From: Hirschia litorea
GTDB taxonomy: Bacteria > Pseudomonadota > Alphaproteobacteria > Caulobacterales > Hyphomonadaceae
Reading direction: 5' to 3'
Length of the DNA: 40,000 nt
Assembly (NCBI RefSeq): GCF_042665075.1
Contig: NZ_JBHTBR010000002.1
Location: 1,288,987-1,328,986, forward strand
In this document: positions 1-40,000 of the stretch, one piece after another
Numbering within the stretch: position 1 is the first letter of the stretch
How the letters are laid out: each line of letters opens with the position of its first letter
Made by a program: the position numbers and the translations under genes
Notes under the pieces: model-generated
What the model saw: the letters and a program-made list of their open reading frames with translations, nothing else
What the model was told of the DNA's origin: nothing
Databases searched by the model: none

Positions 1-761
1 GTCTAACTGCAATCTTCGCTGGCAACTGCCCGCTGACGCTTGCAGAAGCTCCGCCCCAAAAAGAAGGCAAACCTCACTTAACGTCGAAACCACGCCTTTC
101 GGCTGCACTATCAGAACCTGAAATCAAGGTAGATGTAGATTTTTCCGGCACGCGCATCACCCTGTTTGCTGTGTCTGATGAATGGGATAACCCCAATGTC
201 GCTTTTGCCGTCGCACTTGTCGGCCCGCACCGGCCCTATGTTGTTGTGCGCCAAAAGGAAAAGACAAAAGAGCGGTTTGAATTTGTCTCTGCTCCCGCCG
301 TGCTCGCAATCGCAACAGAAACAACTCTGCGCGAAGAAGGCTCAAATGAAGCCTTCATCATTGCAGGCGTAAACCCACGCTATAGCGCCATGCCCGCTCC
401 CGCAGATATGACAAATCCAAATCTTGCAATGTGGCGCAAAGCATTTGCAGATTTAAAAGCTGAAGATGGATTATTCAGTACCCATGATACGGGACTTGAA
501 CGTCTCGATGGCGGTCTTATTCGTGCAGACATAGACTTACCTGCCGCCGCTCCCCCAGGCGAATATGATGTGCGCATTTTGCTCTTCCAAGACGGCGTAT
601 TACTCGCTGAAGCGGAAACACCTCTCACCCTATCTCGCAAAGGTGTAGAGCATGCATTATTTGAGCTGTCGCACGACCACCCATATTTCTACGGCATTCT
701 TGCCGTCTTGCTTGGCTGCATGGTCGGATGTATCGGCGCATTGATGGGCGGCAGACGTTAA
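1..761 (+). CDS. Alph_Pro_TM / TIGR02186-like membrane protein, 5' end outside window
   Basis: The frame of the listed 171..761 ORF stays open back to position 3 (..EPEIKVDVDFSGTRITLFAVSDEW..), so the gene is truncated by the window edge. It has a C-terminal hydrophobic helix (YFYGILAVLLGCMVGCIGALM). The family call is from memory of alphaproteobacterial TIGR02186 proteins. Confidence 0.55.
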   Translation, partial: LTAIFAGNCPLTLAEAPPQKEGKPHLTSKPRLSAALSEPEIKVDVDFSGTRITLFAVSDEWDNPNVAFAVALVGPHRPYVVVRQKEKTKERFEFVSAPAVLAIATETTLREEGSNEAFIIAGVNPRYSAMPAPADMTNPNLAMWRKAFADLKAEDGLFSTHDTGLERLDGGLIRADIDLPAAAPPGEYDVRILLFQDGVLLAEAETPLTLSRKGVEHALFELSHDHPYFYGILAVLLGCMVGCIGALMGGRR

Positions 762-776
762 GTCTGCCTCTTACTT

Positions 777-1712
777 CTATCCTAATCGGTTCGATGGTCG
801 CGCAAGTGTCAAGATAGATTCCCCAATCTTGCCACCCACTTTGGGAAACATCGCAATCACGCCTTCTTCATCAAGACTGAATAATTCCCCACCAACACGC
901 ATTATCGGCTCACCTTTGGGCAAGACGTCAAAATTGCTGATATTATCGACAAGCAAACCATCATCTTCATGCGATTTAATCACGACATCATAAAGCTCAT
1001 AGCATTCAAATCCGCCATCAACTTTTGGGATCTCGCCGCTAATCATACCCAAGCCTACAAGTGCGCCTCGAATGGCAGATACACCATTATCAATACAATC
1101 TGGCGCATCATGCTGACCACACTCAACCGTGCACGCATAACCACCAGCATTGCGCATATATTCTGTCATTCCAACACTCTTTTCTAGGGCAGGATAAGGG
1201 TCATCTGTCTTCCCGATCGACGCGTTAAAGTCTGCCAATGCGCGATTGTATGAACCCAACCAACCATGCAAAACGCGCTTAATCCCCACAGACGCTCCAA
1301 AAGCTGTTTCTGCTTCCTCATGAGCAAAAGGCTCAAGCCCGTCTTGATTATCCTTTGGTCCCAAAAGCGCAAATGCACCTTCGCCCTTTCGAAAGCTATG
1401 GAGGTCCAACAACACATCATGATCGGCAAGTAAGGCGCGCACGGCTGGTACAATCTTGTGCTCGCTTAGCTCACCCAATGCCTCAACGCCCATACAGCGG
1501 TTAAGGTCTACATCCACAAAACGTGTGTTTTGTGCACGCGCAGCTTCATTCACAACAGGTACGAGCGTTACACGTCCTTTTTTCAGGACACGATCCCATC
1601 CCTCAAGAAATGCGCCGATTGCATCTGGTCCGGCGCGTTCATCCCCATGCACCGCGCCCGTAATCACTAAGGCTGGCCCCGCGACACCAGAATCAAATAC
1701 ATATTTTTCCAT
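777..1712 (-). CDS. Succinylglutamate desuccinylase/aspartoacylase (AstE/AspA, M14-like) family zinc hydrolase
   Basis: 311-aa ORF. It has the N-terminal metal motif ITGAVHGDERAG (HxxE), a later LLDLHSF histidine and TVECGQH, which is the typical AstE_AspA layout. Confidence 0.7.
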   Translation of the reverse strand: MEKYVFDSGVAGPALVITGAVHGDERAGPDAIGAFLEGWDRVLKKGRVTLVPVVNEAARAQNTRFVDVDLNRCMGVEALGELSEHKIVPAVRALLADHDVLLDLHSFRKGEGAFALLGPKDNQDGLEPFAHEEAETAFGASVGIKRVLHGWLGSYNRALADFNASIGKTDDPYPALEKSVGMTEYMRNAGGYACTVECGQHDAPDCIDNGVSAIRGALVGLGMISGEIPKVDGGFECYELYDVVIKSHEDDGLLVDNISNFDVLPKGEPIMRVGGELFSLDEEGVIAMFPKVGGKIGESILTLARPSNRLG

Positions 1713-1815
1713 GAGAAGCCCGCCTTGAATTTACGCGTTCGCGCATCATTCTTCGATGCTTGAACATTGGGCGGGACGTTATTTTCTCAACGCAAAAAAA
1801 GCAATGCTCCCACGT

Positions 1816-2811
1816 CTATTGCGACGACGTGACAAAGCGCGTTATTTCTTCAGCAAAGGCCTCGGGTTGATCCAGCATCACATAATGGCGTGCATCCTCA
1901 ATCATTCGTAAATCTACGCCTTTGAGGTTGGCATAATTCATTTGATAAACGCCCGCCACCACAGCCTTAGGAAAGCCTGCGCTTTCGTCAAATGCATACA
2001 CCACTGTTGCAGGAATTTTGATATTTGACACTTGCTTACGAAGATCCTGTGTCAGCACATCATACATTATATTAGCGACAGCCGCCCGATCCGATGTGAC
2101 TGTCCATTCAGCGGTAAGGGCTGCATGTTCTGCCGACTTAGACAGACGCTTCATCGCAGCAATCTGGCTTTCTTCAAATTCAGCGTCCGTTTGCGCCAAC
2201 ATCTCATCGCGCGCTTTTTCCGCCGCAGGCACCATATTCTTCTCTGTTGCCATAGGATTTATCAGCACAGAAAAGAAAGGCAGCACATCAACACTCATGA
2301 TTTTAGAAACGGCATCTTCATGAGAAATCGCCACCATGAGCGCTACAATGCCGCCCATAGAATGACCTATTAATATTGGGTCATCCATTTGCTCGGCATA
2401 AGCAGCCACTTCATCAGCCAGCGCAGATAAAGCGCCCGGCTCCGCATTTGCACCCGCTTGGGAGCCTGCAAACCCATTTACGTGCAAAACATGCACTTCA
2501 AAATCGTTTTCCAATTGATCACGTGTCGCATTCCACACCTCAGGAGAGGATGCGAGGCCGGGAAGCAATATAATTTGCGGCTTATATTCAGAGGATTGTT
2601 CAGCGATTTCGCCGTAAACATGAGCTTGGAAGCGCGTAGGGACAAATTTATCAACCATACCCGCTTGGCCATTCATTTCTTTTGCCTCCTCCGAAACCAT
2701 TGTGTCCGGAGGCGATGTTTTTTCATCAGAAGGTGAACAAGCAGCAAGCCCTAAACTCATCAAGAGGGCTATACCTGTGTATGCAAGTCTATGTGAATTA
2801 TTCCAAGCCAT
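1816..2811 (-). CDS. Alpha/beta-hydrolase fold lipoprotein (esterase/lipase-like)
   Basis: 331-aa ORF with a signal peptide and lipobox (LMSLGLAAC) and the nucleophile elbow GHSMGG. Confidence 0.75.
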   Translation of the reverse strand: MAWNNSHRLAYTGIALLMSLGLAACSPSDEKTSPPDTMVSEEAKEMNGQAGMVDKFVPTRFQAHVYGEIAEQSSEYKPQIILLPGLASSPEVWNATRDQLENDFEVHVLHVNGFAGSQAGANAEPGALSALADEVAAYAEQMDDPILIGHSMGGIVALMVAISHEDAVSKIMSVDVLPFFSVLINPMATEKNMVPAAEKARDEMLAQTDAEFEESQIAAMKRLSKSAEHAALTAEWTVTSDRAAVANIMYDVLTQDLRKQVSNIKIPATVVYAFDESAGFPKAVVAGVYQMNYANLKGVDLRMIEDARHYVMLDQPEAFAEEITRFVTSSQ

Positions 2812-2880
2812 GAAACCCTCTCCCTATTATATTATAGGGAGACTGACGCATCATATTGAAAAATTCAACACTTGTTTAAT

Positions 2881-3081
2881 TTAGATAGGGCGTGCATTTC
2901 CAAATGCAGCCAAAACATACCCAAGAACATCACCGAAAGTCTGCTTAGACTTTGTAACTGTTGGTTCAATATTGGTTTCAACAGATGATTTCACATTTGT
3001 TGGAATAAATGCTGTCAGGTAAAAGCCGCCCAATGGAAAAGACATTGTCTCTTGTGCTTGGTTGTTTTCAATCTGGCTCAT
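2881..3081 (-). CDS. Small hypothetical protein (66 aa)
   Basis: The ORF has an AGGGAAG Shine-Dalgarno-like sequence about 8 nt upstream of the internal ATG at 3081. No recognisable motif. Confidence 0.3.
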   Translation of the reverse strand: MSQIENNQAQETMSFPLGGFYLTAFIPTNVKSSVETNIEPTVTKSKQTFGDVLGYVLAAFGNARPI

Positions 3082-3340
3082 AATCACTTCCCTATTCATT
3101 CCCTCGCAAAGTCTATGCTTGCTTAGGTGTATATTTGGCGCTTCATGTCTGCGCTCGAGAAAAGATATACCTTAACCCTAGGGATGCGAAAACAGATAAT
3201 ACATCAAGACTGATATGCATAATGGTATATCTTTATCACATTCATATAGCCATATTTTTGTCTATATTTTATTGTCATTTATCGAATATCGAGAATACTG
3301 CTCTAATTCCCAATCCTCAGCATCCAGAAGTGAGCTACAC

Positions 3341-4048
3341 ATGTTTTCCCCACGCGCGAGATTTTTATCTATTCTCCTTCCGGCCTTTGGATTGGCAATG
3401 CCGCTAAGCGCAAATGCAGACCCCACTTGGCCACACCTATTTAAGGAAGCCGCTTTGCCTAAAAGTGACGCGACACCTGCCAAAGTCAGTTACCAGTCTG
3501 AAATTATTCAAGTGGATGATGAGGAATGGGGAAAGTTAGTTTATCAAATCGAAAACTCTGCTGAAACAGGCATAAAAGTTCGAGTTGAAACCTTCCCAAC
3601 CGAAGGCGACCAAGCCGATATAGAAGAAGAATTAAACGAAGACCAAGACGGCGAGATTTGGTGCGATGATTACAACGAAATTATCGGCGGCCCTGTCGAA
3701 TTAGTCTCAGAAACAGATTCAGAAGCCATTTTCAGTTTCAACGCAAATGCAGATTCGGCTGAAGACAAACAAGAACGGAAAATCCTCGGCAAAACCCGTA
3801 TAACCGTGAATGTGGATAAATCACTCAAGGAAATTACTCAGTTTAAGTATGAGCTGACAGAGTCGGTTAAGCCGATGATGGTTGCAAAGATAGACACATT
3901 TGAACTCGTAGGAACGTGCGCATCGCATGAAAACGGACGCCCTATCGTCACTAAAGTTGCTACAAAAATCACAGGTCGAGCTATGGGACAAAGTTTCGGT
4001 CAAAACTCATTACAGACCTTTAAAAACTTTACGGTATCAGCTCAATAA
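3341..4048 (+). CDS. Secreted acidic protein of unknown function
   Basis: The internal ATG at 3341 gives a classical signal peptide (MFSPRARFLSILLPAFGLAMPLSANA). The longer ORF from 3215 begins in an AT-rich promoter-like region. Confidence 0.55.
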   Translation: MFSPRARFLSILLPAFGLAMPLSANADPTWPHLFKEAALPKSDATPAKVSYQSEIIQVDDEEWGKLVYQIENSAETGIKVRVETFPTEGDQADIEEELNEDQDGEIWCDDYNEIIGGPVELVSETDSEAIFSFNANADSAEDKQERKILGKTRITVNVDKSLKEITQFKYELTESVKPMMVAKIDTFELVGTCASHENGRPIVTKVATKITGRAMGQSFGQNSLQTFKNFTVSAQ

Positions 4049-4193
4049 TTAGCGCGCCCCTATTGCGCGGAATGACGCGGCAAACCGAACGTAAACCTTT
4101 CAGAAAAGAAATAGCGCCATTGTAAAACGTAAAACTTGGCTAAACCTTGTTATCATCAAGGGGCCAAGCTTACGTTATACAAGGAAGACGTTT

Positions 4194-5027
4194 ATGCGCC
4201 GCCCGCTTCTCTGGTCGACTATAATTGCGATTTCAACCGTCACAATGACGGCCAACGCTGTCAGCCCACCGACAAACACAGGCGGCGGACATAACGCCCA
4301 GACACCTCACGCGCAGCACGCATCAACGACATCCAATGCCAGTCGTCATAGCTCAACACATTGGGATTATTCAGGACCACGCGGGCCAGAACATTGGGGC
4401 GAAAAAGATAGTGCAAATGCAGCTTGTCAGGTCGGCACACAACAATCACCCATTGATATAAACTCAACGACACCAGCATTCGCGTCTGCGCCGCAAATTG
4501 ACTGGAAGCCCATTAAGCATGGCGATGTCGTTAATAATGGACACACACTCCAGCTAGATGTGAAAGATGCAGGCGGGATCACGCTCGACGGCAAGTCCTA
4601 TGAGCTTATGCAATTTCACTTTCATACCCCATCAGAACACACAATCCATGGGCGGCACTTCCCTATGGAGGCACATTTTGTTCACAAGGCAAGCGATGGC
4701 ACGCTTGCAAACATTGCTGTGATGTTTGCTGAAGGAGCTAACAATGCCGAACTTGACCCTATGTGGTGGTCAGCGCCGCTCTCAGAGGGCAAGGCAGCCG
4801 TCGCTTTCAACCTCGATATGGAAGATCTTCTCCCCACCAATCGTGCTGCATTTCGTTACCAAGGCTCCCTTACAACACCACCATGTTCAGAAATCGTAAG
4901 CTGGACCGTTTTACAAACACCATTAAGCGTTTCAAAAACCCAAATTGCAGCCTTTAGAGCTTTGATCGGGGATAATGCGCGGCCAACACAGCCACTTTAT
5001 CGCCGATTTGTGCTTGAAACACCTTAG
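4194..5027 (+). CDS. Alpha-class carbonic anhydrase, secreted
   Basis: Signal peptide followed by alpha-CA hallmarks: HWDYSGPRGPEHWG, QSPIDI, zinc histidines in QFHFHTPSEH..EAHFVH, and YQGSLTTPPCSE. Confidence 0.9.
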   Translation: MRRPLLWSTIIAISTVTMTANAVSPPTNTGGGHNAQTPHAQHASTTSNASRHSSTHWDYSGPRGPEHWGEKDSANAACQVGTQQSPIDINSTTPAFASAPQIDWKPIKHGDVVNNGHTLQLDVKDAGGITLDGKSYELMQFHFHTPSEHTIHGRHFPMEAHFVHKASDGTLANIAVMFAEGANNAELDPMWWSAPLSEGKAAVAFNLDMEDLLPTNRAAFRYQGSLTTPPCSEIVSWTVLQTPLSVSKTQIAAFRALIGDNARPTQPLYRRFVLETP

Positions 5028-5265
5028 GGCCAACGACCTCACAGCCACCCATAAAATCATCTAAAACTCTCAAGAATTGTGCGAGAGAATTAGGCGTTTT
5101 GTATAAAGCATAACGCCTAACAGCTGAATCTTGTTGGGTTTGCCAAAAAAATTGCGTAGAAAGAGCCAGCAGGTCAAATTCAAGACCAATATTTAAGGGG
5201 CTACTACCAGCCATTAGGTGAAGAACCACTGGATCTGGTAAATGGTGATGGACTGGGAGACGCAA

Positions 5266-6387
5266 ATGAAAATTACATCCATTCTGCTAGCAGGCATTGC
5301 TAGCCTATCCTTAATGGGATGCGATGTTTTAATGATGCCAGAAGGCACACCGCCGCCTCCACCGGACCAACCGCCGCCGCCGCCGCTTGAGGGTGACTTT
5401 GAAGAGTTTCCCGCATTACCAGAAGAAGCTGTACCACCTGCTGGCGACGCCCTTGAAACCTCACAAGTCTACACAGACCTTGCAGCGATCAATGCGGTTG
5501 CGTGTACATCTGTTGGCACTCCAGTCCCGACTCAAACCATTGCACAAATCGCAAACGCGTCAGCGCCTCAATCGGCTATAAATGATGCAACTTCCAGCAA
5601 TGTTGTTCAGCCTTCTGTTGTGGGAGCTGTTGGCGGAGCTTTGTCTCTCTCAGCTATACGCGCTGATTTCCCCGGAATTGTAAAATTAGAGCCACGCAAA
5701 AACATCTCTGAATCAAGTTATTCGAGCGGGCATTGCGGTGCCACCCGCATCTCAAACAATTGGTTTGTGACGGCGGCTCACTGCCTCGATGAGCAATATG
5801 ATGTGACAGTCCTCAAAGTCGGACATGAAAAGCTAGATGGCCCAGTTGTGCGTGAAGTGGAAGCTGATTGGGCTGCTTGTCACGCAGCTTATGGCGGACA
5901 AGAAGGCGGTCTAGCAAACGATATCGCGCTTGTGCATGTCACAGACGAAACCGCCGACAGCTTAGTGGACATCCCTATTGCGACGCTCCTAGCAAGTGAA
6001 GATTCACTTACGCCCCTCACCACACCTCAAGCCAAAATGGCTGGATGGGGTCTCACCTCTCCAGGCGGCAGCCTCTCCACGACCCTTTTAGGAACATATG
6101 TTGACGTCAAATCCGTTGGGCCAGCCATTATTAAAGTTGGCTCTATCGAAGGCAAAGGCCCATGTGTAGGCGATTCAGGTGGTCCACTCTTTGTCGATAG
6201 TGAGCAAGCCCAACCCGTTTTATGGGGTGTACTGTCAGGTGTAGAAAAAGGTGAAAACGCTGCCTGTTCTGGTGATTATCTTGCCCGCTACACAAACCTG
6301 CAAGGTTACACAAACTGGCTCAATAATGTGATGATGGCTTGTTCAAGCAATCCCGCATTGTGCCAAAAACCGGGTAATGCGTCCTAA
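5266..6387 (+). CDS. Trypsin-like (S1 family) serine protease lipoprotein with proline-rich linker
   Basis: Lipobox SLSLMGC after the ATG at 5266. Catalytic triad motifs are present: VTAAHC (His), NDIALV (Asp) and GDSGGPL (Ser). Confidence 0.85.
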   Translation: MKITSILLAGIASLSLMGCDVLMMPEGTPPPPPDQPPPPPLEGDFEEFPALPEEAVPPAGDALETSQVYTDLAAINAVACTSVGTPVPTQTIAQIANASAPQSAINDATSSNVVQPSVVGAVGGALSLSAIRADFPGIVKLEPRKNISESSYSSGHCGATRISNNWFVTAAHCLDEQYDVTVLKVGHEKLDGPVVREVEADWAACHAAYGGQEGGLANDIALVHVTDETADSLVDIPIATLLASEDSLTPLTTPQAKMAGWGLTSPGGSLSTTLLGTYVDVKSVGPAIIKVGSIEGKGPCVGDSGGPLFVDSEQAQPVLWGVLSGVEKGENAACSGDYLARYTNLQGYTNWLNNVMMACSSNPALCQKPGNAS

Positions 6388-6534
6388 TTCACAAAAATAT
6401 CTGAATTAACCGGAACAAAACTATAGCATAATGCGTATAAAGCGTAGCGACATGATTCAAAATGGCGCCCCGTCCGTGCGACTATAATATCCGCGCGATT
6501 ATAATATTTGATGACCTACCTAAAGGAGACTTTC

Positions 6535-7362
6535 GTGGAGATTAATGCCGTAGAACTTTGGGAACAATATCAAACACCCATACTTGGCTTCGCCTTCAAA
6601 TCCTTGGGCGCACTCATTGTTCTCGTTATCGGGTTGCGCGTTGCCAGTTGGTTAGCCGGCCTTGTACGCAAACAATCTCTAAAACACGCATCTATTGATG
6701 ACACGCTCGGAAACTTCTTTGCATCCATGGTGCAATGGGCAATATCAGCGGCAGTCTTTATTGCGGCCCTTCAGGTTTTTGGCGTTCAAGCAACATCATT
6801 AGTCGCAATATTAGGTGCACTTACTCTTGCCATAGGTTTGTCCCTGCAAGGTGCGTTAGGTAATATTGCCTCTGGTGTCATGATCATGCTTTTCCGCCCT
6901 TATCGGCTCGGCGATTTCATCAACACTGCCGGCGTCTCAGGAACAGTTAAAGATATCAACCTCTTCCAAACAGTGCTGGCCACGCCTGACAACGTCAAAA
7001 TCATGGTGCCGAACGCACAAGCGATTGATGGCGCAATTACCAATTATTCCGGCTTCGATACGCGCCGCGTGGATATAACGCTTTCCATTGATTATAATGA
7101 CAACATGGATCAAGCCATTGCTATCATCCGTCGGATCATTGAAGCAGACAGCCGCGTGTTAAGCCTTCCAGACAAACCTTTTGTAAAAGTCGTGGAATTG
7201 AACGCTAGCTCAGTTGATATTGCTACCCGTTCATGGGTTAATCGTCCTGATTATTGGGATGTAAAGTTTGAGCTCACAAAGAAAATCAAAGAAGCCTTTG
7301 ATGAGAACGGCATTACAATTCCTTACCCACACACAACGATTGAACAAAAAAAGGTCAAATAG
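6535..7362 (+). CDS. MscS-family small-conductance mechanosensitive channel
   Basis: TM helices followed by the MscS beta domain (FRPYRLGDFI..GTVKDINLFQTVL..DN..VPN). A GTG at 6535 lies 7 nt after a strong AAGGAG. The ORF track's alternative start is 6508. Confidence 0.85.
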   Translation: MEINAVELWEQYQTPILGFAFKSLGALIVLVIGLRVASWLAGLVRKQSLKHASIDDTLGNFFASMVQWAISAAVFIAALQVFGVQATSLVAILGALTLAIGLSLQGALGNIASGVMIMLFRPYRLGDFINTAGVSGTVKDINLFQTVLATPDNVKIMVPNAQAIDGAITNYSGFDTRRVDITLSIDYNDNMDQAIAIIRRIIEADSRVLSLPDKPFVKVVELNASSVDIATRSWVNRPDYWDVKFELTKKIKEAFDENGITIPYPHTTIEQKKVK

Positions 7363-7395
7363 ACTTTTTATTGGCGAATTAGAAATGCGACGGAT

Positions 7396-7935
7396 GTGAA
7401 AAAAACGATATTTCGTTTGCCTAAGATAAGTGTTGATTGGGAGGACACAGCGCCTCCCAACGATACGCCATCTTTGCCCGCCTCATCCCCCGCTGCCGAT
7501 GCTGCTTTGGCAAGCAATGCTCCACAAAATACACAAGCAGCATCACCAGCAGCCACAAACAACACCCCACCACCTCAAAACGCATCACCGCCAATCGCAA
7601 AAAAACGCACTCTATTAGACGTCCTGCTTGGCACCAACCGCCCACCTAAACCACCTCGCACACTTATGGCGCGTTTATTTGGTTTAAGAATTGGACAATT
7701 CCTAAACTTGTTTTTGTGGTCAGTTGTCATTGGCGGCGCGATGAAACTCACCAATTTCAATCCGCTCAATCCGCAGTTCAACGCGAGTGAAACAGCAGGA
7801 AATGTCTGGCAGCAAGGTTGGTCAGCTTTAGCGTGGATTGTTAAGACAAGCTGGCAACCAGCCTTGACTGGTGCCGTAATTATCATCCCAATTTGGTTTA
7901 CATGGCGCATATTAACCCTGCCATTCCGGCGTTAA
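7396..7935 (+). CDS. Proline/alanine-rich membrane protein of unknown function
   Basis: 179-aa ORF with a GTG start, a low-complexity P/A/N-rich N-terminal half and two C-terminal hydrophobic helices. Confidence 0.55.
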   Translation: MKKTIFRLPKISVDWEDTAPPNDTPSLPASSPAADAALASNAPQNTQAASPAATNNTPPPQNASPPIAKKRTLLDVLLGTNRPPKPPRTLMARLFGLRIGQFLNLFLWSVVIGGAMKLTNFNPLNPQFNASETAGNVWQQGWSALAWIVKTSWQPALTGAVIIIPIWFTWRILTLPFRR

Positions 7936-8036
7936 ATGTAAACGTGGGGTTAAAAGCATGTGTGAGATTCATGCATCGCTGCAAAACAGCCCTAAACCTT
8001 AATCAGGTAAATTAACCCTATAATTGCAATAAAAGC

Positions 8037-8966
8037 GTGGGTTGGTATCACATGAATATTGAAGATGTCCGTAGGAAGCGGCGCTATGATCCCCGAAATC
8101 TTCGGTCGGTCATCGCCGGCTCAAACCGTTTTAACCGAAATTTGATGCTCGAAATCATGCGGACGCTTGGTGCTCTTCAGGTAGAAGGCGCAAAGTGTGA
8201 AAACTCCCTGTTCAGAATAATGGATGAACAGCGCTGCAACGCTCTCTTTATTGAATGGTCAGACTCATCGGACATGGACATTGTTGAGATGGTCAAGAAA
8301 GTGCGCCGTCTACATGATGACAATCTGCGCCGTGTTCCCATTATTGCTATATCCTCACAACTTACCAAGGAAATGGTAATCGCAGGGCGCAATGCCGGCG
8401 TTGATGAATTCCTTCGTCGCCCATGCTCGCCTAGCGATGTGGAAAAGCGCCTTCGTATGGTGATTGAGACACCGCGTCCTTTTGTAGATTCGCCTGTCTA
8501 TATCGGCCCGTGCCGCCGCCGCAGCAATCCTGCTGATTATCACGGCCCCCGCCGCCGCGATCGTGATGGCGCATCGCAAATCAAAGAAATTTCAGATGCA
8601 GAGCGTCAACTCGTCAATAAAAAAGCGCCCATGTCTGTCGCATTAGCACGTGTAAAAATGGCATGTACGCTTTTATCAACCGACCCCAAGAATGCACCTA
8701 TCCGTATGCGCGCCGCCATGGAAAAGGCACGCCAGACGGCCAGACAAGAAAACGACATACCATTCTTACGCACTTTACAATCTTTTGAAGCATTCATGGA
8801 AGTTATTATTCACTCACCGAGCAATGCAGGTGATGCCCGTTTTGTCCTCAACACTGGCATAACGACACTTGAACAATTACTTGTTCTTCCAAGAGAATAT
8901 GACAGCGCCCGTGAAACCGTCGCTAATGCATTTTCAGATGCTATTCAACGGCGTATGGCAGCATAA
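8037..8966 (+). CDS. Degenerate receiver (pseudo-REC) domain protein with Arg-rich YIGPCRRR motif and helical C-terminal domain
   Basis: Paralog of the next gene with the same domain order. The CheY-type acidic pocket and Lys are replaced: VIAGSN, IEWSD, and LRRP instead of LKP. The start could instead be the ATG at 8052. Confidence 0.7.
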   Translation: MGWYHMNIEDVRRKRRYDPRNLRSVIAGSNRFNRNLMLEIMRTLGALQVEGAKCENSLFRIMDEQRCNALFIEWSDSSDMDIVEMVKKVRRLHDDNLRRVPIIAISSQLTKEMVIAGRNAGVDEFLRRPCSPSDVEKRLRMVIETPRPFVDSPVYIGPCRRRSNPADYHGPRRRDRDGASQIKEISDAERQLVNKKAPMSVALARVKMACTLLSTDPKNAPIRMRAAMEKARQTARQENDIPFLRTLQSFEAFMEVIIHSPSNAGDARFVLNTGITTLEQLLVLPREYDSARETVANAFSDAIQRRMAA

Positions 8967-8968
8967 AT

Positions 8969-9898
8969 ATGACATCATCTTCATCTCAGAAACGATCACT
9001 TTCCATTGCAGATACCGGTAAGCTGAAAGTGCTCGTGGTAGACCCCAATGCCTATATGCGTGGCATTGTGGCCGACGCTTTGCGTCGTCTGAATATTGGA
9101 GAATTGAGCACAACATCCTCAACAGATGAAGCCAATGATATCTGTTTAAGCTTTCGCCCAAATATCGTAATCACTGATTGGGAAGCTGGCCGTGTATCTG
9201 GATTAGAGTTCACACGTTCTATCCGCCGTAGTGAGAAAAACATTCCTCGGGATATTCCCGTCATTCTACTTGCTTCAACAGTTGCCCATGACCAACTCAT
9301 GGCTGCACGCCAAGCAGGTATCAACGAATTTTTACTAAAACCCGTTTCTGTTCGCGCTCTTAAATCTCGTATTGAAGAGATTGTGATCCGTCCGCGTAAA
9401 TTCATTGATAGCCGTCATTATATTGGGCCGTGCCGTCGTCGCAAAATAGATGTGGATTTCGAAGGTCCGTGGCGTCGCCTCACAGATGAGCCACCTATCC
9501 AAGAAGAAGATAATGATAATCCTGTCCAGCTCGACAAATTGCGTGCAATTGTGGGGCAGCTATCAGGGTTTGCATTGCGTAATTCTGAAGACCCGCGTGA
9601 AATCGTGCGCGGCTTATATCGCCTTCTCACTCACTATTCTGGAGAAATTGACCAAATCGGAGACAAAACAGTTTCGGAAGTTTGGCGCTCTGCACAAAGA
9701 TATATTGAGGGGGTCGGCATGACCCCACACTATGATCCTAAAGTTATACTTCGTCACTTTGAAGCCGTTGCAGCCGTAACTGAAATCGCAGTTGGTGATG
9801 TGATGCAACGTCAAGCTTTGGTCAAAGATCTAAACCGACTTGTCACGAAGAAAATACACTCAATTGCTTCAAATGTGCGCGGTGTTGCGCGCGGATAA
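8969..9898 (+). CDS. Response regulator receiver protein with Arg-rich YIGPCRRR motif and helical C-terminal domain
   Basis: REC hallmarks are present: KVLVVDPN, IVITDW (phospho-acceptor Asp), ILLAST and FLLKPVS. These are followed by YIGPCRRRKIDVDFEGPWRR. The start lies 2 nt after the upstream stop. Confidence 0.85.
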   Translation: MTSSSSQKRSLSIADTGKLKVLVVDPNAYMRGIVADALRRLNIGELSTTSSTDEANDICLSFRPNIVITDWEAGRVSGLEFTRSIRRSEKNIPRDIPVILLASTVAHDQLMAARQAGINEFLLKPVSVRALKSRIEEIVIRPRKFIDSRHYIGPCRRRKIDVDFEGPWRRLTDEPPIQEEDNDNPVQLDKLRAIVGQLSGFALRNSEDPREIVRGLYRLLTHYSGEIDQIGDKTVSEVWRSAQRYIEGVGMTPHYDPKVILRHFEAVAAVTEIAVGDVMQRQALVKDLNRLVTKKIHSIASNVRGVARG

Positions 9899-9908
9899 AG
9901 CTGTATTA

Positions 9909-10589
9909 TTAGCCCGCAATTGTTTGCTTTTTTCTGCCTTCTGACACATTCGCGATAACACCCACCCCAGCACGCAATAAAATCAAACCCAATATACCGA
10001 TCATCGGGTCGCCCAGCTTTGCCATTGTAAAAGCACCCACAAATATCCCGATATGCAATAAAACAATCCGCCCATAGGGTGCGAACATTTCATCCCCTAT
10101 TTCAGCCTTCACATGCTCTCCATTGCGCACATACAGCACGACGTGCTGGTATAATTCCCATAAGAATTTCGCGCTCAATATACCAACTAGCCCAATCAAC
10201 CCCATCGACGTAACGATATCCGACACGGCACTATCACCCAGCTGAGAAAACGACGTGGCTATATTGGAATTGCCGCCCACTTCGCCCAAAAAAGTCAGTA
10301 AAAACACACCATGGCCAAGGCAGAAACCGCCATAGTGAATAGTGAAAAAACTGCCCATAAATAATGCAGTAAATAGGCTAGAAATATTCCCCTTACCTAC
10401 TCCAGCAAACAAAATGCGTATTACAGTGATGACGCCGATGACTAGATTCTCAAGCCAATACAGCAGCACTAACTCTAACGCACCCCAACCCATTGTTAGC
10501 ACAGCAATAAGCGGCAATAGATCAACCAAAAACCCCGTCAAAATGACGGGCGTTTGCAAAGCACGCTGCCAATATGCAAGCTCGAACAT
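9909..10589 (-). CDS. Polytopic inner-membrane protein of unknown function
   Basis: 226-aa ORF that is almost entirely hydrophobic helices (about 6 TM). Confidence 0.65.
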   Translation of the reverse strand: MFELAYWQRALQTPVILTGFLVDLLPLIAVLTMGWGALELVLLYWLENLVIGVITVIRILFAGVGKGNISSLFTALFMGSFFTIHYGGFCLGHGVFLLTFLGEVGGNSNIATSFSQLGDSAVSDIVTSMGLIGLVGILSAKFLWELYQHVVLYVRNGEHVKAEIGDEMFAPYGRIVLLHIGIFVGAFTMAKLGDPMIGILGLILLRAGVGVIANVSEGRKKQTIAG

Positions 10590-10673
10590 AATTGATCATC
10601 CCCACTCACCACGCACACAATTGTGTGCTCAATTCGTCCAGCCCAAAATGTAGCCGTAAATTTGCTTTTCCAG

Positions 10674-10710
10674 CAAACAAAAAAGGGAGGCCCAACACTT
10701 AGAGCCTCCC
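10674..10710 (-). terminator. Rho-independent terminator downstream of alkaline phosphatase
   Basis: On the minus strand, GGGAGGC-N12-GCCTCCC (10685-10691 / 10704-10710) is followed by a T-run, which appears as an A-run on the plus strand ending at 10684. Confidence 0.7.
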
Positions 10711-10756
10711 TCTTCTATAATCATTGCATAAAGGGCACCCCCTCATGCAGGCAAGT

Positions 10757-12304
10757 TTAGTCTAGCAAACCAAGGCTTTTACCTATGACGTGAAAGATTT
10801 CATTTTCTTCCATCACACCTGACACAAGGTTAGATCCAGGTCCGCCTGCAAGCAAAGCCACATCTTCCCCAGCGTGGGTTTCAGATGCCATTGGCACAGT
10901 TGCTTGTTGCATAAAGTTTTTCTGCGTCGTGTCTTGCTTGCTCAAATTACTGCGCGCACATCCAGCTTCAGCATCACCATCACCTTCGCCACATACAGCG
11001 CCGGGTCCATTGGCATATCCCAAAGTAGTGTATGGCTTTCCATCCGCACCAGTATTTGGCGTAAATCCATAGCTAGATAGACCTAGAATTGGATTATTGC
11101 GCTGCGAATACCCTGAAATCGTCATTGTGTGTGAGTGATCTGCCGTAACCAAAATCAGCGTATCTTCATCAGACGTCATTTCCAGCGCTTTTGCCACAGC
11201 TTCATCCAGCGCAACTGCATCACTCAAAGCACGCGCCGCATTTCCACCATGATGGCCGTGGTCAACACGTCCGCCTTCAACCATTAGCAGATAGCCTTTA
11301 TCGTTTTGACGAAGACGCGTAATTGCCGCCTCTGTCATTTGAGCGATACTCGGCTCGCCAGCACCATCCTCTTCACGGTCCAATGTGTACTGCATGTGAG
11401 ATGGCTCGAATAAGCCCATCACATGCTTGTCTGACGCAAAATCAATCGCATCAAAACCTGCCTGATCATACACAAATACGTGTGCGTCAGATTTTTCGTT
11501 CCATTCTTCAATAAGGTTGCGTCCGTCTGTGCGGCGGCCACCTTTGTTTGGGTATTCAGGGTCAGATACATCCGCAGGCATAAGGTGTTGACGTCCACCA
11601 CCCAACACAATCTCAAATCCGTCACCGTGATCCCATTCGATCAATTGGCGCGCAATATCTGCGCAATCGCCATCTTCAACTTCTGTATTGTCTTCCCAAT
11701 TGCGCGAAGCAGACTCAGAATATGTTGCAGCTGGTGTCGCGTGTGTAATACGCGCCGTTGACACAATCCCCGTTGCCAATCCCTGCTCTTCAGCAATCTC
11801 CCACAAACTATCTGTTCCCGTGGCTTCCGCAGATGCACAATTTCCGTATTTCGCATCTTGTGTCAGGCCCAATGTGCGACCAGGCACTTTCACGCCTGTC
11901 GTCATGGCTGTTGCAGTTGCCGCAGAATCCGCAATCTGGGAGTCATGCGAATATGTTTTAGACAATGCAGAATATGGCAAACTATCCATCGCCAGATGAT
12001 AACTCTCACCATCCACACCTTTTTGCTGACCCGCATAAATGCGAGCTGCTGTAATCGTGGAAATTCCCATTCCATCGCCAATAAAGAGGATTACATTCTT
12101 AGCAGGCTTCACATCGCGCTTTTCCAACTTGCTTTGAATCGCAGCTGCTGCGCTCACATAGTAGGAATCAGCTGACTGAGATGGCGTAACGGCTTCGCGA
12201 TCGCCAAAAGAGGCAATCTCTGGATCAGTCAAATGGGTGCACGCAGATAGGCCAAACAGGGCCGTTGCGCTCGCGAGTGCGGACAAACGGATAGATTTTA
12301 ACAA
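10757..12304 (-). CDS. Alkaline phosphatase (PhoA/PF00245 family), secreted lipoprotein
   Basis: Signal peptide plus lipobox (GLSAC). Motifs present: active-site region DGMGIST, the nucleophile motif DSAATATAMTTGVK, and the metal ligand regions VTADHSH and DHGHH. Confidence 0.9.
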   Translation of the reverse strand: MLKSIRLSALASATALFGLSACTHLTDPEIASFGDREAVTPSQSADSYYVSAAAAIQSKLEKRDVKPAKNVILFIGDGMGISTITAARIYAGQQKGVDGESYHLAMDSLPYSALSKTYSHDSQIADSAATATAMTTGVKVPGRTLGLTQDAKYGNCASAEATGTDSLWEIAEEQGLATGIVSTARITHATPAATYSESASRNWEDNTEVEDGDCADIARQLIEWDHGDGFEIVLGGGRQHLMPADVSDPEYPNKGGRRTDGRNLIEEWNEKSDAHVFVYDQAGFDAIDFASDKHVMGLFEPSHMQYTLDREEDGAGEPSIAQMTEAAITRLRQNDKGYLLMVEGGRVDHGHHGGNAARALSDAVALDEAVAKALEMTSDEDTLILVTADHSHTMTISGYSQRNNPILGLSSYGFTPNTGADGKPYTTLGYANGPGAVCGEGDGDAEAGCARSNLSKQDTTQKNFMQQATVPMASETHAGEDVALLAGGPGSNLVSGVMEENEIFHVIGKSLGLLD

Positions 12305-12489
12305 GATAACTCTCCGGTGGGGATTTTAAGAATGTGGGTTTGGGACAGACCCTAATAAAGTTTTGCGTCAGTTTCATAGCAAAATCGACTCTATGCGACA
12401 CTTATTAGCGATTAAATCCACCTCACCCAATAGGGATAAGACAAAACTTATCCAACAGCGCGCTAAATTGCTCATACTACGTCCATCAC

Positions 12490-13080
12490 ACCTCATGGGG
12501 CGGCTCGCGACCGATCGTGCTGGGGTGGGATGGTGTACCCTTCAAACCACATGGCGCATTCGGAGTGTCTATGCAGGTGTTGGGCGTGCTCTAGGGGATA
12601 TCCTTTGCGGGGGTGGCTGTCGTCATCCTTAGCGGGCTTTGGGGGCAGGAACCCCTTATAAGAAGGAACCTCACCACGGTAAATCACCATGCGAGGCACG
12701 CAGATTTGCGGCCTACTTACCTGCTGGGGCCCGTGTGCAGATCGGGTCTTGGCTATCACTGCCAAAAATCTGTGTGCCTCGCGCCCTGATTTTACGAAGA
12801 ATGCTTATACTCTCGCATCAGAAATGGTGGCGGAGGTTTTGGTGTATCCGGCCCTCAGGCCGACGAGCAAAGCGAAGGCACAGGTGCGCCAATTTCTAAT
12901 TGGCAATCGCACCGAGCATAGACAGTCAAATGGCGGAGGTTTTGGTATATGTGACGCTCATATCGCCGGCATATCTACAGCGAATCTAAACGCTGACATC
13001 TCTTGCCCAAGACTGCGCCATGGCCTACCAGCAAGAAAGACGACTCACTGAAAAGTCGCAGAGAATACGGATCAAAAGCT
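12490..13080 (+). other. GC-rich segment containing several helices and lacking a credible ORF; candidate structured RNA or decayed element
   Basis: It lies in an 825-bp gap between divergent genes. A 17-bp helix pairs 12691-12707 with 12766-12782, and its single non-Watson-Crick pair is G-T only on the plus strand. Local hairpins occur at 12849-12862 and 12883-12913. The 16-mer TGGCGGAGGTTTTGGT occurs twice (12828, 12931). The ORFs here overlap each other and look non-protein-like. Confidence 0.25.
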
Positions 13081-13130
13081 AGGTTTACATCCATAGCCTG
13101 AGCCGAGTTTGCAAAGGGGAGCAAACGTTC

Positions 13131-14291
13131 ATGATGCTACGCATATTGCGGTCCTTGGGGCCTGCCGTCACTTTTCCATCCATGACAGAAGCCATTCGCG
13201 CTGGCTTTGGTGCGTTTGTCGGTTTGGGGCTAACGGGCCTCTTCGTTCTTTCGCCAATCATTGATCTGCAAACGGGTCTCTATCTCGTTGCGCCCTTTGG
13301 GGCCACGTCCGTATTGCTGTTTGCCGTCCCAAACAGCCCCCTTGCCCAGCCTTGGTCGGCCATTGTCGGCAATACCATCGCCGCTATCATTGCAATTGCC
13401 ATTTGCATGTTCATAAGCGATCCAACCTTGAGCATCGCGCTGTCTGTTGGCCTTGCCATCACGGCCACCATTCTTTGCCGCGCCGTGCATCCCCCCGCAG
13501 GCGCTGTTGCGATGACAGTCGCCATGAGTCCCGAAGCCATTGCGCGCCTTGGCTTTTGGTTTGCGCTCACCCCCATCGCCATTGGCACAATCGCGCTTGT
13601 CGCCGTGGCGATCATCTATGCCAAGCTGACAGGGCGTCATTATCCCTTTCGCCAATATAACGAGCCAAACCAGCACAAGACAAATGATTTAGAACCCATT
13701 GAAAGACTGGGCCTTTCAGAACAAGAACTCACCGATATTCTCGAGCGTTATAGCCAATCCTTCAATCTTGGTGTGGAAGACCTTGCCCGCCTTATCGGTG
13801 CCGCCGAATTACAAGCCGCCGCCCATAGAACAGGCCCGCTCATCGCCGACAACATCATGTCGCGCAATCTTGTGAAAGGGCCGCCAACCATGCCGCTATC
13901 AGATGTTGCCGACCTATTCAGACGGCATAAATTCACAGCCCTTCCCGTTGTCGACTCTGAAGGCATTTTTCTTGGCGTTATTTTCCAGATTCACCTGATT
14001 AATCGCGCCAGAGAAGATTCTCTTCGCCTACATCGTGGTTTTGAACATGTCTTAAAAAGGCTTCTTGATCCTAAGAGAGAACAACCCATTCGCGCCGAAG
14101 ATATTATGAGCGTCACCATTCCCCGCGCCTTTATCTCGACGCCAATTGCCGCCCTTCTGCCCTTAATGGCTGAGGGTGATATCGAAGCCATTCCGATCAT
14201 GGATCATAAGAAAATCATCGGCATCGTCACCCGCACCGACCTCATCGCCGCCCTCGCCCGCACCTATTCCCAATCCCCGCCACCCCCCTAG
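13131..14291 (+). CDS. HPP-family membrane protein fused to a CBS-domain pair
   Basis: The N-terminal TM domain carries the signature CRAVHPPAGA. The C-terminal half has two CBS-like units (IMSRNLV..FTALPVVD; IMSVTIP..IEAIPIMD..IIGIVTRTDL). Confidence 0.85.
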   Translation: MMLRILRSLGPAVTFPSMTEAIRAGFGAFVGLGLTGLFVLSPIIDLQTGLYLVAPFGATSVLLFAVPNSPLAQPWSAIVGNTIAAIIAIAICMFISDPTLSIALSVGLAITATILCRAVHPPAGAVAMTVAMSPEAIARLGFWFALTPIAIGTIALVAVAIIYAKLTGRHYPFRQYNEPNQHKTNDLEPIERLGLSEQELTDILERYSQSFNLGVEDLARLIGAAELQAAAHRTGPLIADNIMSRNLVKGPPTMPLSDVADLFRRHKFTALPVVDSEGIFLGVIFQIHLINRAREDSLRLHRGFEHVLKRLLDPKREQPIRAEDIMSVTIPRAFISTPIAALLPLMAEGDIEAIPIMDHKKIIGIVTRTDLIAALARTYSQSPPPP

Positions 14292-14308
14292 CACTCACGA
14301 CCGAATTT

Positions 14309-14322
14309 CCCGCGAAGGCGGG
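14309..14322. repeat. Left copy of 14-bp direct repeat (putative target-site duplication) CCCGCGAAGGCGGG
   Basis: The exact 14-mer recurs at 28208-28221 in the same orientation, and each copy abuts a terminal inverted repeat. Confidence 0.8.
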
Positions 14323-14345
14323 GGGGTATAGTGATATCCAGAATT
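14323..14345. repeat. Left terminal inverted repeat (GGGGTATAGTGATATCCAGAATT)
   Basis: The 17-bp core GGGGTATAGTGATATCC (14323-14339) is the perfect reverse complement of 28190-28206. The match continues with one indel. Confidence 0.8.
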
Positions 14346-14463
14346 AAATAAATCTGCCCATTTCACCAAAGACAACTGGCGTTCTTAAAATCAAATGACT
14401 TTTGCTATATTACAACGTATGGGTGTTTTAGCTATAAGTGAAAATTAGATTCGGGATTTGGGT

Positions 14464-15480
14464 ATGGGTATCGAAGATTATGTAGCTAGCACGAAATTTG
14501 GTATTGATAACTTGAGTTTTCTATTTGGTGCTGGGACATCATTTGAAGCTGGGTATCCACTCATATCTGGGTTGACAGTCTCCGTATTAGGCGGACTTTC
14601 ACCTGATGAAAACAATAATCTATCAGAAGTATTCACAGCTCTTAAAATTGATGTGAACACCCTAAACATAGAAGAGATTTCTGATTGTGTTCTTAAACAT
14701 TACATTGAAAGTCAGGATATACGGTTTTTTTATTTAATGGATAGAATAAGATCATTGATAAGCGAGGTTATTCTAGATGTTTCAAATCCAAACTTGTCCA
14801 ATCATATATCATTTTTTAATTCTCTAAAACGTAGAGCCTTTAATCGCTCCACTGTTGTCTGGATTTTTACGACGAACTACGATTTGCTCTTTGAAGAAGC
14901 TGCCGCACTATCTGGTGTAAACCTGATAAATGGGTTCACAGGGGTATCGACTAGATTTTATTCAGAAGATGAATTTCATGCTGTGCGAGGTACAAGAAGT
15001 GGTAGTCGTTTTGTAGAAACTCCTGCATTAACTGTAAGGTTAGTTAAACTTCATGGATCAGTTTCATGGTATAAGAATGAAACTAATGTTTTTGAATGTC
15101 ATCCTCAACAAATTCCCCATGACAAGCCACGGTGCATGGTTTTGCCTAGACGCAAGAAAGTCATTGAGACTTTAGATACTCCATATCAGCGACTTTTTCG
15201 AATTTCTAGCGAATTTTTGGGAAGCCAGTGCGTGAATTTAATCGCATCGGGATTTAGTTTTTGTGATGACCATATAAATGATACTCTGATCACCTCCAAG
15301 ATAAACAACGGCAAAATTATTCTGGCTAACTTCTGTGAAGTTGAACCTCCAGAATTGACTGACCTCAGATCAAGACCAAATGTCAGTCATATTACTAAAG
15401 ATAAGCTTATCAATGGTGGGATAGAAACAGCGGGTGCAACCGACTTTTGGAAATTCAGCGAATTTGTAAAACTTTTTTAG
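14464..15480 (+). CDS. SIR2-family (SIR2_2-type) NAD+-binding/NADase protein, partner of HerA
   Basis: Motifs LSFLFGAGTS, IFTTNYDLLFE and VKLHGSVSW are typical of defence-type SIR2 proteins. The gene lies immediately upstream of a HerA-like ATPase. The ORF opens at a TTG at 14458, and the first ATG is at 14464. Confidence 0.8.
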   Translation: MGIEDYVASTKFGIDNLSFLFGAGTSFEAGYPLISGLTVSVLGGLSPDENNNLSEVFTALKIDVNTLNIEEISDCVLKHYIESQDIRFFYLMDRIRSLISEVILDVSNPNLSNHISFFNSLKRRAFNRSTVVWIFTTNYDLLFEEAAALSGVNLINGFTGVSTRFYSEDEFHAVRGTRSGSRFVETPALTVRLVKLHGSVSWYKNETNVFECHPQQIPHDKPRCMVLPRRKKVIETLDTPYQRLFRISSEFLGSQCVNLIASGFSFCDDHINDTLITSKINNGKIILANFCEVEPPELTDLRSRPNVSHITKDKLINGGIETAGATDFWKFSEFVKLF

Positions 15481-15494
15481 GGGGAAGTAAAATT

Positions 15495-17189
15495 ATGGCT
15501 TATCAAATTGGAAAAGTCATTCAGGTCAAAGGCGATCAGATTCATATAGAACTAATTGACCATGATTCTTCTAAACCAATCGGTGTTCCAGAAACTATGG
15601 CGGTAGCAGTACCGACTGATGATGGACCAGAAACTCTACTGATCGGGCAACCTGGCTCGTTTATAGAATTATCCTTACCAAATGGAAGATTGCTGTGCTT
15701 AGTCACAGAAATACAAATGAAGCAGGTTAATATTCCTATCTCAGCAGAAAAATCAGCCATGTTGGAAGGTGAGCTTTTACTAGATAGGGCTGCCAGAATT
15801 CTTGTATCAATTCCTGTGGGAACATTTAATTCAAAGAGCGAATTTGAAAGAGGAACGAACTCCCTTCCAACGGTAAATGCTCCTGCCTTTGCTGTATTAC
15901 CTTCCACAATTGACCGTATTTATGCGAGTTTCGCTGAGGGAGACTTTTCTCTAGGAAAGCTTTCTTTGTTTCCAGAACAAGAAGCCAAAATGAATCTGGA
16001 TGCTTTCCTTGGCAGACATGCAGCCATACTAGGACAAACAGGAGGTGGAAAGTCATGGACCGTAGCGTCTATTTTGCAGAAAATATCTAAATTTCCTCAG
16101 TCTACGGTACTACTTTTAGATCTTCATGGGGAATATACGAACGCCTTTGGTGAAGAAGCTGAAGTAATCGCAGCTAATGAAATAGAAATGCCCTATTGGC
16201 TAATGAACTCTGAAGAGTTGTTGGGTCTGATGATTGATCGAGCTGAAAGTAGCGCGCCCAATCAAAATGCTAAATTCAAAGAATTACTTCAGGAAGCCAA
16301 AGAGAGTAATGTAGAAAATAAAAAATTGGGGTTGGAAAAGATTACAATTGATACTCCGGTGTTTTTTGATCTTAAGTCTATCATCGATGAATTCAGAAAG
16401 TTGGATGTAGAAATGGTCGCGGGTAAAACAAAGCCTGTTAAAGGACCGCTCCATGGGGATTTTACTCGACTATTAATGCGTTTAGAATCTCGTCTAAATG
16501 ATCGTCGTTATGATTTAATTTTTAAACCCAAGACCTACAACACTAGCGCATCGATGAATGATCTATTTCGTAAAATTTTGGGTGAGCAGGAAGATGCTGC
16601 AAAAAAAATTGTTGTGTTAGATATGAGTCCGGTCCCATTTGACGTTCGGGGGTCTATAATTTCACTAGTGCTCAGATGCCTTTTTGATTTTTCATATTGG
16701 TATAGTCGAGTAAATGAGTCTCGGTATCCCATTTCCATCTTTGCTGATGAAGCTCACATATATTTAAGCGACAAATCTAGTGATAGTGCACCACGAGAAA
16801 GTGCAGAGCGAATTGCTAAAGAAGGACGGAAATATGGCCTAAGTTTAACGGTTATTAGTCAGCGTCCGAGAGAGTTATCTTCTACAATCTTATCCCAATG
16901 CGGAAGTTTTCTTTGTTTGAGAATCTCAAATCCAGATGATCAATCTTATGTTCGTAATCTACTGCCCGATTCTGTTAGAGGTATTACCTCTATGTTTTCT
17001 TCATTAACACGTGGAGAGGCTATTTTGATAGGAGATTCAATGATGATGCCTACGAGAATCAAGGTTGATAAACCTAATCCTACACCAAATAGTAACGATG
17101 CTTCATTTGTCGATACTTGGTCAAAGGAAAGAGACGTTTTGGATGTTGAAAAAGTATTGCAGGCGTGGAGAAATCAAAAAATTGTTTAA
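15495..17189 (+). CDS. HerA-like (DUF87/FtsK-HerA superfamily) hexameric ATPase of a SIR2-HerA pair
   Basis: Walker A GQTGGGKSWT, Walker B-like IFADEAHIY and the ISQRPRELSSTILSQCGSFLCLRISNPDD block are present. The ATG at 15495 is preceded by GGGGGAAG. Confidence 0.85.
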   Translation: MAYQIGKVIQVKGDQIHIELIDHDSSKPIGVPETMAVAVPTDDGPETLLIGQPGSFIELSLPNGRLLCLVTEIQMKQVNIPISAEKSAMLEGELLLDRAARILVSIPVGTFNSKSEFERGTNSLPTVNAPAFAVLPSTIDRIYASFAEGDFSLGKLSLFPEQEAKMNLDAFLGRHAAILGQTGGGKSWTVASILQKISKFPQSTVLLLDLHGEYTNAFGEEAEVIAANEIEMPYWLMNSEELLGLMIDRAESSAPNQNAKFKELLQEAKESNVENKKLGLEKITIDTPVFFDLKSIIDEFRKLDVEMVAGKTKPVKGPLHGDFTRLLMRLESRLNDRRYDLIFKPKTYNTSASMNDLFRKILGEQEDAAKKIVVLDMSPVPFDVRGSIISLVLRCLFDFSYWYSRVNESRYPISIFADEAHIYLSDKSSDSAPRESAERIAKEGRKYGLSLTVISQRPRELSSTILSQCGSFLCLRISNPDDQSYVRNLLPDSVRGITSMFSSLTRGEAILIGDSMMMPTRIKVDKPNPTPNSNDASFVDTWSKERDVLDVEKVLQAWRNQKIV

Positions 17190-17201
17190 CGATCAGTCAA
17201 T

Positions 17202-18359
17202 TCAGATACTCCAATTGATCAATTGGGCTAATCGCCTAACCAACTCTGGATTTAACCTGCATACACCGTCTGATTGAATATCAAAATCAGCTCCGGTGAA
17301 AGTCTCTTCTTGAACTAGCTTCAATACAACCCGATCTACAACGGGCCGCATAGGTTCCATAATATCAAGTGCAAAAGATGGCCTTGGTGGTCCTGTTCGT
17401 CCCCTTGAGCGGGTATGAATTATACCCAGCATTGGATCAAAACCAGTTGCGATAGCCTGAAGCTGCATTTGTCCAAGAAGCATTGTGTAGACATAGTTCA
17501 ACATTGCATTGACAGGATGTGTGGCAAATACGTTTTCGGCTTTCCCTTCTCTGAAAAGAGAGGTGCGCGATTTAAAAACAAGCCAGTCGTCAGGAATGGG
17601 ATATTGCTTCGTTGATTTCCACTTTAAATCAATTGACTGCCAAGCTCTGAAATAAGCACTCGCCGCTTGGGCTTCGATTGAAGTTAGCTCTTTCAATTGA
17701 CTATGAGTACCGGTCTTCAATTGCTCAACGAATGCAGGTATTTTTCTTAAAGCTGAATCTCTAGCTTTCGACGTTGGCAAATGAGACTCAAGAGTTTCTA
17801 CAGCGTTATTTAATTTATCTATCATCAAAGGCAGAGCGAAAGATATTTGCTTTGCTTCATCCTTTCTAGCTGCTAATTGCCATTCAAATTTTTCTGGATC
17901 AGCGGATAAACCGCCTGATGTAATTAAAGAAAAGAATTGGCCGTTCCATTTAATTCTAATTAGCGGGATGTTTTGTTCAGTTAGCCAATCCAAGGCATCG
18001 AGTGTAATTGTCCCGTGTCCATCCAAAATTATAATTCTTTTAGGACGATCTAATTCACCCTTAAAATAAGATAATTCTCTATTTTTATTTGGGTAATGCG
18101 TATTACCATCTTTTACAATTAAACGAGCTTTATCGACTTTTAGCGATAAGCCATGGCCCGTTAAAATTAAAGGCTGGTTTTCACGTTCACGGCGCTTTCT
18201 AATTGGTAAAAATGATTGGTATTTGTCTAACCAATAATTGCAGCGATTAGGCCATTCGTGAGAAATGTTATCAGTATTTAAATCCAATTTATTCAATCTA
18301 ATTGTGTCCTTAAGCAGCCAATCAAAACGAATAAGAAATGTCCGATTTAAACACATCAA
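17202..18359 (-). CDS. cas1: Cas1-family integrase (casposase-like, stand-alone)
   Basis: The N-terminal beta domain reads LILTGHGLSLKVDKARLIVKDG..IILDGHGTITLDALDWL..IPLIRIKWNG. The catalytic-domain motifs IEAQAASAYF (Glu), NAMLNYVYT, GIIHTRSRGR (His) and SFALDIMEPMRP (Asp/Glu) are all present. Confidence 0.85.
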   Translation of the reverse strand: MMCLNRTFLIRFDWLLKDTIRLNKLDLNTDNISHEWPNRCNYWLDKYQSFLPIRKRRERENQPLILTGHGLSLKVDKARLIVKDGNTHYPNKNRELSYFKGELDRPKRIIILDGHGTITLDALDWLTEQNIPLIRIKWNGQFFSLITSGGLSADPEKFEWQLAARKDEAKQISFALPLMIDKLNNAVETLESHLPTSKARDSALRKIPAFVEQLKTGTHSQLKELTSIEAQAASAYFRAWQSIDLKWKSTKQYPIPDDWLVFKSRTSLFREGKAENVFATHPVNAMLNYVYTMLLGQMQLQAIATGFDPMLGIIHTRSRGRTGPPRPSFALDIMEPMRPVVDRVVLKLVQEETFTGADFDIQSDGVCRLNPELVRRLAQLINWSI

Positions 18360-19033
18360 ATACTATCACTTATGAATTGATTTCACTAGAACATTCTTGG
18401 GAAGATTATTCCGATTTAGGTATAGATATTTACAATTATAGAAATGAATTAAAACGCTTACGTCACGACAATGGACAAGAAACTAGAGAAGAATCTGATG
18501 CTAGATTACAAAAACTTTTTCAACGTGAAGAAGGTTTAAAGACTCAGCATTTTGATAGAATTCACAACGGGTATTTTGATGCGTTTGGCAATGATATAGA
18601 TAAAGGGGCGGAAAAAACCAAAATACCGCACGCTATGTTTGATGATAGAATTCGTGATTTCGAAATTAATTGGGATTCAAGCACTTTAAAAGCTCATGGG
18701 AAAACGTTCATAGGTATTGAAGTAAGGCCGAGTGATCTCTTGTTGAGAGAAATATCTGAGAGCAAAGACCAATATTCTCAAACGGCAGCCCACATTGTTT
18801 CAAAACCGAATCCATCTAAACAAGGCAGGCCTTCACGTGGCGAACAGATTATGAAGGCAATTCTTCGTCATCACAATGAAAATAAGGCGTGGTTTGACTT
18901 ACCACCTACGGAACGTCGAATTCAGTATTTTAAATTCATAAAAGAAGTTTATCAAAAATGCCCTAAAACAAGCCAAGGTTTTTCATATAAGACTATTGAA
19001 AAATACGAGAAGATTTTTAAAGAAAGTCTATAA
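18338..19033 (+). CDS. Hypothetical protein (231 aa), element-encoded
   Basis: A long AT-rich ORF divergent from cas1. Its 5' end overlaps the annotated cas1 start by 22 nt. No motif recognised. Confidence 0.45.
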   Translation: MSDLNTSNTITYELISLEHSWEDYSDLGIDIYNYRNELKRLRHDNGQETREESDARLQKLFQREEGLKTQHFDRIHNGYFDAFGNDIDKGAEKTKIPHAMFDDRIRDFEINWDSSTLKAHGKTFIGIEVRPSDLLLREISESKDQYSQTAAHIVSKPNPSKQGRPSRGEQIMKAILRHHNENKAWFDLPPTERRIQYFKFIKEVYQKCPKTSQGFSYKTIEKYEKIFKESL

Positions 19034-19043
19034 AAAACAAGGC

Positions 19044-19108
19044 CTATAAAACCTATTTAAAAAAATCACTTTATAGGTTTTTATCTAACTTGCCCATAGG
19101 TTTTATAG
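19044..19108. promoter_or_regulatory. Cluster of three copies of a 13-bp motif ATAGGTTTT(T)ATAG; putative operator/iteron upstream of the polymerase operon
   Basis: CTATAAAACCTAT (19044-19056) is the exact reverse complement of ATAGGTTTTATAG (19096-19108). A third copy, TATAGGTTTTTAT (19072-19084), lies between them. Confidence 0.4.
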
Positions 19109-19168
19109 AGTTCGTTATCTCGATTGTGAAGCGGTTCCCATTGGTCCGCACATTAATCGAGAAGCAAC

Positions 19169-19747
19169 ATGGCCCGCAAACGCGACTATAAAGCAGAATA
19201 CGAACGCCGCTTAGAACGCGGCCGAAAAAAAGGATTGTCGCGCTCACAAGCGCGCGGCCACCCAAAAAAAGGTGAACCCTTGGCAAGTTCACCTCAAGTC
19301 AAACCCAAATCAGATGAGAAGATAGAAGCCGCTCTTCGACACATGCAATTGGGCATGTCGATGACAACAGCTGCGCGCACTGAGCAACTCTCATCCAAAC
19401 GTCTTAGCCAATTCATACACGCGCACGGTATTGCTAAATGGCAAAACCGCAAATGGATCATGAAGGATAGCAGGCCTCGCCGCGTTCCTCATATCAAAGG
19501 TTCATACGCAACCACCGTAACGGTGCCAGACTTTGCAAACGCAAGTCGTGCAGGCCAATACCATAATGCAGTCGGACGGTTTGTGAACACAGGTGATCTG
19601 TCATTCATCGAGCCTTTTGAGGGTGACAGCATCATCGACACCAAAGGTCGTTCTCACCCCTTTGAAACTGACCCCAACAATCTCTTTCGTTACGCTATGA
19701 AAGATGAACCCCCATTCCATGAAATTTATCAAATCGTCTCAAACTGA
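19169..19747 (+). CDS. Basic protein with probable helix-turn-helix (192 aa), first gene of the polymerase operon
   Basis: It has an Arg/Lys-rich N-terminus (KRDYKAEYERRLERGRKKGLSRSQARGHP) and an HTH-like stretch (MSMTTAARTEQLSSKRLSQFI). An AAGGAG for the next gene lies 14 nt downstream of its stop. Confidence 0.55.
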   Translation: MARKRDYKAEYERRLERGRKKGLSRSQARGHPKKGEPLASSPQVKPKSDEKIEAALRHMQLGMSMTTAARTEQLSSKRLSQFIHAHGIAKWQNRKWIMKDSRPRRVPHIKGSYATTVTVPDFANASRAGQYHNAVGRFVNTGDLSFIEPFEGDSIIDTKGRSHPFETDPNNLFRYAMKDEPPFHEIYQIVSN

Positions 19748-19761
19748 AAAGGAGTATTCCA

Positions 19762-20139
19762 ATGGACGATATTATTACTGATGCAGACATTAGACATGAA
19801 AATGCGGTTAGCCGCCTCGGAGGCACAAACAAGCAATGCCTTCATTGCGGTGAAGAAGATGCAAGATGTTTAGAACTACATCATCTCGCCGGACAAAAGT
19901 ATCATGATGACGTGGTTCCATTATGCCGAAATTGCCATCGCAAAATATCTGACACTCAATTAGATCACCCTGATGATCTAAATGCAGCAATGCCTGTCAT
20001 GTTTTCAATAGGTCGCTATCTTTTGGGAATAGCAGATTTCCTTTTGATGATTGCTCATCGTCTGCAAGAGTTTGGACAGCAACTTATAGAATGGGCTCAA
20101 GGTTGCGAATTGGTTCCAATTGAGGAGTCGGTTCAATGA
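19762..20139 (+). CDS. HNH endonuclease
   Basis: It has the zinc and HNH signature CLHCGEED..LELHHL..PLCRNCHRKI. Its stop overlaps the polymerase start (ATGA). Confidence 0.8.
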   Translation: MDDIITDADIRHENAVSRLGGTNKQCLHCGEEDARCLELHHLAGQKYHDDVVPLCRNCHRKISDTQLDHPDDLNAAMPVMFSIGRYLLGIADFLLMIAHRLQEFGQQLIEWAQGCELVPIEESVQ

Positions 20140-22877
20140 TCAAGCTAGAACACAAAACAGCTTACGTTCGCGCCTATTCGGAGAAAACTCAAAAGAAGCC
20201 AGTTAGCCAACATAAGAAGCGAAACAATGTTGATACACCGTCTGACTGGTCACTCGTATTTGATTGCGAAACAAACATTGATGCAGCTCAAGCATTACGG
20301 GTGGGCTTTTATCAAGTCCGCAAGTCAGGTGAGCTTAAATCAGAGGGCTTATTTTATGATCCTGACAATGTGTCGAACTCTGATCTTAAAACCATCCAGT
20401 CTTATGCTGCGAACCATAAGCTAAACATTGGAACCGTCCATGAGTTTAGACACAAAGTATTTCTTCGTGTTGGATATGAAGCACGCGCGTCGATTATAGG
20501 GTTTAATCTACCTTTCGATATATCCCGCATTGCTTTGGACTGTGGTCCTGCGAGAGGAAGCCTTAGAGGGGGCTTTACCTTCAAGCTTTCTGAAGATCGC
20601 ACCAATCCACAAGTCAGAGTGAAGCATCTTAGTTCAACAGCCGCGCTCTATGACTTTGCTAAACCTAAAGGACAAGACACGCCACGCGGAATGCGTAAGA
20701 AGGGTTTGAAAGTTGAACCTCATCGAGGTTATTTCATTGACATAAGAACGATTGCTATGGCCCTGACGAGCCGTAAGCATAGTCTAAAGGGCTTGGCTCA
20801 GTTCCTGAAGGTGGAGACGCAAAAACAAGAGACTGAAGAGCATGGCGGCCCTATAACAGAAGCCTATCTTGATTACGCGCGTGCTGATGTTCAAGCGACT
20901 TGGGAATGCTACGTAAAACTCAAAGCACAATATGACAGTCACGGGTTAGAAACACCGCAGCACCGCATTTTGTCTGAGGCTAGTATTGGAAAAGCTTACC
21001 TTAAACAAAAGCAAGTGAAGCCTTTGCTTGAATGTCAGACTGATCTTCATAGAGAAGACATTGGCCCGATTATGAGTGCTTACTTTGGTGGCCGTGCTGA
21101 AGCGCGTATCCGAAGAGAAATTACTCAAGTTCATTATGCTGATTTCAAGAGCATGTATCCAACGGTAAATGCACTAATGGGGCTTAGTCGCTTTCTTATC
21201 GCAGATGGTTATACCCAATCCGATACAACACAAAATACACAAGAATTCTTGAACACTGCTACTCTTGAAGATCTTCAAAGCAAGAGCACTTGGAAACAGC
21301 TTACAACGCTTGTTTGGCTTAAATCTGATGATGACCTTTTACCCTTCCGCTCCAAGTATGGAGATGAGAAAGGCACGCTCACCATTGGGCTAAATCATAT
21401 CTCTTCAGATACAACGCTCTGCTACTCTCTTGCAGATGTATTGGCTTCCAAAATTCTAACAGGTAAGACGCCTCAAATTGAAAAGGCCATAACCTTTAAA
21501 GCTGGTCCAAAACAAGATGACATTCTGCCAATCAATCTATTTGGAAAGCCTGAATATCGCGTTGATCCACTTAATGAGGATGTGTTTGTAAAGTTCGTCA
21601 ATTTACGTGATGAAGCCAAAGCCCGCAAAGACCCGTTACAACAAGCCATTAAGATCATAGCGAATGCAACTTGCTACGGTATCTTCGTTGAGGTCTTAAG
21701 AGATGAAGCGCCTAAACCTGAAACGCTAAACATCTATGGTCCTGATGGTAATGGCTTTGAAACGAGTTCAACAGCTTTAGAAGAGCCTGGAAAATACTTT
21801 AATCCTGTCTTGGCTGTTCTCATAACAAGTGCAGCGCGACTTATGTTAGCTTTGGCAGAACGTCTCACCACAGATCAAGGCTTAGCTTATACATTCTGCG
21901 ATACTGACAGTATTGCGATGACTAAGCCAGATGACATGAGTGACAAAGATTTCTATCAGCGCGCTCAAAGTGTCATTGATTGGTTTGAGCCGCTAAATCC
22001 ATACCAGAAGCAAGGCTCAATTCTTCAAAGTGAAGATGCAAATTACCATGCTGAAACTGGCAAGTTGGAACCTCTTTATTGTTTAGCTATCTCAGCTAAA
22101 CGCTATGCTTTGTTTAATTTGGATGAAGACGAAAAACCAATCATTAGAAAAGCGTCCGCGCATGGTTTAGGCCATTTGATGGAGCCTTATAATGCAAGCA
22201 ATCCTGCACCTTGTATTCCTAAGCCTGTTATCCCCGTTCATGAGATAGGTGTGAAGCATTGGCAGCATGATTTTTGGTATGTGATCATCACGTCTTTTCT
22301 TAAAGGTGAACCTAACAAAATACCGCGTGATTTCCATCCTGCTTTAGCAAAGCCAGCCCTTAGTCGTTATGGAGCGACTAGCCCTGCAATGCTTTCTTGG
22401 ATGAAACATTTTAACGAGGGTAAGACATACGCTCAAAGTGTGAAGCCGTTTAACTTCCTTACAGCACCGCTTTTGAGAACTGAATGGTACACGCCTGCAC
22501 AATTTGAAGGTAATATACCTGGAGCCAATCCAATCCGCGGCCGTCCTAACGAAGCGTCTAAACCAAAACCGATAGCTCCTTTTGAACGTGATTGCGATAT
22601 TGCGATAAGTAGGATGTTTGATCGGAAGACAGGTGAAACCGTCTCAAAAGAAGTGCTCAAAACCTATGCTGCAGCGCTTGCATCCTACCATTTCAGTCCT
22701 GAAGACAAGTTTGATAATGGCGGATCGTATGATCACGGACCGACACGCAGGAAACACATAAAAGTAGATGGTCTTCAGCTTATTGGGAAAGAAGCAAACA
22801 AGGTTGGAGAAGCTGGACAGCCTGATCCGGTAGCTACGGTGGTAGTCGAATATTCAGACAGTAACGGAATGACGTAA
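20136..22877 (+). CDS. Family B DNA polymerase with 3'-5' exonuclease domain (casposon-type)
   Basis: Motifs present: ExoI LVFDCETN (D43/E45), ExoII GFNLPFDISRI, ExoIII YARADVQATWECY, motif A ADFKSMYPTV (D336), motif B KIIANATCYGIF, motif C FCDTDSIAM (D589/D591, nt 21900-21908) and KxY as AKRYAL. Confidence 0.9.
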   Translation: MIKLEHKTAYVRAYSEKTQKKPVSQHKKRNNVDTPSDWSLVFDCETNIDAAQALRVGFYQVRKSGELKSEGLFYDPDNVSNSDLKTIQSYAANHKLNIGTVHEFRHKVFLRVGYEARASIIGFNLPFDISRIALDCGPARGSLRGGFTFKLSEDRTNPQVRVKHLSSTAALYDFAKPKGQDTPRGMRKKGLKVEPHRGYFIDIRTIAMALTSRKHSLKGLAQFLKVETQKQETEEHGGPITEAYLDYARADVQATWECYVKLKAQYDSHGLETPQHRILSEASIGKAYLKQKQVKPLLECQTDLHREDIGPIMSAYFGGRAEARIRREITQVHYADFKSMYPTVNALMGLSRFLIADGYTQSDTTQNTQEFLNTATLEDLQSKSTWKQLTTLVWLKSDDDLLPFRSKYGDEKGTLTIGLNHISSDTTLCYSLADVLASKILTGKTPQIEKAITFKAGPKQDDILPINLFGKPEYRVDPLNEDVFVKFVNLRDEAKARKDPLQQAIKIIANATCYGIFVEVLRDEAPKPETLNIYGPDGNGFETSSTALEEPGKYFNPVLAVLITSAARLMLALAERLTTDQGLAYTFCDTDSIAMTKPDDMSDKDFYQRAQSVIDWFEPLNPYQKQGSILQSEDANYHAETGKLEPLYCLAISAKRYALFNLDEDEKPIIRKASAHGLGHLMEPYNASNPAPCIPKPVIPVHEIGVKHWQHDFWYVIITSFLKGEPNKIPRDFHPALAKPALSRYGATSPAMLSWMKHFNEGKTYAQSVKPFNFLTAPLLRTEWYTPAQFEGNIPGANPIRGRPNEASKPKPIAPFERDCDIAISRMFDRKTGETVSKEVLKTYAAALASYHFSPEDKFDNGGSYDHGPTRRKHIKVDGLQLIGKEANKVGEAGQPDPVATVVVEYSDSNGMT

Positions 22878-23461
22878 TGGGTTGGGAACGAATGACTGAA
22901 ACAATTAGAGTTTGTGATTGTGGAGAAGGTACCATTACGTACATCTATGAGATGGATGATTGGAACAGAACTCGGAGTTGGGAAGAATTCCAATGCCTGC
23001 ATTGCAAAGCAGAACATCAAATCATCATCGATAAGCGTCAACGAGATCACTTAAAGCGTGAGGCTCTTCTCAAGGAAGCTCAAAAGTTAGCTACTGATTG
23101 CTATCTTGAAAAGTGGTTGGAACATTACAAAGGCCATTCATCGAAGAGAGTTTGGGAAACGCTAACAGGAGGAAAAGTTTATCCAGCGCTTGGAACATTC
23201 TATAGGCATGTTCGTCGTCGTGGACTGGAAGTGGAACTAAAATTTTGGTTCTCCAACGAACTACAAGAGTCACTGAAAATAATAGATGTCGTTGATCAAG
23301 AGATATCCAAACCTCTTGAAGATCGGAATAGAATTCCCGAATTATTTCGACGCTCATTAATCTCCATCTTGGAATATCCAATCAAAGATCGGGCGGAGCG
23401 GCGATTCGTAGAATGGCGGAGCTTTAATATCGCAGACATCTTCGCCGAGGCGGCCGCGTAG
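22877..23461 (+). CDS. Zinc-ribbon-containing hypothetical protein (194 aa)
   Basis: It has CDC..(N33)..CLHC cysteine pairs at the N-terminus. Its start shares one nucleotide with the polymerase stop (TAATG). The last 105 nt overlap the convergent WD40 gene. Confidence 0.5.
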   Translation: MGWERMTETIRVCDCGEGTITYIYEMDDWNRTRSWEEFQCLHCKAEHQIIIDKRQRDHLKREALLKEAQKLATDCYLEKWLEHYKGHSSKRVWETLTGGKVYPALGTFYRHVRRRGLEVELKFWFSNELQESLKIIDVVDQEISKPLEDRNRIPELFRRSLISILEYPIKDRAERRFVEWRSFNIADIFAEAAA

Positions 23462-26400
23462 GATGGAGGCTTTGTCTATCATGTTTTGGTCTATCAGGCG
23501 GATGTAGGGGGTTTCTTTTCCATTCTTGTCTTGTTCTAAAGAAGCAATTAGATGGGAATTACAAAAGCGATCGAAATCATCTTTTTGCGGTTTGATTAGA
23601 CCTGTCCATGTAATATCCCATATACGGACTGTGTTGTCCCAACTCCACGTGAGGATATGTGTTTCATCCTTACTAAAGACGGCACCACTGACCCAGTTCC
23701 CATGTTGTAATGCGGATCCGACCTGCAGGCCAGTTTGCGTATCCCATATCCGCGCGGAGTTGTCATTACTCCAAGTAAGGATACTTGTTCCATCCCTGTT
23801 AAAGACGGCACCATTGATCTCATCCTCATGCTTTAATGAGGCCCCCACCTGCAGGCCAGTGCGAATATCCCATATCCGCGCTGCATGATCATTGCCCCAT
23901 GTGAGAACGCGCGTTTCACCCTTATTAAAAACAGCACCATTGATCCCATCCTCATGTTTTAATGAGGTCCCTACCTGCAGGCCGGTGTGTGTATCCCATA
24001 TCCGCGCTGCATGATCATCGCCCCATGTGAGGATGAGTGTTTCATCCTCGTTAAAGGAAGCACCATTGATATGATCCTCATGCTTTAGAGCTGGTCCAAT
24101 TTGCTGGCCTGTATATACGCCCCATATCCGCGCTGTGTTGTCCCAACTCCATGTGAGGATGCGTGTTCCATCCTTGCTCAAGACGGCACCATTGATACCA
24201 TCCTCGTGTTTTAGAACTGTTCCAATTTGTTGGCCTGTATATACATCCCATATCCGCGCAGTATTGTCCCAACTCCATGTGATGACGCGTGTTCTATTCT
24301 GGCTAAAGACGACATCATCGGTTTCCCCCACATGCTTCAATGTGAAGGATCCAATCTGCTGGCCGGATTGTACGTCCCATGTTCTCACTGTGTTGTTCCC
24401 ACTCAGTGTGAGAACGCGCGTTTCACCCTTATAAAAAACAGCACCATTGATCCCATCCTCATGTTTTAATGAGGTCCCCACCTGCAGGCCGGTGTGTGTA
24501 TCCCATATCCGCGCTGTATCATCATCGCCCCATGTGAGGATGCGTGTTTCATCCTCGTTAAAGGAAACACCTTTGATCCAATCTTCATGTTTTAGTACGC
24601 GTTCATTTTGTACATTCCATATTCGTACTGTATCGCCCCCACTCAGTGTGAGAATGCGTGTTCCATCCTTGCTAAAGGTGGCACTACTGACCCAATCCTC
24701 ATGTTTTAGAGTTGGTCCAATTTGCTTACCGGTTTGTGCGTCCCATATTCGTGCTGTATCATCATCGCCCCATGTGAGGATGCGTGTTTCATCCGCGTTT
24801 AAGGAAGCACCATTGATATTATCGTTGTGAATTAAGGCTGGCCAGACCTCTCTCCCTGTTTGAGCATCGAAGCGAAGCGTTGCGTTAATCGTTATTGTAA
24901 ATATATATGTGCCGTCTTTGTTTAAAATGGCACCTTCAACCTTACTAGTATGCTCCATTGTAGGGCCAATTTGCTGGCCTGTTTGTGTGTCCCACAACCG
25001 CGTTGTGTTGTCTCCACTCCATGTGAGGATGCGTGTTCCATCCTTGCTAAAGGTGGCACCACTGACCCAATCCTCGTGTTTTAGAACTGGTCCAATTTGC
25101 TGGCCTGTATATACATCCCATATCCGCGCTGCATCATCATCGCCCCATGTAAGGACGCGCGTTTTACCCTTGTTAAAAACAGCACCTTTGATCTCGTTCT
25201 CATACTGTAGTGCGGGTCCTATATGCTGCCCGGTTTGCACATCGTAGATGCCGGCGGTGCTATCATTTTTCCAGGTGAGTATACGTGTTCCATCCTCACT
25301 AAAAAGGGCGTCATTGACATTTTCCTCATACTGTAACGTGGGACCAATCTGCTGTTTCGTTTGTGTATCCCATACCCGCGCGATGCTATCATTACTCCAA
25401 GTAAGGATACGTGTTTCATCCTCAATAAAGGAGGCCCCAATTATCTGTACCCCCCCACTAAAGAGGGAGTTATTGACATAATCAACGTGTTTTAGGGGGG
25501 AGCCGATCTGGTGCCCGGATTGTGCGTCCCACAACCGCGCTGTGTTGTCCCTATTCCATGTGAGGATGCGTGTTCCATCCTTGCTCAAGACGGCACCATA
25601 CACATGGCCCTCATGCTTGATACTCAATGTATGGTTTGAGAACTTCTGGGCATTTGACCTAAATCGGCTAAAGGCTTCTTTAGATGCTGGAGACAGGAGT
25701 GTATCTTGAGCGCCAAGAATTACAAGTTTGGATGCTCGCAAGTAATCGCCTTCATCTTCATACTGTCCAGCGACACTTGCAGTAATCAGAGATTCTATTC
25801 TTGCATCATTTCTTATTTTCCTGATTGTTTGCCACCCACCCCACAGAAGGCCTAGAAATGCAATAGAAATGGTGGCGAGAGTGAAACGTTGCCAAAAGAT
25901 TCTTTGTTTTTCTTTTTCCTCAGCTTTACGAATTTGCTCTTCTTCTTTGTGTTTAATCGTTTCCTGATGCGTGTGACATGCATTTAGATAGACCTCTCCC
26001 ACCGGTCCGATGAGTGATTTCAGATCTGCACGCTTAAGAAGGTCCAATGCTTGCGTCAATCGTTCGCCACTGTGAACAAGCAGATCGCTCTTGTGTTCTA
26101 TTTCTTGAGTTTGCTGCTTACGCCATAATTTCGCGGCTTGCTGAACCTGATGCAAGTGCTCAAGTTGAAAACGTTCTTCACCTATCCATGCAGAAAGTCC
26201 ATGCCAATGCCGCAGCACGGCTTCATGTGAGACTTCAATACAGCTTTCGGCTTTGACTATTGATTGCACAAGTAAGCGTTCATCTACAAAATGCGCAACC
26301 AGCTTATGTAGATGTATGGGTAAGCTAGAAAGAAAGGATACACGCCGCATAGGGGATGAATTTGCTTCATCAAGTTGGACAAGCCAAGGAATAAAAATCT

Positions 26401-27799
26401 GGCGAGCGAGTCTGTCTAGCTCTGATCGACTTGAAGGAAGGTCAGGGTCTGCTTCTGCTCGTTTAAATACAGCTTCAACCGCTATATTAATAGCTCCATC
26501 CAGGCCGCCAAGTCCTTCATTATATTTGATAAGTTCCAGAAGATTATTATCCACATATTCTTCAGTCAGTCTCTCAAGCGTGAAGGCCAATAAAGGCAGA
26601 GCATCAGCCGTATCAAGATCTTTTATAAGCTTTTCAGTAAGTGCCGGTTCAATCTTTAATGGTTTTTTTGAAAGCCCCGCGGGTCCTTCAATCACTTCTT
26701 TGAAGGCTTGAGGTGGAAGTGGAGGAAGATTAAACAACTCTAATTGACGTGCCAGATGTTCATGTTTCTGAAGTAAACTGAGACTATCTGAACGGATAGT
26801 GGCAATGACAACTAGGTTCGTGACCCTTGTAAGGCAATGCGTCAATAAATTTATCGCATCCTTACCTGAATGATTGTCCACTGAGAAAAGCTCTTCAGCC
26901 TGATCTATGGGAAGAACAATTGTGGGAGCACGCAGTGTTTGGGTTTCGCCCGCAGCCTTTGCAAGTCGCTCCAAGTGTCGGACACGCTGAGCTGCTATGT
27001 CATTTAAAGATTTTATACTCCGTTCTATAATTTGATTTGATCCTGCTTCCTCTATATTGACAGAGATTGCCTTTAACACCCCTGTTTCACCCGACATTGC
27101 ATCTTGTCTCGGGCGAAAAATCGGGAGGGTGATGAAATTTTCTGTGTCCCGCTGCAAGCGAGACAATAGTCCCGCTTTTAAAAAACTGGACTTACCGGCT
27201 CCGGAAGCCGCAGCTATGGTCAAAATACGCCTCGGTAATCCGCCCCGCATTTGACGTAATTTATCTAAACCCGCTATGATATGCGAATCCCGACCAAAAT
27301 ATATAGCCGCATCTTGCTGTTCAAGTGACCGCAAGCCGCGATAAGGCTTGCGGTCAGGCTCATTTTCCGGAGGCCACATGAAGTGTTTTGGTGATATCTG
27401 CGCTCGTGTGAGCCCGAGCCTCAAATTTTCCAATCCGCTTTCACGGGCATTTAAGGTGGAAATATCTGCAAATTGAATGGAAGCAACAAAATCAGGAATA
27501 GAGGTCGCGAGCGGTTTGATAATGACAGGAAAAATAGGTTTTCCTGATGATTCAGCATGATTGAATTCACGGAGGCATTCGGGTGAACCAATCCAGTTAT
27601 CAGATAGACACACTACCACAGCCTGACAATTATGTCCTACAAAATTGAGACGCTCACGCCATCTATCCCCAGAAACAAATTCGGAAAGATCGATAAAGAT
27701 TTGGGAAGGAGCCCACCCGCCAGATTCAATCAGCCAGTGTCTAAGTGCTTTGGCCTCCGAATTGTCTTCATTCGAATGACTAATAAAAATCTCACTCAT
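23357..27799 (-). CDS. TIR - nSTAND-type P-loop NTPase - transmembrane helix - 16x WD40 repeat protein
   Basis: The TIR-like N-terminus reads IFISHSNEDNSEAKAL. It is followed by the nSTAND1-like hallmark KPYRGLRSLEQQDAAIYFGRD and Walker A AAASGAGKSS (about 27188-27214). One hydrophobic helix follows (FTLATISIAFLGLLWGGW, about 25832-25888), then 16 units of about 42 aa (..DGTRILTWS.DNTARIWD..TGQQIGP.LKHED.I.GA.F). The ATG at 27799 is preceded by GAGGA; a GTG alternative lies at 27817. Confidence 0.9.
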   Translation of the reverse strand: MSEIFISHSNEDNSEAKALRHWLIESGGWAPSQIFIDLSEFVSGDRWRERLNFVGHNCQAVVVCLSDNWIGSPECLREFNHAESSGKPIFPVIIKPLATSIPDFVASIQFADISTLNARESGLENLRLGLTRAQISPKHFMWPPENEPDRKPYRGLRSLEQQDAAIYFGRDSHIIAGLDKLRQMRGGLPRRILTIAAASGAGKSSFLKAGLLSRLQRDTENFITLPIFRPRQDAMSGETGVLKAISVNIEEAGSNQIIERSIKSLNDIAAQRVRHLERLAKAAGETQTLRAPTIVLPIDQAEELFSVDNHSGKDAINLLTHCLTRVTNLVVIATIRSDSLSLLQKHEHLARQLELFNLPPLPPQAFKEVIEGPAGLSKKPLKIEPALTEKLIKDLDTADALPLLAFTLERLTEEYVDNNLLELIKYNEGLGGLDGAINIAVEAVFKRAEADPDLPSSRSELDRLARQIFIPWLVQLDEANSSPMRRVSFLSSLPIHLHKLVAHFVDERLLVQSIVKAESCIEVSHEAVLRHWHGLSAWIGEERFQLEHLHQVQQAAKLWRKQQTQEIEHKSDLLVHSGERLTQALDLLKRADLKSLIGPVGEVYLNACHTHQETIKHKEEEQIRKAEEKEKQRIFWQRFTLATISIAFLGLLWGGWQTIRKIRNDARIESLITASVAGQYEDEGDYLRASKLVILGAQDTLLSPASKEAFSRFRSNAQKFSNHTLSIKHEGHVYGAVLSKDGTRILTWNRDNTARLWDAQSGHQIGSPLKHVDYVNNSLFSGGVQIIGASFIEDETRILTWSNDSIARVWDTQTKQQIGPTLQYEENVNDALFSEDGTRILTWKNDSTAGIYDVQTGQHIGPALQYENEIKGAVFNKGKTRVLTWGDDDAARIWDVYTGQQIGPVLKHEDWVSGATFSKDGTRILTWSGDNTTRLWDTQTGQQIGPTMEHTSKVEGAILNKDGTYIFTITINATLRFDAQTGREVWPALIHNDNINGASLNADETRILTWGDDDTARIWDAQTGKQIGPTLKHEDWVSSATFSKDGTRILTLSGGDTVRIWNVQNERVLKHEDWIKGVSFNEDETRILTWGDDDTARIWDTHTGLQVGTSLKHEDGINGAVFYKGETRVLTLSGNNTVRTWDVQSGQQIGSFTLKHVGETDDVVFSQNRTRVITWSWDNTARIWDVYTGQQIGTVLKHEDGINGAVLSKDGTRILTWSWDNTARIWGVYTGQQIGPALKHEDHINGASFNEDETLILTWGDDHAARIWDTHTGLQVGTSLKHEDGINGAVFNKGETRVLTWGNDHAARIWDIRTGLQVGASLKHEDEINGAVFNRDGTSILTWSNDNSARIWDTQTGLQVGSALQHGNWVSGAVFSKDETHILTWSWDNTVRIWDITWTGLIKPQKDDFDRFCNSHLIASLEQDKNGKETPYIRLIDQNMIDKASILRGRLGEDVCDIKAPPFYESPLRPIFDWIFQDGD
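23606..25625 (-). repeat. Tandem array of about 126-bp coding repeats (16 WD40 units) with high internal DNA identity
   Basis: The periodic recurrence of ..CCCATATCCGCGC.. and CCATGTGAGGATGCGTGT.. is visible by eye. The block 23901-24070 matches 24408-24577 with about 7 mismatches in about 170 bp. Confidence 0.85.
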
Positions 27800-28183
27800 G
27801 ATCGTCCTCACAATCACTTATACTAGCTTTCAGAAGATATCAGGCAAATAATGAAGCGCAAAGTTCAATTATTATGGAGAAAGTGGGGTAAGTTATAAAA
27901 TTAACGTTTGGACATAAAAATAGACCCAATGGAATATGCTTACGAACGGACTAAGGTACAGTTAGCTTTTTTATAATGTACTTCCAATCAGCAAAGCCAT
28001 TAAGCAGTTTGATAATACTTCTTGGGTCTTTCCTGTCAGAGTTTTTAACTATATTTCAAATGTTACCACAGAGGTAAGTGCTCGCAAATGCTGTGCTGCT
28101 CATCAATCCGTTTGAGGTATTTTTATTCCGTGGTGAAAAATAATAAGGTCACCATCAGTATGGGAAGTAGTGTATGACTAATG

Positions 28184-28207
28184 AATTTCGGATATCACTA
28201 TACCCCC
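28184..28207. repeat. Right terminal inverted repeat (AATTTCGGATATCACTATACCCCC)
   Basis: Reverse complement of the left TIR. The core 28190-28206 is a perfect match to 14323-14339. Confidence 0.8.
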
Positions 28208-28221
28208 CCCGCGAAGGCGGG
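28208..28221. repeat. Right copy of 14-bp direct repeat CCCGCGAAGGCGGG
   Basis: Identical to 14309-14322 and directly abuts the right TIR. Confidence 0.8.
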
Positions 28222-28601
28222 AACCCAGCCCAAACAATATAGACGGGCAAAGCCCGCCACATTCAATTGTCTGGATACCAGATCAAGTCTGGGAAAACGA
28301 GCTGAAAGGATATTTAAAAAACAGCAAACGCCGCCCCCGCAACCAAACCAGAGGAAAGCAAATCACTCTCCCAACCGCCTCCCCAACGAAAGTTGGGGTC
28401 CAGCACGGAGGTTCAATTTAAACAGATGGAAAGAATTTATTCCTGATTAGTAGATTTTTATCAAATTAGAACGTATATTAATTATTGTGCTGACGGAGAG
28501 GTAATGTTTGGACTAAAACCCCTCCGTCAGACACGGGCCTCACCTCGTAATGTACTGCTTCCTTCTGGAAGGGAAGCTTGAGGCAACTTTAGAGGGGTAT
28601 C

Positions 28602-28994
28602 TTACTTTGGTTTCCATCGTCCTGTGGAATCATCAAAGCTAATTAGCCCTTCTTTTTTGAATCTTGATAGATGACTACTCAGTGTCCCTATTTTCAGCCC
28701 ATTGATCTGTTTTTCGATAAACTCAAACAACTCAGTCAAACTGTAACCATCAAGGCGTTGAGCCGATTCTTTCGTACTAAGATCTCGAGAAGTATTCAAT
28801 CGCTCTAAAACTTCTCCCAACAAATAAAACTTCAATACATTTCGCTTATTGATAGTGCTGTTGAGTGAGAACAACTGATTTTCTTCAACATGTTCTTTAA
28901 TTTTCTTCAGCTGTATTACGTACCTTTCTAAATCATATATTTCCATCTCAGTAGATCGAATTTCATCTTCTAATTTTTGAAAACTATTCTGCAT
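28602..28994 (-). CDS. Hypothetical protein (130 aa): N-terminal coiled coil plus possible winged-helix C-terminus
   Basis: An AT-rich ORF outside the TIRs. Its composition is unlike the flanking core genes. The C-terminus (LKIGTLSSHLSRFKKEGLISFDD) resembles a wHTH recognition helix and wing. Confidence 0.4.
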   Translation of the reverse strand: MQNSFQKLEDEIRSTEMEIYDLERYVIQLKKIKEHVEENQLFSLNSTINKRNVLKFYLLGEVLERLNTSRDLSTKESAQRLDGYSLTELFEFIEKQINGLKIGTLSSHLSRFKKEGLISFDDSTGRWKPK

Positions 28995-29112
28995 AAGTAT
29001 CTATATAACGCACTAAACGCGCCACTGCAATAGCTATCATTGCAGCAGAACCACACCTTAAAATATGAAAAACTGTTTAAAATCAGCTACATAGAAAAAA
29101 GCTATGAGCGAC

Positions 29113-29146
29113 AATATAATATATGGATTCATCCATATATTATATT
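29113..29146. promoter_or_regulatory. Perfect 34-bp palindrome (16-bp arms, 2-nt spacer) AATATAATATATGGAT-TC-ATCCATATATTATATT
   Basis: The arms 29113-29128 and 29131-29146 are exact reverse complements. The palindrome lies about 120 bp upstream of the 28994 start and about 45 bp downstream of the recQ stop. Confidence 0.4.
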
Positions 29147-29189
29147 GAAATAAATGTCAACTTTTTTGATAAACCTGACGAATTACCCC

Positions 29190-31079
29190 CTAACCCCGTA
29201 TCGCCTCTTCGACGATGCGGGCTACGTCATCGACATAGCGTTCGGCTTTTTTCTCGCCGACGCCGGCAATGCGTAAAAGGTCATATTTGCTGAGGGGTTT
29301 TGCAATGGCGATTTCGCGCAGGGTTTTGTCGTTGAAAATAACATAAGGCGGCACGCCCGTATCGCTGGCTAATTCGCGTCGCCAATCGCGCAAATCCTCA
29401 AACAGATCGACTTGATCCGTGCTGAGGCCATCGCGGATATTGGTGCCGCTGGATTTGGTTTTCTCGCGCTTGCGGATTTTGGTCGGGTCTTCGCGCATGG
29501 CAATCGTCACATCGCCGCCAAACAGCGCCAGCGTCATCTCTTTATCGGGCGCATACAGCGTGGGACGATTATCATTATCATCTTCCGCCAAATATCCATC
29601 AAAAAGCAATTGATCTATCACCGAGCGCCACCCCACAGGGCCAAGCTCTGATCCCACGCCATATGTGGTGAGCTGCGACATGTCCTCGTCAATCTGATCT
29701 TTCGCATCACCGCGCAAATGCGTCACCACACGCCCGCGTCCATAGCGCTGGCCCGTGCGCAAAACCGCAGACACCACCATTTGCGCCCAGCGTGTCGCAT
29801 CATAGCCTTCACTTCGCGGACTACGGCAATTATCACACTCGCCGCACTCTTTCACATCCTGCTCGGCAAAATAGCGGCGCACCCCTGCCCGCCGACATGC
29901 CATCCCGTCCAGAAACCCAAACAACTGACGCGTCTTGCGAATCTGCACTTGGCGCACATCTTCCACAGCGTCCGATTGCTCTGCCCAGCGCACCAGCTTG
30001 CGCATGTCAGACGGCGAATACAAACAATATCCCTCTGCCGTTTCACCATCACGCCCGCCGCGCCCCACTTCCTGCCAATAGGCTTCGATGGATTTGGGCG
30101 GGTCCGCATGCACAACAAAGCGCACATCTGGCTTATCCACGCCCATGCCAAATGCCACCGTCGCACACATCACAAGATTATCTTCCAACAGGAAACGGCG
30201 CTGTCGCTTCTCGCGTATCTCTGCATCCAACCCCGCATGATAAGCCAAAGCAGGAATACCCGCCTTCTCTAAAGCTTGGGCAATGCGCTCTGTACCATCA
30301 CGCGATCCGGTATAAACAATGCCAGACTTACCCGCCTGTGCCTTCACCAGCTGTATAACGCGATCTGTGCCTTTGCCGTCTTTACGTTCAGCATGGAGGA
30401 TTAAGTTTGGACGATCAAAACTATCAACAATCTCAGCTGCTGTTTCTAGGCGCAATTGTGTTTTTATATCTTGGCGCGTACGCGGGTCTGCTGTCGCTGT
30501 CACCGCTATACGTGGCACATTGGGGAACAAGTCTTTCAACTCTCCCAACGCCCGATAGTCAGGCCGGAAGTCATGTCCCCATTGGCTCACACAGTGGGCT
30601 TCATCCACAGCTATCAGTGAGAGATCCAATGTCTGCAAACGCGCTCGCAAGCCATTGCTCATCAAACCTTCGGGCGAAACATAAAGCAAATCCATCTGCC
30701 CATTGGCTGCTTTATCCAACGCGATCATGCGATCTTCAAAGTCCATCGAAGAATCGAGCCGCTCTGCACGCACGCCCGCTTCACGCAGCGCGTCCACCTG
30801 ATCCGCCATTAGCGCAATCAAGGGCGATACGACCAGCCCAACACCCTCGCGCACCAATGCTGGGATTTGATAGCAAAGAGACTTCCCGCCGCCTGTGGGC
30901 AATATCGCCACCACATCTTCGCCTGCAAGCACGTGCGAAATCACGTCCGCCTGCAAACCGCGAAACGCACCATAGCCGTAAACCTGACGCAGCACGCGCT
31001 GCGCAGCTTCCATATTGGACGCTAACGTATCTGTTTCAGCTTGAATGAAAGGTTTGGCCTGCGCCGACTCACTAGACAT
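29190..31079 (-). CDS. recQ: ATP-dependent DNA helicase RecQ
   Basis: Motifs present: FRGLQADVI, Walker [20 protein letters not shown] box ([19 protein letters not shown]), the zinc-binding cysteines CGECDNC and a C-terminal HRDC-like region. Confidence 0.95.
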
Positions 31080-31474
31080 CGCGTGAACCTACATCGCTCT
31101 TTTATGCATGGCGACAACACTTTCACGGAAAGTTCAAATAAAAGCACTTTTACAACGAAAACATATATGTTACACATGTAACAAGTCAGTTTATCTCGAA
31201 CGAAACTGCCTCAAACAGTGGACCAAAATCGAAAAGGAAACTTTTTTATCGGCAAAAACTCTAATTTTTCCAAATGATTAAGTCCATTCAAGACGCATTG
31301 CCACAAAAATTCCTTATTGTTTTACTTGCAATGTTTATTGAAAAACGATAATCATTAATCGTCTTTCGAGATGACCCCCGAGAAAGACACCGTGTATAAG
31401 CGGAGTAGCTTGCCCAGCTACTCCGTGCCCCCAAAGAAAATAAAAACATTGATTTAACCCCAAGGAACAGCCCA

Positions 31475-31813
31475 ATGAAAAATCTTACTTCAACAATCAC
31501 AGCCGCAGCTTTCATCGCAACTTCAGTCGCAGTTATCGGCCTCACAGCGCCAATCGCATCTGCACAAGATGCAGTCGCTTTTGAGTTCAACTACAGTGTA
31601 GATGAATTGCAGACAGAAGCTGGCACGCAGCAAGTTCTTGACCGCCTAGAAACAAGCGCAAAAAGAGCATGTGACACAGGCAATAGACGCCTCACTCTTT
31701 CCGACATGCGCGTTAAAAATGCATGTGTGTCGACTGTCATGCACAATGCCATGGAAGAGATTTCAGCACCCGCGCTTATTGCTCAGTATAAAGCAGCCCA
31801 CAAAACTGGGTAA
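31475..31813 (+). CDS. UrcA-family secreted protein
   Basis: It has a signal peptide and the small two-Cys pattern (..RLETSAKRAC..VKNACV..) typical of alphaproteobacterial UrcA proteins, as recalled from memory. Confidence 0.65.
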   Translation: MKNLTSTITAAAFIATSVAVIGLTAPIASAQDAVAFEFNYSVDELQTEAGTQQVLDRLETSAKRACDTGNRRLTLSDMRVKNACVSTVMHNAMEEISAPALIAQYKAAHKTG

Positions 31814-31874
31814 TGCGCTTTACACAATTGCCTGATACCCCCGCTTACCCCCTATGCGGTCAGGTAATTTTAAG

Positions 31875-31905
31875 GACCGGAGTCACCCATAGCTCCGGTC
31901 TTTTT
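31875..31905 (+). terminator. Rho-independent terminator
   Basis: GACCGGAG-N10-CTCCGGTC (31875-31882 / 31893-31900) is followed by TTTTT. Confidence 0.8.
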
Positions 31906-31935
31906 CATCTCATTCGTAGAAATACCGCGTGTCTA

Positions 31936-32841
31936 TCAGTCAACAATATTGCTTAATGCACGAAACATATAGACATGCCGCACAACAACGTCCTCAGCAT
32001 TTGCGCTATATCCCCCGCCCAAAACACCAACAATCGGCACGCTCATTTGTTTACATGTCTGCGCCACAAAATTATCGCGCGCCTGCAAACCCTCATCCGT
32101 CAATTCCAACAAGCCCAGCCGGTCATCCTTGTGGGGATCAACCCCCGCATTATAAAACACGATATCGGGATTAACACGCTCAATCAGCTCTCCAAGTACC
32201 TGCTCCAGCGTCTCCATATACATGTGATCGCTTGTCCCTTTGGGTAGCCCAATATCATAATCTGAAGGTGGTTTCTCGCGTGGCCAATTATCTTCACAAT
32301 GCATTGAAAAAGTGAATACACGTCGATCATCTGCAAAAATACGTGCACTTCCATCACCATGATGCACATCTAAATCTATTATTAGAACTCGCTTCACCAA
32401 ACCTTCAGCCAGCAAATTGCGCGCAGCAACCGCCACATCATTAAACACGCAAAACCCGGCTCCATAATCAAATGCGGCATGGTGAGACCCGCCCGCCGTA
32501 TTACCGGCCGCGCCATGTTGTAATGCCAGCCGCCCCGCCATCAACGTTCCCGCAGCTGATGCGCGTGCACGGTTTGACACATGAATTGTCCATTCAAACC
32601 CTAATTTACGCTGGGCAGCACGATCCAAATGCCCATTGAGCACAGCATCCACATAATCCGCGCTATGTGCCCGCTCCAACTCTTCAACGCTCGCAAGTTC
32701 TGGTGCATAAAAACTTGTGGCGTACACAAGTCTCTCCTGCATTAGTTGAAGCGGCAGAAGAGAATACTTACGCATAGGGAAACGATGCCCATCAGGCACA
32801 GAAGATGCGTCATATAAAGGATGGTGAACAATAGGCAGCAT
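31936..32841 (-). CDS. Histone deacetylase-family (acetoin utilisation/acetylpolyamine amidohydrolase-like) protein
   Basis: It has the GGSHHAAFDYGAGFCVFNDVAVAA and IIDLDVHHGDG catalytic/zinc motifs. Confidence 0.9.
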   Translation of the reverse strand: MLPIVHHPLYDASSVPDGHRFPMRKYSLLPLQLMQERLVYATSFYAPELASVEELERAHSADYVDAVLNGHLDRAAQRKLGFEWTIHVSNRARASAAGTLMAGRLALQHGAAGNTAGGSHHAAFDYGAGFCVFNDVAVAARNLLAEGLVKRVLIIDLDVHHGDGSARIFADDRRVFTFSMHCEDNWPREKPPSDYDIGLPKGTSDHMYMETLEQVLGELIERVNPDIVFYNAGVDPHKDDRLGLLELTDEGLQARDNFVAQTCKQMSVPIVGVLGGGYSANAEDVVVRHVYMFRALSNIVD

Positions 32842-32891
32842 TAGCCGAACCTAGCGCTTTCGCATTTAATTGCAAACGATTCTCACACAAC

Positions 32892-32923
32892 AAAAAAGCC
32901 CCGCATATGTGAATACGCAGGGC
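32892..32923 (-). terminator. Rho-independent terminator downstream of the MlaC-like gene
   Basis: On the minus strand, GCCCTGC-N12-GCGGGGC (one G-U pair) is followed by TTTTTT, seen as the plus-strand A-run 32892-32897. Confidence 0.7.
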
Positions 32924-32965
32924 CTTTCATTCAAAGCGCGGGGAAATCGCTTTGCAGGGGGGACG

Positions 32966-33601
32966 TTATTTCTTAGCAGATATTTTGGCGATCAATGCGT
33001 CAACATCTCCACCAGTTTTATCTAGCACTGCTGTAAATTGTGCGCGTTGCTCAATAGCAAACCAAAAGCCTAAAGCTTCGACATCTACAACATTCCATTG
33101 GCTGTCATTCTTCATTAGGCGCCAGTTCACAGCTTGAATTTCGCCAGTTGCTGTTTTAATTTCAGTCTTCACAACAGCATCATCTGGCTTGCGATTAATT
33201 GTTTCAATCACTTTCAAATCTGCACCCTTAAAATCAGCGAGGTGAGTTTGAAATTGATGAGATGCATATTTCTCAAATGCAGCGGTAAAGCGGGTGATAT
33301 CGGCTTCATCCAATGTGCGCCCATAGCGACCAAGCGTGAATTTAGCTACCCGCTCAACATCCAAGAAGCCAAGTAGATCTTGAGCTTCACTTTCACTCAA
33401 AGCACCATCGCTCAAATATTTAATCGCCGATTGGCCAGCTTCAGTCACAACTTGACTTGCATCAGAACGGTCTACATTTGCGCTTGCAGCACCTGCTGCT
33501 GCACTCGCTTTTAACATTGTAGCTTGCTGAGATTCAGCCACAGCCAAAGGTGCACTTAAAAGCAATACACTCGATAAAATCAGTTTCTTCATTTTAAACA
33601 T
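32966..33601 (-). CDS. MlaC/Ttg2D-family periplasmic lipid-binding protein
   Basis: Signal peptide. The FTLGRYGRTL..F..AFEKY......F........V block and overall size match the toluene-tolerance Ttg2D/MlaC family. Confidence 0.7.
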   Translation of the reverse strand: MFKMKKLILSSVLLLSAPLAVAESQQATMLKASAAAGAASANVDRSDASQVVTEAGQSAIKYLSDGALSESEAQDLLGFLDVERVAKFTLGRYGRTLDEADITRFTAAFEKYASHQFQTHLADFKGADLKVIETINRKPDDAVVKTEIKTATGEIQAVNWRLMKNDSQWNVVDVEALGFWFAIEQRAQFTAVLDKTGGDVDALIAKISAKK

Positions 33602-34116
33602 CCTCGGCGCGAAAATTGGGAGGCGCCTAACCGTTCTTGTTTGTTATTGTTGAGTGGAAATATGAGTGATTGTGTCGATTACAAGACAATCTCTTTCACG
33701 TCCCTCTCTCTTTTTATTCAACTAATTGTGAGCTTCCCTTACACAACGTCCTCGTGTGCGATTTAGTTCCATGATTAACTTTTGGAAGTTTGCAGCGTTT
33801 ATCCACTCGCATGCATATTCACATCTCTATATTTATAAAATTTGGCGCGAGACCTCACATTTCTAGCCTCCCACTCAGGCAGCTAAAACACTTCTAAAAT
33901 TTTGATTTTATTATATTTTAATTTTCCGAACACAAGACCAAAAACACTTCATGCAGAAGCGCTCAATCTCTCATCTCTAAGAACACACTAGCCTATCGCA
34001 CGCGGCGATTATAGTTAAAATTTTGTTGGTTTTGTTAACCAAGTGCCTTTTTATCAGACTCAAGCTATCAACACACACGCCCAAACATCGCCCTTTAGAA
34101 AAAAGCCAAATCCTTT

Positions 34117-35487
34117 ATGAGCGCCCATTCGCCCCTCACCCGTAAGGCTGTTTTATCTCAAGCCTGGCCCATCTTGCTTTCTCAAGCCACTATTCCTTTG
34201 GTCGGCTTGGTAGATACAGCAATTATCGGCAAAACAGGGAATGCGATCGAGCTTGCAGGCGTAGCGCTTGGTGCTTCCATTATGGGCTTTATATTCTGGA
34301 GCTTTGGCTTTTTGCGTATGGGCGTCACAGGCCTAACCGCGCAGGCCGATGGCAGCAATAACCAACACGAAGTCCAAGCTCTTCTCATTCGGTCTCTTTT
34401 AATCGCCATTGCGATTGGCGCAGTCCTCACCAGCCTGCAACTCATCGCGATCAAGGGCGCATTCCTTATCTTGCAGGCCAGCGCAGAAACAGAGCAAGCC
34501 GCATCTGGATATGCTTCCGCACGTTTTTGGGGCGCACCCGCTGCACTTGCTGGGTACGCTATAAATGGCTGGCTGCTGGGATTAGGCAAAAGCGGATGGG
34601 CACTCGCACTTCAAATCATCGCCAACACCGCAAATATTATCTTCGATCTTTATTTCGTACTTGGCTTGAATATGGGTGCAGAAGGTGTTGGCTGGGGCAC
34701 AGCAGCCGCAGAATGGACAGCCTTCCTTGTAGGCATCAGCCTTTGTGCCGCGCTCATCCTCAAAAATGGTGGTTTCTTTAAAGGCGTTTTTGCCGCTTCA
34801 TCTATTTTCAATGCGCAGCGCCTCACACACATGTTCAATGTCAATATCGACATCATGGTCCGCACAATGGCCCTTCTTGGCTTGATGACATGGTTTGCAA
34901 ATTCAGGAGCAAAGCAAGGTGATGTCCAATTGGCGGCAAATCATGTTCTCATGCAAATGCTCACCATATCCGCTTTTGTATTAGATGCTTTTGCAGTCAC
35001 AGCCGAAGCGCGAATTGGCGCAGCGATTGGTGCAAATTCCAAACCGCGATTTTGGCGTGCAATCCGTCTTACTACCGAATTTGCCTTTGCTGGAGCACTC
35101 CTTGCCTCACTCCTCATTTATTTTGGCGGCAGTGCTTTTATTCATCTCATTATGGAAAATCCAGATGTAAGAGCCGCCGCCATCACTTTTCTTCCTATGG
35201 CCGCGCTTGCCCCCATTCTTGGCGTATCGAGCTGGCAACTGGACGGTATCTTCATCGGTTCCACCCAAACCTCCGCCATGCGAACTAGCACACTCATAAC
35301 CTTGTGCATCTACATTGGCTTAGATCTAATGCTGCAACCCTATGGTAATTGGGGGGTTTGGATAGCATTCATATCCTCTTACATATTACGTGGAGTTACA
35401 TTGGGAGCCTTTCTCCCTCGCCTTATTCAGCATATTGATGCCAAAGCACATGAACACAGCAAGGATACACATGTCTCAAACGCCTAA
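34117..35487 (+). CDS. MATE-family efflux transporter (DinF-like)
   Basis: 456 aa with about 12 TM helices. The N-terminal QAWPILLSQATIPLVGLVDTAIIG is characteristic of MATE/DinF proteins. Confidence 0.85.
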   Translation: MSAHSPLTRKAVLSQAWPILLSQATIPLVGLVDTAIIGKTGNAIELAGVALGASIMGFIFWSFGFLRMGVTGLTAQADGSNNQHEVQALLIRSLLIAIAIGAVLTSLQLIAIKGAFLILQASAETEQAASGYASARFWGAPAALAGYAINGWLLGLGKSGWALALQIIANTANIIFDLYFVLGLNMGAEGVGWGTAAAEWTAFLVGISLCAALILKNGGFFKGVFAASSIFNAQRLTHMFNVNIDIMVRTMALLGLMTWFANSGAKQGDVQLAANHVLMQMLTISAFVLDAFAVTAEARIGAAIGANSKPRFWRAIRLTTEFAFAGALLASLLIYFGGSAFIHLIMENPDVRAAAITFLPMAALAPILGVSSWQLDGIFIGSTQTSAMRTSTLITLCIYIGLDLMLQPYGNWGVWIAFISSYILRGVTLGAFLPRLIQHIDAKAHEHSKDTHVSNA

Positions 35488-35935
35488 CTCCCCTCTTGAA
35501 GCCGAAGTCGCCCAAGAAGAAGGCGCGCTAGAGATCACATCAGCTCAGTCCAGCAAACTCAAAGACATGGAAGCGCTCGCCCGCCTTCTTGATTCACGCT
35601 TCACCATTCCCGGCTTGAATGTAAAATATGGGATTGATGGTTTAATCGGCCTCATTCCCGGCATTGGCGATGTTCTCACAGCTTTGCTAGGGTTTTACAT
35701 TATCGCCCGATCTGTCGTTTTAGGCGGATCATTCTTTCTTATTGTGCGCATGCTGTTTAATCTCCTCATAGATGTCACGCTTGGTGCCATCCCTTTGGTA
35801 GGAGACTTTTTCGACTTTGCCTTCAGATCAAATGCAAACAATGTAAAAATGCTCATCAAGCATATGGATAAGCAAAACCGCAAAGCCGAAGCCAAGGCAC
35901 AAAAAGCAGCCCTCAAAGCGCAAAGCCGCGCCTAA
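35471..35935 (+). CDS. DUF4112-domain membrane protein
   Basis: It has the LLDSRFTIPG..YGIDGLIGLIPGIGD block. The ATG at 35471 is preceded by AAGGA and overlaps the MATE stop. Confidence 0.7.
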   Translation: MSQTPNSPLEAEVAQEEGALEITSAQSSKLKDMEALARLLDSRFTIPGLNVKYGIDGLIGLIPGIGDVLTALLGFYIIARSVVLGGSFFLIVRMLFNLLIDVTLGAIPLVGDFFDFAFRSNANNVKMLIKHMDKQNRKAEAKAQKAALKAQSRA

Positions 35936-37020
35936 AGGTCCGCCCCGACAGCCTCACCGATGTTTGCAAACCCATCCGCTTCCAGCAATTTAGCCAAACC
36001 ATTGAGTATCTGCGGCACCATCGCAGCGCCGCCATATACGAGCGCAGAATATAACTGCACAGCATGGGCACCCGCCCGAATTTTCGCATAGGCTGATTGG
36101 GCATCATACACACCGCCCGCCCCTATAATATCAAGTCGGCCGTCGCTGACACGCGCCACTTTTCTAAGCACATGTGTCGATAGCTCAAATACGGGTTTGC
36201 CAGACAATCCCCCCATTTGAGATGCACTCTCGCTCATCAAATTATCGGGGCGGGAAATTGTCGTATTTGATACGATCAGTCCCGTCATCCCGTCTGCCTG
36301 CACAACTGCCGAAACGATATCGTTGATAGCTTCATCATCAATATCAGGTGCAATTTTCAAAAACACCGGTTTCTTCACATTATGCACATCTTGCATACGT
36401 GATATCGCTTTGCTTGCAGCACCCAATAAAGCGGTCAATTCCCCTTTATCCTGCAAGCCGCGCAAACCTGGCGTATTGGGCGAAGAAATATTAAGCGTCA
36501 GATAGCTGCAATAAGGCCAGACCGCTTCAATTCCCTCCACATAATCAGCAATTCGTTTTTCACCCTGAGAGGTTTTATTCGCCCCCACATTCGCGCCGAC
36601 AACCAAGTCTAAATCAGCATGGGTTTTTAGCCGCGATACAAATGCATCCAAACCAGCATTATTAAACCCCATCCGATTTATCACGCCCAAATCTTCTTTC
36701 AGGCGAAACAAACGTGGCTTAGGGTTTCCAGCTTGAGGCAATGGCGTCACCGTCCCGCATTCAACAAACCCAAACCCCATGCGCAGCGTGGGAGCAGCCA
36801 CCTCACAATTCTTGTCGAACCCCGCAGCCACCCCTAAAACAGACGGCAAGCACAAGCCCGACACGGGCATATCAGTTCGTAAAACCTCAAGCGTTTCCGA
36901 TGATAACGGCGCCATTTTACGCACTACCCCAGCCTTCAAAGCCGCGATTGTCGCGCTGTGAGCTGTCTCGGGCGGCAATAATTGCACTAATTTCAACCCA
37001 ATATCATCAATGATCGGCAT
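35932..37020 (-). CDS. pyrD: Dihydroorotate dehydrogenase (quinone), class 2
   Basis: 362 aa with the motifs GFDKN, GFGFVECGTVTP, NRMGFNN, NISSPNTPGLR and GGLSG. Confidence 0.95.
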   Translation of the reverse strand: MPIIDDIGLKLVQLLPPETAHSATIAALKAGVVRKMAPLSSETLEVLRTDMPVSGLCLPSVLGVAAGFDKNCEVAAPTLRMGFGFVECGTVTPLPQAGNPKPRLFRLKEDLGVINRMGFNNAGLDAFVSRLKTHADLDLVVGANVGANKTSQGEKRIADYVEGIEAVWPYCSYLTLNISSPNTPGLRGLQDKGELTALLGAASKAISRMQDVHNVKKPVFLKIAPDIDDEAINDIVSAVVQADGMTGLIVSNTTISRPDNLMSESASQMGGLSGKPVFELSTHVLRKVARVSDGRLDIIGAGGVYDAQSAYAKIRAGAHAVQLYSALVYGGAAMVPQILNGLAKLLEADGFANIGEAVGADL

Positions 37021-37383
37021 TTAAGACAACTCAAAGTTTAGCGCATCTTCTGGCGCGATTGGAGCACCATTTGGTCCCAATTCCATATCCCACGCATACA
37101 CAGCTTGAGAGGCAAAAACATCACCATAAACATGAGGAAACAAATCACCGCCGCGCGATTCTTCCCACTTTATTGTATCTTTAAAATCCTGCGCATCGAA
37201 AGCAATAAGCACTGCATTTTCAACACCTTGAAACCACTTATCTAGCGTCTCTTGCACTTGGTCAGCAGTTGAAAAATGAACATATCCATCCGCAATATCT
37301 ACCGCAACCTGCACACATTCACCGCCCAAAGCAGCTTGCCATGTTGGTTTGTCGAGAATCTTTAATATCAATCTTTTTTGCAT
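37021..37383 (-). CDS. DUF952-domain protein
   Basis: 120 aa with DGYVHFST...Q and FPHVYG motifs. Its stop abuts the pyrD start (TAAATG). Confidence 0.75.
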   Translation of the reverse strand: MQKRLILKILDKPTWQAALGGECVQVAVDIADGYVHFSTADQVQETLDKWFQGVENAVLIAFDAQDFKDTIKWEESRGGDLFPHVYGDVFASQAVYAWDMELGPNGAPIAPEDALNFELS

Positions 37384-37687
37384 ATCTTATCCATGACGAA
37401 GAACAGGGGTAAAATCCAGTATATTCTGAATTTAAACCAAAAATCTTCCCTTCCCCTCAGAAACTTCCAACACCTAACAACGCAAAACTGAAAAAATCTC
37501 CAAATAGGACGTTCTCCTATCGCGCGTAAACGACTAGAACTATCATCTTGTGTGCAAATTCTAATTTGTTTTGTGTAAAATTAAATTCGATTTTGCGACC
37601 GATTGTATAGTGTAAGTTGATAAATCCCAGTATCGCGGTGCGCTTATAAACGTGCCGTGTACAATACTCAAAAGACGTAGAGAAGTT

Positions 37688-39157
37688 ATGGAAACCGAAA
37701 CTGTATTGCCTGCCAAATTGAAAGAAATTCAAGAGGCGCTAGAAAACAAAAACCGTAACAAAGCTGCGCGTCTTTTGACCGAGCAAGCAAAAGACCTACC
37801 CGAGGAAACAGTACACCGTCTTGGCCTCGCTCAACTTGCTGCGACAATCGGTGAAACAGCAACAACACGCTTTTACGCAACACACGCCGTCGCCACGGAC
37901 TCCAGCTCTACAACAGCGCTCCGCGCCGCGACACTTTTGGCCGATGTGGGTGATTATGTGAACGCTCTAAAAATGGCAAATCGTGTTGTAAAAACAGCAA
38001 AAGAATTTGCCCCAGGATGGAATATTCAAGGCACGCTACAAGCACAATTTGGTATGTTTGAAGAAGCTGAAGAAAGCTTGAAAAAAGCAATTTTCATCCA
38101 ACCCAAAGTGGGCGCACACTGGCTGGAATTAGCTTCATTTCACCAATTTACGAAGTCAGACCAAGTTGCTGCTGATATGTTGAAAATACAATCAACTATG
38201 TCGTCAACATCTCCATCAAACCAAGCAATCTTCCTTTTTGCGATATCAAAAATGCTTGAAGATTTGGGTGAACAGGAACAATCTTGGCATGCGCTCAGCA
38301 ATGCGTGTGGTCACATGCACAAAATCGTTCAATATGACCACGCTGCGAACACGAAGAGCGTTGATTCTGTACTAGCCTCACTCTCTCAAAACACATACGC
38401 CCAGCTTAAACCTAGCCCAGACACATCTAATCGCCCAATCTTCGTATTCGGCAATCTGCGCTCTGGCGGCACGTTGGTGCAGCGCATGCTTGTGGGGCAC
38501 CCTGACGTCAGTGGTGGTGACACAATGGGCTTGATGTCTCTGGCGGCAACCGCACTTACAGGTATTGGTCCAGATGAGCTCGTTGGCGTACAATCAAAAT
38601 ATGAGAATCCTTGGCGTGATATAGCCGCTGCTTATCACCATATGGTGAAATCACGCTTTGGTGCTGAAGGCCGCATTGTTGACCGCACAATGGCTCAAGC
38701 ACGCCTCGCGCCCCTCATCCACCATGTGATGCCAAATGCCCCACTTATTTGGGTGCGCCGTAACCTAGAGGATACAGCCTACTCTCAACTAAAAACATGC
38801 TTTGCAAGCGGTGGTCGTTGGACCTTCAACCTAGAGACTTTAGGCCAGCACATGGCTCAGGAAGAAAAACTCTTTGAAGCCATTTCCCAAGCACTTGGAG
38901 ATAAGCTCCTTGTTGTAAATTACGAAGACATTGTTGCAGATCCACAAGCTCAACGTGCTCGCATTTACGCACATTGTGGCCTCACAGCCGATGCAGACAT
39001 TGCAGAGACACACACGCTTACAAACAATTCAGTTCTTACATCCAGCACCTACGCTATAAATCAACCGATCAACACAAATTCAGTTGGCAATAGTGAGCAA
39101 TTTTCAAAACACATGGATGCATTCCGTACAGCCTATGCAAACACAAAAGCCACCTAA
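37688..39157 (+). CDS. TPR-repeat protein fused to a sulfotransferase domain
   Basis: The N-terminal half is TPR-like. The C-terminal half carries PAPS-binding-like motifs: FVFGNLRSGGTLVQRML (5'-PSB) and WVRRNLEDTAYS (3'-PB). The ORF track's alternative start is 37652. Confidence 0.8.
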   Translation: METETVLPAKLKEIQEALENKNRNKAARLLTEQAKDLPEETVHRLGLAQLAATIGETATTRFYATHAVATDSSSTTALRAATLLADVGDYVNALKMANRVVKTAKEFAPGWNIQGTLQAQFGMFEEAEESLKKAIFIQPKVGAHWLELASFHQFTKSDQVAADMLKIQSTMSSTSPSNQAIFLFAISKMLEDLGEQEQSWHALSNACGHMHKIVQYDHAANTKSVDSVLASLSQNTYAQLKPSPDTSNRPIFVFGNLRSGGTLVQRMLVGHPDVSGGDTMGLMSLAATALTGIGPDELVGVQSKYENPWRDIAAAYHHMVKSRFGAEGRIVDRTMAQARLAPLIHHVMPNAPLIWVRRNLEDTAYSQLKTCFASGGRWTFNLETLGQHMAQEEKLFEAISQALGDKLLVVNYEDIVADPQAQRARIYAHCGLTADADIAETHTLTNNSVLTSSTYAINQPINTNSVGNSEQFSKHMDAFRTAYANTKAT

Positions 39158-39208
39158 AGGGGCTTCACATCACACTCAGAATACCCTTTAAGGGTATATC
39201 ATTAGCCC

Positions 39209-39241
39209 GCCCCATCTCATCATGGGGCTGGTTTTGTTTTA
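39209..39241 (+). terminator. Rho-independent terminator
   Basis: GCCCCAT-CTCATC-ATGGGGC (39209-39228) is followed by TGGTTTTGTTTT. Confidence 0.8.
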
Positions 39242-39332
39242 TCTGCGAATCTGCTTCTCTCCCTTTTTGCGTGGGCTCACTCTTTCCCTGACTTCCTGCG
39301 CGCCTATCGTCCTGCTATAGATTGCCTACCCC

Positions 39333-40000
39333 ATGCAAAAAACTCACGGAAAAAACGCATTCTTCTTTGTTCTCGTCGTGGTCCTATTGGATATGATCGG
39401 CTTTGGATTGGTTATGCCCGTCATGCCTGCGCTTATCAGCGAATTAACAGGCAAACCCGAAGCGGACGCCGTTTTGTGGGCAGGTCCAATTATCGCCGTA
39501 TATGCGCTAATGAATTTTCTCTTCAGTCCATTATTGGGCAGCTTGTCTGATAGGTTTGGTCGTCGTCCTGTTATTCTGATATCCGTGGCAACATTAGGGA
39601 TTAATTTTCTAATCACCGGATTGGCCACCTCCATCTGGATATTGTTTATCGGCCGCGTGCTTTCAGGGATTTCCGGCGCAACATTCTCTACAGCCAATGC
39701 ATATATTGCTGATGTCACGGAGCCAGAAAACCGTGGTAAGGCTTTTGGTATGGTTGGCGCAATGTTTGGATTAGGCTTCATCATTGGGCCTGTGGTGGGC
39801 GGTTATCTAGGCGCAATTGACAGCCGTGCACCCTTCTTCGCAGCAGCGACGTTATCCCTTATCAGTGTTATCTACGGCATATTCGTTTTGCCCGAATCCC
39901 TAACACCTGAAAATCGTCGCCCTTTCAGCATTATGCGAGCCAACCCGTTTGGTGCTATCGCGCACTTTTCCAAATTACCGCATATAGCATGGCTATTGCT
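39333..40000 (+). CDS. MFS transporter (TetA/TCR-like), 3' end outside window
   Basis: This gene is not in the ORF track because no stop is reached. Translation from the ATG at 39333 gives MQKTHGKNAFFFVLVVVLLDMIGFGLVMPVMPAL.. and the MFS motif A GSLSDRFGRRPV. Confidence 0.85.
   Translation, partial: MQKTHGKNAFFFVLVVVLLDMIGFGLVMPVMPALISELTGKPEADAVLWAGPIIAVYALMNFLFSPLLGSLSDRFGRRPVILISVATLGINFLITGLATSIWILFIGRVLSGISGATFSTANAYIADVTEPENRGKAFGMVGAMFGLGFIIGPVVGGYLGAIDSRAPFFAAATLSLISVIYGIFVLPESLTPENRRPFSIMRANPFGAIAHFSKLPHIAWLL

What the first reader, a model, noticed from the sequence alone, without database searches (positions are those of the whole stretch)
14309..28221. 13.9-kb casposon-like element delimited by TIRs and an exact 14-bp target-site duplication
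Seen directly: CCCGCGAAGGCGGG occurs at 14309-14322 and 28208-28221 in direct orientation. Immediately inside these copies, GGGGTATAGTGATATCC (14323-14339) and its perfect reverse complement (28190-28206) form terminal inverted repeats that extend imperfectly (AGAATT vs GAAATT). There is a one-nucleotide ambiguity in the G/C runs. The bounded 13,885 bp encode a solo Cas1, a complete family B polymerase and an HNH nuclease, and no other recombinase-like ORF. Established knowledge: casposons are Cas1-mobilised, PolB-encoding transposons, and casposases make unusually long duplications of about 14-15 bp, whereas most DDE transposons make 2-9 bp. Bacterial casposons have been reported but are rare, and I recall a few from marine alphaproteobacteria. 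A clean TIR+TSD bacterial copy with large cargo therefore deserves follow-up as a possibly active element.
Basis: partly seen in the sequence, partly recalled or inferred. Interest (0 to 1): 0.9.

Follow-up and report, generated by a model that had tools for sequence, protein, structure and literature searches.

The report
Bacterial casposon carrying anti-phage defence genes
This is a real, apparently recent insertion of a Cas1-driven, self-replicating transposon (a family-3 casposon) in the marine bacterium Hirschia litorea; it landed exactly in the middle of a small DNA hairpin and carries two anti-phage defence systems, so it is a clean new example of a known but rarely studied kind.

Summary
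CCCGCGAAGGCGGG occurs only at 14309-14322 and 28208-28221. It directly abuts a perfect 17-nt terminal inverted repeat, which extends to 31 nt at 87%.

The host is Hirschia litorea. The sister species H. baltica has the same HPP-CBS-to-RecQ locus with one copy of the orthologous hairpin and no element.

The element (14323-28207) encodes these intact genes:
- a casposase, 46-52% identical to the Cas1 of two published family-3 casposons (HypCY54-C1 and probably HenMar-C2) and 24% to a CRISPR Cas1;
- a family-B polymerase with all Exo and Pol motifs;
- an HNH nuclease;
- a conserved 192-aa protein of unknown function.

There is no cas2 and no CRISPR array. The cargo is a SIR2-HerA system and a TIR-STAND-WD40 protein.

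Relatives occur in at least 271 species genomes, mostly Alphaproteobacteria. They share the terminus GGGGTATAG and 14-17-bp duplications (mostly 14-15). The duplications are usually centred on GC-rich hairpins. Their cargo is variable and rich in defence genes; one relative carries a complete type II-C CRISPR-Cas9 locus.

Verdict: a new member of a known kind. The family-level patterns are not described in the literature I could search.

The parts
14309..14322 (+). Left copy of the 14-bp target-site duplication CCCGCGAAGGCGGG. It forms a 5-bp stem with a GAAG loop and starts 17 nt after the HPP-CBS stop codon.
   Evidence: single orthologous copy in H. baltica; folds as a 7-bp-stem hairpin in the reconstructed empty site
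14323..14350 (+). Left terminal inverted repeat: GGGGTATAGTGATATCC is perfect, then imperfect (AGAATTAAATA).
   Evidence: terminus GGGGTATAG conserved in 34 related elements
14458..15480 (+). Cargo: SIR2-family NADase, first gene of a SIR2-HerA defence pair.
   Evidence: PADLOC SIR2 PDLC04081, E 7e-132, full length; Pfam SIR2_2
15447..17189 (+). Cargo: HerA ATPase/helicase, second gene of the SIR2-HerA pair.
   Evidence: PADLOC HerA PDLC04105, E 6e-172; Pfam DUF87/HerA
17202..18296 (-). Casposase (solo Cas1 homologue), 364 aa as annotated at NCBI. The mechanical ORF runs to 18359.
   Evidence: Pfam Cas_Cas1, E 1e-40; 100% identical to the Hirschia litorea protein; invariant E208, H294, D311, E314 in 20 homologues; 46% identical to the HypCY54-C1 Cas1
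18338..19033 (+). 231-aa protein of unknown function. It sits in a variable slot between the casposase and the 192-aa core gene.
   Evidence: no Pfam, PADLOC, NCBIfam or PHROG hit; only weakly conserved among relatives
19169..19747 (+). 192-aa core protein present in nearly all relatives. Function unknown, possibly DNA-binding.
   Evidence: homologues in 31 of 33 elements at 40-61% identity; only a weak KorA-like match, E 0.09
19762..20139 (+). HNH nuclease (125 aa).
   Evidence: PHROG HNH endonuclease, E 1.3e-5; family profile hits the McrA HNH domain, E 5e-4; invariant C26, C29, H41, C55, C58, H59; Pfam HNH only sub-threshold, E 0.036
20136..22877 (+). Family-B DNA polymerase (913 aa), full length.
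   Evidence: invariant Exo I (D43, E45), Exo II (N124, D128), Exo III (Y247, D251), motif A (D336...Y341), motif B (K506, N510, Y514, G515) and motif C (D589 T D S) in 30 homologues; AlphaFold model pLDDT 88.5 matches E. coli Pol II, phi29, archaeal PolB and Pol alpha, E about 1e-12; PHROG DNA polymerase, E 2.5e-13
22877..23461 (+). 194-aa protein with two CxxC pairs, unknown function. No homologue found in the other elements.
23357..27817 (-). Cargo: 1486-aa protein with an N-terminal TIR domain, an nSTAND1 NTPase and about two WD40 propellers. Predicted defence sensor-effector.
   Evidence: Pfam TIR_2 (E 3e-16), nSTAND1 (E 4e-66) and many WD40 families; 126-nt tandem repeats at 23614-24823 are the WD40 units
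28179..28207 (-). Right terminal inverted repeat. The perfect 17 nt lie at 28190-28206; 28207 is the extra C.
28208..28221 (+). Right copy of the 14-bp target-site duplication.
13131..14291 (+). Left flanking host gene (HPP-CBS membrane protein). Not part of the element.
   Evidence: 98% identical to the H. baltica protein

Best explanation
Window 14323-28207 is an intact family-3 casposon in the chromosome of Hirschia litorea (Hyphomonadaceae, Alphaproteobacteria).

**How it most likely works.** The steps below are inferred from biochemistry published for archaeal casposases; none was tested on this element.
1. The Cas1-family casposase binds the two GGGGTATAG... ends.
2. It joins their 3'-OH groups to the two strands of the target, 14 bp apart and symmetrically about the dyad of a GC-rich hairpin. 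Here the target is TT-CCCGC-GAAG-GCGGG-AA, 17 nt after the HPP-CBS stop codon.
3. Gap filling duplicates the central 14 bp.
4. The element's own family-B polymerase presumably copies the element. The roles of the HNH nuclease and the conserved 192-aa protein are unknown.

**Layout.** The core block runs PolB-HNH-p192-variable gene-Cas1. On both sides of it are cargo slots. In this copy they hold two predicted NAD+-depleting abortive-infection defences: SIR2-HerA, and a TIR-STAND-WD40 protein.

**What is shown here by computation:**
- the boundaries, the duplication and the empty site;
- conservation of the ends, the duplication length and the core genes across relatives;
- turnover of the cargo between relatives.

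**What is inferred:** the chemistry, current mobility, and the defence activity of the cargo.
For: **Boundaries and chance.**

**Empty site.**
- H. baltica CP001678.1 reads ...accaaatttcTCGCGAAAGCGAgaacccagcccaaacaat... with no element.
- Its left and right parts match window 12931-14320 (94.5%) and 28210-28252 (93%).
- The two matches overlap by 10 nt in H. baltica, as a target duplication predicts.

**Host.** The Cas1 and PolB are 100% identical to NCBI proteins of Hirschia litorea.

**Core genes.**
- Cas1.
- PolB.
- HNH.

**Family link.**
- L035 is Hyphomonas sp. CY54-11-8, the strain of the published HypCY54-C1. L089 is probably the published HenMar-C2.
- Cas1 identity is 46% to L035 and 52% to L089.
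- Both have the same terminus, GGGGTATAGT.
- NitAL212-C1 has the terminus GGGGTAT and a 14-bp duplication.

**Conserved ends.** In 34 delimited loci (32 distinct elements) the terminus is conserved and the duplications are 14-17 bp.

**Hairpin target.**
- 18 of 33 duplications contain a stem of at least 5 bp, against 1.0% of control 15-mers.
- For most, the dyad lies within 1 nt of the duplication centre.
- All nine elements checked with Cas1 at least 59% identical have a 14-bp CCNGC-N4-GCNGG duplication.

**No CRISPR context.** No cas2 in the element and no array in the window.

**Cargo.**. The closest complete relative, L090, is 76-80% identical in nucleotide sequence over the core and has nearly identical TIRs, but carries entirely different cargo.
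Against: - Only one copy of this exact element is on record (cluster size 1, one contig), so current mobility is not demonstrated.
- The right end has one extra C (28207).
- No formal phylogeny against casposon families 1, 2 and 4 or against CRISPR Cas1 was made. Family placement rests on pairwise identity to two elements that I matched to published ones: L035 by strain name, L089 by species and cargo.
- The PolB could not be assigned to the RNA-primed or the protein-primed branch. Foldseek ranks E. coli Pol II and phi29 equally, and the only Pfam hit is a weak one to DNA_pol_B_2.
- The SIR2 and HerA proteins match PADLOC models strongly but fall well below NCBIfam's equivalog cut-offs.
- The TIR-STAND protein matches no PADLOC defence model convincingly.
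- The hairpin statistics come from the roughly 40% of loci whose two ends I could find. They may be biased towards clean cases.
Confidence: 0.93

Rival explanations
1. It is a casposon but an immobile one: a fixed, possibly domesticated defence island that no longer transposes.
For: Only one copy is on record. Two cargo systems could give the host a reason to keep it. Some relatives clearly decay: PolB is split in L002, L014 and L089.
Against: Cas1, PolB, HNH and p192 are all full length with their catalytic residues. The 14/14 duplication and the 17/17 TIR are undegraded, while the flanks have diverged 5.5% from H. baltica, which lacks the element.
Confidence: 0.25
2. The two 14-mers are copies of a dispersed REP-like hairpin that happen to bracket an unrelated genomic island.
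For: The 14-mer is a hairpin. Similar hairpins are repeated near related elements in other genomes (L001 2296, 15261, 15301; L002 1250, 15266).
Against: There are only two copies in 40 kb. Both abut the TIR ends to the base. H. baltica has exactly one copy at this position. The same juxtaposition recurs, with different hairpin sequences, in 32 other elements.
Confidence: 0.01
3. The Cas1 is a remnant of a CRISPR adaptation module and the island moved by some other means.
For: Cas1 profiles of CRISPR systems match at E about 1e-43. This is expected for any Cas1 homologue.
Against: There is no cas2 in the element and no array in the window. Identity to a CRISPR type II Cas1 is only 24% against 46% to a published casposase. 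Synteny with PolB, HNH and p192 is invariant across 33 elements. No other recombinase was detected.
Confidence: 0.01
4. Integration is carried out or targeted mainly by another core protein (the HNH nuclease or the 192-aa protein), with Cas1 in a secondary role.
For: HNH and p192 are nearly as conserved as Cas1. Their functions are unknown.
Against: The 14-15-bp duplication is the published signature of casposase integration (PMC4779613, PMC5137440). For archaeal casposons Cas1 alone suffices in vitro.
Confidence: 0.04

Closest known systems
Family-3 (bacterial) casposons HenMar-C2 (Henriciella marina) and HypCY54-C1 (Hyphomonas sp. CY54-11-8), Krupovic et al. 2016, PMC4779613
   Same: They have the same core gene order (PolB-HNH-192-aa gene-variable gene-Cas1). 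Cas1 is 52% and 46% identical, and PolB is 51% identical to HypCY54-C1. They share the terminus GGGGTATAGT, have hairpin duplications, insert between genes, and come from the same bacterial family.
   Different: The cargo differs (glycosyltransferase and SGNH hydrolase, or ParB plus a resolvase, against SIR2-HerA and TIR-STAND here). The insertion site differs. PolB is split in L089. The papers do not describe the hairpin target. My identification of L089 with HenMar-C2 rests on species and cargo, not on published coordinates.
NitAL212-C1 (Nitrosomonas sp. AL212) and HenMar-C1, the family-3 founders, Krupovic et al. 2014, PMC4046053
   Same: NitAL212-C1 is 14.4 kb with a 14-bp duplication, and its TIR starts GGGGTAT. 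HenMar-C1-like ends (GGGATAAGGG) occur among the relatives found here (L055, L078).
   Different: The NitAL212-C1 Cas1 carries extra zinc-binding and HTH domains, and its duplication (AGCCGGTACTGCCC) is not palindromic. HenMar-C1 was published with a 37-nt TIR and a 1-nt duplication. By analogy with L055, part of that TIR may be a palindromic target. This is unproven, because the two published arms are not exact direct repeats.
Family-2 archaeal casposons (Aciduliprofundum boonei, Methanosarcina mazei), the only ones studied biochemically and in vivo
   Same: They use Cas1-driven integration with 14-15-bp duplications and encode PolB and HNH. They form tandem insertions that share a duplication; the same is seen here in L023.
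   Different: Their hosts are archaea and their targets are tRNA 3' ends or specific intergenic sites. By sequence the relationship is distant (6OPM, E 3e-18).
Pipolins (piPolB elements), described as defence-island carriers (PMC11551731)
   Same: They are PolB-encoding integrative elements with a small core and exchangeable cargo rich in defence genes.
   Different: Pipolins use tyrosine recombinases, a primer-independent PolB and tRNA att sites. That study found few defence genes in the 48 casposons then known, unlike the relatives surveyed here.

Membership tests
Casposon superfamily | Cas1-family integrase (casposase) with catalytic residues | tested here: met
   Pfam Cas_Cas1, E 1e-40. 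E208, H294, D311 and E314 are invariant in 20 homologues.
Casposon superfamily | Family-B DNA polymerase inside the element | tested here: met
   All Exo and Pol motifs are invariant. The predicted fold matches Pol II, phi29 and archaeal PolB.
Casposon superfamily | Terminal inverted repeats bounded by a target-site duplication | tested here: met
Casposon superfamily | Cas1 not linked to cas2 or a CRISPR array | tested here: met
   No Cas2 hit among the element's nine large ORFs. No Rfam CRISPR repeat and no array in the 40-kb window. ORFs outside the element were not scanned for cas2, and the rest of the genome was not searched.
Casposon superfamily | Evidence of insertion (an empty site in a relative) | tested here: met
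   H. baltica CP001678.1 has a single hairpin and no element.
Casposon superfamily | Integrase activity of the Cas1 on TIR-ended DNA | not testable with these tools
   Needs purified protein.
Casposon family 3 (bacterial) | Cas1 groups with published family-3 Cas1 proteins | tested here: met
   46% identity (E 9e-123) to HypCY54-C1 and 52% to the probable HenMar-C2, against 24% to a CRISPR Cas1. This is pairwise similarity only.
Casposon family 3 (bacterial) | Position in a formal Cas1 tree that includes families 1, 2 and 4 and CRISPR Cas1 | not tested
Casposon family 3 (bacterial) | PolB of the RNA-primed type, nested within the family-2 PolBs | tested here: inconclusive
   Foldseek ranks E. 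coli Pol II and phi29 equally. Sequence profiles give only E about 0.4-0.6 to Pol alpha and Pol II. The only Pfam hit is a weak one to DNA_pol_B_2.
Casposon family 3 (bacterial) | HNH nuclease gene | tested here: met
   PHROG HNH, E 1.3e-5. Family profile hits the McrA HNH domain, E 5e-4. The motif is invariant. The Pfam match is below threshold.
Casposon family 3 (bacterial) | Bacterial host, intergenic insertion | tested here: met
   Hirschia litorea. The insertion lies between HPP-CBS and the RecQ side of the locus.
SIR2-HerA anti-phage system | Adjacent SIR2 and HerA genes that match the system's protein models | tested here: met
   PADLOC SIR2 438 bits and HerA 571 bits, both full length, with the two genes overlapping by 34 nt. 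NCBIfam equivalog cut-offs are not reached (98 bits against a cut-off of 500; 355 against 850), so this is a divergent subtype.
SIR2-HerA anti-phage system | Protection against phage, NADase activity | not testable with these tools
   Needs experiment.
Avs / STAND NTPase defence proteins | Match to a known Avs or other STAND defence model | tested here: not met
   The only PADLOC hit is a weak repeat match (HEAT-ARM_XIII, E 1e-6). The TIR + nSTAND1 + WD40 architecture suggests that it works like these proteins, but membership is not shown.

The most novel reading that the evidence does not exclude
The element may belong to a large, undescribed alphaproteobacterial clade of family-3 casposons with two properties not reported in the papers I could search.

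1. **Hairpin targeting.** Their casposases appear to cut symmetrically around the dyad of GC-rich hairpins (REP-like palindromes and intrinsic terminators), so the duplicated target is itself a short palindromic repeat. Repeated use of such a site gives element-repeat-element arrays, as in L023. This would be a living parallel to repeat duplication in CRISPR arrays. It might also mean that palindromes once read as part of casposon TIRs are really targets.
2. **Exchangeable defence cargo.** The two cargo slots appear to shuttle defence systems. One relative (L092) holds a complete type II-C CRISPR-Cas9 locus, with its own cas1, cas2 and an 18-repeat array, inside exact TIR and duplication boundaries.
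Probability: 0.45. Interest if true: 0.8.

Novelty: new member of a known kind. Interest (0 to 1): 0.6.

Why it matters
Casposons are the proposed ancestors of the CRISPR adaptation machinery. Yet only archaeal family-1 and family-2 casposases have been studied, and only about eight bacterial elements have been described.

This copy offers a practical system for a first test of a bacterial casposase:
- it is intact;
- it sits in a cultivable mesophile;
- a sister species (H. baltica ATCC 49814) carries the unoccupied orthologous hairpin, around CP001678.1:971,472-971,485.

If the family-level patterns hold, they would:
- give a concrete, testable rule for target choice (a symmetric cut about a hairpin dyad);
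- link that rule to the palindromic nature of CRISPR repeats;
- add casposons to the list of vehicles that move defence systems, including CRISPR-Cas9, between Alphaproteobacteria.

Tried and rejected
- **Structure prediction with locus sequences.** I redid it with database homologues.
- **PolB sequence searches against solved structures.** The single sequence found nothing, and the profile gave only E about 0.4-0.6 to Pol alpha and Pol II. The PolB subgroup stays unresolved even with the fold search.
- **The 192-aa core protein.** Only weak matches: KorA, E 0.09, and DUF7022, E 0.1. I left its function open.
- **Rfam.** No match in the window or in L008.
- **First automatic end-finder.** It mis-parsed G/C runs and produced a few false pairs (L008, L026, L066, L082). 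I replaced it with a search anchored on the TIR core. Two coordinates (window and L089) were off by one or more bases, so I read those junctions by eye.
- **L089 and HenMar-C1.** I first took L089 for HenMar-C1. Its Cas1 and TIR differ from the published ones, and its cargo fits HenMar-C2 instead.
- **Supplement of the 2016 paper.** It is not held, so the published ends of HenMar-C2 and HypCY54-C1 could not be compared.
- **Is the target hairpin an intrinsic terminator?** Neither the H. baltica nor the H. litorea site has a T-run. Several relatives, however, do sit in terminator-like hairpins with T-runs.
- **Left end of the L008 element.** I first guessed GGGTATAG at 2483. The longer contig L092 put the true end beyond cas9.

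Full report
**1. Observation**

- The 14-mer CCCGCGAAGGCGGG is present exactly, and only, at 14309-14322 and 28208-28221 on the + strand. No further match appears even with two mismatches allowed.
- Immediately inside these copies, GGGGTATAGTGATATCC (14323-14339) and its reverse complement (28190-28206) are the only matches at up to three mismatches, with 0.03 expected by chance.
- The inverted repeat extends imperfectly to 31 nt at 87% and is the longest in the region.
With it, the element is 13,885 bp.
- G+C drops from about 0.50-0.54 in the flanks to 0.35-0.47 inside.
- A scan for GC-rich CC...GG hairpins found no other copy of this hairpin type in the 40 kb.

**2. Gene content**

Reading left to right:

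| Coordinates | Strand | Product | Main evidence |
|---|---|---|---|
| 14458-15480 | + | SIR2 | PADLOC E 7e-132 |
| 15447-17189 | + | HerA | PADLOC E 6e-172 |
| 17202-18296 | - | Cas1 homologue | Pfam E 1e-40 |
| 18338-19033 | + | 231-aa unknown | no family hit |
| 19169-19747 | + | 192-aa unknown | no family hit |
| 19762-20139 | + | 125-aa HNH nuclease | see below |
| 20136-22877 | + | 913-aa family-B polymerase | see below |
| 22877-23461 | + | 194-aa protein with CxxC pairs | no family hit |
| 23357-27817 | - | 1486-aa TIR-nSTAND1-WD40 protein | Pfam |

- **HNH.** It is below Pfam's threshold (E 0.036). It matches PHROG HNH families (E 1.3e-5). A profile of 21 homologues hits the HNH domain of McrA (E 5e-4). 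The residues C26, C29, H41, C55, C58 and H59 are invariant.
- **Polymerase.**
  - Exo I-III and motifs A, B and C are invariant across 30 homologues.
  - A confident model (pLDDT 88.5, pTM 0.87) matches E. coli Pol II, phi29, archaeal PolB and Pol alpha at E about 1e-12.
  - This confirms a complete family-B enzyme but does not say which branch it belongs to.
- **No CRISPR context.** There is no Cas2 hit among the element's ORFs. The window has no Rfam CRISPR repeat, no array and no tRNA gene.
- **No other recombinase.** None was detected.

**3. Host and empty site**

- Cas1 and PolB are 100% identical to NCBI proteins of Hirschia litorea, a member of the Hyphomonadaceae.
- The flanking HPP-CBS protein is 98% identical to that of Hirschia baltica ATCC 49814.
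- In H. baltica the gene order alkaline phosphatase, HPP-CBS ... RecQ, deacetylase, MlaC is the same as in the window, but there is no element.
- The H. baltica sequence after HPP-CBS reads ...cacgaccaaatttcTCGCGAAAGCGAgaacccagcccaaacaataaagacgggcaaagg.
- By BLASTN its left part matches window 12931-14320 (94.5%) and its continuation matches 28210-28252 (93%). The two matches overlap by 10 nt in H. baltica, as a target duplication predicts.
- The hairpin differs between the species by compensatory changes: CTCGC-GAAA-GCGAG against CCCGC-GAAG-GCGGG. In the reconstructed empty site it forms a 7-bp stem, with the 14-bp duplication exactly centred on it.
- No T-run follows it, so it is not a canonical terminator.

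**4. Relatives and family assignment**

- The Cas1 has 733 database homologues at E below 1e-5.
- A scan of one genome per species found 271 loci that encode a relative. Most are in Alphaproteobacteria: Hyphomonadaceae, Sphingomonadales, Rhodobacterales, Rhodospirillaceae, Caulobacterales and Hyphomicrobiales. A few are from Gamma- and Betaproteobacteria.
- Two of the fetched loci correspond to published family-3 casposons:
  - L035 is from Hyphomonas sp. CY54-11-8, the strain of HypCY54-C1.
  - L089 is from Henriciella marina. Its SGNH-hydrolase and glycosyltransferase cargo fits HenMar-C2.
- The window's Cas1 is 46% identical (E 9e-123) to the former and 52% to the latter. It is only 24% identical to a CRISPR type II Cas1.
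- Its best solved-structure match is 6OPM. From my own knowledge, that entry is the Methanosarcina mazei casposase.
- All 33 delimited elements share the block PolB-HNH-192-aa gene-variable gene-Cas1.
- I therefore file the element as a new member of casposon family 3. Two caveats apply: no formal tree was built, and the PolB branch is unresolved.

**5. Ends and targets across the family**

- Anchoring on the TIR core delimited 34 loci (32 distinct elements). Their termini are (G)GGGTATAG followed by a semi-conserved stretch, and their direct repeats are 14-17 bp.
- With duplicates removed and the window and L089 added, the 33 duplications are 14 bp (12 elements), 15 bp (11), 16 bp (5) and 17 bp (5).
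- The founder NitAL212-C1 also starts GGGGTAT and has a 14-bp duplication.
- The refutation criterion "TIR core not conserved in homologous elements" is therefore not met.
- Of the 33 non-redundant duplications, 18 contain a stem of at least 5 bp and 24 a stem of at least 4 bp. For control 15-mers from the same flanks the figures are 1.0% and 7.4%.
- The first base is C in 32 of 33 and the last base is G in 32 of 33.
- Reconstructed empty sites form stems of at least 7 bp in about two thirds of cases. The dyad usually lies within 1 nt of the centre of the duplication (the window and L089 were read by eye).
- Some targets look like bidirectional intrinsic terminators with A- and T-runs (L027, L035, L036, L051). 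Others look like REP-type palindromes.
- In the window's own subclade (Cas1 at least 59% identical), all nine elements checked have a 14-bp CCNGC-N4-GCNGG duplication.
- A minority of duplications are not palindromic (L034, L037, L085).
- The sample covers only loci whose two ends could be found, so the proportions are indicative.
- The 2014 and 2016 casposon papers say only that bacterial casposons lie in intergenic regions. They do not mention hairpins.

**6. Cargo**

- In the window, the slot beyond Cas1 holds SIR2-HerA. The slot beyond PolB holds the 194-aa protein and the TIR-STAND-WD40 gene.
- The closest complete relative, L090, has a nearly identical TIR. Its core nucleotide identity is 80% over PolB to p192 and 76% over cas1.
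  - Its duplication is a CCCGC-CTAC-GCGGG hairpin.
  - It shares no cargo with the window. It carries an ABC-3C-type set (CTD12, MC6/8, DUF2326) instead.
- L091 (Cas1 75% identical) carries a 1115-aa protein at that position.
- I scanned 115 cargo proteins from 31 elements. The hits include:
  - Lamassu LmuA and LmuB;
  - type II and type IIG restriction-modification;
  - PifA, MADS mad2 and KAP NTPases;
  - ABC-3C components, BrxC/D, HEPN-Toprim and Mrr;
  - non-defence genes such as ParB/RepB and resolvases.
- The tool reports family counts, not per-element tallies. "Rich in defence genes" is therefore a qualitative statement.
- A 2024 survey of 48 casposons, mostly archaeal, found few defence genes.
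- The 2014 paper had noted "divergent Sir2-like" proteins and a HerA-like helicase in casposons, before SIR2-HerA was recognised as a defence system.

**7. Mechanism**

- Shown here by computation:
  - precise boundaries;
  - a duplication of the length typical of casposases;
  - an unoccupied orthologous site;
  - conserved ends and core genes with intact catalytic residues;
  - modular cargo.
- Inferred from published work on archaeal casposases:
  - the Cas1 oligomer joins the two CCCC-3'OH ends to the target strands 14 bp apart;
  - gap repair makes the duplication;
  - PolB copies the element.
- My own inference:
  - the two-fold symmetric target (C-N12-G on a hairpin dyad) fits a symmetric integrase complex;
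  - the target may be recognised as sequence or as an extruded cruciform.
- Current mobility is not shown, because only one copy of this element is on record.

**8. Side finding in a relative**

- A check for arrays in the fetched loci flagged L008, from Hyphomonadaceae MAG UBA5336, whose Cas1 is 59% identical to the window's.
- The longer contig L092 holds the complete element at 5660-18933 (13,274 bp).
  - Its duplication is an exact 14-bp CCCGCTTTCGCGGG.
  - Its TIRs are GGGGTATAGTTATTTCC and GGGGTATAGTGATATCC.
- Inside those boundaries, beyond PolB, lie an array of 18 repeats of 36 nt, cas2, a type II cas1 and a 1137-aa cas9.
- Another sample has the same element with a much shorter array (L094).
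- L041 also has a type II-like array about 9.5 kb from its casposase, but its ends were not resolved.
- A 2024 review of CRISPR systems in mobile elements mentions casposons only as ancestors of the adaptation module.
- This does not bear on the window's element, which has no cas2 or array. It does show how far cargo exchange goes in this family.

**9. Verdict**

- The element is a new, unusually clean member of a kind known since 2014.
- Its practical value is as a test system, given the intact element, the cultivable host and the sister species with an empty site.
- The family-level patterns found on the way appear not to be described in the literature I could search:
  - a conserved terminus;
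  - duplications centred on hairpins;
  - defence cargo, including CRISPR-Cas9;
  - a wide spread in Alphaproteobacteria.
- A 2023 paper mentions an unpublished casposon survey, so these patterns may already be known to specialists.

Noticed in passing
L092 5646-18947 (same element in L008, L093, L094): A related casposon (Cas1 59% identical) has an exact 14-bp duplication and TIRs. Inside its boundaries it carries a complete type II-C CRISPR-Cas locus: cas9 (1137 aa), cas1, cas2 and an array of 18 repeats of 36 nt. The array is much shorter in another sample (L094).
   Followed up: partly
L041 1-800 and 10001-12017: A second relative (Cas1 43% identical) has a type II-like CRISPR array and a cas2-like ORF about 9.5 kb from its casposase. 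One TIR-like end lies at 12010-12017; the other end lies beyond the fetched DNA.
   Followed up: partly
L023 1-3336; L024 3830; L037 14687; L064 14113: Extra TIR copies abut the duplication of these elements. In L023 the neighbour has a PolB fragment. These look like tandem casposons, or solo ends, that share one duplication, as reported for Methanosarcina.
   Followed up: partly
PMC4046053 Figure S2 (HenMar-C1); compare L055 3338-17164: HenMar-C1 was published with a 37-nt TIR and a 1-nt duplication. Its TIR contains CTCCCGGATCGGGAG just outside GGGGATAAGGG. By analogy with L055 this may be a palindromic target rather than TIR, but the two published arms are not exact direct repeats.
   Followed up: partly
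L002 1-1703 and 15222-18495; L089 1-741 and 17311-21092: Two Henriciella genomes carry different casposons between the same host genes (DinB_2 and gyrB). The hairpin duplications differ (CCGGCGAAGGCCGG against CTCCCGAATCCGGGAG) and so does the cargo. This suggests independent insertions in one intergenic region.
   Followed up: no
window 28252-29184 versus L086 7224-9216: Right of the insertion the two Hirschia species differ. H. baltica has a 604-aa pentapeptide-repeat gene where the window has only a 130-aa ORF (28602-28994). An 87-bp segment of H. baltica (L086 7245-7331) matches window 12846-12932, upstream of HPP-CBS.
   Followed up: no
L002 1384-1668; L004 10809-11111: Small GIY-YIG nuclease genes (94-100 aa) lie just outside the casposon ends in two relatives. 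Their link to the hairpin targets is unknown.
   Followed up: no
L002, L014, L089 (PolB regions): PolB is split into two ORFs (about 600 + 300 aa) in three relatives, which suggests decaying copies. The window's PolB is intact.
   Followed up: no
window 23614-24823: Tandem repeats of 126 nt (7.8 copies, about 72% matches) correspond to the WD40 blades of the TIR-STAND protein.
   Followed up: no
L006 (contig CAYGPY010000335.1): The genome-collection hit closest to the window's Cas1 (75%) sits on a 3-kb contig of a MAG labelled Vampirovibrionales. It has a typical end and a CCCGCTTGCGCGGG hairpin. The contig is probably mis-binned.
   Followed up: no
window 28207: There is one extra C at the right junction (8 C against 7 G on the left). 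It could be a fifth terminal base, homopolymer slippage, or a 15-bp stagger with one mismatch.
   Followed up: partly

Follow-up and report, generated by a model that had tools for sequence, protein, structure and literature searches.

Casposons have drawn interest mainly as the origin of the CRISPR adaptation machinery, and to our knowledge little attention has returned to their accessory genes since the majority of defence systems came to light. Tn7-like transposons (the subject of Benler et al. 2021) reportedly combine a conserved core with defence-rich variable cargo and site-specific insertion near conserved features, and are said to differ from the element described here in belonging to another transposase family and in lacking a self-encoded polymerase. 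Pipolins, which encode piPolB and have been described as defence islands, are likewise integrative elements that encode a PolB and pair a small conserved core with defence cargo that can be exchanged, but they use tyrosine recombinases and direct repeats, whereas the present element has Cas1, terminal inverted repeats (TIRs) and a target site duplication (TSD) (PMC11551731). In the same pipolin paper, PADLOC was applied to 48 mostly archaeal casposons as a comparison group only, and defence was reported to make up a lower proportion of the genes in these elements (PMC11551731). Sir2-like genes found in three casposons, and a HerA-like helicase carried by AceAut-C1, all in different elements, have been interpreted as serving chromatin or replication functions (Krupovic et al. 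2014, PMC4046053). The family-3 casposon HenMar-C1 of Henriciella marina shares with the present element a cas1-solo casposase, PolB, a putative HNH-like gene, TIRs, a TSD and a Hyphomonadaceae host; its cargo, however, is a Cas4-like nuclease-helicase fusion, a C5 methyltransferase and a Ser/Thr kinase (PMC4046053), in place of the SIR2-HerA pair and the TIR-STAND-WD40 protein found here.

Several SIR2-HerA systems have been solved (Paenibacillus sp. 453MF, 8w9l/8wiv; E. coli, 8j4u; and 8yhx/8yho). They have the same order of a SIR2_2 gene followed by a DUF87/HerA gene as the pair described here, and assemble from a HerA hexamer and a SIR2 dodecamer or tetradecamer (PMC11472057). Mutation of N163/D165/H212 in the Paenibacillus SIR2 abolishes defence (PMC11472057). 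Both SIR2-HerA systems and casposons are known kinds, and their combination appears to be undescribed; no published description of a SIR2-HerA pair on a casposon was found in the literature searched. A preliminary description of this DNA had stated that defence systems riding on casposons were uncharacterised; earlier papers do touch on the subject, through the published Sir2-like and HerA-like genes and the PADLOC comparison.

The window, a stretch of 40,000 nt of the Hirschia litorea genome, contains an intact family-3 casposon of 13.9 kb at positions 14323-28207, in the chromosome of this member of the Hyphomonadaceae. The features of the element and its target site are as follows.

14309-14322, no strand: left TSD copy, 14 nt, CCCGCGAAGGCGGG, an exact repeat found by script
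14323-14350, plus strand: left TIR, cas1-side end, with the 17-nt motif GGGGTATAGTGATATCC at 14323-14339
14464-15480, plus strand: SIR2_2-family protein, predicted NADase effector, 338 aa (Pfam, PADLOC and PDB matches)
15495-17189, plus strand: HerA/DUF87 ATPase, 564 aa (Pfam, PADLOC and PDB matches)
17202-18296, minus strand: cas1 casposase, 364 aa (Pfam Cas_Cas1, 1.4e-40)
18338-19033, plus strand: orf231, divergent from cas1, poorly conserved, function not assigned
19169-19747, plus strand: orf192, core casposon protein, function not assigned, in 68/80 relatives
19762-20139, plus strand: orf125, divergent HNH-like zinc-finger protein, core gene, in 62/80 relatives
20136-22877, plus strand: PolB, family B DNA polymerase, core gene (Pfam DNA_pol_B_2, 2e-07), in 64/80 relatives
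22877-23461, plus strand: orf194, Cys-rich, translationally coupled to PolB, its start overlapping the PolB stop
23357-27817, minus strand: TIR_2-nSTAND1 NTPase-WD40 protein, about 1480 aa, second cargo (Pfam)
28179-28207, minus strand: right TIR, with the motif GGGGTATAGTGATATCC at 28190-28206
28208-28221, no strand: right TSD copy, 14 nt, CCCGCGAAGGCGGG, a perfect repeat of the left copy

The boundaries of the element were defined by its termini and by an empty site. The TIR arms reach 31 nt at 87% identity, and the motifs GGGGTATAGTGATATCC and CCCGCGAAGGCGGG each occur exactly twice in the window, compared with 0.01 occurrences expected by chance. The first ~28 nt of the left TIR are conserved in the sister elements L081 and L082, and the terminus motif GGGTATAG is common to most of the 80 relatives. 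In a related genome (L087, RecQ 98% identical), the site is present as an uninterrupted ACCGCATTT-CCCGCGAAGGCGGG-AACCCAGCC in which CCCGCGAAGGCGGG is single-copy, and homology to the window stops exactly at the casposon end and resumes exactly at 28208 (96% over 124 nt). This perfect TSD and the empty site support the TIRs as genuine, and the placing of the pair inside the inverted repeats of a Cas1/PolB element by the preliminary description is borne out. The distance of about 120 bp that it gave from the left terminus was also right, since the interval between the TIR and the SIR2 start codon is 113 nt when measured from the inner end and 141 nt from the outer. The left TSD copy is a GC-rich stem-loop (CCCGC-GAAG-GCGGG) located directly 3' of an HPP-CBS gene. 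Scanning the window for Rfam families and tRNAs gave no match, and the target is therefore not a tRNA gene, unlike that of family-2 casposons. Between RecQ and alkaline phosphatase, the chromosome is in its own right a hotspot of variation.

No cas2 was detected among the ORFs scanned with Pfam and PADLOC profiles, and the only tandem arrays in the window are the WD40 repeats, so that no CRISPR array is present. The carrier of the SIR2-HerA pair is a self-replicating Cas1 transposon, a casposon, and its cas1 with neither cas2 nor a CRISPR array, its PolB, its TIRs and its 14-nt TSD accord with family 3, in which a TSD of ~14-15 bp is expected. Its core consists of cas1 facing a divergently transcribed orf192-HNH-PolB operon, which is kept in 62-68 of the 80 relatives. 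Cas1 retains all invariant columns of a 16-sequence alignment and is 52% identical to Cas1 of H. marina, the host of HenMar-C1, and 75-76% identical to metagenomic relatives. The orf192 product is 87-89% identical in L081 and L082, and PolB, in whose translation FDCETN, SMYPT and CDTDS are visible, is 85% identical in L082. The match of orf125 to Pfam HNH (E 0.036) falls below the gathering threshold, yet covers profile positions 1-46 of 47. The homologue of orf194 in L082 is 54% identical, and orf194 matched no Pfam family. In orf231 no Pfam family scored above threshold; it was detected in only 5/80 relatives and is 35% identical in L081.

The SIR2 and HerA genes are co-oriented, with SIR2 first and a gap of 14 nt between them, and HerA is convergent with cas1, the two stop codons being 12 nt apart. 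An alternative TTG start for SIR2 is located at 14458. The SIR2 protein contains GAGTS at residue 22, TTNYD at 136 and KLHGS at 195, and HerA contains a Walker A motif (GQTGGGKS at 180, with K186), a Walker B motif (FADEAH, 416-421) and ISQRPRE at 454; the coordinates, gap and motifs named in the preliminary description were all confirmed. SIR2 matched Pfam SIR2_2 (7.5e-10) and PADLOC SIR2 PDLC04081 over its full length (7.4e-132, residues 1-340), and HerA matched Pfam DUF87 (7e-35) and HerA_C (3.7e-06) as well as PADLOC HerA PDLC04105 (6.8e-172, residues 3-562). The PADLOC assignment consists of individual HMM matches rather than its system-level rule, and at that level it agrees with the proposed SIR2-HerA architecture, both proteins matching defence profiles in full length and not non-defence clades. 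Judged from its sequence, the pair is an intact two-gene SIR2-HerA module inside a casposon. Promoter-like sites upstream of SIR2 were no commoner than chance, promoter and terminator counts around the cargo were no better than in shuffled sequence, and no terminator was found between HerA and the convergent cas1.

To relate the pair to the solved systems, we compared both proteins with PDB chains. SIR2 matched its counterpart chains in three solved SIR2-HerA complexes (8j4u_A, 8yhx_G and 8w9l_A), and in the alignment its N138, D140 and H197 occupy the positions of N163, D165 and H212, the catalytic residues of the Paenibacillus protein (8w9l); the catalytic N/D/H and Walker motifs of the solved systems are thus conserved. 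Together, the profile and PDB sequence matches settled the family assignment. The nearest functionally tested SIR2 proteins are nevertheless distant (E 1e-12 to 1e-16), the subfamily is known from sequence, and the carrier here is a casposon. HerA matched PDB HerA chains at 5.7e-84 to 3.5e-27 in a sequence search; at 564 aa it is shorter than the Paenibacillus HerA (696 aa) and lacks the long C-terminal arm. Its closest identified solved relative is the HerA of DUF4297-HerA (HerA-DUF; 9c1m, 3e-82; 8xau, 2e-74), ahead of that of SIR2-HerA (8wiv, 1e-68; 8j4u, 8e-35), and details of coupling or triggering may therefore differ. Only HerA resembles 9c1m and 8xau, however: the upstream partner is a SIR2_2 protein, a predicted NADase and not a DUF4297/Cap4-like nuclease; the HerA chassis is similar and the effector has been swapped.

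The closest relatives of the pair (HerA 78% and SIR2 55% identical) are stand-alone cassettes of marine alphaproteobacteria. In each of the 15 relatives whose upstream sequence could be read, to a HerA identity as low as 61%, SIR2 lies immediately upstream of HerA, and L083-L086 show the same gene order with a gap of 10-13 nt; in relatives the two proteins are 342 aa (SIR2) and 565 aa (HerA) long. DNA homology between the present cassette and the others is confined to coding sequence, and no repeats or integrase of its own were found in the cassette. In the metagenomic contig L099, a 31-codon remnant of the Cas1 C-terminus lies 84 nt upstream of a SIR2-HerA pair. Tandem ORFs beside this relic appear by eye to be nucleotidyltransferase/HEPN-like. 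An RES-Xre module adjoins L086.

A survey of variable cargo at the same position, which the preliminary description had suggested, covered 82 related casposons and revealed other defence systems, with the SIR2-HerA pair in none of them (0/82 by tblastn of SIR2 and HerA). A HerA-like match in L064 and L065 was rejected, given that it was limited to the P-loop and formed part of a different three-gene module with a methyltransferase. The cas1-side slot of the relatives holds Lamassu, ABC-3C/PDC-M68, PifA, Shango, an Avs2-like protein, PDC-S49 and others, and its ORFs match LmuA/B/C, Aga-REase, PDC-S35, TIR effectors, pVip, ZorD, BrxC/D, KAP and ABC-3C. Restriction-modification and DRT systems occupy the PolB-side slot, with ORFs matching type II methyltransferases, Drt3, EcoRI, BfiI and Eco57I. 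The largest cargo ORF matched PADLOC in 8 of 19 TSD-validated elements (E<=1e-8). The sister elements L081, L082 and L001 hold other cargo, and because sisters with 76-88% identical cores hold unrelated defence modules in the same slot, cargo appears to have been swapped between casposons.

The second cargo, in the PolB-side slot, has a TIR-STAND (NLR-like/Avs-like) layout with an N-terminal effector, a central STAND NTPase and a C-terminal repeat sensor, and matched Pfam TIR_2 (3.4e-16), nSTAND1 (3.7e-66) and WD40 propellers. Among PADLOC models it matched no system model (Avs1-5, bNACHT and the like) and gave only a marginal HEAT-ARM match (1.4e-06), and its TIR-NTPase region had no match in the PDB sequence search. 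The protein was absent from all casposon relatives examined (tblastn, 82 loci).

The pair, cas1 and orf231 are more AT-rich than the polymerase operon, as had been noted by eye: GC content is 0.371 for SIR2, 0.392 for HerA, 0.394 for cas1 and 0.348 for orf231, compared with 0.437 for PolB, 0.491 for orf192 and 0.479 for the host flanks. The mosaic origin that had been read from this AT-rich block fared less well. SIR2-HerA cassettes are AT-rich relative to their hosts wherever found, and the cas1-minus-PolB difference of -0.043 is equalled or exceeded in 7/57 relatives, within the spread of the family; AT-richness was thus downgraded as proof of a cas1/PolB mosaic, and the block says little in favour of a mixed origin. 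Recombination between a Cas1 module and a PolB/orf192/HNH module is hinted at, more weakly, by the identities to L082, which are 85-88% for PolB, orf192 and HNH versus only 76% for Cas1. GC3 is 0.29-0.30 in SIR2 and HerA, 0.27-0.32 in cas1 and orf231, and 0.41-0.57 in the host flanks, a match that argues for the pair having been linked to cas1 before its arrival in the present host.

We read the locus as a family-3 casposon with a SIR2-HerA defence cassette in a variable cas1-side slot, with a probability of roughly 0.8. The Cas1 casposase inserted the element into the GC-rich, terminator-like hairpin, with duplication of 14 bp. On either side, a variable cargo slot separates the core from the ~28-nt terminal repeat, the cas1-side slot being occupied by the complete SIR2-HerA cassette and the PolB-side slot by the TIR-STAND-WD40 protein. 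The data show the gene identities, the boundaries of the element, its insertion and the variable slots, whereas complex formation, NADase activity, anti-phage function, benefit to the host and the route by which cargo is exchanged are inferred. By homology with solved and tested systems, a HerA hexamer would dock a ring of 12-14 SIR2 subunits, and phage infection would release the SIR2 NADase, leading to NAD+ collapse, a stop in growth and abortive infection. Such anti-phage NAD+ depletion by the pair would probably help the host and thereby favour retention of the transposon.

The cassette might instead have entered an already integrated casposon and never have been mobilised by it, its place inside the TIRs being incidental. 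Its absence from the related casposons is compatible with such late entry, as are the non-casposon contexts of its closest, stand-alone relatives and the variability of the RecQ-alkaline phosphatase region; no second copy turned up to prove transposition of the cargo. We nevertheless consider late entry unlikely: the GC3 of the pair fits the adjoining cas1 and orf231 and not the host, L099 provides a second cas1-SIR2-HerA adjacency, and the cassette has neither repeats nor an integrase, with DNA homology to other cassettes ending at the coding sequence. Furthermore, the same slot has defence cargo in many relatives with intact TIRs and TSDs, and cargo there is therefore routinely mobilised. 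The idea that the pair is a decaying, non-functional passenger is very improbable, given that both ORFs are full length relative to their profiles with all catalytic motifs intact and that the spacing and gene lengths fit those of relatives, even though no homologue of the pair above 80% identity is at hand to test selection and no dedicated promoter or terminator was recognisable.

With regard to function, similar genes in other casposons prompted the proposal of replication or chromatin roles (Krupovic et al. 2014, PMC4046053), according to which HerA would be a replicative helicase and Sir2 a deacetylase for handling casposon replication or chromatin. None of the 82 relatives with the same core contains the pair, however, and the life cycle of the element therefore cannot depend on it; homologues of the pair are obligate SIR2-HerA pairs outside casposons, and its best profiles are full-length defence-system HMMs, so that we regard such a role as extremely unlikely. 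A pair that serves the element itself, as an addiction or stabilisation module or as a weapon against plasmids and other transposons, would accord with the toxic, abortive type of SIR2-HerA and with its reported activation in connection with DNA ends and nicking (PMC13434337), as well as with TA-like modules in other casposon or neighbouring cargo (the L099 ORFs, by eye, and RES-Xre at L086). Phage protection has been demonstrated for homologous systems examined by experiment (PMC11472057, PMC11514289), and although the sequence does not discriminate between service to the element and host defence, and the two roles are not mutually exclusive, we hold the former to be distinctly unlikely as the explanation.

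With a defence cassette in a variable casposon slot as the preferred reading, the element and its relatives indicate that bacterial casposons carry complete innate defence systems beside cas1, appear to exchange them, and target short palindromic hairpins, which adds a transposon class to the carriers of defence islands. For SIR2-HerA itself, the pair would simply be a new member of a subfamily. The present element offers a tractable model, as it is intact, its empty site is known and its target is defined; it could serve studies of family-3 casposase specificity and of the proposed merger between a casposon and an innate defence locus. The casposon family appears to be undescribed as a defence carrier, and we see about even odds that family-3 casposons of marine alphaproteobacteria are a general, undescribed vehicle of innate defence, with two terminal slots whose contents turn over between sister elements, that inserts into GC-rich palindromic hairpins and duplicates them whole. 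If so, extant casposons would already join, in one mobile unit, a Cas1 integrase able to duplicate a short repeat of palindromic form and an adjoining innate-immunity effector module, the pair of components from which CRISPR-Cas is proposed to have arisen.

We found that the cas1-side slot of an intact casposon (13.9 kb, window positions 14323-28207), inserted at a hairpin, is filled by a complete SIR2-HerA cassette; this slot extends from the cas1 stop codon to the left inverted repeat (TIR). The sequence GGGGTATAGTGATATCC is present at 14323-14339 (+) and 28190-28206 (-), and the 14-mer CCCGCGAAGGCGGG at 14309-14322 and 28208-28221, each with two copies in the window versus 0.01 expected by chance. 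The following genes lie between the repeats, in this order.

Genes of the casposon, from the left to the right TIR
14464-15480, + strand: SIR2_2 protein, 338 aa (Pfam SIR2_2, 7.5e-10; PADLOC SIR2 PDLC04081, 7.4e-132, full length)
15495-17189, + strand: HerA/DUF87 ATPase, 564 aa (Pfam DUF87, 7e-35; PADLOC HerA PDLC04105, 6.8e-172, full length)
After HerA, strand opposite to the pair: cas1 (Pfam, 1.4e-40)
Between cas1 and the HNH-like gene: ORFs of 231 aa (orf231) and 192 aa (orf192)
Between orf192 and PolB: divergent HNH-like gene
Between the HNH-like gene and the 194-aa ORF: family B polymerase (PolB)
After PolB: Cys-rich ORF, 194 aa (orf194)
23357-27817, - strand: TIR_2-nSTAND1-WD40 protein (TIR-STAND), about 1480 aa (1486), in the slot between PolB and the right TIR (Pfam)

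ORF profile scans and a repeat search of the window revealed neither cas2 nor a CRISPR array. Henriciella marina, which harbours the family-3 casposon HenMar-C1 (Krupovic et al. 2014, PMC4046053), has a Cas1 that shares 52% identity with the window Cas1.

The position of the pair inside the inverted repeats of a Cas1/PolB element, as proposed in the preliminary description, was confirmed by the TIR and 14-mer copies and by an empty site in a related genome. The RecQ adjoining the casposon is 86% identical to that of Hirschia maritima and 98% identical to that of the metagenome-assembled genome GCA_041156605.1, in which the sequence downstream of RecQ reads ...ACCGCATTT-CCCGCGAAGGCGGG-AACCCAGCC..., with one copy of the 14-mer. 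The match of the window to this locus begins precisely at 28208, immediately past the right TIR, and runs for 124 nt at 96% identity; the 9-10 nt preceding the left TSD copy match as well. The locus is an unoccupied target site, and the whole 13.9 kb therefore behaves as a single inserted unit.

The interval between RecQ and alkaline phosphatase, which contains an assembly gap (run of N) in GCA_041156605.1, differs among three Hirschia-like genomes, and the casposon neighbourhood is therefore a variable region. An HPP-CBS segment to the left of the casposon (12170-14298, GC 0.54) has no counterpart in GCA_041156605.1 or in H. maritima, where abhydrolase, M48 peptidase, and PhoX genes occupy this position; independently of the casposon, the interval is a hotspot of variation. 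An AT-rich segment (28332-29187, GC 0.35) directly beyond the right TIR is absent from the empty-site genome. Its 130-aa orf130 (28602-28994, -) gave only marginal wHTH/Csa3-like matches (E 0.006-0.07), and a perfect 17-nt inverted repeat is present at 29112-29147.

In this casposon family, the target-site duplications (TSDs) are GC-rich, palindromic stem-loops, that of the window being CCCGC-GAAG-GCGGG and that of the related element L082 being CCCCGCCTACGCGGGG, with the stem-loop CCCCGC-CTAC-GCGGGG. Of 27 TSDs (window and L004-L082), 16 contain a perfect stem of 5 bp or more, whereas 1.5 would be expected and the highest count among 500 shuffles was 6. The entire hairpin, probably a terminator, is duplicated on insertion, which parallels the duplication of palindromic repeats in CRISPR. 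We found no description of hairpin targeting or duplication in family-3 casposons in the literature searched.

With regard to the pair itself, the ORFs bore out a SIR2_2 gene directly upstream of HerA on the same strand (+), with an intergenic gap of 14 nt, and both proteins matched the SIR2 and HerA defence families of the PADLOC library over their full length. All motifs previously quoted were located in the translations: GAGTS, TTNYD, and KLHGS at residues 22, 136, and 195 of SIR2, and GQTGGGKS, FADEAH, and ISQRPRE at residues 180, 416, and 454 of HerA. The only PDB sequence matches of SIR2 were SIR2 chains of solved SIR2-HerA complexes (8j4u_A, 8e-16; 8yhx_G, 1.4e-14; 8w9l_A, 2.8e-12). Its N138, D140, and H197 align onto N163, D165, and H212 of Paenibacillus SIR2 (8w9l), which are putative catalytic residues; mutation of catalytic residues in either SIR2 or HerA abolishes protection (PMC11472057). 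HerA matched HerA chains of solved defence complexes (8ziq, 5.7e-84; 9c1m, 3.3e-82; 8xau, 1.8e-74; 8wiv, 1.2e-68; 8j4u, 7.9e-35), and was nearer to those of 9c1m and 8xau than to the SIR2-HerA proteins of 8wiv and 8j4u. Given that 9c1m and 8xau belong to DUF4297-HerA systems, the window chassis is nearer to one that drives a nuclease, whereas the effector in the window is SIR2. The sequences suggest that closely related HerA proteins may have exchanged SIR2 and DUF4297 effectors.

The HerA and cas1 genes face each other, their stop codons only 12 nt apart (17189-17202), and no terminator-like hairpin was found between the two stops. Transcripts that run past either stop would be antisense to the opposing gene and could couple cargo and transposase expression. 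In the related elements L081 and L082, by contrast, cargo and cas1 are read in the same direction.

A scan with a Cas1 profile across species-representative genomes yielded 80 loci, mostly from Hyphomonadaceae and other marine alphaproteobacteria. In tblastn searches with the window proteins, Cas1 was detected in 80/80, orf192 in 68/80, HNH in 62/80, and PolB in 64/80 loci, and SIR2, full-length HerA, and TIR-STAND each in 0/80. Most elements share the terminus motif GGGTATAG..., with TSDs of 14-20 nt. The cas1 stop lies 76 nt to ~7 kb from the terminus, and the PolB end 0.3 to 5.2 kb from the other terminus. Relatives carry other defence systems in the same slot. The 97 cas1-side ORFs (≥160 aa) included PADLOC matches to LmuA/B/C, Argonaute-associated REase, PDC-S35, TIR effectors, PDC-M36A, PDC-M60B, ZorD, and pVip, as well as Pfam matches to ABC-3C components, KAP NTPase, Mrr, BrxC/D, Schlafen-type helicase, and caspase domain. 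The 88 PolB-side ORFs included type II methyltransferases, Drt3-type reverse transcriptases, EcoRI/BfiI/Eco57I domains, and KAP. The largest cargo ORF matched a PADLOC family (E ≤ 1e-8) in at least 8 of 19 TSD-validated elements (Avs2-like protein, SngA, subtilase, type IIG R-M enzyme, PDC-S49, LmuB, PifA, and Drt3b). Two loci (L064 and L065, 155-4760) share a three-gene PolB-side module of a type II methyltransferase, a 454-aa protein without assignment, and a 707-aa HerA-like/mad8-like ATPase, which differs from the SIR2-HerA cargo of the window.

The sister elements are three metagenomic casposons (L082, L081, and L001; Cas1 75-76% identical). The complete L082 (10.4 kb) carries an ABC-3C/PDC-M68-type module on the cas1 side and a single 297-aa ORF on the PolB side; L081 carries a 1115-aa protein without a family match, and L001 a 587-aa protein of no assigned function. 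The sister termini are conserved for ~28 nt and then diverge, which, with the unlike cargo, marks the stretch from the cas1 stop to the TIR as a site of cargo replacement.

The pair, cas1, and orf231 had been described as an AT-rich block suggestive of a mosaic origin. The AT-richness was reproduced, with GC3 values of 0.29 (SIR2), 0.30 (HerA), 0.32 (cas1), and 0.27 (orf231), versus 0.37 (PolB), 0.47 (orf192), 0.42 (TIR-STAND), and 0.41-0.57 (host genes). The low GC3 common to the pair and cas1 argues for a linkage that would predate arrival in the present host. Composition speaks only weakly for a mosaic core, however: among 57 relatives the cas1-minus-PolB GC difference averaged -0.006 (SD 0.029), with 7/57 as extreme as the window, and SIR2-HerA cassettes elsewhere are also AT-rich relative to their hosts (GC 0.44-0.50 versus 0.54-0.64). 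Compared with L082, the window shows lower identity in Cas1 (76%) and orf231 (≤35%) than in PolB, orf192, and HNH (85-88%; PolB 85%, the other two about 87%), and among the 80 loci those nearest by Cas1 are not those nearest by PolB. These patterns hint at possible recombination between the cas1 and PolB halves.

The closest homologs of the pair (HerA 77-78%, SIR2 54-57% identical) are found in Rhodobacteraceae, Ruegeria, Sulfitobacter, and Roseibium. Wherever the sequence upstream of a related HerA could be read, at HerA identities as low as 61%, SIR2 lies directly 5' of HerA, so that the pair is, by gene order, an obligate two-gene unit. None of the relatives examined had a casposon context, with the exception of one contig (L099) among 17 metagenomic HerA relatives. 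There, a 31-codon Cas1 C-terminal remnant (4780-4872, 74% identical), preceded by stop codons, ends 84 nt upstream of SIR2 (4956-5987, 53% identical) and HerA (from 6001 to the contig end within the gene, 71% identical), all on one strand. The contig probably represents a decayed casposon that carries cargo of this type. Given that its cas1 remnant is co-directional with the pair, whereas HerA and cas1 converge in the window, the adjacency looks like an independent or rearranged capture. Two tandem ORFs (~330-347 aa), nucleotidyltransferase/HEPN-like by eye, lie upstream of the Cas1 fragment.

The second cargo, TIR-STAND, matched no PADLOC system model, had no PDB sequence relative, and was absent from all related casposons by tblastn. 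By eye, the SPECLREF motif of its TIR domain could contain the catalytic Glu, in which case the two cargo modules would both be predicted NAD+-consuming effectors.

Krupovic et al. 2014 (PMC4046053) described three casposons with Sir2-like genes and, as a separate element, AceAut-C1 with a HerA-like helicase; they suggested chromatin and replication roles for these genes and noted that some casposon cargo is "implicated in defense functions". This was the only study in the literature searched that mentions both 'casposon' and 'Sir2'. A pipolin study (PMC11551731) used 48 PADLOC-annotated casposons for comparison and found that defence genes make up a smaller share of them than of pipolins. A 2021 paper described casposase families other than family 2 as little known. 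The preliminary description was correct in identifying the pair as casposon cargo, and prior literature is not wholly silent on defence-type genes in casposons. Both parts are of known kinds, and their combination appears not to have been described before.

By analogy with tested homologs (PMC11472057, PMC11514289, PMC13434337), HerA hexamers would bind a SIR2 ring, infection would unleash SIR2 NADase and HerA ATPase and nuclease activities, and the infected cell would arrest as NAD+ drops. The cargo may give the host a reason to retain the transposon, and cargo exchange may proceed via recombination between the conserved cas1 3' end and the TIR of co-resident elements. The wider pattern in family-3 casposons, with slots for defence cargo and insertion at hairpins, is of greater interest than the single case.

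Follow-up and report, generated by a model that had tools for sequence, protein, structure and literature searches.

The window that we have analysed, i.e., the whole stretch of 40,000 nucleotides from Hirschia litorea, contains a cas1 gene together with a DNA polymerase gene and several defence genes (Table 1). The cas1 ORF at 17202–18359 of the minus strand is present in the ORF table, and its longest form encodes 385 aa. Behind its 3′ end lies a SIR2-HerA defence pair, and the ORF table places the cas1 stop 12 nt from the convergent HerA stop (17189), just as the initial annotation had described. On the other side, a block of genes is transcribed divergently, including a family-B DNA polymerase (PolB). 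The motifs of this polymerase are all kept, namely FDCET, NLPFD and YARAD (ExoI–III) and DFKSMYP, KIIANATCYG and FCDTDS (polymerase A, B and C). The PolB has been identified by Pfam and by these motifs, and a phmmer search against the PDB gave no match at E 0.01. The 194-aa protein encoded behind it has no Pfam or NCBIfam family. No tRNA and no CRISPR array were found in the 40-kb window.

Table 1 Features of the cas1-containing element and its target site, in window positions.
Feature	Positions	Strand	Evidence or remark
Target site duplication, left copy, CCCGCGAAGGCGGG	14309–14322		14-mer, hairpin core
Left terminal inverted repeat, tip GGGGTATAGTGATATCC	14323–14350	+	inverted-repeat search
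SIR2 gene, first of the SIR2-HerA defence pair, cargo	14458–15480	+	SIR2_2 E 7.5e-10; PADLOC PDLC04081 E 7e-132
HerA ATPase gene, cargo	15447–17189	+	DUF87/HerA E 7.5e-35; PADLOC PDLC04105 E 6e-172
cas1, predicted casposase, 364 aa from the likely TTG	17202–18296	-	longest ORF extends to 18359
Spacer between the divergent starts of cas1 and the 231-aa gene, 41 bp	18297–18337		
231-aa gene, fast-evolving family, divergent from cas1	18338–19033	+	
192-aa conserved core gene	19169–19747	+	tblastn, no Pfam match
HNH-like nuclease gene, 125 aa	19762–20139	+	Pfam HNH at E 0.036, sub-threshold
Family-B DNA polymerase, 913 aa	20136–22877	+	Pfam DNA_pol_B_2 E 2e-7
194-aa gene, coupled to the polB stop	22877–23461	+	ORF table
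TIR-nSTAND1-WD40 protein, 1486 aa, second cargo gene	23357–27817	-	Pfam TIR_2 E 3.4e-16, nSTAND1 E 3.7e-66, WD40 repeats
Right terminal inverted repeat	28179–28207	-	inverted-repeat search
Target site duplication, right copy, 14 bp	28208–28221		exact direct repeat

All these genes are enclosed by terminal inverted repeats. The top inverted repeat within 12–30 kb pairs 14320–14350 with 28179–28209 (31 nt, 87% complementary). Its 17-nt tip GGGGTATAGTGATATCC is perfect and occurs exactly twice in the genome, both times at an end of the element, which measures 13,885 bp (14323–28207) and is present as a single copy. The 14-mer CCCGCGAAGGCGGG beside the tips likewise has exactly two copies in the 3.49-Mb genome, in direct orientation. 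It is nearly palindromic. Since its GAAG loop faces the same way at both ends, it should be regarded as a direct repeat rather than an extension of the inverted repeats. The left hairpin begins ~15 nt past the stop codon of an HPP-CBS gene (14291), and the insertion is intergenic.

The empty form of this site has been observed in another genome of the same genus. There, the flanks are 95% identical to those in the window, and left and right flank are joined via one orthologous copy of the hairpin. Because this site is uninterrupted and holds a single hairpin, the 13,885-bp stretch must have been inserted, with duplication of 14 bp of its target. Terminal inverted repeats and a target duplication produced by insertion are the defining marks of casposons (PMC4046053). 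Four of the features by which a casposon is recognised have been observed, i.e., a Cas1 with all catalytic residues, a PolB, terminal inverted repeats, and a ~14-bp target duplication whose empty site is found in the related genome. The Cas1 is therefore not an orphan, since it sits inside an element bounded by terminal inverted repeats. Among the 11 element ORFs scanned, four of which have no assigned function, no other integrase or transposase family was detected.

The identity of the Cas1 protein itself is clear. The three stretches previously quoted as Cas1 motifs (IEAQAASAYF, GIIHTRSRGR and ALDIMEPMRP) are all present in its translation. The search with the Pfam Cas1 model, which had been proposed as a check, gives a Cas_Cas1 match at residues 64–380 (E 1.4e-40, 139.7 bits against a cut-off of 22.3), and the generic NCBIfam cas1 model TIGR00287 is passed as well (110 bits, cut-off 71.7). 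Every subtype-specific Cas1 model of NCBIfam, on the other hand, stays far under its cut-off. The AF2 model (mean pLDDT 87.7) is composed of an N-terminal helix, the N-terminal beta domain that had been noted before (43–125), and a helical catalytic domain (134–363) which reaches the C-terminus. Both by sequence and by fold, the best solved match is the casposase 6OPM. In the profile search it scores an E of 8.7e-30, compared with 1e-19 for the top CRISPR Cas1. In the Foldseek search with the model it again comes first (E 1e-19, TM 0.71), and CRISPR Cas1 structures follow, including E. coli Cas1-Cas2 at ~1e-9.

The catalytic residues are E208, H294, D311 and E314 in the numbering of the 364-aa form (add 21 when counting from 18359). 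E208 in IEAQ, H294 in GIIH, and D311 and E314 in LDIME are invariant in alignments of 24 and of 64 homologues. The annotation had staked its claim of an intact active site on the alignment with E141, H208 and D221 of E. coli Cas1. That protein is not reached from this Cas1 by PDB sequence or profile search, and it was taken from K-12 and aligned to the family profile by hhalign. In this alignment the four residues pair with E. coli E141, H208, D218 and D221, i.e., with all three residues named and with D218 in addition. Although hhalign assigns a low probability (34%, E 4e-4), the motifs are in unambiguous register. In addition, HMMER places the motifs on those of A. fulgidus Cas1 and of the M. 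mazei casposase. The Pfam match and the aligned Glu/His/Asp-Glu residues thus bear out a full Cas1 with an intact active site.

The absence of Cas2 and of a CRISPR array, noted before for the window, extends to the whole 3.49-Mb genome (100% complete, 9 contigs, 750 N gaps). This genome encodes one Cas1 only. Genome-wide, nothing scores above the cut-off for Cas2 (PF09827 at best 18.2 bits, PF09707 zero matches), Cas3_HD, RAMP and Cas5 have no matches, and a k-mer scan of the genome reveals no spacer-repeat array, so the CRISPR-Cas locus that might have been using this Cas1 was not found. Two candidates have been discarded. One is a Cas2-like ORF on contig C5, which is sub-threshold, on a different contig and without an adjoining cas1; the other, picked up by the array finder on contig C4, is a tandem repeat of 60 nt that is coding and has no spacers. 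It might still be supposed that a lost CRISPR-Cas system has left the gene behind as an orphan of its adaptation module, as the generic cas1 models are passed. However, the genome is devoid of Cas2, Cas3, Cas5, RAMP and arrays, the subtype-specific models all fall far short, and the gene has casposon synteny, terminal inverted repeats and a target duplication, so that such an origin is extremely improbable. Instead, the residue alignment, the CRISPR-less genome and a casposase as the closest structure support the earlier suggestion of a casposase-like Cas1 in a mobile element.

Relatives of this Cas1 are numerous. The protein search has retrieved at least 733 of them (312–394 aa) among the matches listed, with named proteins from Henriciella marina, Henriciella sp., Hyphomonadaceae and Sneathiella. 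A scan of species-level genomes has found at least 302 stretches with a Cas1 relative, and 80 of these, mostly from Alphaproteobacteria, were examined. Of the 64 loci that extend at least 5 kb upstream of cas1, 62 contain PolB, which invariably lies on the other strand and is accompanied by the 192-aa and HNH genes. In the full set, the 192-aa gene adjoins cas1 in 69 of 80 loci (by tblastn) and the HNH gene is found in 63. Both ends could be located for 29 elements, whose sizes are 7.5–16.4 kb and whose tips read GGGG(G)TATAG... (GGGGTATAG). Of 40 related genomes, 5 encode a Cas1 relative, so that the distribution is patchy. Among sequencing runs, only three, all of metagenome DNA, contain small shares of the region 17000–19800.

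As for published elements, our Cas1 is 52% identical to that of HenMar-C2 of Henriciella marina, 46% to that of Hyphomonas sp. CY54-11-8, and 38% to that of HenMar-C1. Both Henriciella marina and Hyphomonas sp. CY54-11-8 are published hosts of family-3 casposons (PMC4779613). Judged from the identity to these members and from the synteny and tips shared with them, the element should belong to family 3. Overall, cas1 is very probably the casposase (integrase) gene of an intact family-3 (bacterial) casposon at 14323–28207. The element is a self-replicating transposon with its own PolB, of a kind that has been described already, and the gene is an intact and quite typical representative. By analogy with characterised casposases, its product is predicted to act as an integrase.

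It had been remarked that cas1 is not terminal in the element, and indeed the SIR2-HerA cargo stands between its 3′ end and the inverted repeat. What separates the gene from the element end is a slot for variable cargo, here occupied by SIR2-HerA. In related elements, between 109 bp (L049) and more than 6 kb lie between the cas1 stop and the end of the element. Two relatives stand nearest to the window (Cas1 75–76% identical), and they have the same core at other sites, with different genes after cas1, i.e., CTD12/MC6-MC8/DUF2326 genes in one and a gene for a 1115-aa protein in the other.

Alternatively, the element might be a fossil that no longer transposes, its Cas1 being intact by chance or co-opted by the host, e.g., in a defence island. 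There is a single copy, ~60% of the length is defence cargo, and past their tips the inverted repeats are imperfect (87% over 31 nt). The arms diverge after ~17–20 nt, and the C-run and the G-run differ by one base at the two junctions. Since the element is single-copy and shows this divergence and mismatch, its present-day mobility is putative. On the other hand, the target duplication is exact, the 17-nt tips match without error, no core gene is interrupted, and PolB has retained every catalytic motif. Compared with its nearest relative, Cas1 has a dN/dS of ~0.10 (dS being close to saturation), which indicates that it is under purifying selection. With a congener whose 95%-identical flanks still enclose the empty site, and with closest relatives that keep the core and carry different cargo elsewhere, we regard a fossil as improbable and retain the reading of an intact casposon.

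We have also reconsidered where cas1 starts. In its longest form, cas1 overlaps the divergent 231-aa ORF (from 18338) by 22 nt, and this had been taken to mean either a bidirectional promoter inside coding sequence or a mis-called start. The overlap is correct for the longest ORF, but it is apparently not a real one. A public protein collection calls cas1 as 364 aa (P0002), starting at TTG 18296. Homologues begin 13–26 residues before the first conserved Trp, compared with 35 residues for the 385-aa form, and an AAGGA at 18311–18307 precedes the TTG by 10 nt. For L089, the nearest relative whose DNA is available (Cas1 75% identical), the ATG start aligns with a CTT in the window, and the next in-frame start in the window after this position is TTG 18296, six codons downstream. 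According to these sequence comparisons, cas1 is likely translated from TTG 18296, not from 18359, and the protein would then begin with M-N-K-L-D-L. The start of the 231-aa gene coincides with those of its homologues, the N-termini being aligned, so the overlap disappears. Thus, of the two options, the mis-called start is supported. The idea of promoters inside coding sequence survives in part, since only 41 bp separate the divergent start codons here (58 bp in L088, 28 bp in L089), and with spacers of 28–58 bp the promoters should lie partly inside the opposing coding sequences. A consensus scan for promoters and terminators over 17000–19300 gave 7 promoter-like sites compared with 6.8 expected, none of them in 18297–18440.

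As for the duplicated target, the genome has four other sites of the form CCCGC-N3-6-GCGGG. In the relative L088, whose tips are almost identical to those in the window, CCCGCCTACGCGGG is duplicated, i.e., the same 5-bp stem with a different loop. Overall, 18 of the 29 target duplications hold a perfect stem of at least 5 bp, compared with 9% of shuffled duplications and 3.6% of random windows; lengths above ~16 in this 29-element set are too high, since the G-run/C-run at the tips makes the boundary ambiguous. For HenMar-C1, the published values are an inverted repeat of 37 and a target duplication of 1 (PMC4046053, Table S1). When we re-read its ends, we found a 16-nt direct repeat, CTCCCGGATGCGGGAG, with the loop facing the same way at both ends. 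Since the loop keeps one orientation, HenMar-C1 should have a hairpin target duplication as well. The same holds for HenMar-C2, with the hairpin duplication CTCCCGAATCCGGGAG. The words "terminator" and "hairpin" are absent from PMC4779613 and PMC9939771, and a study of 2024 still took its set of 48 casposon sequences from papers of 2014 and 2016 (PMC11551731).

The initial annotation had pointed out that the protein seems to lack the C-terminal HTH of many casposases, and this is real. The chain stops 3–7 residues past the part aligned with the catalytic domain of the M. mazei casposase, while the M. mazei chain extends ~120 residues further. The absence is not anomalous, because it is the published state for family-3 Cas1 of the HenMar-C1 type: the paper defining the family reports no additional domains in HenMar-C1 Cas1 (PMC4046053). 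In fact, a family-3 casposase is normally found without Cas2, without an array and without an additional DNA-binding domain. The members of the clade have in common a segment of ~40 residues ahead of the Cas1 fold, consisting of a helix with conserved Trp/Arg/Trp (W15/R18/W22) followed by R-K-R-R-E (R33-K-R-R-E37).

How the target is recognised may be considered in the light of two characterised enzymes. In the M. mazei casposase, the tetramer clamps a 14-bp target, and removal of the HTH abolished integration (PMC6977970). The family-1 casposase of Ca. Nitrosopumilus koreensis, on the other hand, is HTH-less and integrates site-specifically alone, with a 13-bp target duplication (PMC8464041). 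By analogy with these two enzymes, a dimer of Cas1 dimers would hold the two 3′-OH ends of the element (...TATACCCC-3′) and join them to opposite strands 14 bp apart, flanking the dyad CCCGC-N4-GCGGG, and gap repair would then duplicate the hairpin. The enzyme would act without Cas2 and without a C-terminal HTH; the target may be read by the Cas1 body, the N-terminal helix and the RKRRE patch, possibly with the help of small neighbour proteins.

One such possibility is that the casposase is real and its target binding needs an HTH-type module in trans, supplied by the 231-aa or the 192-aa protein. The inactivity of the HTH-less M. mazei enzyme would favour this, and a small gene nearly always adjoins cas1. 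The 231-aa ORF is a genuine gene, and its family was recovered by iterated profile in 47 of 47 loci with an ORF of at least 190 aa in this slot, and the other 19 loci have instead a co-directional ORF for 300–366 aa immediately upstream of cas1. In HenMar-C1, the latter encodes 366 aa and overlaps the cas1 start, and one member of this group shows a weak MerR-HTH match. Moreover, the AF2 model of the 231-aa protein (pLDDT 89.6) has two domains and ends in a three-helix bundle, and according to this model the three C-terminal helices could be an HTH. The 192-aa protein is probably the "conserved HTH protein" of the casposon literature. Against this, neither protein has a Pfam, NCBIfam or PADLOC family, no HTH was detected in the 192-aa protein, and the fold search with the 231-aa model returned rows only at E ≥ 0.17, for which reason a CRP/GlxR-like fold has been rejected. 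In addition, the HTH-less family-1 casposase is site-specific by itself. We regard a module in trans as less likely than not.

We may also speculate that the N-terminal segment lets this HTH-less casposase read the dyad-symmetric GC hairpin CCCGC-N4-GCGGG by itself. This idea is rather doubtful at present. If true, the enzyme would provide a minimal and testable bacterial model for palindrome duplication by a Cas1, the step by which a casposon target site has been proposed to have given rise to the palindromic repeats of CRISPR.

For the gene itself, the outcome is that an orphan-looking Cas1 has been explained, its start has been corrected, and the absence of the HTH has turned out to be the norm of the clade. 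Beyond this gene, the value is limited yet genuine. Relatives have been found in species-level genomes, on at least 302 stretches. Because the 14-bp target and the ends are defined and an empty site exists in nature, the locus offers a ready substrate set for a first integration assay of family 3, in which the element end would be ...GGATATCACTATACCCC-3′ and the target TTTCCCGCGAAGGCGGGAACCC.

Compared with known systems, the element is closest to the family-3 casposons HenMar-C1 and HenMar-C2 of H. marina DSM 19595 and that of Hyphomonas CY54-11-8, whose Cas1 is likewise without added domains (PMC4046053; PMC4779613). In these elements, cas1 is divergent from a block of HTH-protein, HNH and PolB genes, to which the 192-aa gene, the HNH-like gene and polB would correspond here. 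The insertion is intergenic in both cases, and their tips, GGGG(T)ATA(G/A)G, match those in the window. HenMar-C1 Cas1 also shares the N-terminal DEW..R..YW and the basic K/R stretch with our protein. What differs is the cargo, SIR2-HerA and TIR-STAND-WD40 in our case, and the host site.

The M. mazei family-2 casposase (6OPM) has the same Glu/His/Glu site (E162/H232/E247 there; PMC6977970), its target is also 14 bp long, and its ends also finish with ...CCC-3′ (TATATCCC there, TATACCCC here). However, it possesses an essential C-terminal HTH of roughly 90–120 residues that is absent here, our enzyme has the extra N-terminal segment of ~40 residues, and the identity between the two is only ~23%. 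The N. koreensis enzyme, which we set beside ours by its description, is likewise without an HTH (~350 aa) and provides the functional precedent for a minimal casposase, but it belongs to family 1, has a protein-primed PolB as partner, comes from an archaeal host and targets the aEF-2 gene. Finally, CRISPR Cas1 (E. coli K-12 YgbT; A. fulgidus 4N06) has the same fold and the same catalytic residues as the protein studied here. It acts, however, as a Cas1-Cas2 complex on the leader-repeat, whereas our Cas1 has neither Cas2 nor array and is encoded within an element bounded by terminal inverted repeats.

The casposon core diverges more slowly than its cargo is swapped. In the closest full relative (L088), Cas1 is 76% identical to that of the window and the TIR tips are near-identical; the slot behind cas1 is filled there by CTD12, MC6/MC8 and DUF2326 genes, and in the window by SIR2-HerA. 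In the window, cas1 and herA are convergent, with stop codons separated by only 12 nt. As this spacing is too tight for a terminator, the two transcripts should overlap, unless termination occurs within the opposing gene.

On the other side of cas1, we have found that the 231-aa family is replaced in 19 related casposons by an unrelated ORF of 300-366 aa, which lies directly upstream of cas1 and overlaps its start in HenMar-C1, a published family-3 casposon of Henriciella marina. No Pfam family was found for these ORFs, the sole match being one weak MerR-HTH.

Among the named relatives of Cas1, the nearest one, at 75% identity, lies on a 3-kb contig (CAYGPY010000335.1) binned as Vampirovibrionales. 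Since the remaining close Cas1 relatives are all alphaproteobacterial, this assignment is probably a binning error. In the own genome, an ORF of ~92 aa (MAVFLISYDL...) matches the Cas2 family PF09827 below threshold (18.2 bits vs a cut-off of 23.8), on a different contig from that of the genome's only cas1.

The HPP-CBS/recQ locus, where the casposon is inserted, looks like a variable hot spot. In the same-genus genome G002, the casposon is missing from this interval, and another insert, of 1.2 kb and with a 350-aa ORF, takes its place. In G001, which has the empty site (L085), the match to the window right flank ends 43 bp beyond the hairpin, and the sequence past that break resembles a stretch from the other side of the window casposon. 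The stretch with the 130-aa ORF is thus absent or rearranged in G001.

Coordinates of the features compared
Feature	Coordinates	Source	Remark
Cargo genes behind cas1	L088:7614-10592	closest full relative	
Gap between cas1 and herA stops	17190-17201	window	
ORF upstream of cas1, 300-366 aa	L033:9048-9986	Hyphomonas sp. CY54-11-8	co-directional with cas1
ORF upstream of cas1, 300-366 aa	L025:8883-9863	relative	co-directional with cas1
ORF upstream of cas1, 300-366 aa	L092:2616-3716	relative	co-directional with cas1
ORF upstream of cas1, 300-366 aa		16 other loci	co-directional with cas1
Nearest named Cas1 relative	L003	CAYGPY010000335.1	
Cas2-like ORF match	L002:1501-1695 (contig C5:307850-308044)	own genome	PF09827, sub-threshold
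Insert in HPP-CBS/recQ interval	L086:2644-3848	G002	
Right flank compared with G001 (L085)	28253-29189	window	
Sequence resembled past the break	12846-12932	window	
130-aa ORF	28602-28994	window	
HenMar-C1	L093 (contig positions 1654265..1670522)	H. marina contig	
HenMar-C2	L090:737-17340	H. marina	
HenMar-C2 polymerase ORFs	L090:5224-7951	H. marina	

As to the published elements, the table entry for HenMar-C1 gives a TIR of 37 and a TSD of 1 (PMC4046053). In our reading of the element, the 16-nt CTCCCGGATGCGGGAG stands at both of its ends in the same loop orientation. That is, this repeat is a hairpin TSD, and it seems to have been tallied within the published TIR. The polymerase of HenMar-C2, the second published element, is called as two ORFs (608 aa and 302 aa), so that this copy may be broken. 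HenMar-C2 likewise carries a hairpin TSD, with CTCCCGAATCCGGGAG at both ends.

Follow-up and report, generated by a model that had tools for sequence, protein, structure and literature searches.

Bacterial STAND (NLR-like) receptors have hitherto been described as intracellular sensors of phage proteins. The Avs/AVAST proteins (Avs1-21) and other bacterial NLR-like proteins combine in one polypeptide an effector at the N-terminus, a STAND NTPase in the middle and a large repeat sensor at the C-terminus, and they are mobile and patchily distributed; sensors of the WD40 and FGE-sulfatase types are on record among defence-associated STANDs (PMC13581612). The DGR-diversified nSTAND1/NACHT-CLec 'antigen sensors' pair NTPases of the nSTAND1 clade with TIR effectors and a C-terminal FGE/CLec sensor, and the nSTAND1 proteins targeted for diversification in that work were judged likely cytoplasmic (PMC10907252). 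In single-pass Ser/Thr kinases, a periplasmic location has been predicted for WD40, TPR and FGE modules (PMC11032199). Family 3 (bacterial) casposons, for example that of Henriciella marina, have a Cas1/PolB/HNH core, inverted repeats and a 14-bp duplication, and a survey covering 48 casposons found that defence genes account for a far lower fraction of their gene content than in pipolins (PMC11551731). Here we describe a casposon with the same core in Hirschia litorea, within a 40,000-nt window (the whole stretch of DNA analysed, to which all coordinates refer). One of its cargo genes encodes a protein that has the layout and the patchy, mobile distribution of the Avs and NLR-like proteins, the NTPase clade and TIR effector of the antigen sensors, and a conserved hydrophobic helix between NTPase and sensor. 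We propose, with moderate confidence, that this single protein is a membrane-spanning STAND (NLR-like) receptor carried as defence-type casposon cargo, with its TIR and NTPase domains in the cytoplasm and its sensor in the periplasm.

Genomic context

The gene lies in an element in which Cas1 and PolB sit between 31-nt inverted repeats, with a 14-bp duplication (CCCGCGAAGGCGGG) on the outside, as expected of a casposon. Its features are as follows.

14323..28207, no strand: casposon carrying the gene, 13,885 bp, with terminal inverted repeats and target-site duplication
14323-14350 and 28179-28207, no strand: terminal inverted repeats GGGG(G)TATAGTGATATCC... (inverted repeat I1, 31 nt, 87%; sequence read directly)
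14309..14322, no strand: target-site duplication, left copy CCCGCGAAGGCGGG, 14 bp (repeat I17; read directly)
28208..28221, no strand: target-site duplication, right copy CCCGCGAAGGCGGG (repeat search; read directly)
14458..17189, plus strand: SIR2-HerA pair, first cargo module (PADLOC SIR2 E=7e-132, HerA E=6e-172)
17202..18359, minus strand: Cas1 casposase, casposon core (Pfam Cas_Cas1, E=1.4e-40)
19762-20139, plus strand: HNH endonuclease, casposon core (PHROGs HNH matches)
20136-22877, plus strand: family B DNA polymerase, casposon core (PHROGs DNA polymerase matches; Pfam DNA_pol_B_2)
23357..27799, minus strand: gene for the TIR-nSTAND1-TM-WD40 protein (TM predicted), 1480 aa, stop codon 23357-23359, ATG 27797-27799 (list of open reading frames)
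5 nt upstream of this ATG, minus strand: Shine-Dalgarno sequence GAGGA (sequence)

The left target-site copy is a GC-rich hairpin downstream of an HPP-CBS gene, and the casposon has a GC content of 42.4% compared with 47-48% in its flanks. Its Cas1 is 52% identical to that of Henriciella marina, and the HNH-PolB gene order is repeated in related casposons, which keep the core genes and carry different cargo. The TIR-STAND-WD40 gene, which falls within the boundaries set by the inverted repeats and the duplication, is variable cargo of the casposon, in agreement with the initial annotation; that annotation had also put the gene at one third of the element, and at 4,443 bp of 13,885 bp it accounts for 32%. 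In this casposon a conserved Cas1-PolB core is flanked on both sides by exchangeable cargo of the defence type, which extends to casposons the picture of a "defence island on a self-replicating element" drawn for pipolins.

The open reading frame as called mechanically runs uninterrupted over 23357..27817 on the minus strand (1486 aa from a GTG start), and the ATG at 27799, preceded by GAGGA with a 5-nt spacer, gives the 1480-aa product that had been annotated at 23357-27799. This product is identical to the Hirschia litorea "TIR domain-containing protein" at NCBI (P0001). It belongs to an experimentally uncharacterised family of 1,864 clusters at E<=1e-30 (clusters counted at 50% identity; at least 1,800, across many phyla), and we found no phage-challenge experiment on members of the clade in the literature searched. 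No conserved neighbour or fixed locus for the family was found in 78 genomes, which argues against a housekeeping WD40 family at a conserved locus. Integrases, paralogues, patatin and TIR-TPR genes lie nearby in the homologue loci, and some homologues are on plasmids.

Domain architecture

The product comprises a TIR domain, an nSTAND1 NTPase, one hydrophobic helix, 16 WD40 blades and a two-cysteine C-terminal cap, and profile searches and structure prediction both reproduce the order from TIR to WD40 that had been read from the translation. From the N-terminus to the C-terminus, the gene encodes the following.

27422..27790, minus strand: TIR domain (residues 4-126; Pfam TIR_2; putative catalytic Glu78 in SPECLREF)
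26105..27346, minus strand: nSTAND1 NTPase module (residues 152-565; Pfam PF20703; PYRGL...DAAIYFGRD, Walker A, Walker B, winged-helix region)
25886..26029, minus strand: charged stalk helix, predicted cytoplasmic (residues about 591-638, KHKEEEQIRKAEEKEKQR...; continuous with the membrane segment)
25823..25885, minus strand: predicted single transmembrane helix (residues 639-659, FTLATISIAFLGLLWGGWQTI; hydropathy maximum, conserved position, positive-inside bias, low amphipathicity)
25619..25822, minus strand: post-helix helical region before the propellers, predicted on the far side of the membrane (residues 660-727; AlphaFold2 helices at model residues 87-98 and 108-126)
23600..25618, minus strand: sixteen WD40 blades, tandem beta-propellers (residues 728-1400; Pfam, segmentation, AlphaFold2, Foldseek)
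23360..23599, minus strand: C-terminal cap (residues 1401-1480; conserved cysteines C1413 and C1456)

The TIR-like N-terminus that had been noted gives a strong match to Pfam TIR_2 over residues 4-126 (E=3.4e-16, 60.3 bits against a cut-off of 28), and its profile weakly matches PDB chains of TLR6, TLR1, TLR2, a plant TIR, MyD88 and Cat1. Within it, F5, S7, H8, W47, S72, C75 and E78 are invariant in 60 homologues. By analogy with the S..WC..E motif of plant and bacterial TIR domains we take Glu78 to be the catalytic residue, and the domain is a putative NADase with a conserved catalytic-type Glu. The assignment of the central module to nSTAND1 stands equally firm: Pfam PF20703 matches residues 152-565 over model positions 1-377 of 379 (E=3.6e-66, 224.8 bits against a cut-off of 27.1). 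The expected PYRGL..DA..FGR motif is present as KPYRGLRSLEQQDAAIYFGRD at residues 151-171, with G155, G169 and R170 invariant and L156, D163 and A164 at least 90% conserved in 60 homologues. The Walker A (GxxGxGKS) and Walker B (hhhhDQxEE) motifs are both intact, as G200-A-G-K-S-S205 and D299-Q-A-E-E303, and G200, G202, K203, S205, D299, E302 and E303 are invariant in the same number of homologues. The AlphaFold2 model of the N-terminal half (pLDDT 80) has the STAND fold, with an AAA+-like NTPase core followed by helical and winged-helix domains, and Foldseek matches it to Orc1/Cdc6, the plant TIR-NLR RPP1, CED-4 and Apaf-1 (E 6e-8 to 4e-6).

WD40 and beta-propeller models of Pfam span roughly residues 728-1400 in the C-terminal half, and the count of 16 blades of about 42 aa each, already given by the initial annotation, is borne out both by segmentation of the sequence and by the roughly 64 beta-strands of the AlphaFold2 model (pLDDT 82), which Foldseek matches to tandem propellers including 2ymu and Apaf-1. 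The blades are on average 52% and at most 86% identical to one another, and the DNA beneath them is a tandem repeat with a 126-nt period. A split into 8+8 blades is plausible because the linker of blade 8 is shortened. Before the propellers, residues 660-727 carry the conserved motif S.TLA..A......G.Y.RA.RL (alignment A4); after them comes a cap (1401-1480) that no Pfam family matches, in which C1413 and C1456 are invariant in alignments A4 and A7, and exactly two Cys are found in the last ~100 residues of 105 of 116 homologues.

The hydrophobic helix and membrane topology

No stretch of the protein is more hydrophobic than F639-I659 (FTLATISIAFLGLLWGGWQTI), where the Kyte-Doolittle value over 19 residues peaks at 1.54, and on the Hessa scale the next-best segment is far weaker. 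The 21 residues of F639-I659 are uncharged and of low amphipathicity. Both AlphaFold2 models place it in one continuous helix (591-682 and 601-683), with the hydrophobic segment predicted to be isolated and unpacked against any domain. Statistics for the helix across the family rest on homologues that are not independent of each other. Of the 120 closest, at least 117 have a hydrophobic core of about 21 residues at the same position, and after clustering at 50% identity at least 92 of the 104 representatives have the helix; nearly all of some 80 loci, spread over at least nine phyla, retain it, and it is absent from homologues P0063 and P0118 and from about 6 of the 104 representatives. A Lys/Arg-rich N-side is likewise conserved across the family, with an average of 5.8 Lys+Arg flanking the helix on that side compared with 2.1 on the C-side, and the N-side count is the higher in all 117 homologues compared and in 86 of 92 representatives. 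A transmembrane segment between NTPase and sensor had seemed odd at first reading; it is a feature of the family, and the family-wide data favour a true span, but the Hirschia litorea copy is marginal. Its flanks hold only 6 (N-side) and 4 (C-side) Lys+Arg, and its helix is the weakest in the family (Hessa simple sum +3.0 kcal/mol compared with a family median of -1.1).

Cysteines give a second view of topology. Their frequency falls from 0.71% before the helix to 0.08% after it when the tail with its two conserved Cys is left aside, and post-helix counts are even in 59 of 72 independent representatives (p=4e-8), compared with 33 of 72 before the helix. The six relatives without the helix all have odd Cys counts, and more Cys. 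The Hirschia litorea protein keeps the family pattern, with 6 Cys on the N-terminal side of the helix and just the conserved pair on the other. In relatives, the post-helix module is WD40, TPR, Sel1 or FGE-sulfatase, and in at least three homologue loci (L025, L059 and L069) an FGE-type module has been diversified by a retroelement, with 16 of 17, 16 of 17 and 12 of 14 mismatches at template adenines, which marks that module as a ligand sensor.

Because of the conserved helix, the Lys/Arg bias, the Cys parity and the post-helix modules of relatives, we read the protein as a transmembrane STAND receptor, in which the helix is most likely a genuine anchor that crosses the membrane once, from an N-terminus inside to a C-terminus outside. 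Such an anchor would leave the TIR domain, the NTPase and the charged stalk helix on the cytoplasmic side and expose the sensor to the periplasm, where a disulfide bond probably staples the propellers and cap. Export of the 820-residue propeller region from behind 640 cytoplasmic residues would need Sec to act post-translationally or late co-translationally. We know of no STAND NTPase that is activated across a membrane. The model predicts a C1413-C1456 disulfide, periplasmic propellers, and phenotypes that depend on E78 and K203.

Possible mechanisms and alternatives

We speculate that a periplasmic ligand would bind the propeller surface, with phage tail or ejection proteins, cell-wall-degrading activities and envelope damage products as candidates, and that binding might reorient or cluster the continuous stalk-membrane helix. 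The NTPase, once freed, would oligomerise at the inner face of the membrane and gather the TIR domains into active NAD+-cleaving sites, and the loss of NAD+, or a signal made by the TIR domains, would arrest the infected cell. The casposon would spread this gene jointly with SIR2-HerA, a second NAD+-targeting system.

Could the protein instead be a soluble cytoplasmic NLR-like sensor, in which the segment is a buried or oligomerisation helix and the WD40 region senses a cytoplasmic phage protein in the manner of Avs or Apaf proteins? The marginal hydrophobicity and small charge bias of this copy would fit, as would the few family members that lack the helix (P0063, P0118 and about 6 of 104 representatives), and published bacterial STAND sensors, those with WD40 and FGE included, have been treated as intracellular (PMC13581612). 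We nonetheless find a soluble sensor unlikely, as one would not expect 21 uncharged residues of low amphipathicity to be predicted as an isolated helix unpacked into any domain, nor their position and positive-inside asymmetry to be conserved across the family, nor this protein to follow the cysteine pattern of the family, with 6 Cys N-terminal to the helix and the conserved pair C-terminal to it. Less probable still is a helix that forms part of the effector, as a tether or latent pore-forming element that inserts or clusters on activation and damages the membrane. Helices that disrupt membranes often serve as effectors in bacterial abortive infection and in plant resistosomes, and this one sits on a long, rigid, charged stalk, but it lies between the NTPase and the sensor and not at a terminus, in a protein that already has a dedicated TIR effector with an invariant catalytic-type Glu. 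The Cys parity and positive-inside signatures also indicate a constitutive topology, and in relatives the helix is followed by modules typical of extracytoplasmic regions (Sel1, FGE).

A receptor that spans the membrane need not be directed at phage, and might serve in kin recognition, contact-dependent conflict, or social or developmental cell death. Such roles have been proposed for STAND 'conflict systems' enriched in multicellular bacteria, and the nSTAND1 clade was itself delineated among the counter-invader and apoptosis-like systems of such bacteria (PMC8195603; PMC7159879). One homologue locus neighbours peptidoglycan-binding, muramidase, CHAT and patatin genes, and a periplasmic sensor would be well placed for secreted toxins and cell-wall fragments. 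We regard a purely non-phage role as rather unlikely, given that the gene shares its casposon with SIR2-HerA, a known anti-phage system, and that homologues adjoin integrases and occur on plasmids, but the data cannot separate anti-phage from anti-bacterial targets.

If the sensor of this large clade does lie outside the cytoplasm, as predicted, STAND-based pattern recognition would also cover the periplasm; the protein would be a concrete, testable case of an NLR-type switch signalling across a membrane. For the family as a whole we put forward, tentatively and as a possibility short of probable, the idea of a "transmembrane NLR" in which the STAND NTPase reads a periplasmic module through one helix and then fires a cytoplasmic TIR NADase; the module would be a WD40 propeller here and TPR, Sel1 or a retroelement-diversified FGE/CLec domain in relatives. 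Bacteria with such a receptor would detect invaders at the envelope, before or independently of cytoplasmic events.

Comparison with known systems

No PADLOC model (PADLOC-DB v2.0.0, 2023, which predates Avs7-21) matches the TIR domain or the NTPase of the protein, and the only match is a weak one of the WD40 region to HEAT-ARM_XIII (E=1.3e-6). The NLR-like, Avs-type logic that had been suggested therefore holds for the effector-STAND-repeat layout and the Foldseek matches, but not for an Avs assignment of the NTPase in PADLOC. The protein differs from Avs proteins in the nSTAND1 clade of its NTPase, with no Avs match in PADLOC v2.0.0, and in the conserved membrane helix between NTPase and sensor. 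Its casposon shares the core and ends of family 3 casposons and differs from them in carrying two defence-type modules, SIR2-HerA and TIR-STAND, as cargo.

Apaf-1 and bacterial Apaf-1-like WD40 STANDs also have a STAND NTPase followed by tandem WD40 propellers, and Foldseek matches both halves of our protein to Apaf-1; here, however, the effector is TIR and not CARD or caspase, there are 16 highly self-similar blades where Apaf-1 has 7+8, and the protein is predicted to span the membrane with its propellers outside the cytoplasm. The Planctomycetota single-pass Ser/Thr kinases (PMC11032199) have the arrangement that we predict here, of a cytoplasmic N-terminal enzyme, one helix and predicted periplasmic WD40, TPR or FGE modules, with a kinase in place of the TIR and STAND NTPase output. 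Unlike the DGR-diversified sensors, the Hirschia litorea protein has WD40 blades and no retroelement, and the homologues analysed here carry the conserved helix, which differs from the cytoplasmic reading of PMC10907252.

Plant TIR-NLRs such as RPP1 (PDB 7crc), itself among the Foldseek matches, have the same order of TIR, STAND and repeat sensor, and the expected common logic is that oligomerisation assembles TIR NADase sites; our protein differs from them in having WD40 in place of LRR, nSTAND1 in place of NB-ARC, and a membrane helix. Toll-like receptors, in which one membrane helix joins a repeat ectodomain to a TIR in the cytoplasm, resemble the predicted protein in topology and logic only. 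Our protein is not a member of that class: it has WD40 instead of LRR, its orientation is the opposite, with the TIR at the N-terminus, an nSTAND1 NTPase switch lies between TIR and membrane, and the TIR keeps a catalytic-type Glu. If the predicted topology is true, Toll-like-receptor topology and an NLR engine are merged here in one polypeptide, spread in this case by a casposon, so that a single protein would connect the logic of TLRs with that of NLRs in animal immunity.

Results

Gene and domain architecture

The gene is a single open reading frame on the minus strand of the window (23357-27817), in which an ATG at 27799, preceded by a GAGGA ribosome-binding motif, gives a product of 1480 aa. 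The product is identical to P0001, a Hirschia litorea protein that NCBI annotates as 'toll/interleukin-1 receptor domain-containing protein'. Its parts are as follows.

Domains of the 1480-aa protein
Residues 4-126: TIR_2 (Pfam, E=3.4e-16)
Residues 152-565: nSTAND1 (Pfam, E=3.6e-66; 224.8 bits against a cut-off of 27.1, nearly the whole model)
Residues F639-I659: hydrophobic segment, the sole one
Residues ~728-1400: many WD40 and beta-propeller models (Pfam)
Residues 1401-1480 (window 23360-23599): C-terminal cap with two invariant cysteines and a AAPILRGREGEDVC-like motif

This is the order that the initial annotation had read from the translation: a TIR N-terminus, an nSTAND NTPase, a single hydrophobic helix and then 16 WD40 blades. 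The NTPase motif that it quoted reads KPYRGLRSLEQQDAAIYFGRD, the P-loop that it noticed is the Walker A G200AGKSS, and Walker B is D299QAEE; the Walker residues and Glu78 of the TIR domain are invariant in our homologue comparison. These profiles and residues place the protein in the nSTAND1 clade of STAND NTPases and mark its TIR domain as of the catalytic type. By segmentation, the sequence divides into 16 blades, each about 42 aa long, a number that the roughly 64 beta-strands of an AlphaFold2 model bear out. Two propellers of eight blades, for which the initial annotation judged the count sufficient, would be a plausible 8+8 division, since blade 8 has a shortened linker. The blades are 52% identical to one another on average (maximum 86%), the DNA that encodes them is a tandem repeat with a period of 126 nt, and when the blades are aligned their variable positions cluster in three stretches. 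Scans of the protein with PADLOC and NCBIfam gave no defence-family or named-family assignment, only a weak WD40 and a weak TIR-like match, and no Pfam family matches the cap.

A promoter and terminator scan found no more sites than expected by chance. Inside the coding sequence, a perfect 12-bp stem (27326-27356; 8 G-C pairs, 7-nt loop) spans the PDRKPYRGLRS codons at the TIR/NTPase junction and, for the opposite strand, was flagged as terminator-like; either codon usage by chance or a hairpin with a regulatory role may account for it.

A cargo gene of a casposon

The gene lies within a casposon, a Cas1 transposon of 13,885 bp (14323-28207), of which it makes up 32%, the one-third share given in the initial annotation.

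Features of the casposon
14309-14322 and 28208-28221: target-site duplication, 14-bp direct repeat CCCGCGAAGGCGGG, one at each casposon end
14320-14350 and 28179-28209: terminal inverted repeats, 31 nt, 87%
14458-17189: SIR2-HerA pair, the other cargo (PADLOC; SIR2 E=7e-132, HerA E=6e-172)
17202-18359, minus strand: Cas1, casposon core
19762-20139: HNH endonuclease, casposon core
20136-22877: family B polymerase (PolB), casposon core

The duplicated target is a GC-rich hairpin, CCCGC-GAAG-GCGGG, directly downstream of an HPP-CBS gene (13131-14291) and probably its terminator; an unoccupied site would read ...TTTCCCGCGAAGGCGGGAACCC... At 42.4%, the GC content of the casposon is below the 47-48% of the flanks, where the genes have ordinary chromosomal functions. 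The two cargo modules, SIR2-HerA and TIR-STAND, are both predicted to target NAD+, and their differing GC contents (37-39% versus 46%) suggest separate acquisitions. The PolB motifs had at first suggested a pipolin, a reading that we rejected given Cas1, the 14-bp duplication and the terminal inverted repeats.

The casposase shares 52% identity with its counterpart in Henriciella marina, a member of one of the genera where cas1-polB islands, later named casposons, first turned up. Three related casposons, from Henriciella and metagenomes, keep the core (a 192-aa ORF, a 125-aa HNH protein, PolB and Cas1) and swap the cargo at their ends.

Cargo of the related casposons
Casposon 1: CTD12/MC/DUF2326 set
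Casposon 2: 1319-aa protein with a double-PIN-associated HTH domain, and a 632-aa protein
Casposon 3: 1296-aa protein, function unassigned

Since the same core carries differing cargo, the TIR-STAND gene is variable cargo; the initial annotation had called it a cargo gene, which its position within the element boundaries confirms. In the related casposon L084, three genes (CTD12, MC6/MC8 and DUF2326; L084:7648-10623) adjoin a Cas1 gene whose product is 62% identical, and form another conflict-system-like cargo. In the window, a 194-aa ORF on the plus strand after PolB (22877-23461) runs convergently 105 nt into the 3' end of the TIR-STAND gene (23357-23461); a counterpart also follows PolB in L084.

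No conserved partner gene was found across 78 homologue loci, where the largest neighbour cluster (8 of 78) is made of paralogues; next commonest are tyrosine integrases (seven loci), followed by patatin, TIR-TPR and reverse transcriptase genes. Some homologues sit beside an integrase, in a conflict-gene cluster, or on rhizobial or Rhodococcus megaplasmids. At the Hyphomonas locus L001, a 1162-aa protein without a Pfam match is encoded 7 nt past the TIR-STAND gene (L001:14276-17764) and is followed by a tyrosine integrase; possibly a partner specific to this lineage, it is not conserved at the remaining loci. The initial annotation had itself raised the alternative of a housekeeping WD40 family conserved at this locus. 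We reject it: the gene lies inside the element boundaries, no other protein shares the 90%-identity cluster of its product, and the closest homologues (46-56% identical) occur in unrelated contexts, with no fixed neighbourhood.

A helix conserved across the family

The family is large: the candidates scored in the first homologue search numbered more than 1,600 proteins, and query residues 1-700 retrieve 1,864 clusters (50% identity) at E<=1e-30. Phage genomes essentially lack the family, with one distant match only. Ten candidates with split matches, which might have held other N-terminal effectors, all proved to be TIR domains carrying an insertion of about 20 residues.

The hydropathy maximum of the whole protein stands at the equivalent position, about 70 residues past the end of the nSTAND1 model, in 117 of the 120 best homologues, and a 118th shows a weaker helix there. 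The uncharged core of the helix has a median length of 21 residues (117 homologues), and the 15 residues on its N-side hold on average 5.8 Lys+Arg versus 2.1 on the C-side, the N-side being higher in all 117. Helix and charge asymmetry recur in about 80 loci spanning Alpha-, Beta- and Gammaproteobacteria, Nitrospira, Acidobacteriota, Planctomycetota, Cyanobacteria, Bacteroidota, Actinomycetota and Desulfobacterota. In an independent set of 50%-identity representatives, the helix occurs in at least 92 of 104 and the positive-inside bias in 86 of these 92.

AlphaFold2 models were built in two overlapping halves from alignments of retrieved homologues. That of residues 1-700 (mean pLDDT 80.2) runs from the TIR domain through a low-confidence linker, the NTPase core and helical and winged-helix parts into a continuous helix, 591-682; that of residues 600-1480 (mean pLDDT 82.3) has a long helix (601-683), two short helices, the beta-strands and a small alpha/beta cap. 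In both, the hydrophobic segment belongs to an isolated helix, unpacked against any domain. Foldseek matches the N-terminal half to Orc1/Cdc6, the plant TIR-NLR RPP1, CED-4 and Apaf-1 in the PDB, and the C-terminal half to the 'highly repetitive propeller' of Nostoc (2ymu), Apaf-1 and other tandem-propeller proteins. A PDB sequence search with the N-terminal profile gave weak TIR matches only and detected no solved nSTAND1 or NTPase relative.

Topology and cysteine content

By the positive-inside rule, the charge bias would place the TIR domain and NTPase in the cytoplasm and all post-helix parts outward, and we infer from it a topology with the N-terminus inside and the C-terminus outside. 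The substrates of the two domains, NAD+ and NTP, are cytoplasmic. The cysteine content, and the modules that follow the helix in relatives, independently support the placement of the C-terminal region outside the cytoplasm. In homologues with the helix, the stretch of roughly 850 residues that follows it holds essentially only two cysteines, both in the last ~100 residues (exactly two tail cysteines in 105 of 116); cysteine frequency is 0.08% after the helix outside this tail versus 0.71% before it. The query has Cys 58, 64, 75, 322, 520 and 608 before the helix, and after it only C1413 and C1456, which are invariant in both homologue alignments, A4 and A7. Of the 50%-identity representatives, which are related sequences and not independent ones, 59 of 72 have an even post-helix count (binomial p=4e-8) and 33 of 72 an even pre-helix count; in six helix-less relatives the counts are all odd, and higher. 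We read such pairing, with few free cysteines, as the usual mark of folding in an oxidising compartment. A profile search with the 80-residue two-Cys cap, sought behind signal peptides or other enzymes, returned six short fragments only.

The post-helix module in relatives is WD40, TPR (Pasteurella), Sel1 (Mesorhizobium) or FGE-sulfatase. Planctomycetota have single-pass Ser/Thr kinases in which WD40, TPR and FGE modules are predicted to be periplasmic (PMC11032199), and Sel1 is, according to Kaur et al., one of the wall-associated domains with preceding membrane segments (PMC7159879).

Diversified relatives

The FGE-type module occurs in 12 of about 78 loci, four of which have a reverse transcriptase gene directly downstream. 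In three homologue loci, the 3' terminus of the STAND gene and a template copy form a repeat pair of 86-125 nt.

Variable/template repeat regions, each with an adjacent reverse transcriptase gene
L025:10825-11253; mismatches at template adenines 16/17
L069:10771-12528; 16/17
L059:3441-5216; 12/14

Such adenine-directed mismatches are the signature of a diversity-generating retroelement, here targeting FGE-sulfatase (CLec-like) homologues. Retroelements of this kind diversify nSTAND1/NACHT-CLec 'antigen sensors' (PMC10907252), and the agreement of our three loci with that report suggests a sensor role for the post-helix module.

Discussion

The protein combines a conserved single hydrophobic helix, set on a long continuous helix, with tandem propellers of self-similar blades and a two-Cys cap, in a gene context that is mobile and of the defence type. 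We propose that the propellers would bind a periplasmic ligand, and that the stalk and membrane helix, or ligand-driven clustering, would relay the signal to the NTPase; oligomerisation beneath the membrane could then assemble TIR active sites, and NAD+ depletion or signal production would lead to growth arrest. Judged from sequence features, this entire chain, from periplasmic sensing through the helix and NTPase to TIR, is the reading that we modestly favour.

The Hirschia helix is the least hydrophobic of the family (Hessa simple sum +3.0 kcal/mol versus a family median of -1.1, with sums below zero in 93 of 120) and its charge bias is small (six flanking Lys+Arg versus four), as would suit a soluble cytoplasmic sensor whose helix does not insert. 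But F639-I659 is by far the best membrane-segment candidate in the protein, is uncharged over 21 residues, is flanked by Trp residues and is only weakly amphipathic (hydrophobic moment 0.16 at a mean hydrophobicity of 0.66), and we consider a soluble sensor improbable. A membrane receptor that serves non-phage conflict or social signalling is unlikely, and a helix that acts as a latent membrane effector is highly improbable.

The protein family itself is already present in databases; what is new is the membrane-spanning reading and the carriage alongside SIR2-HerA on a casposon. The searched text of the nSTAND1-defining papers and STAND sensor surveys makes no explicit mention of a helix between NTPase and sensor; figures and supplements lie outside that text and may hold earlier notice. 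In its working logic the protein may be likened to Avs, Apaf-1 and plant TIR-NLR receptors, although it fits none of the catalogued Avs families, and its likeness to Toll-like receptors is limited to topology. In architecture it comes closest to kinases that cross the membrane once and have WD40, TPR or FGE sensors in the periplasm, and to the nSTAND1-CLec proteins that retroelements diversify.
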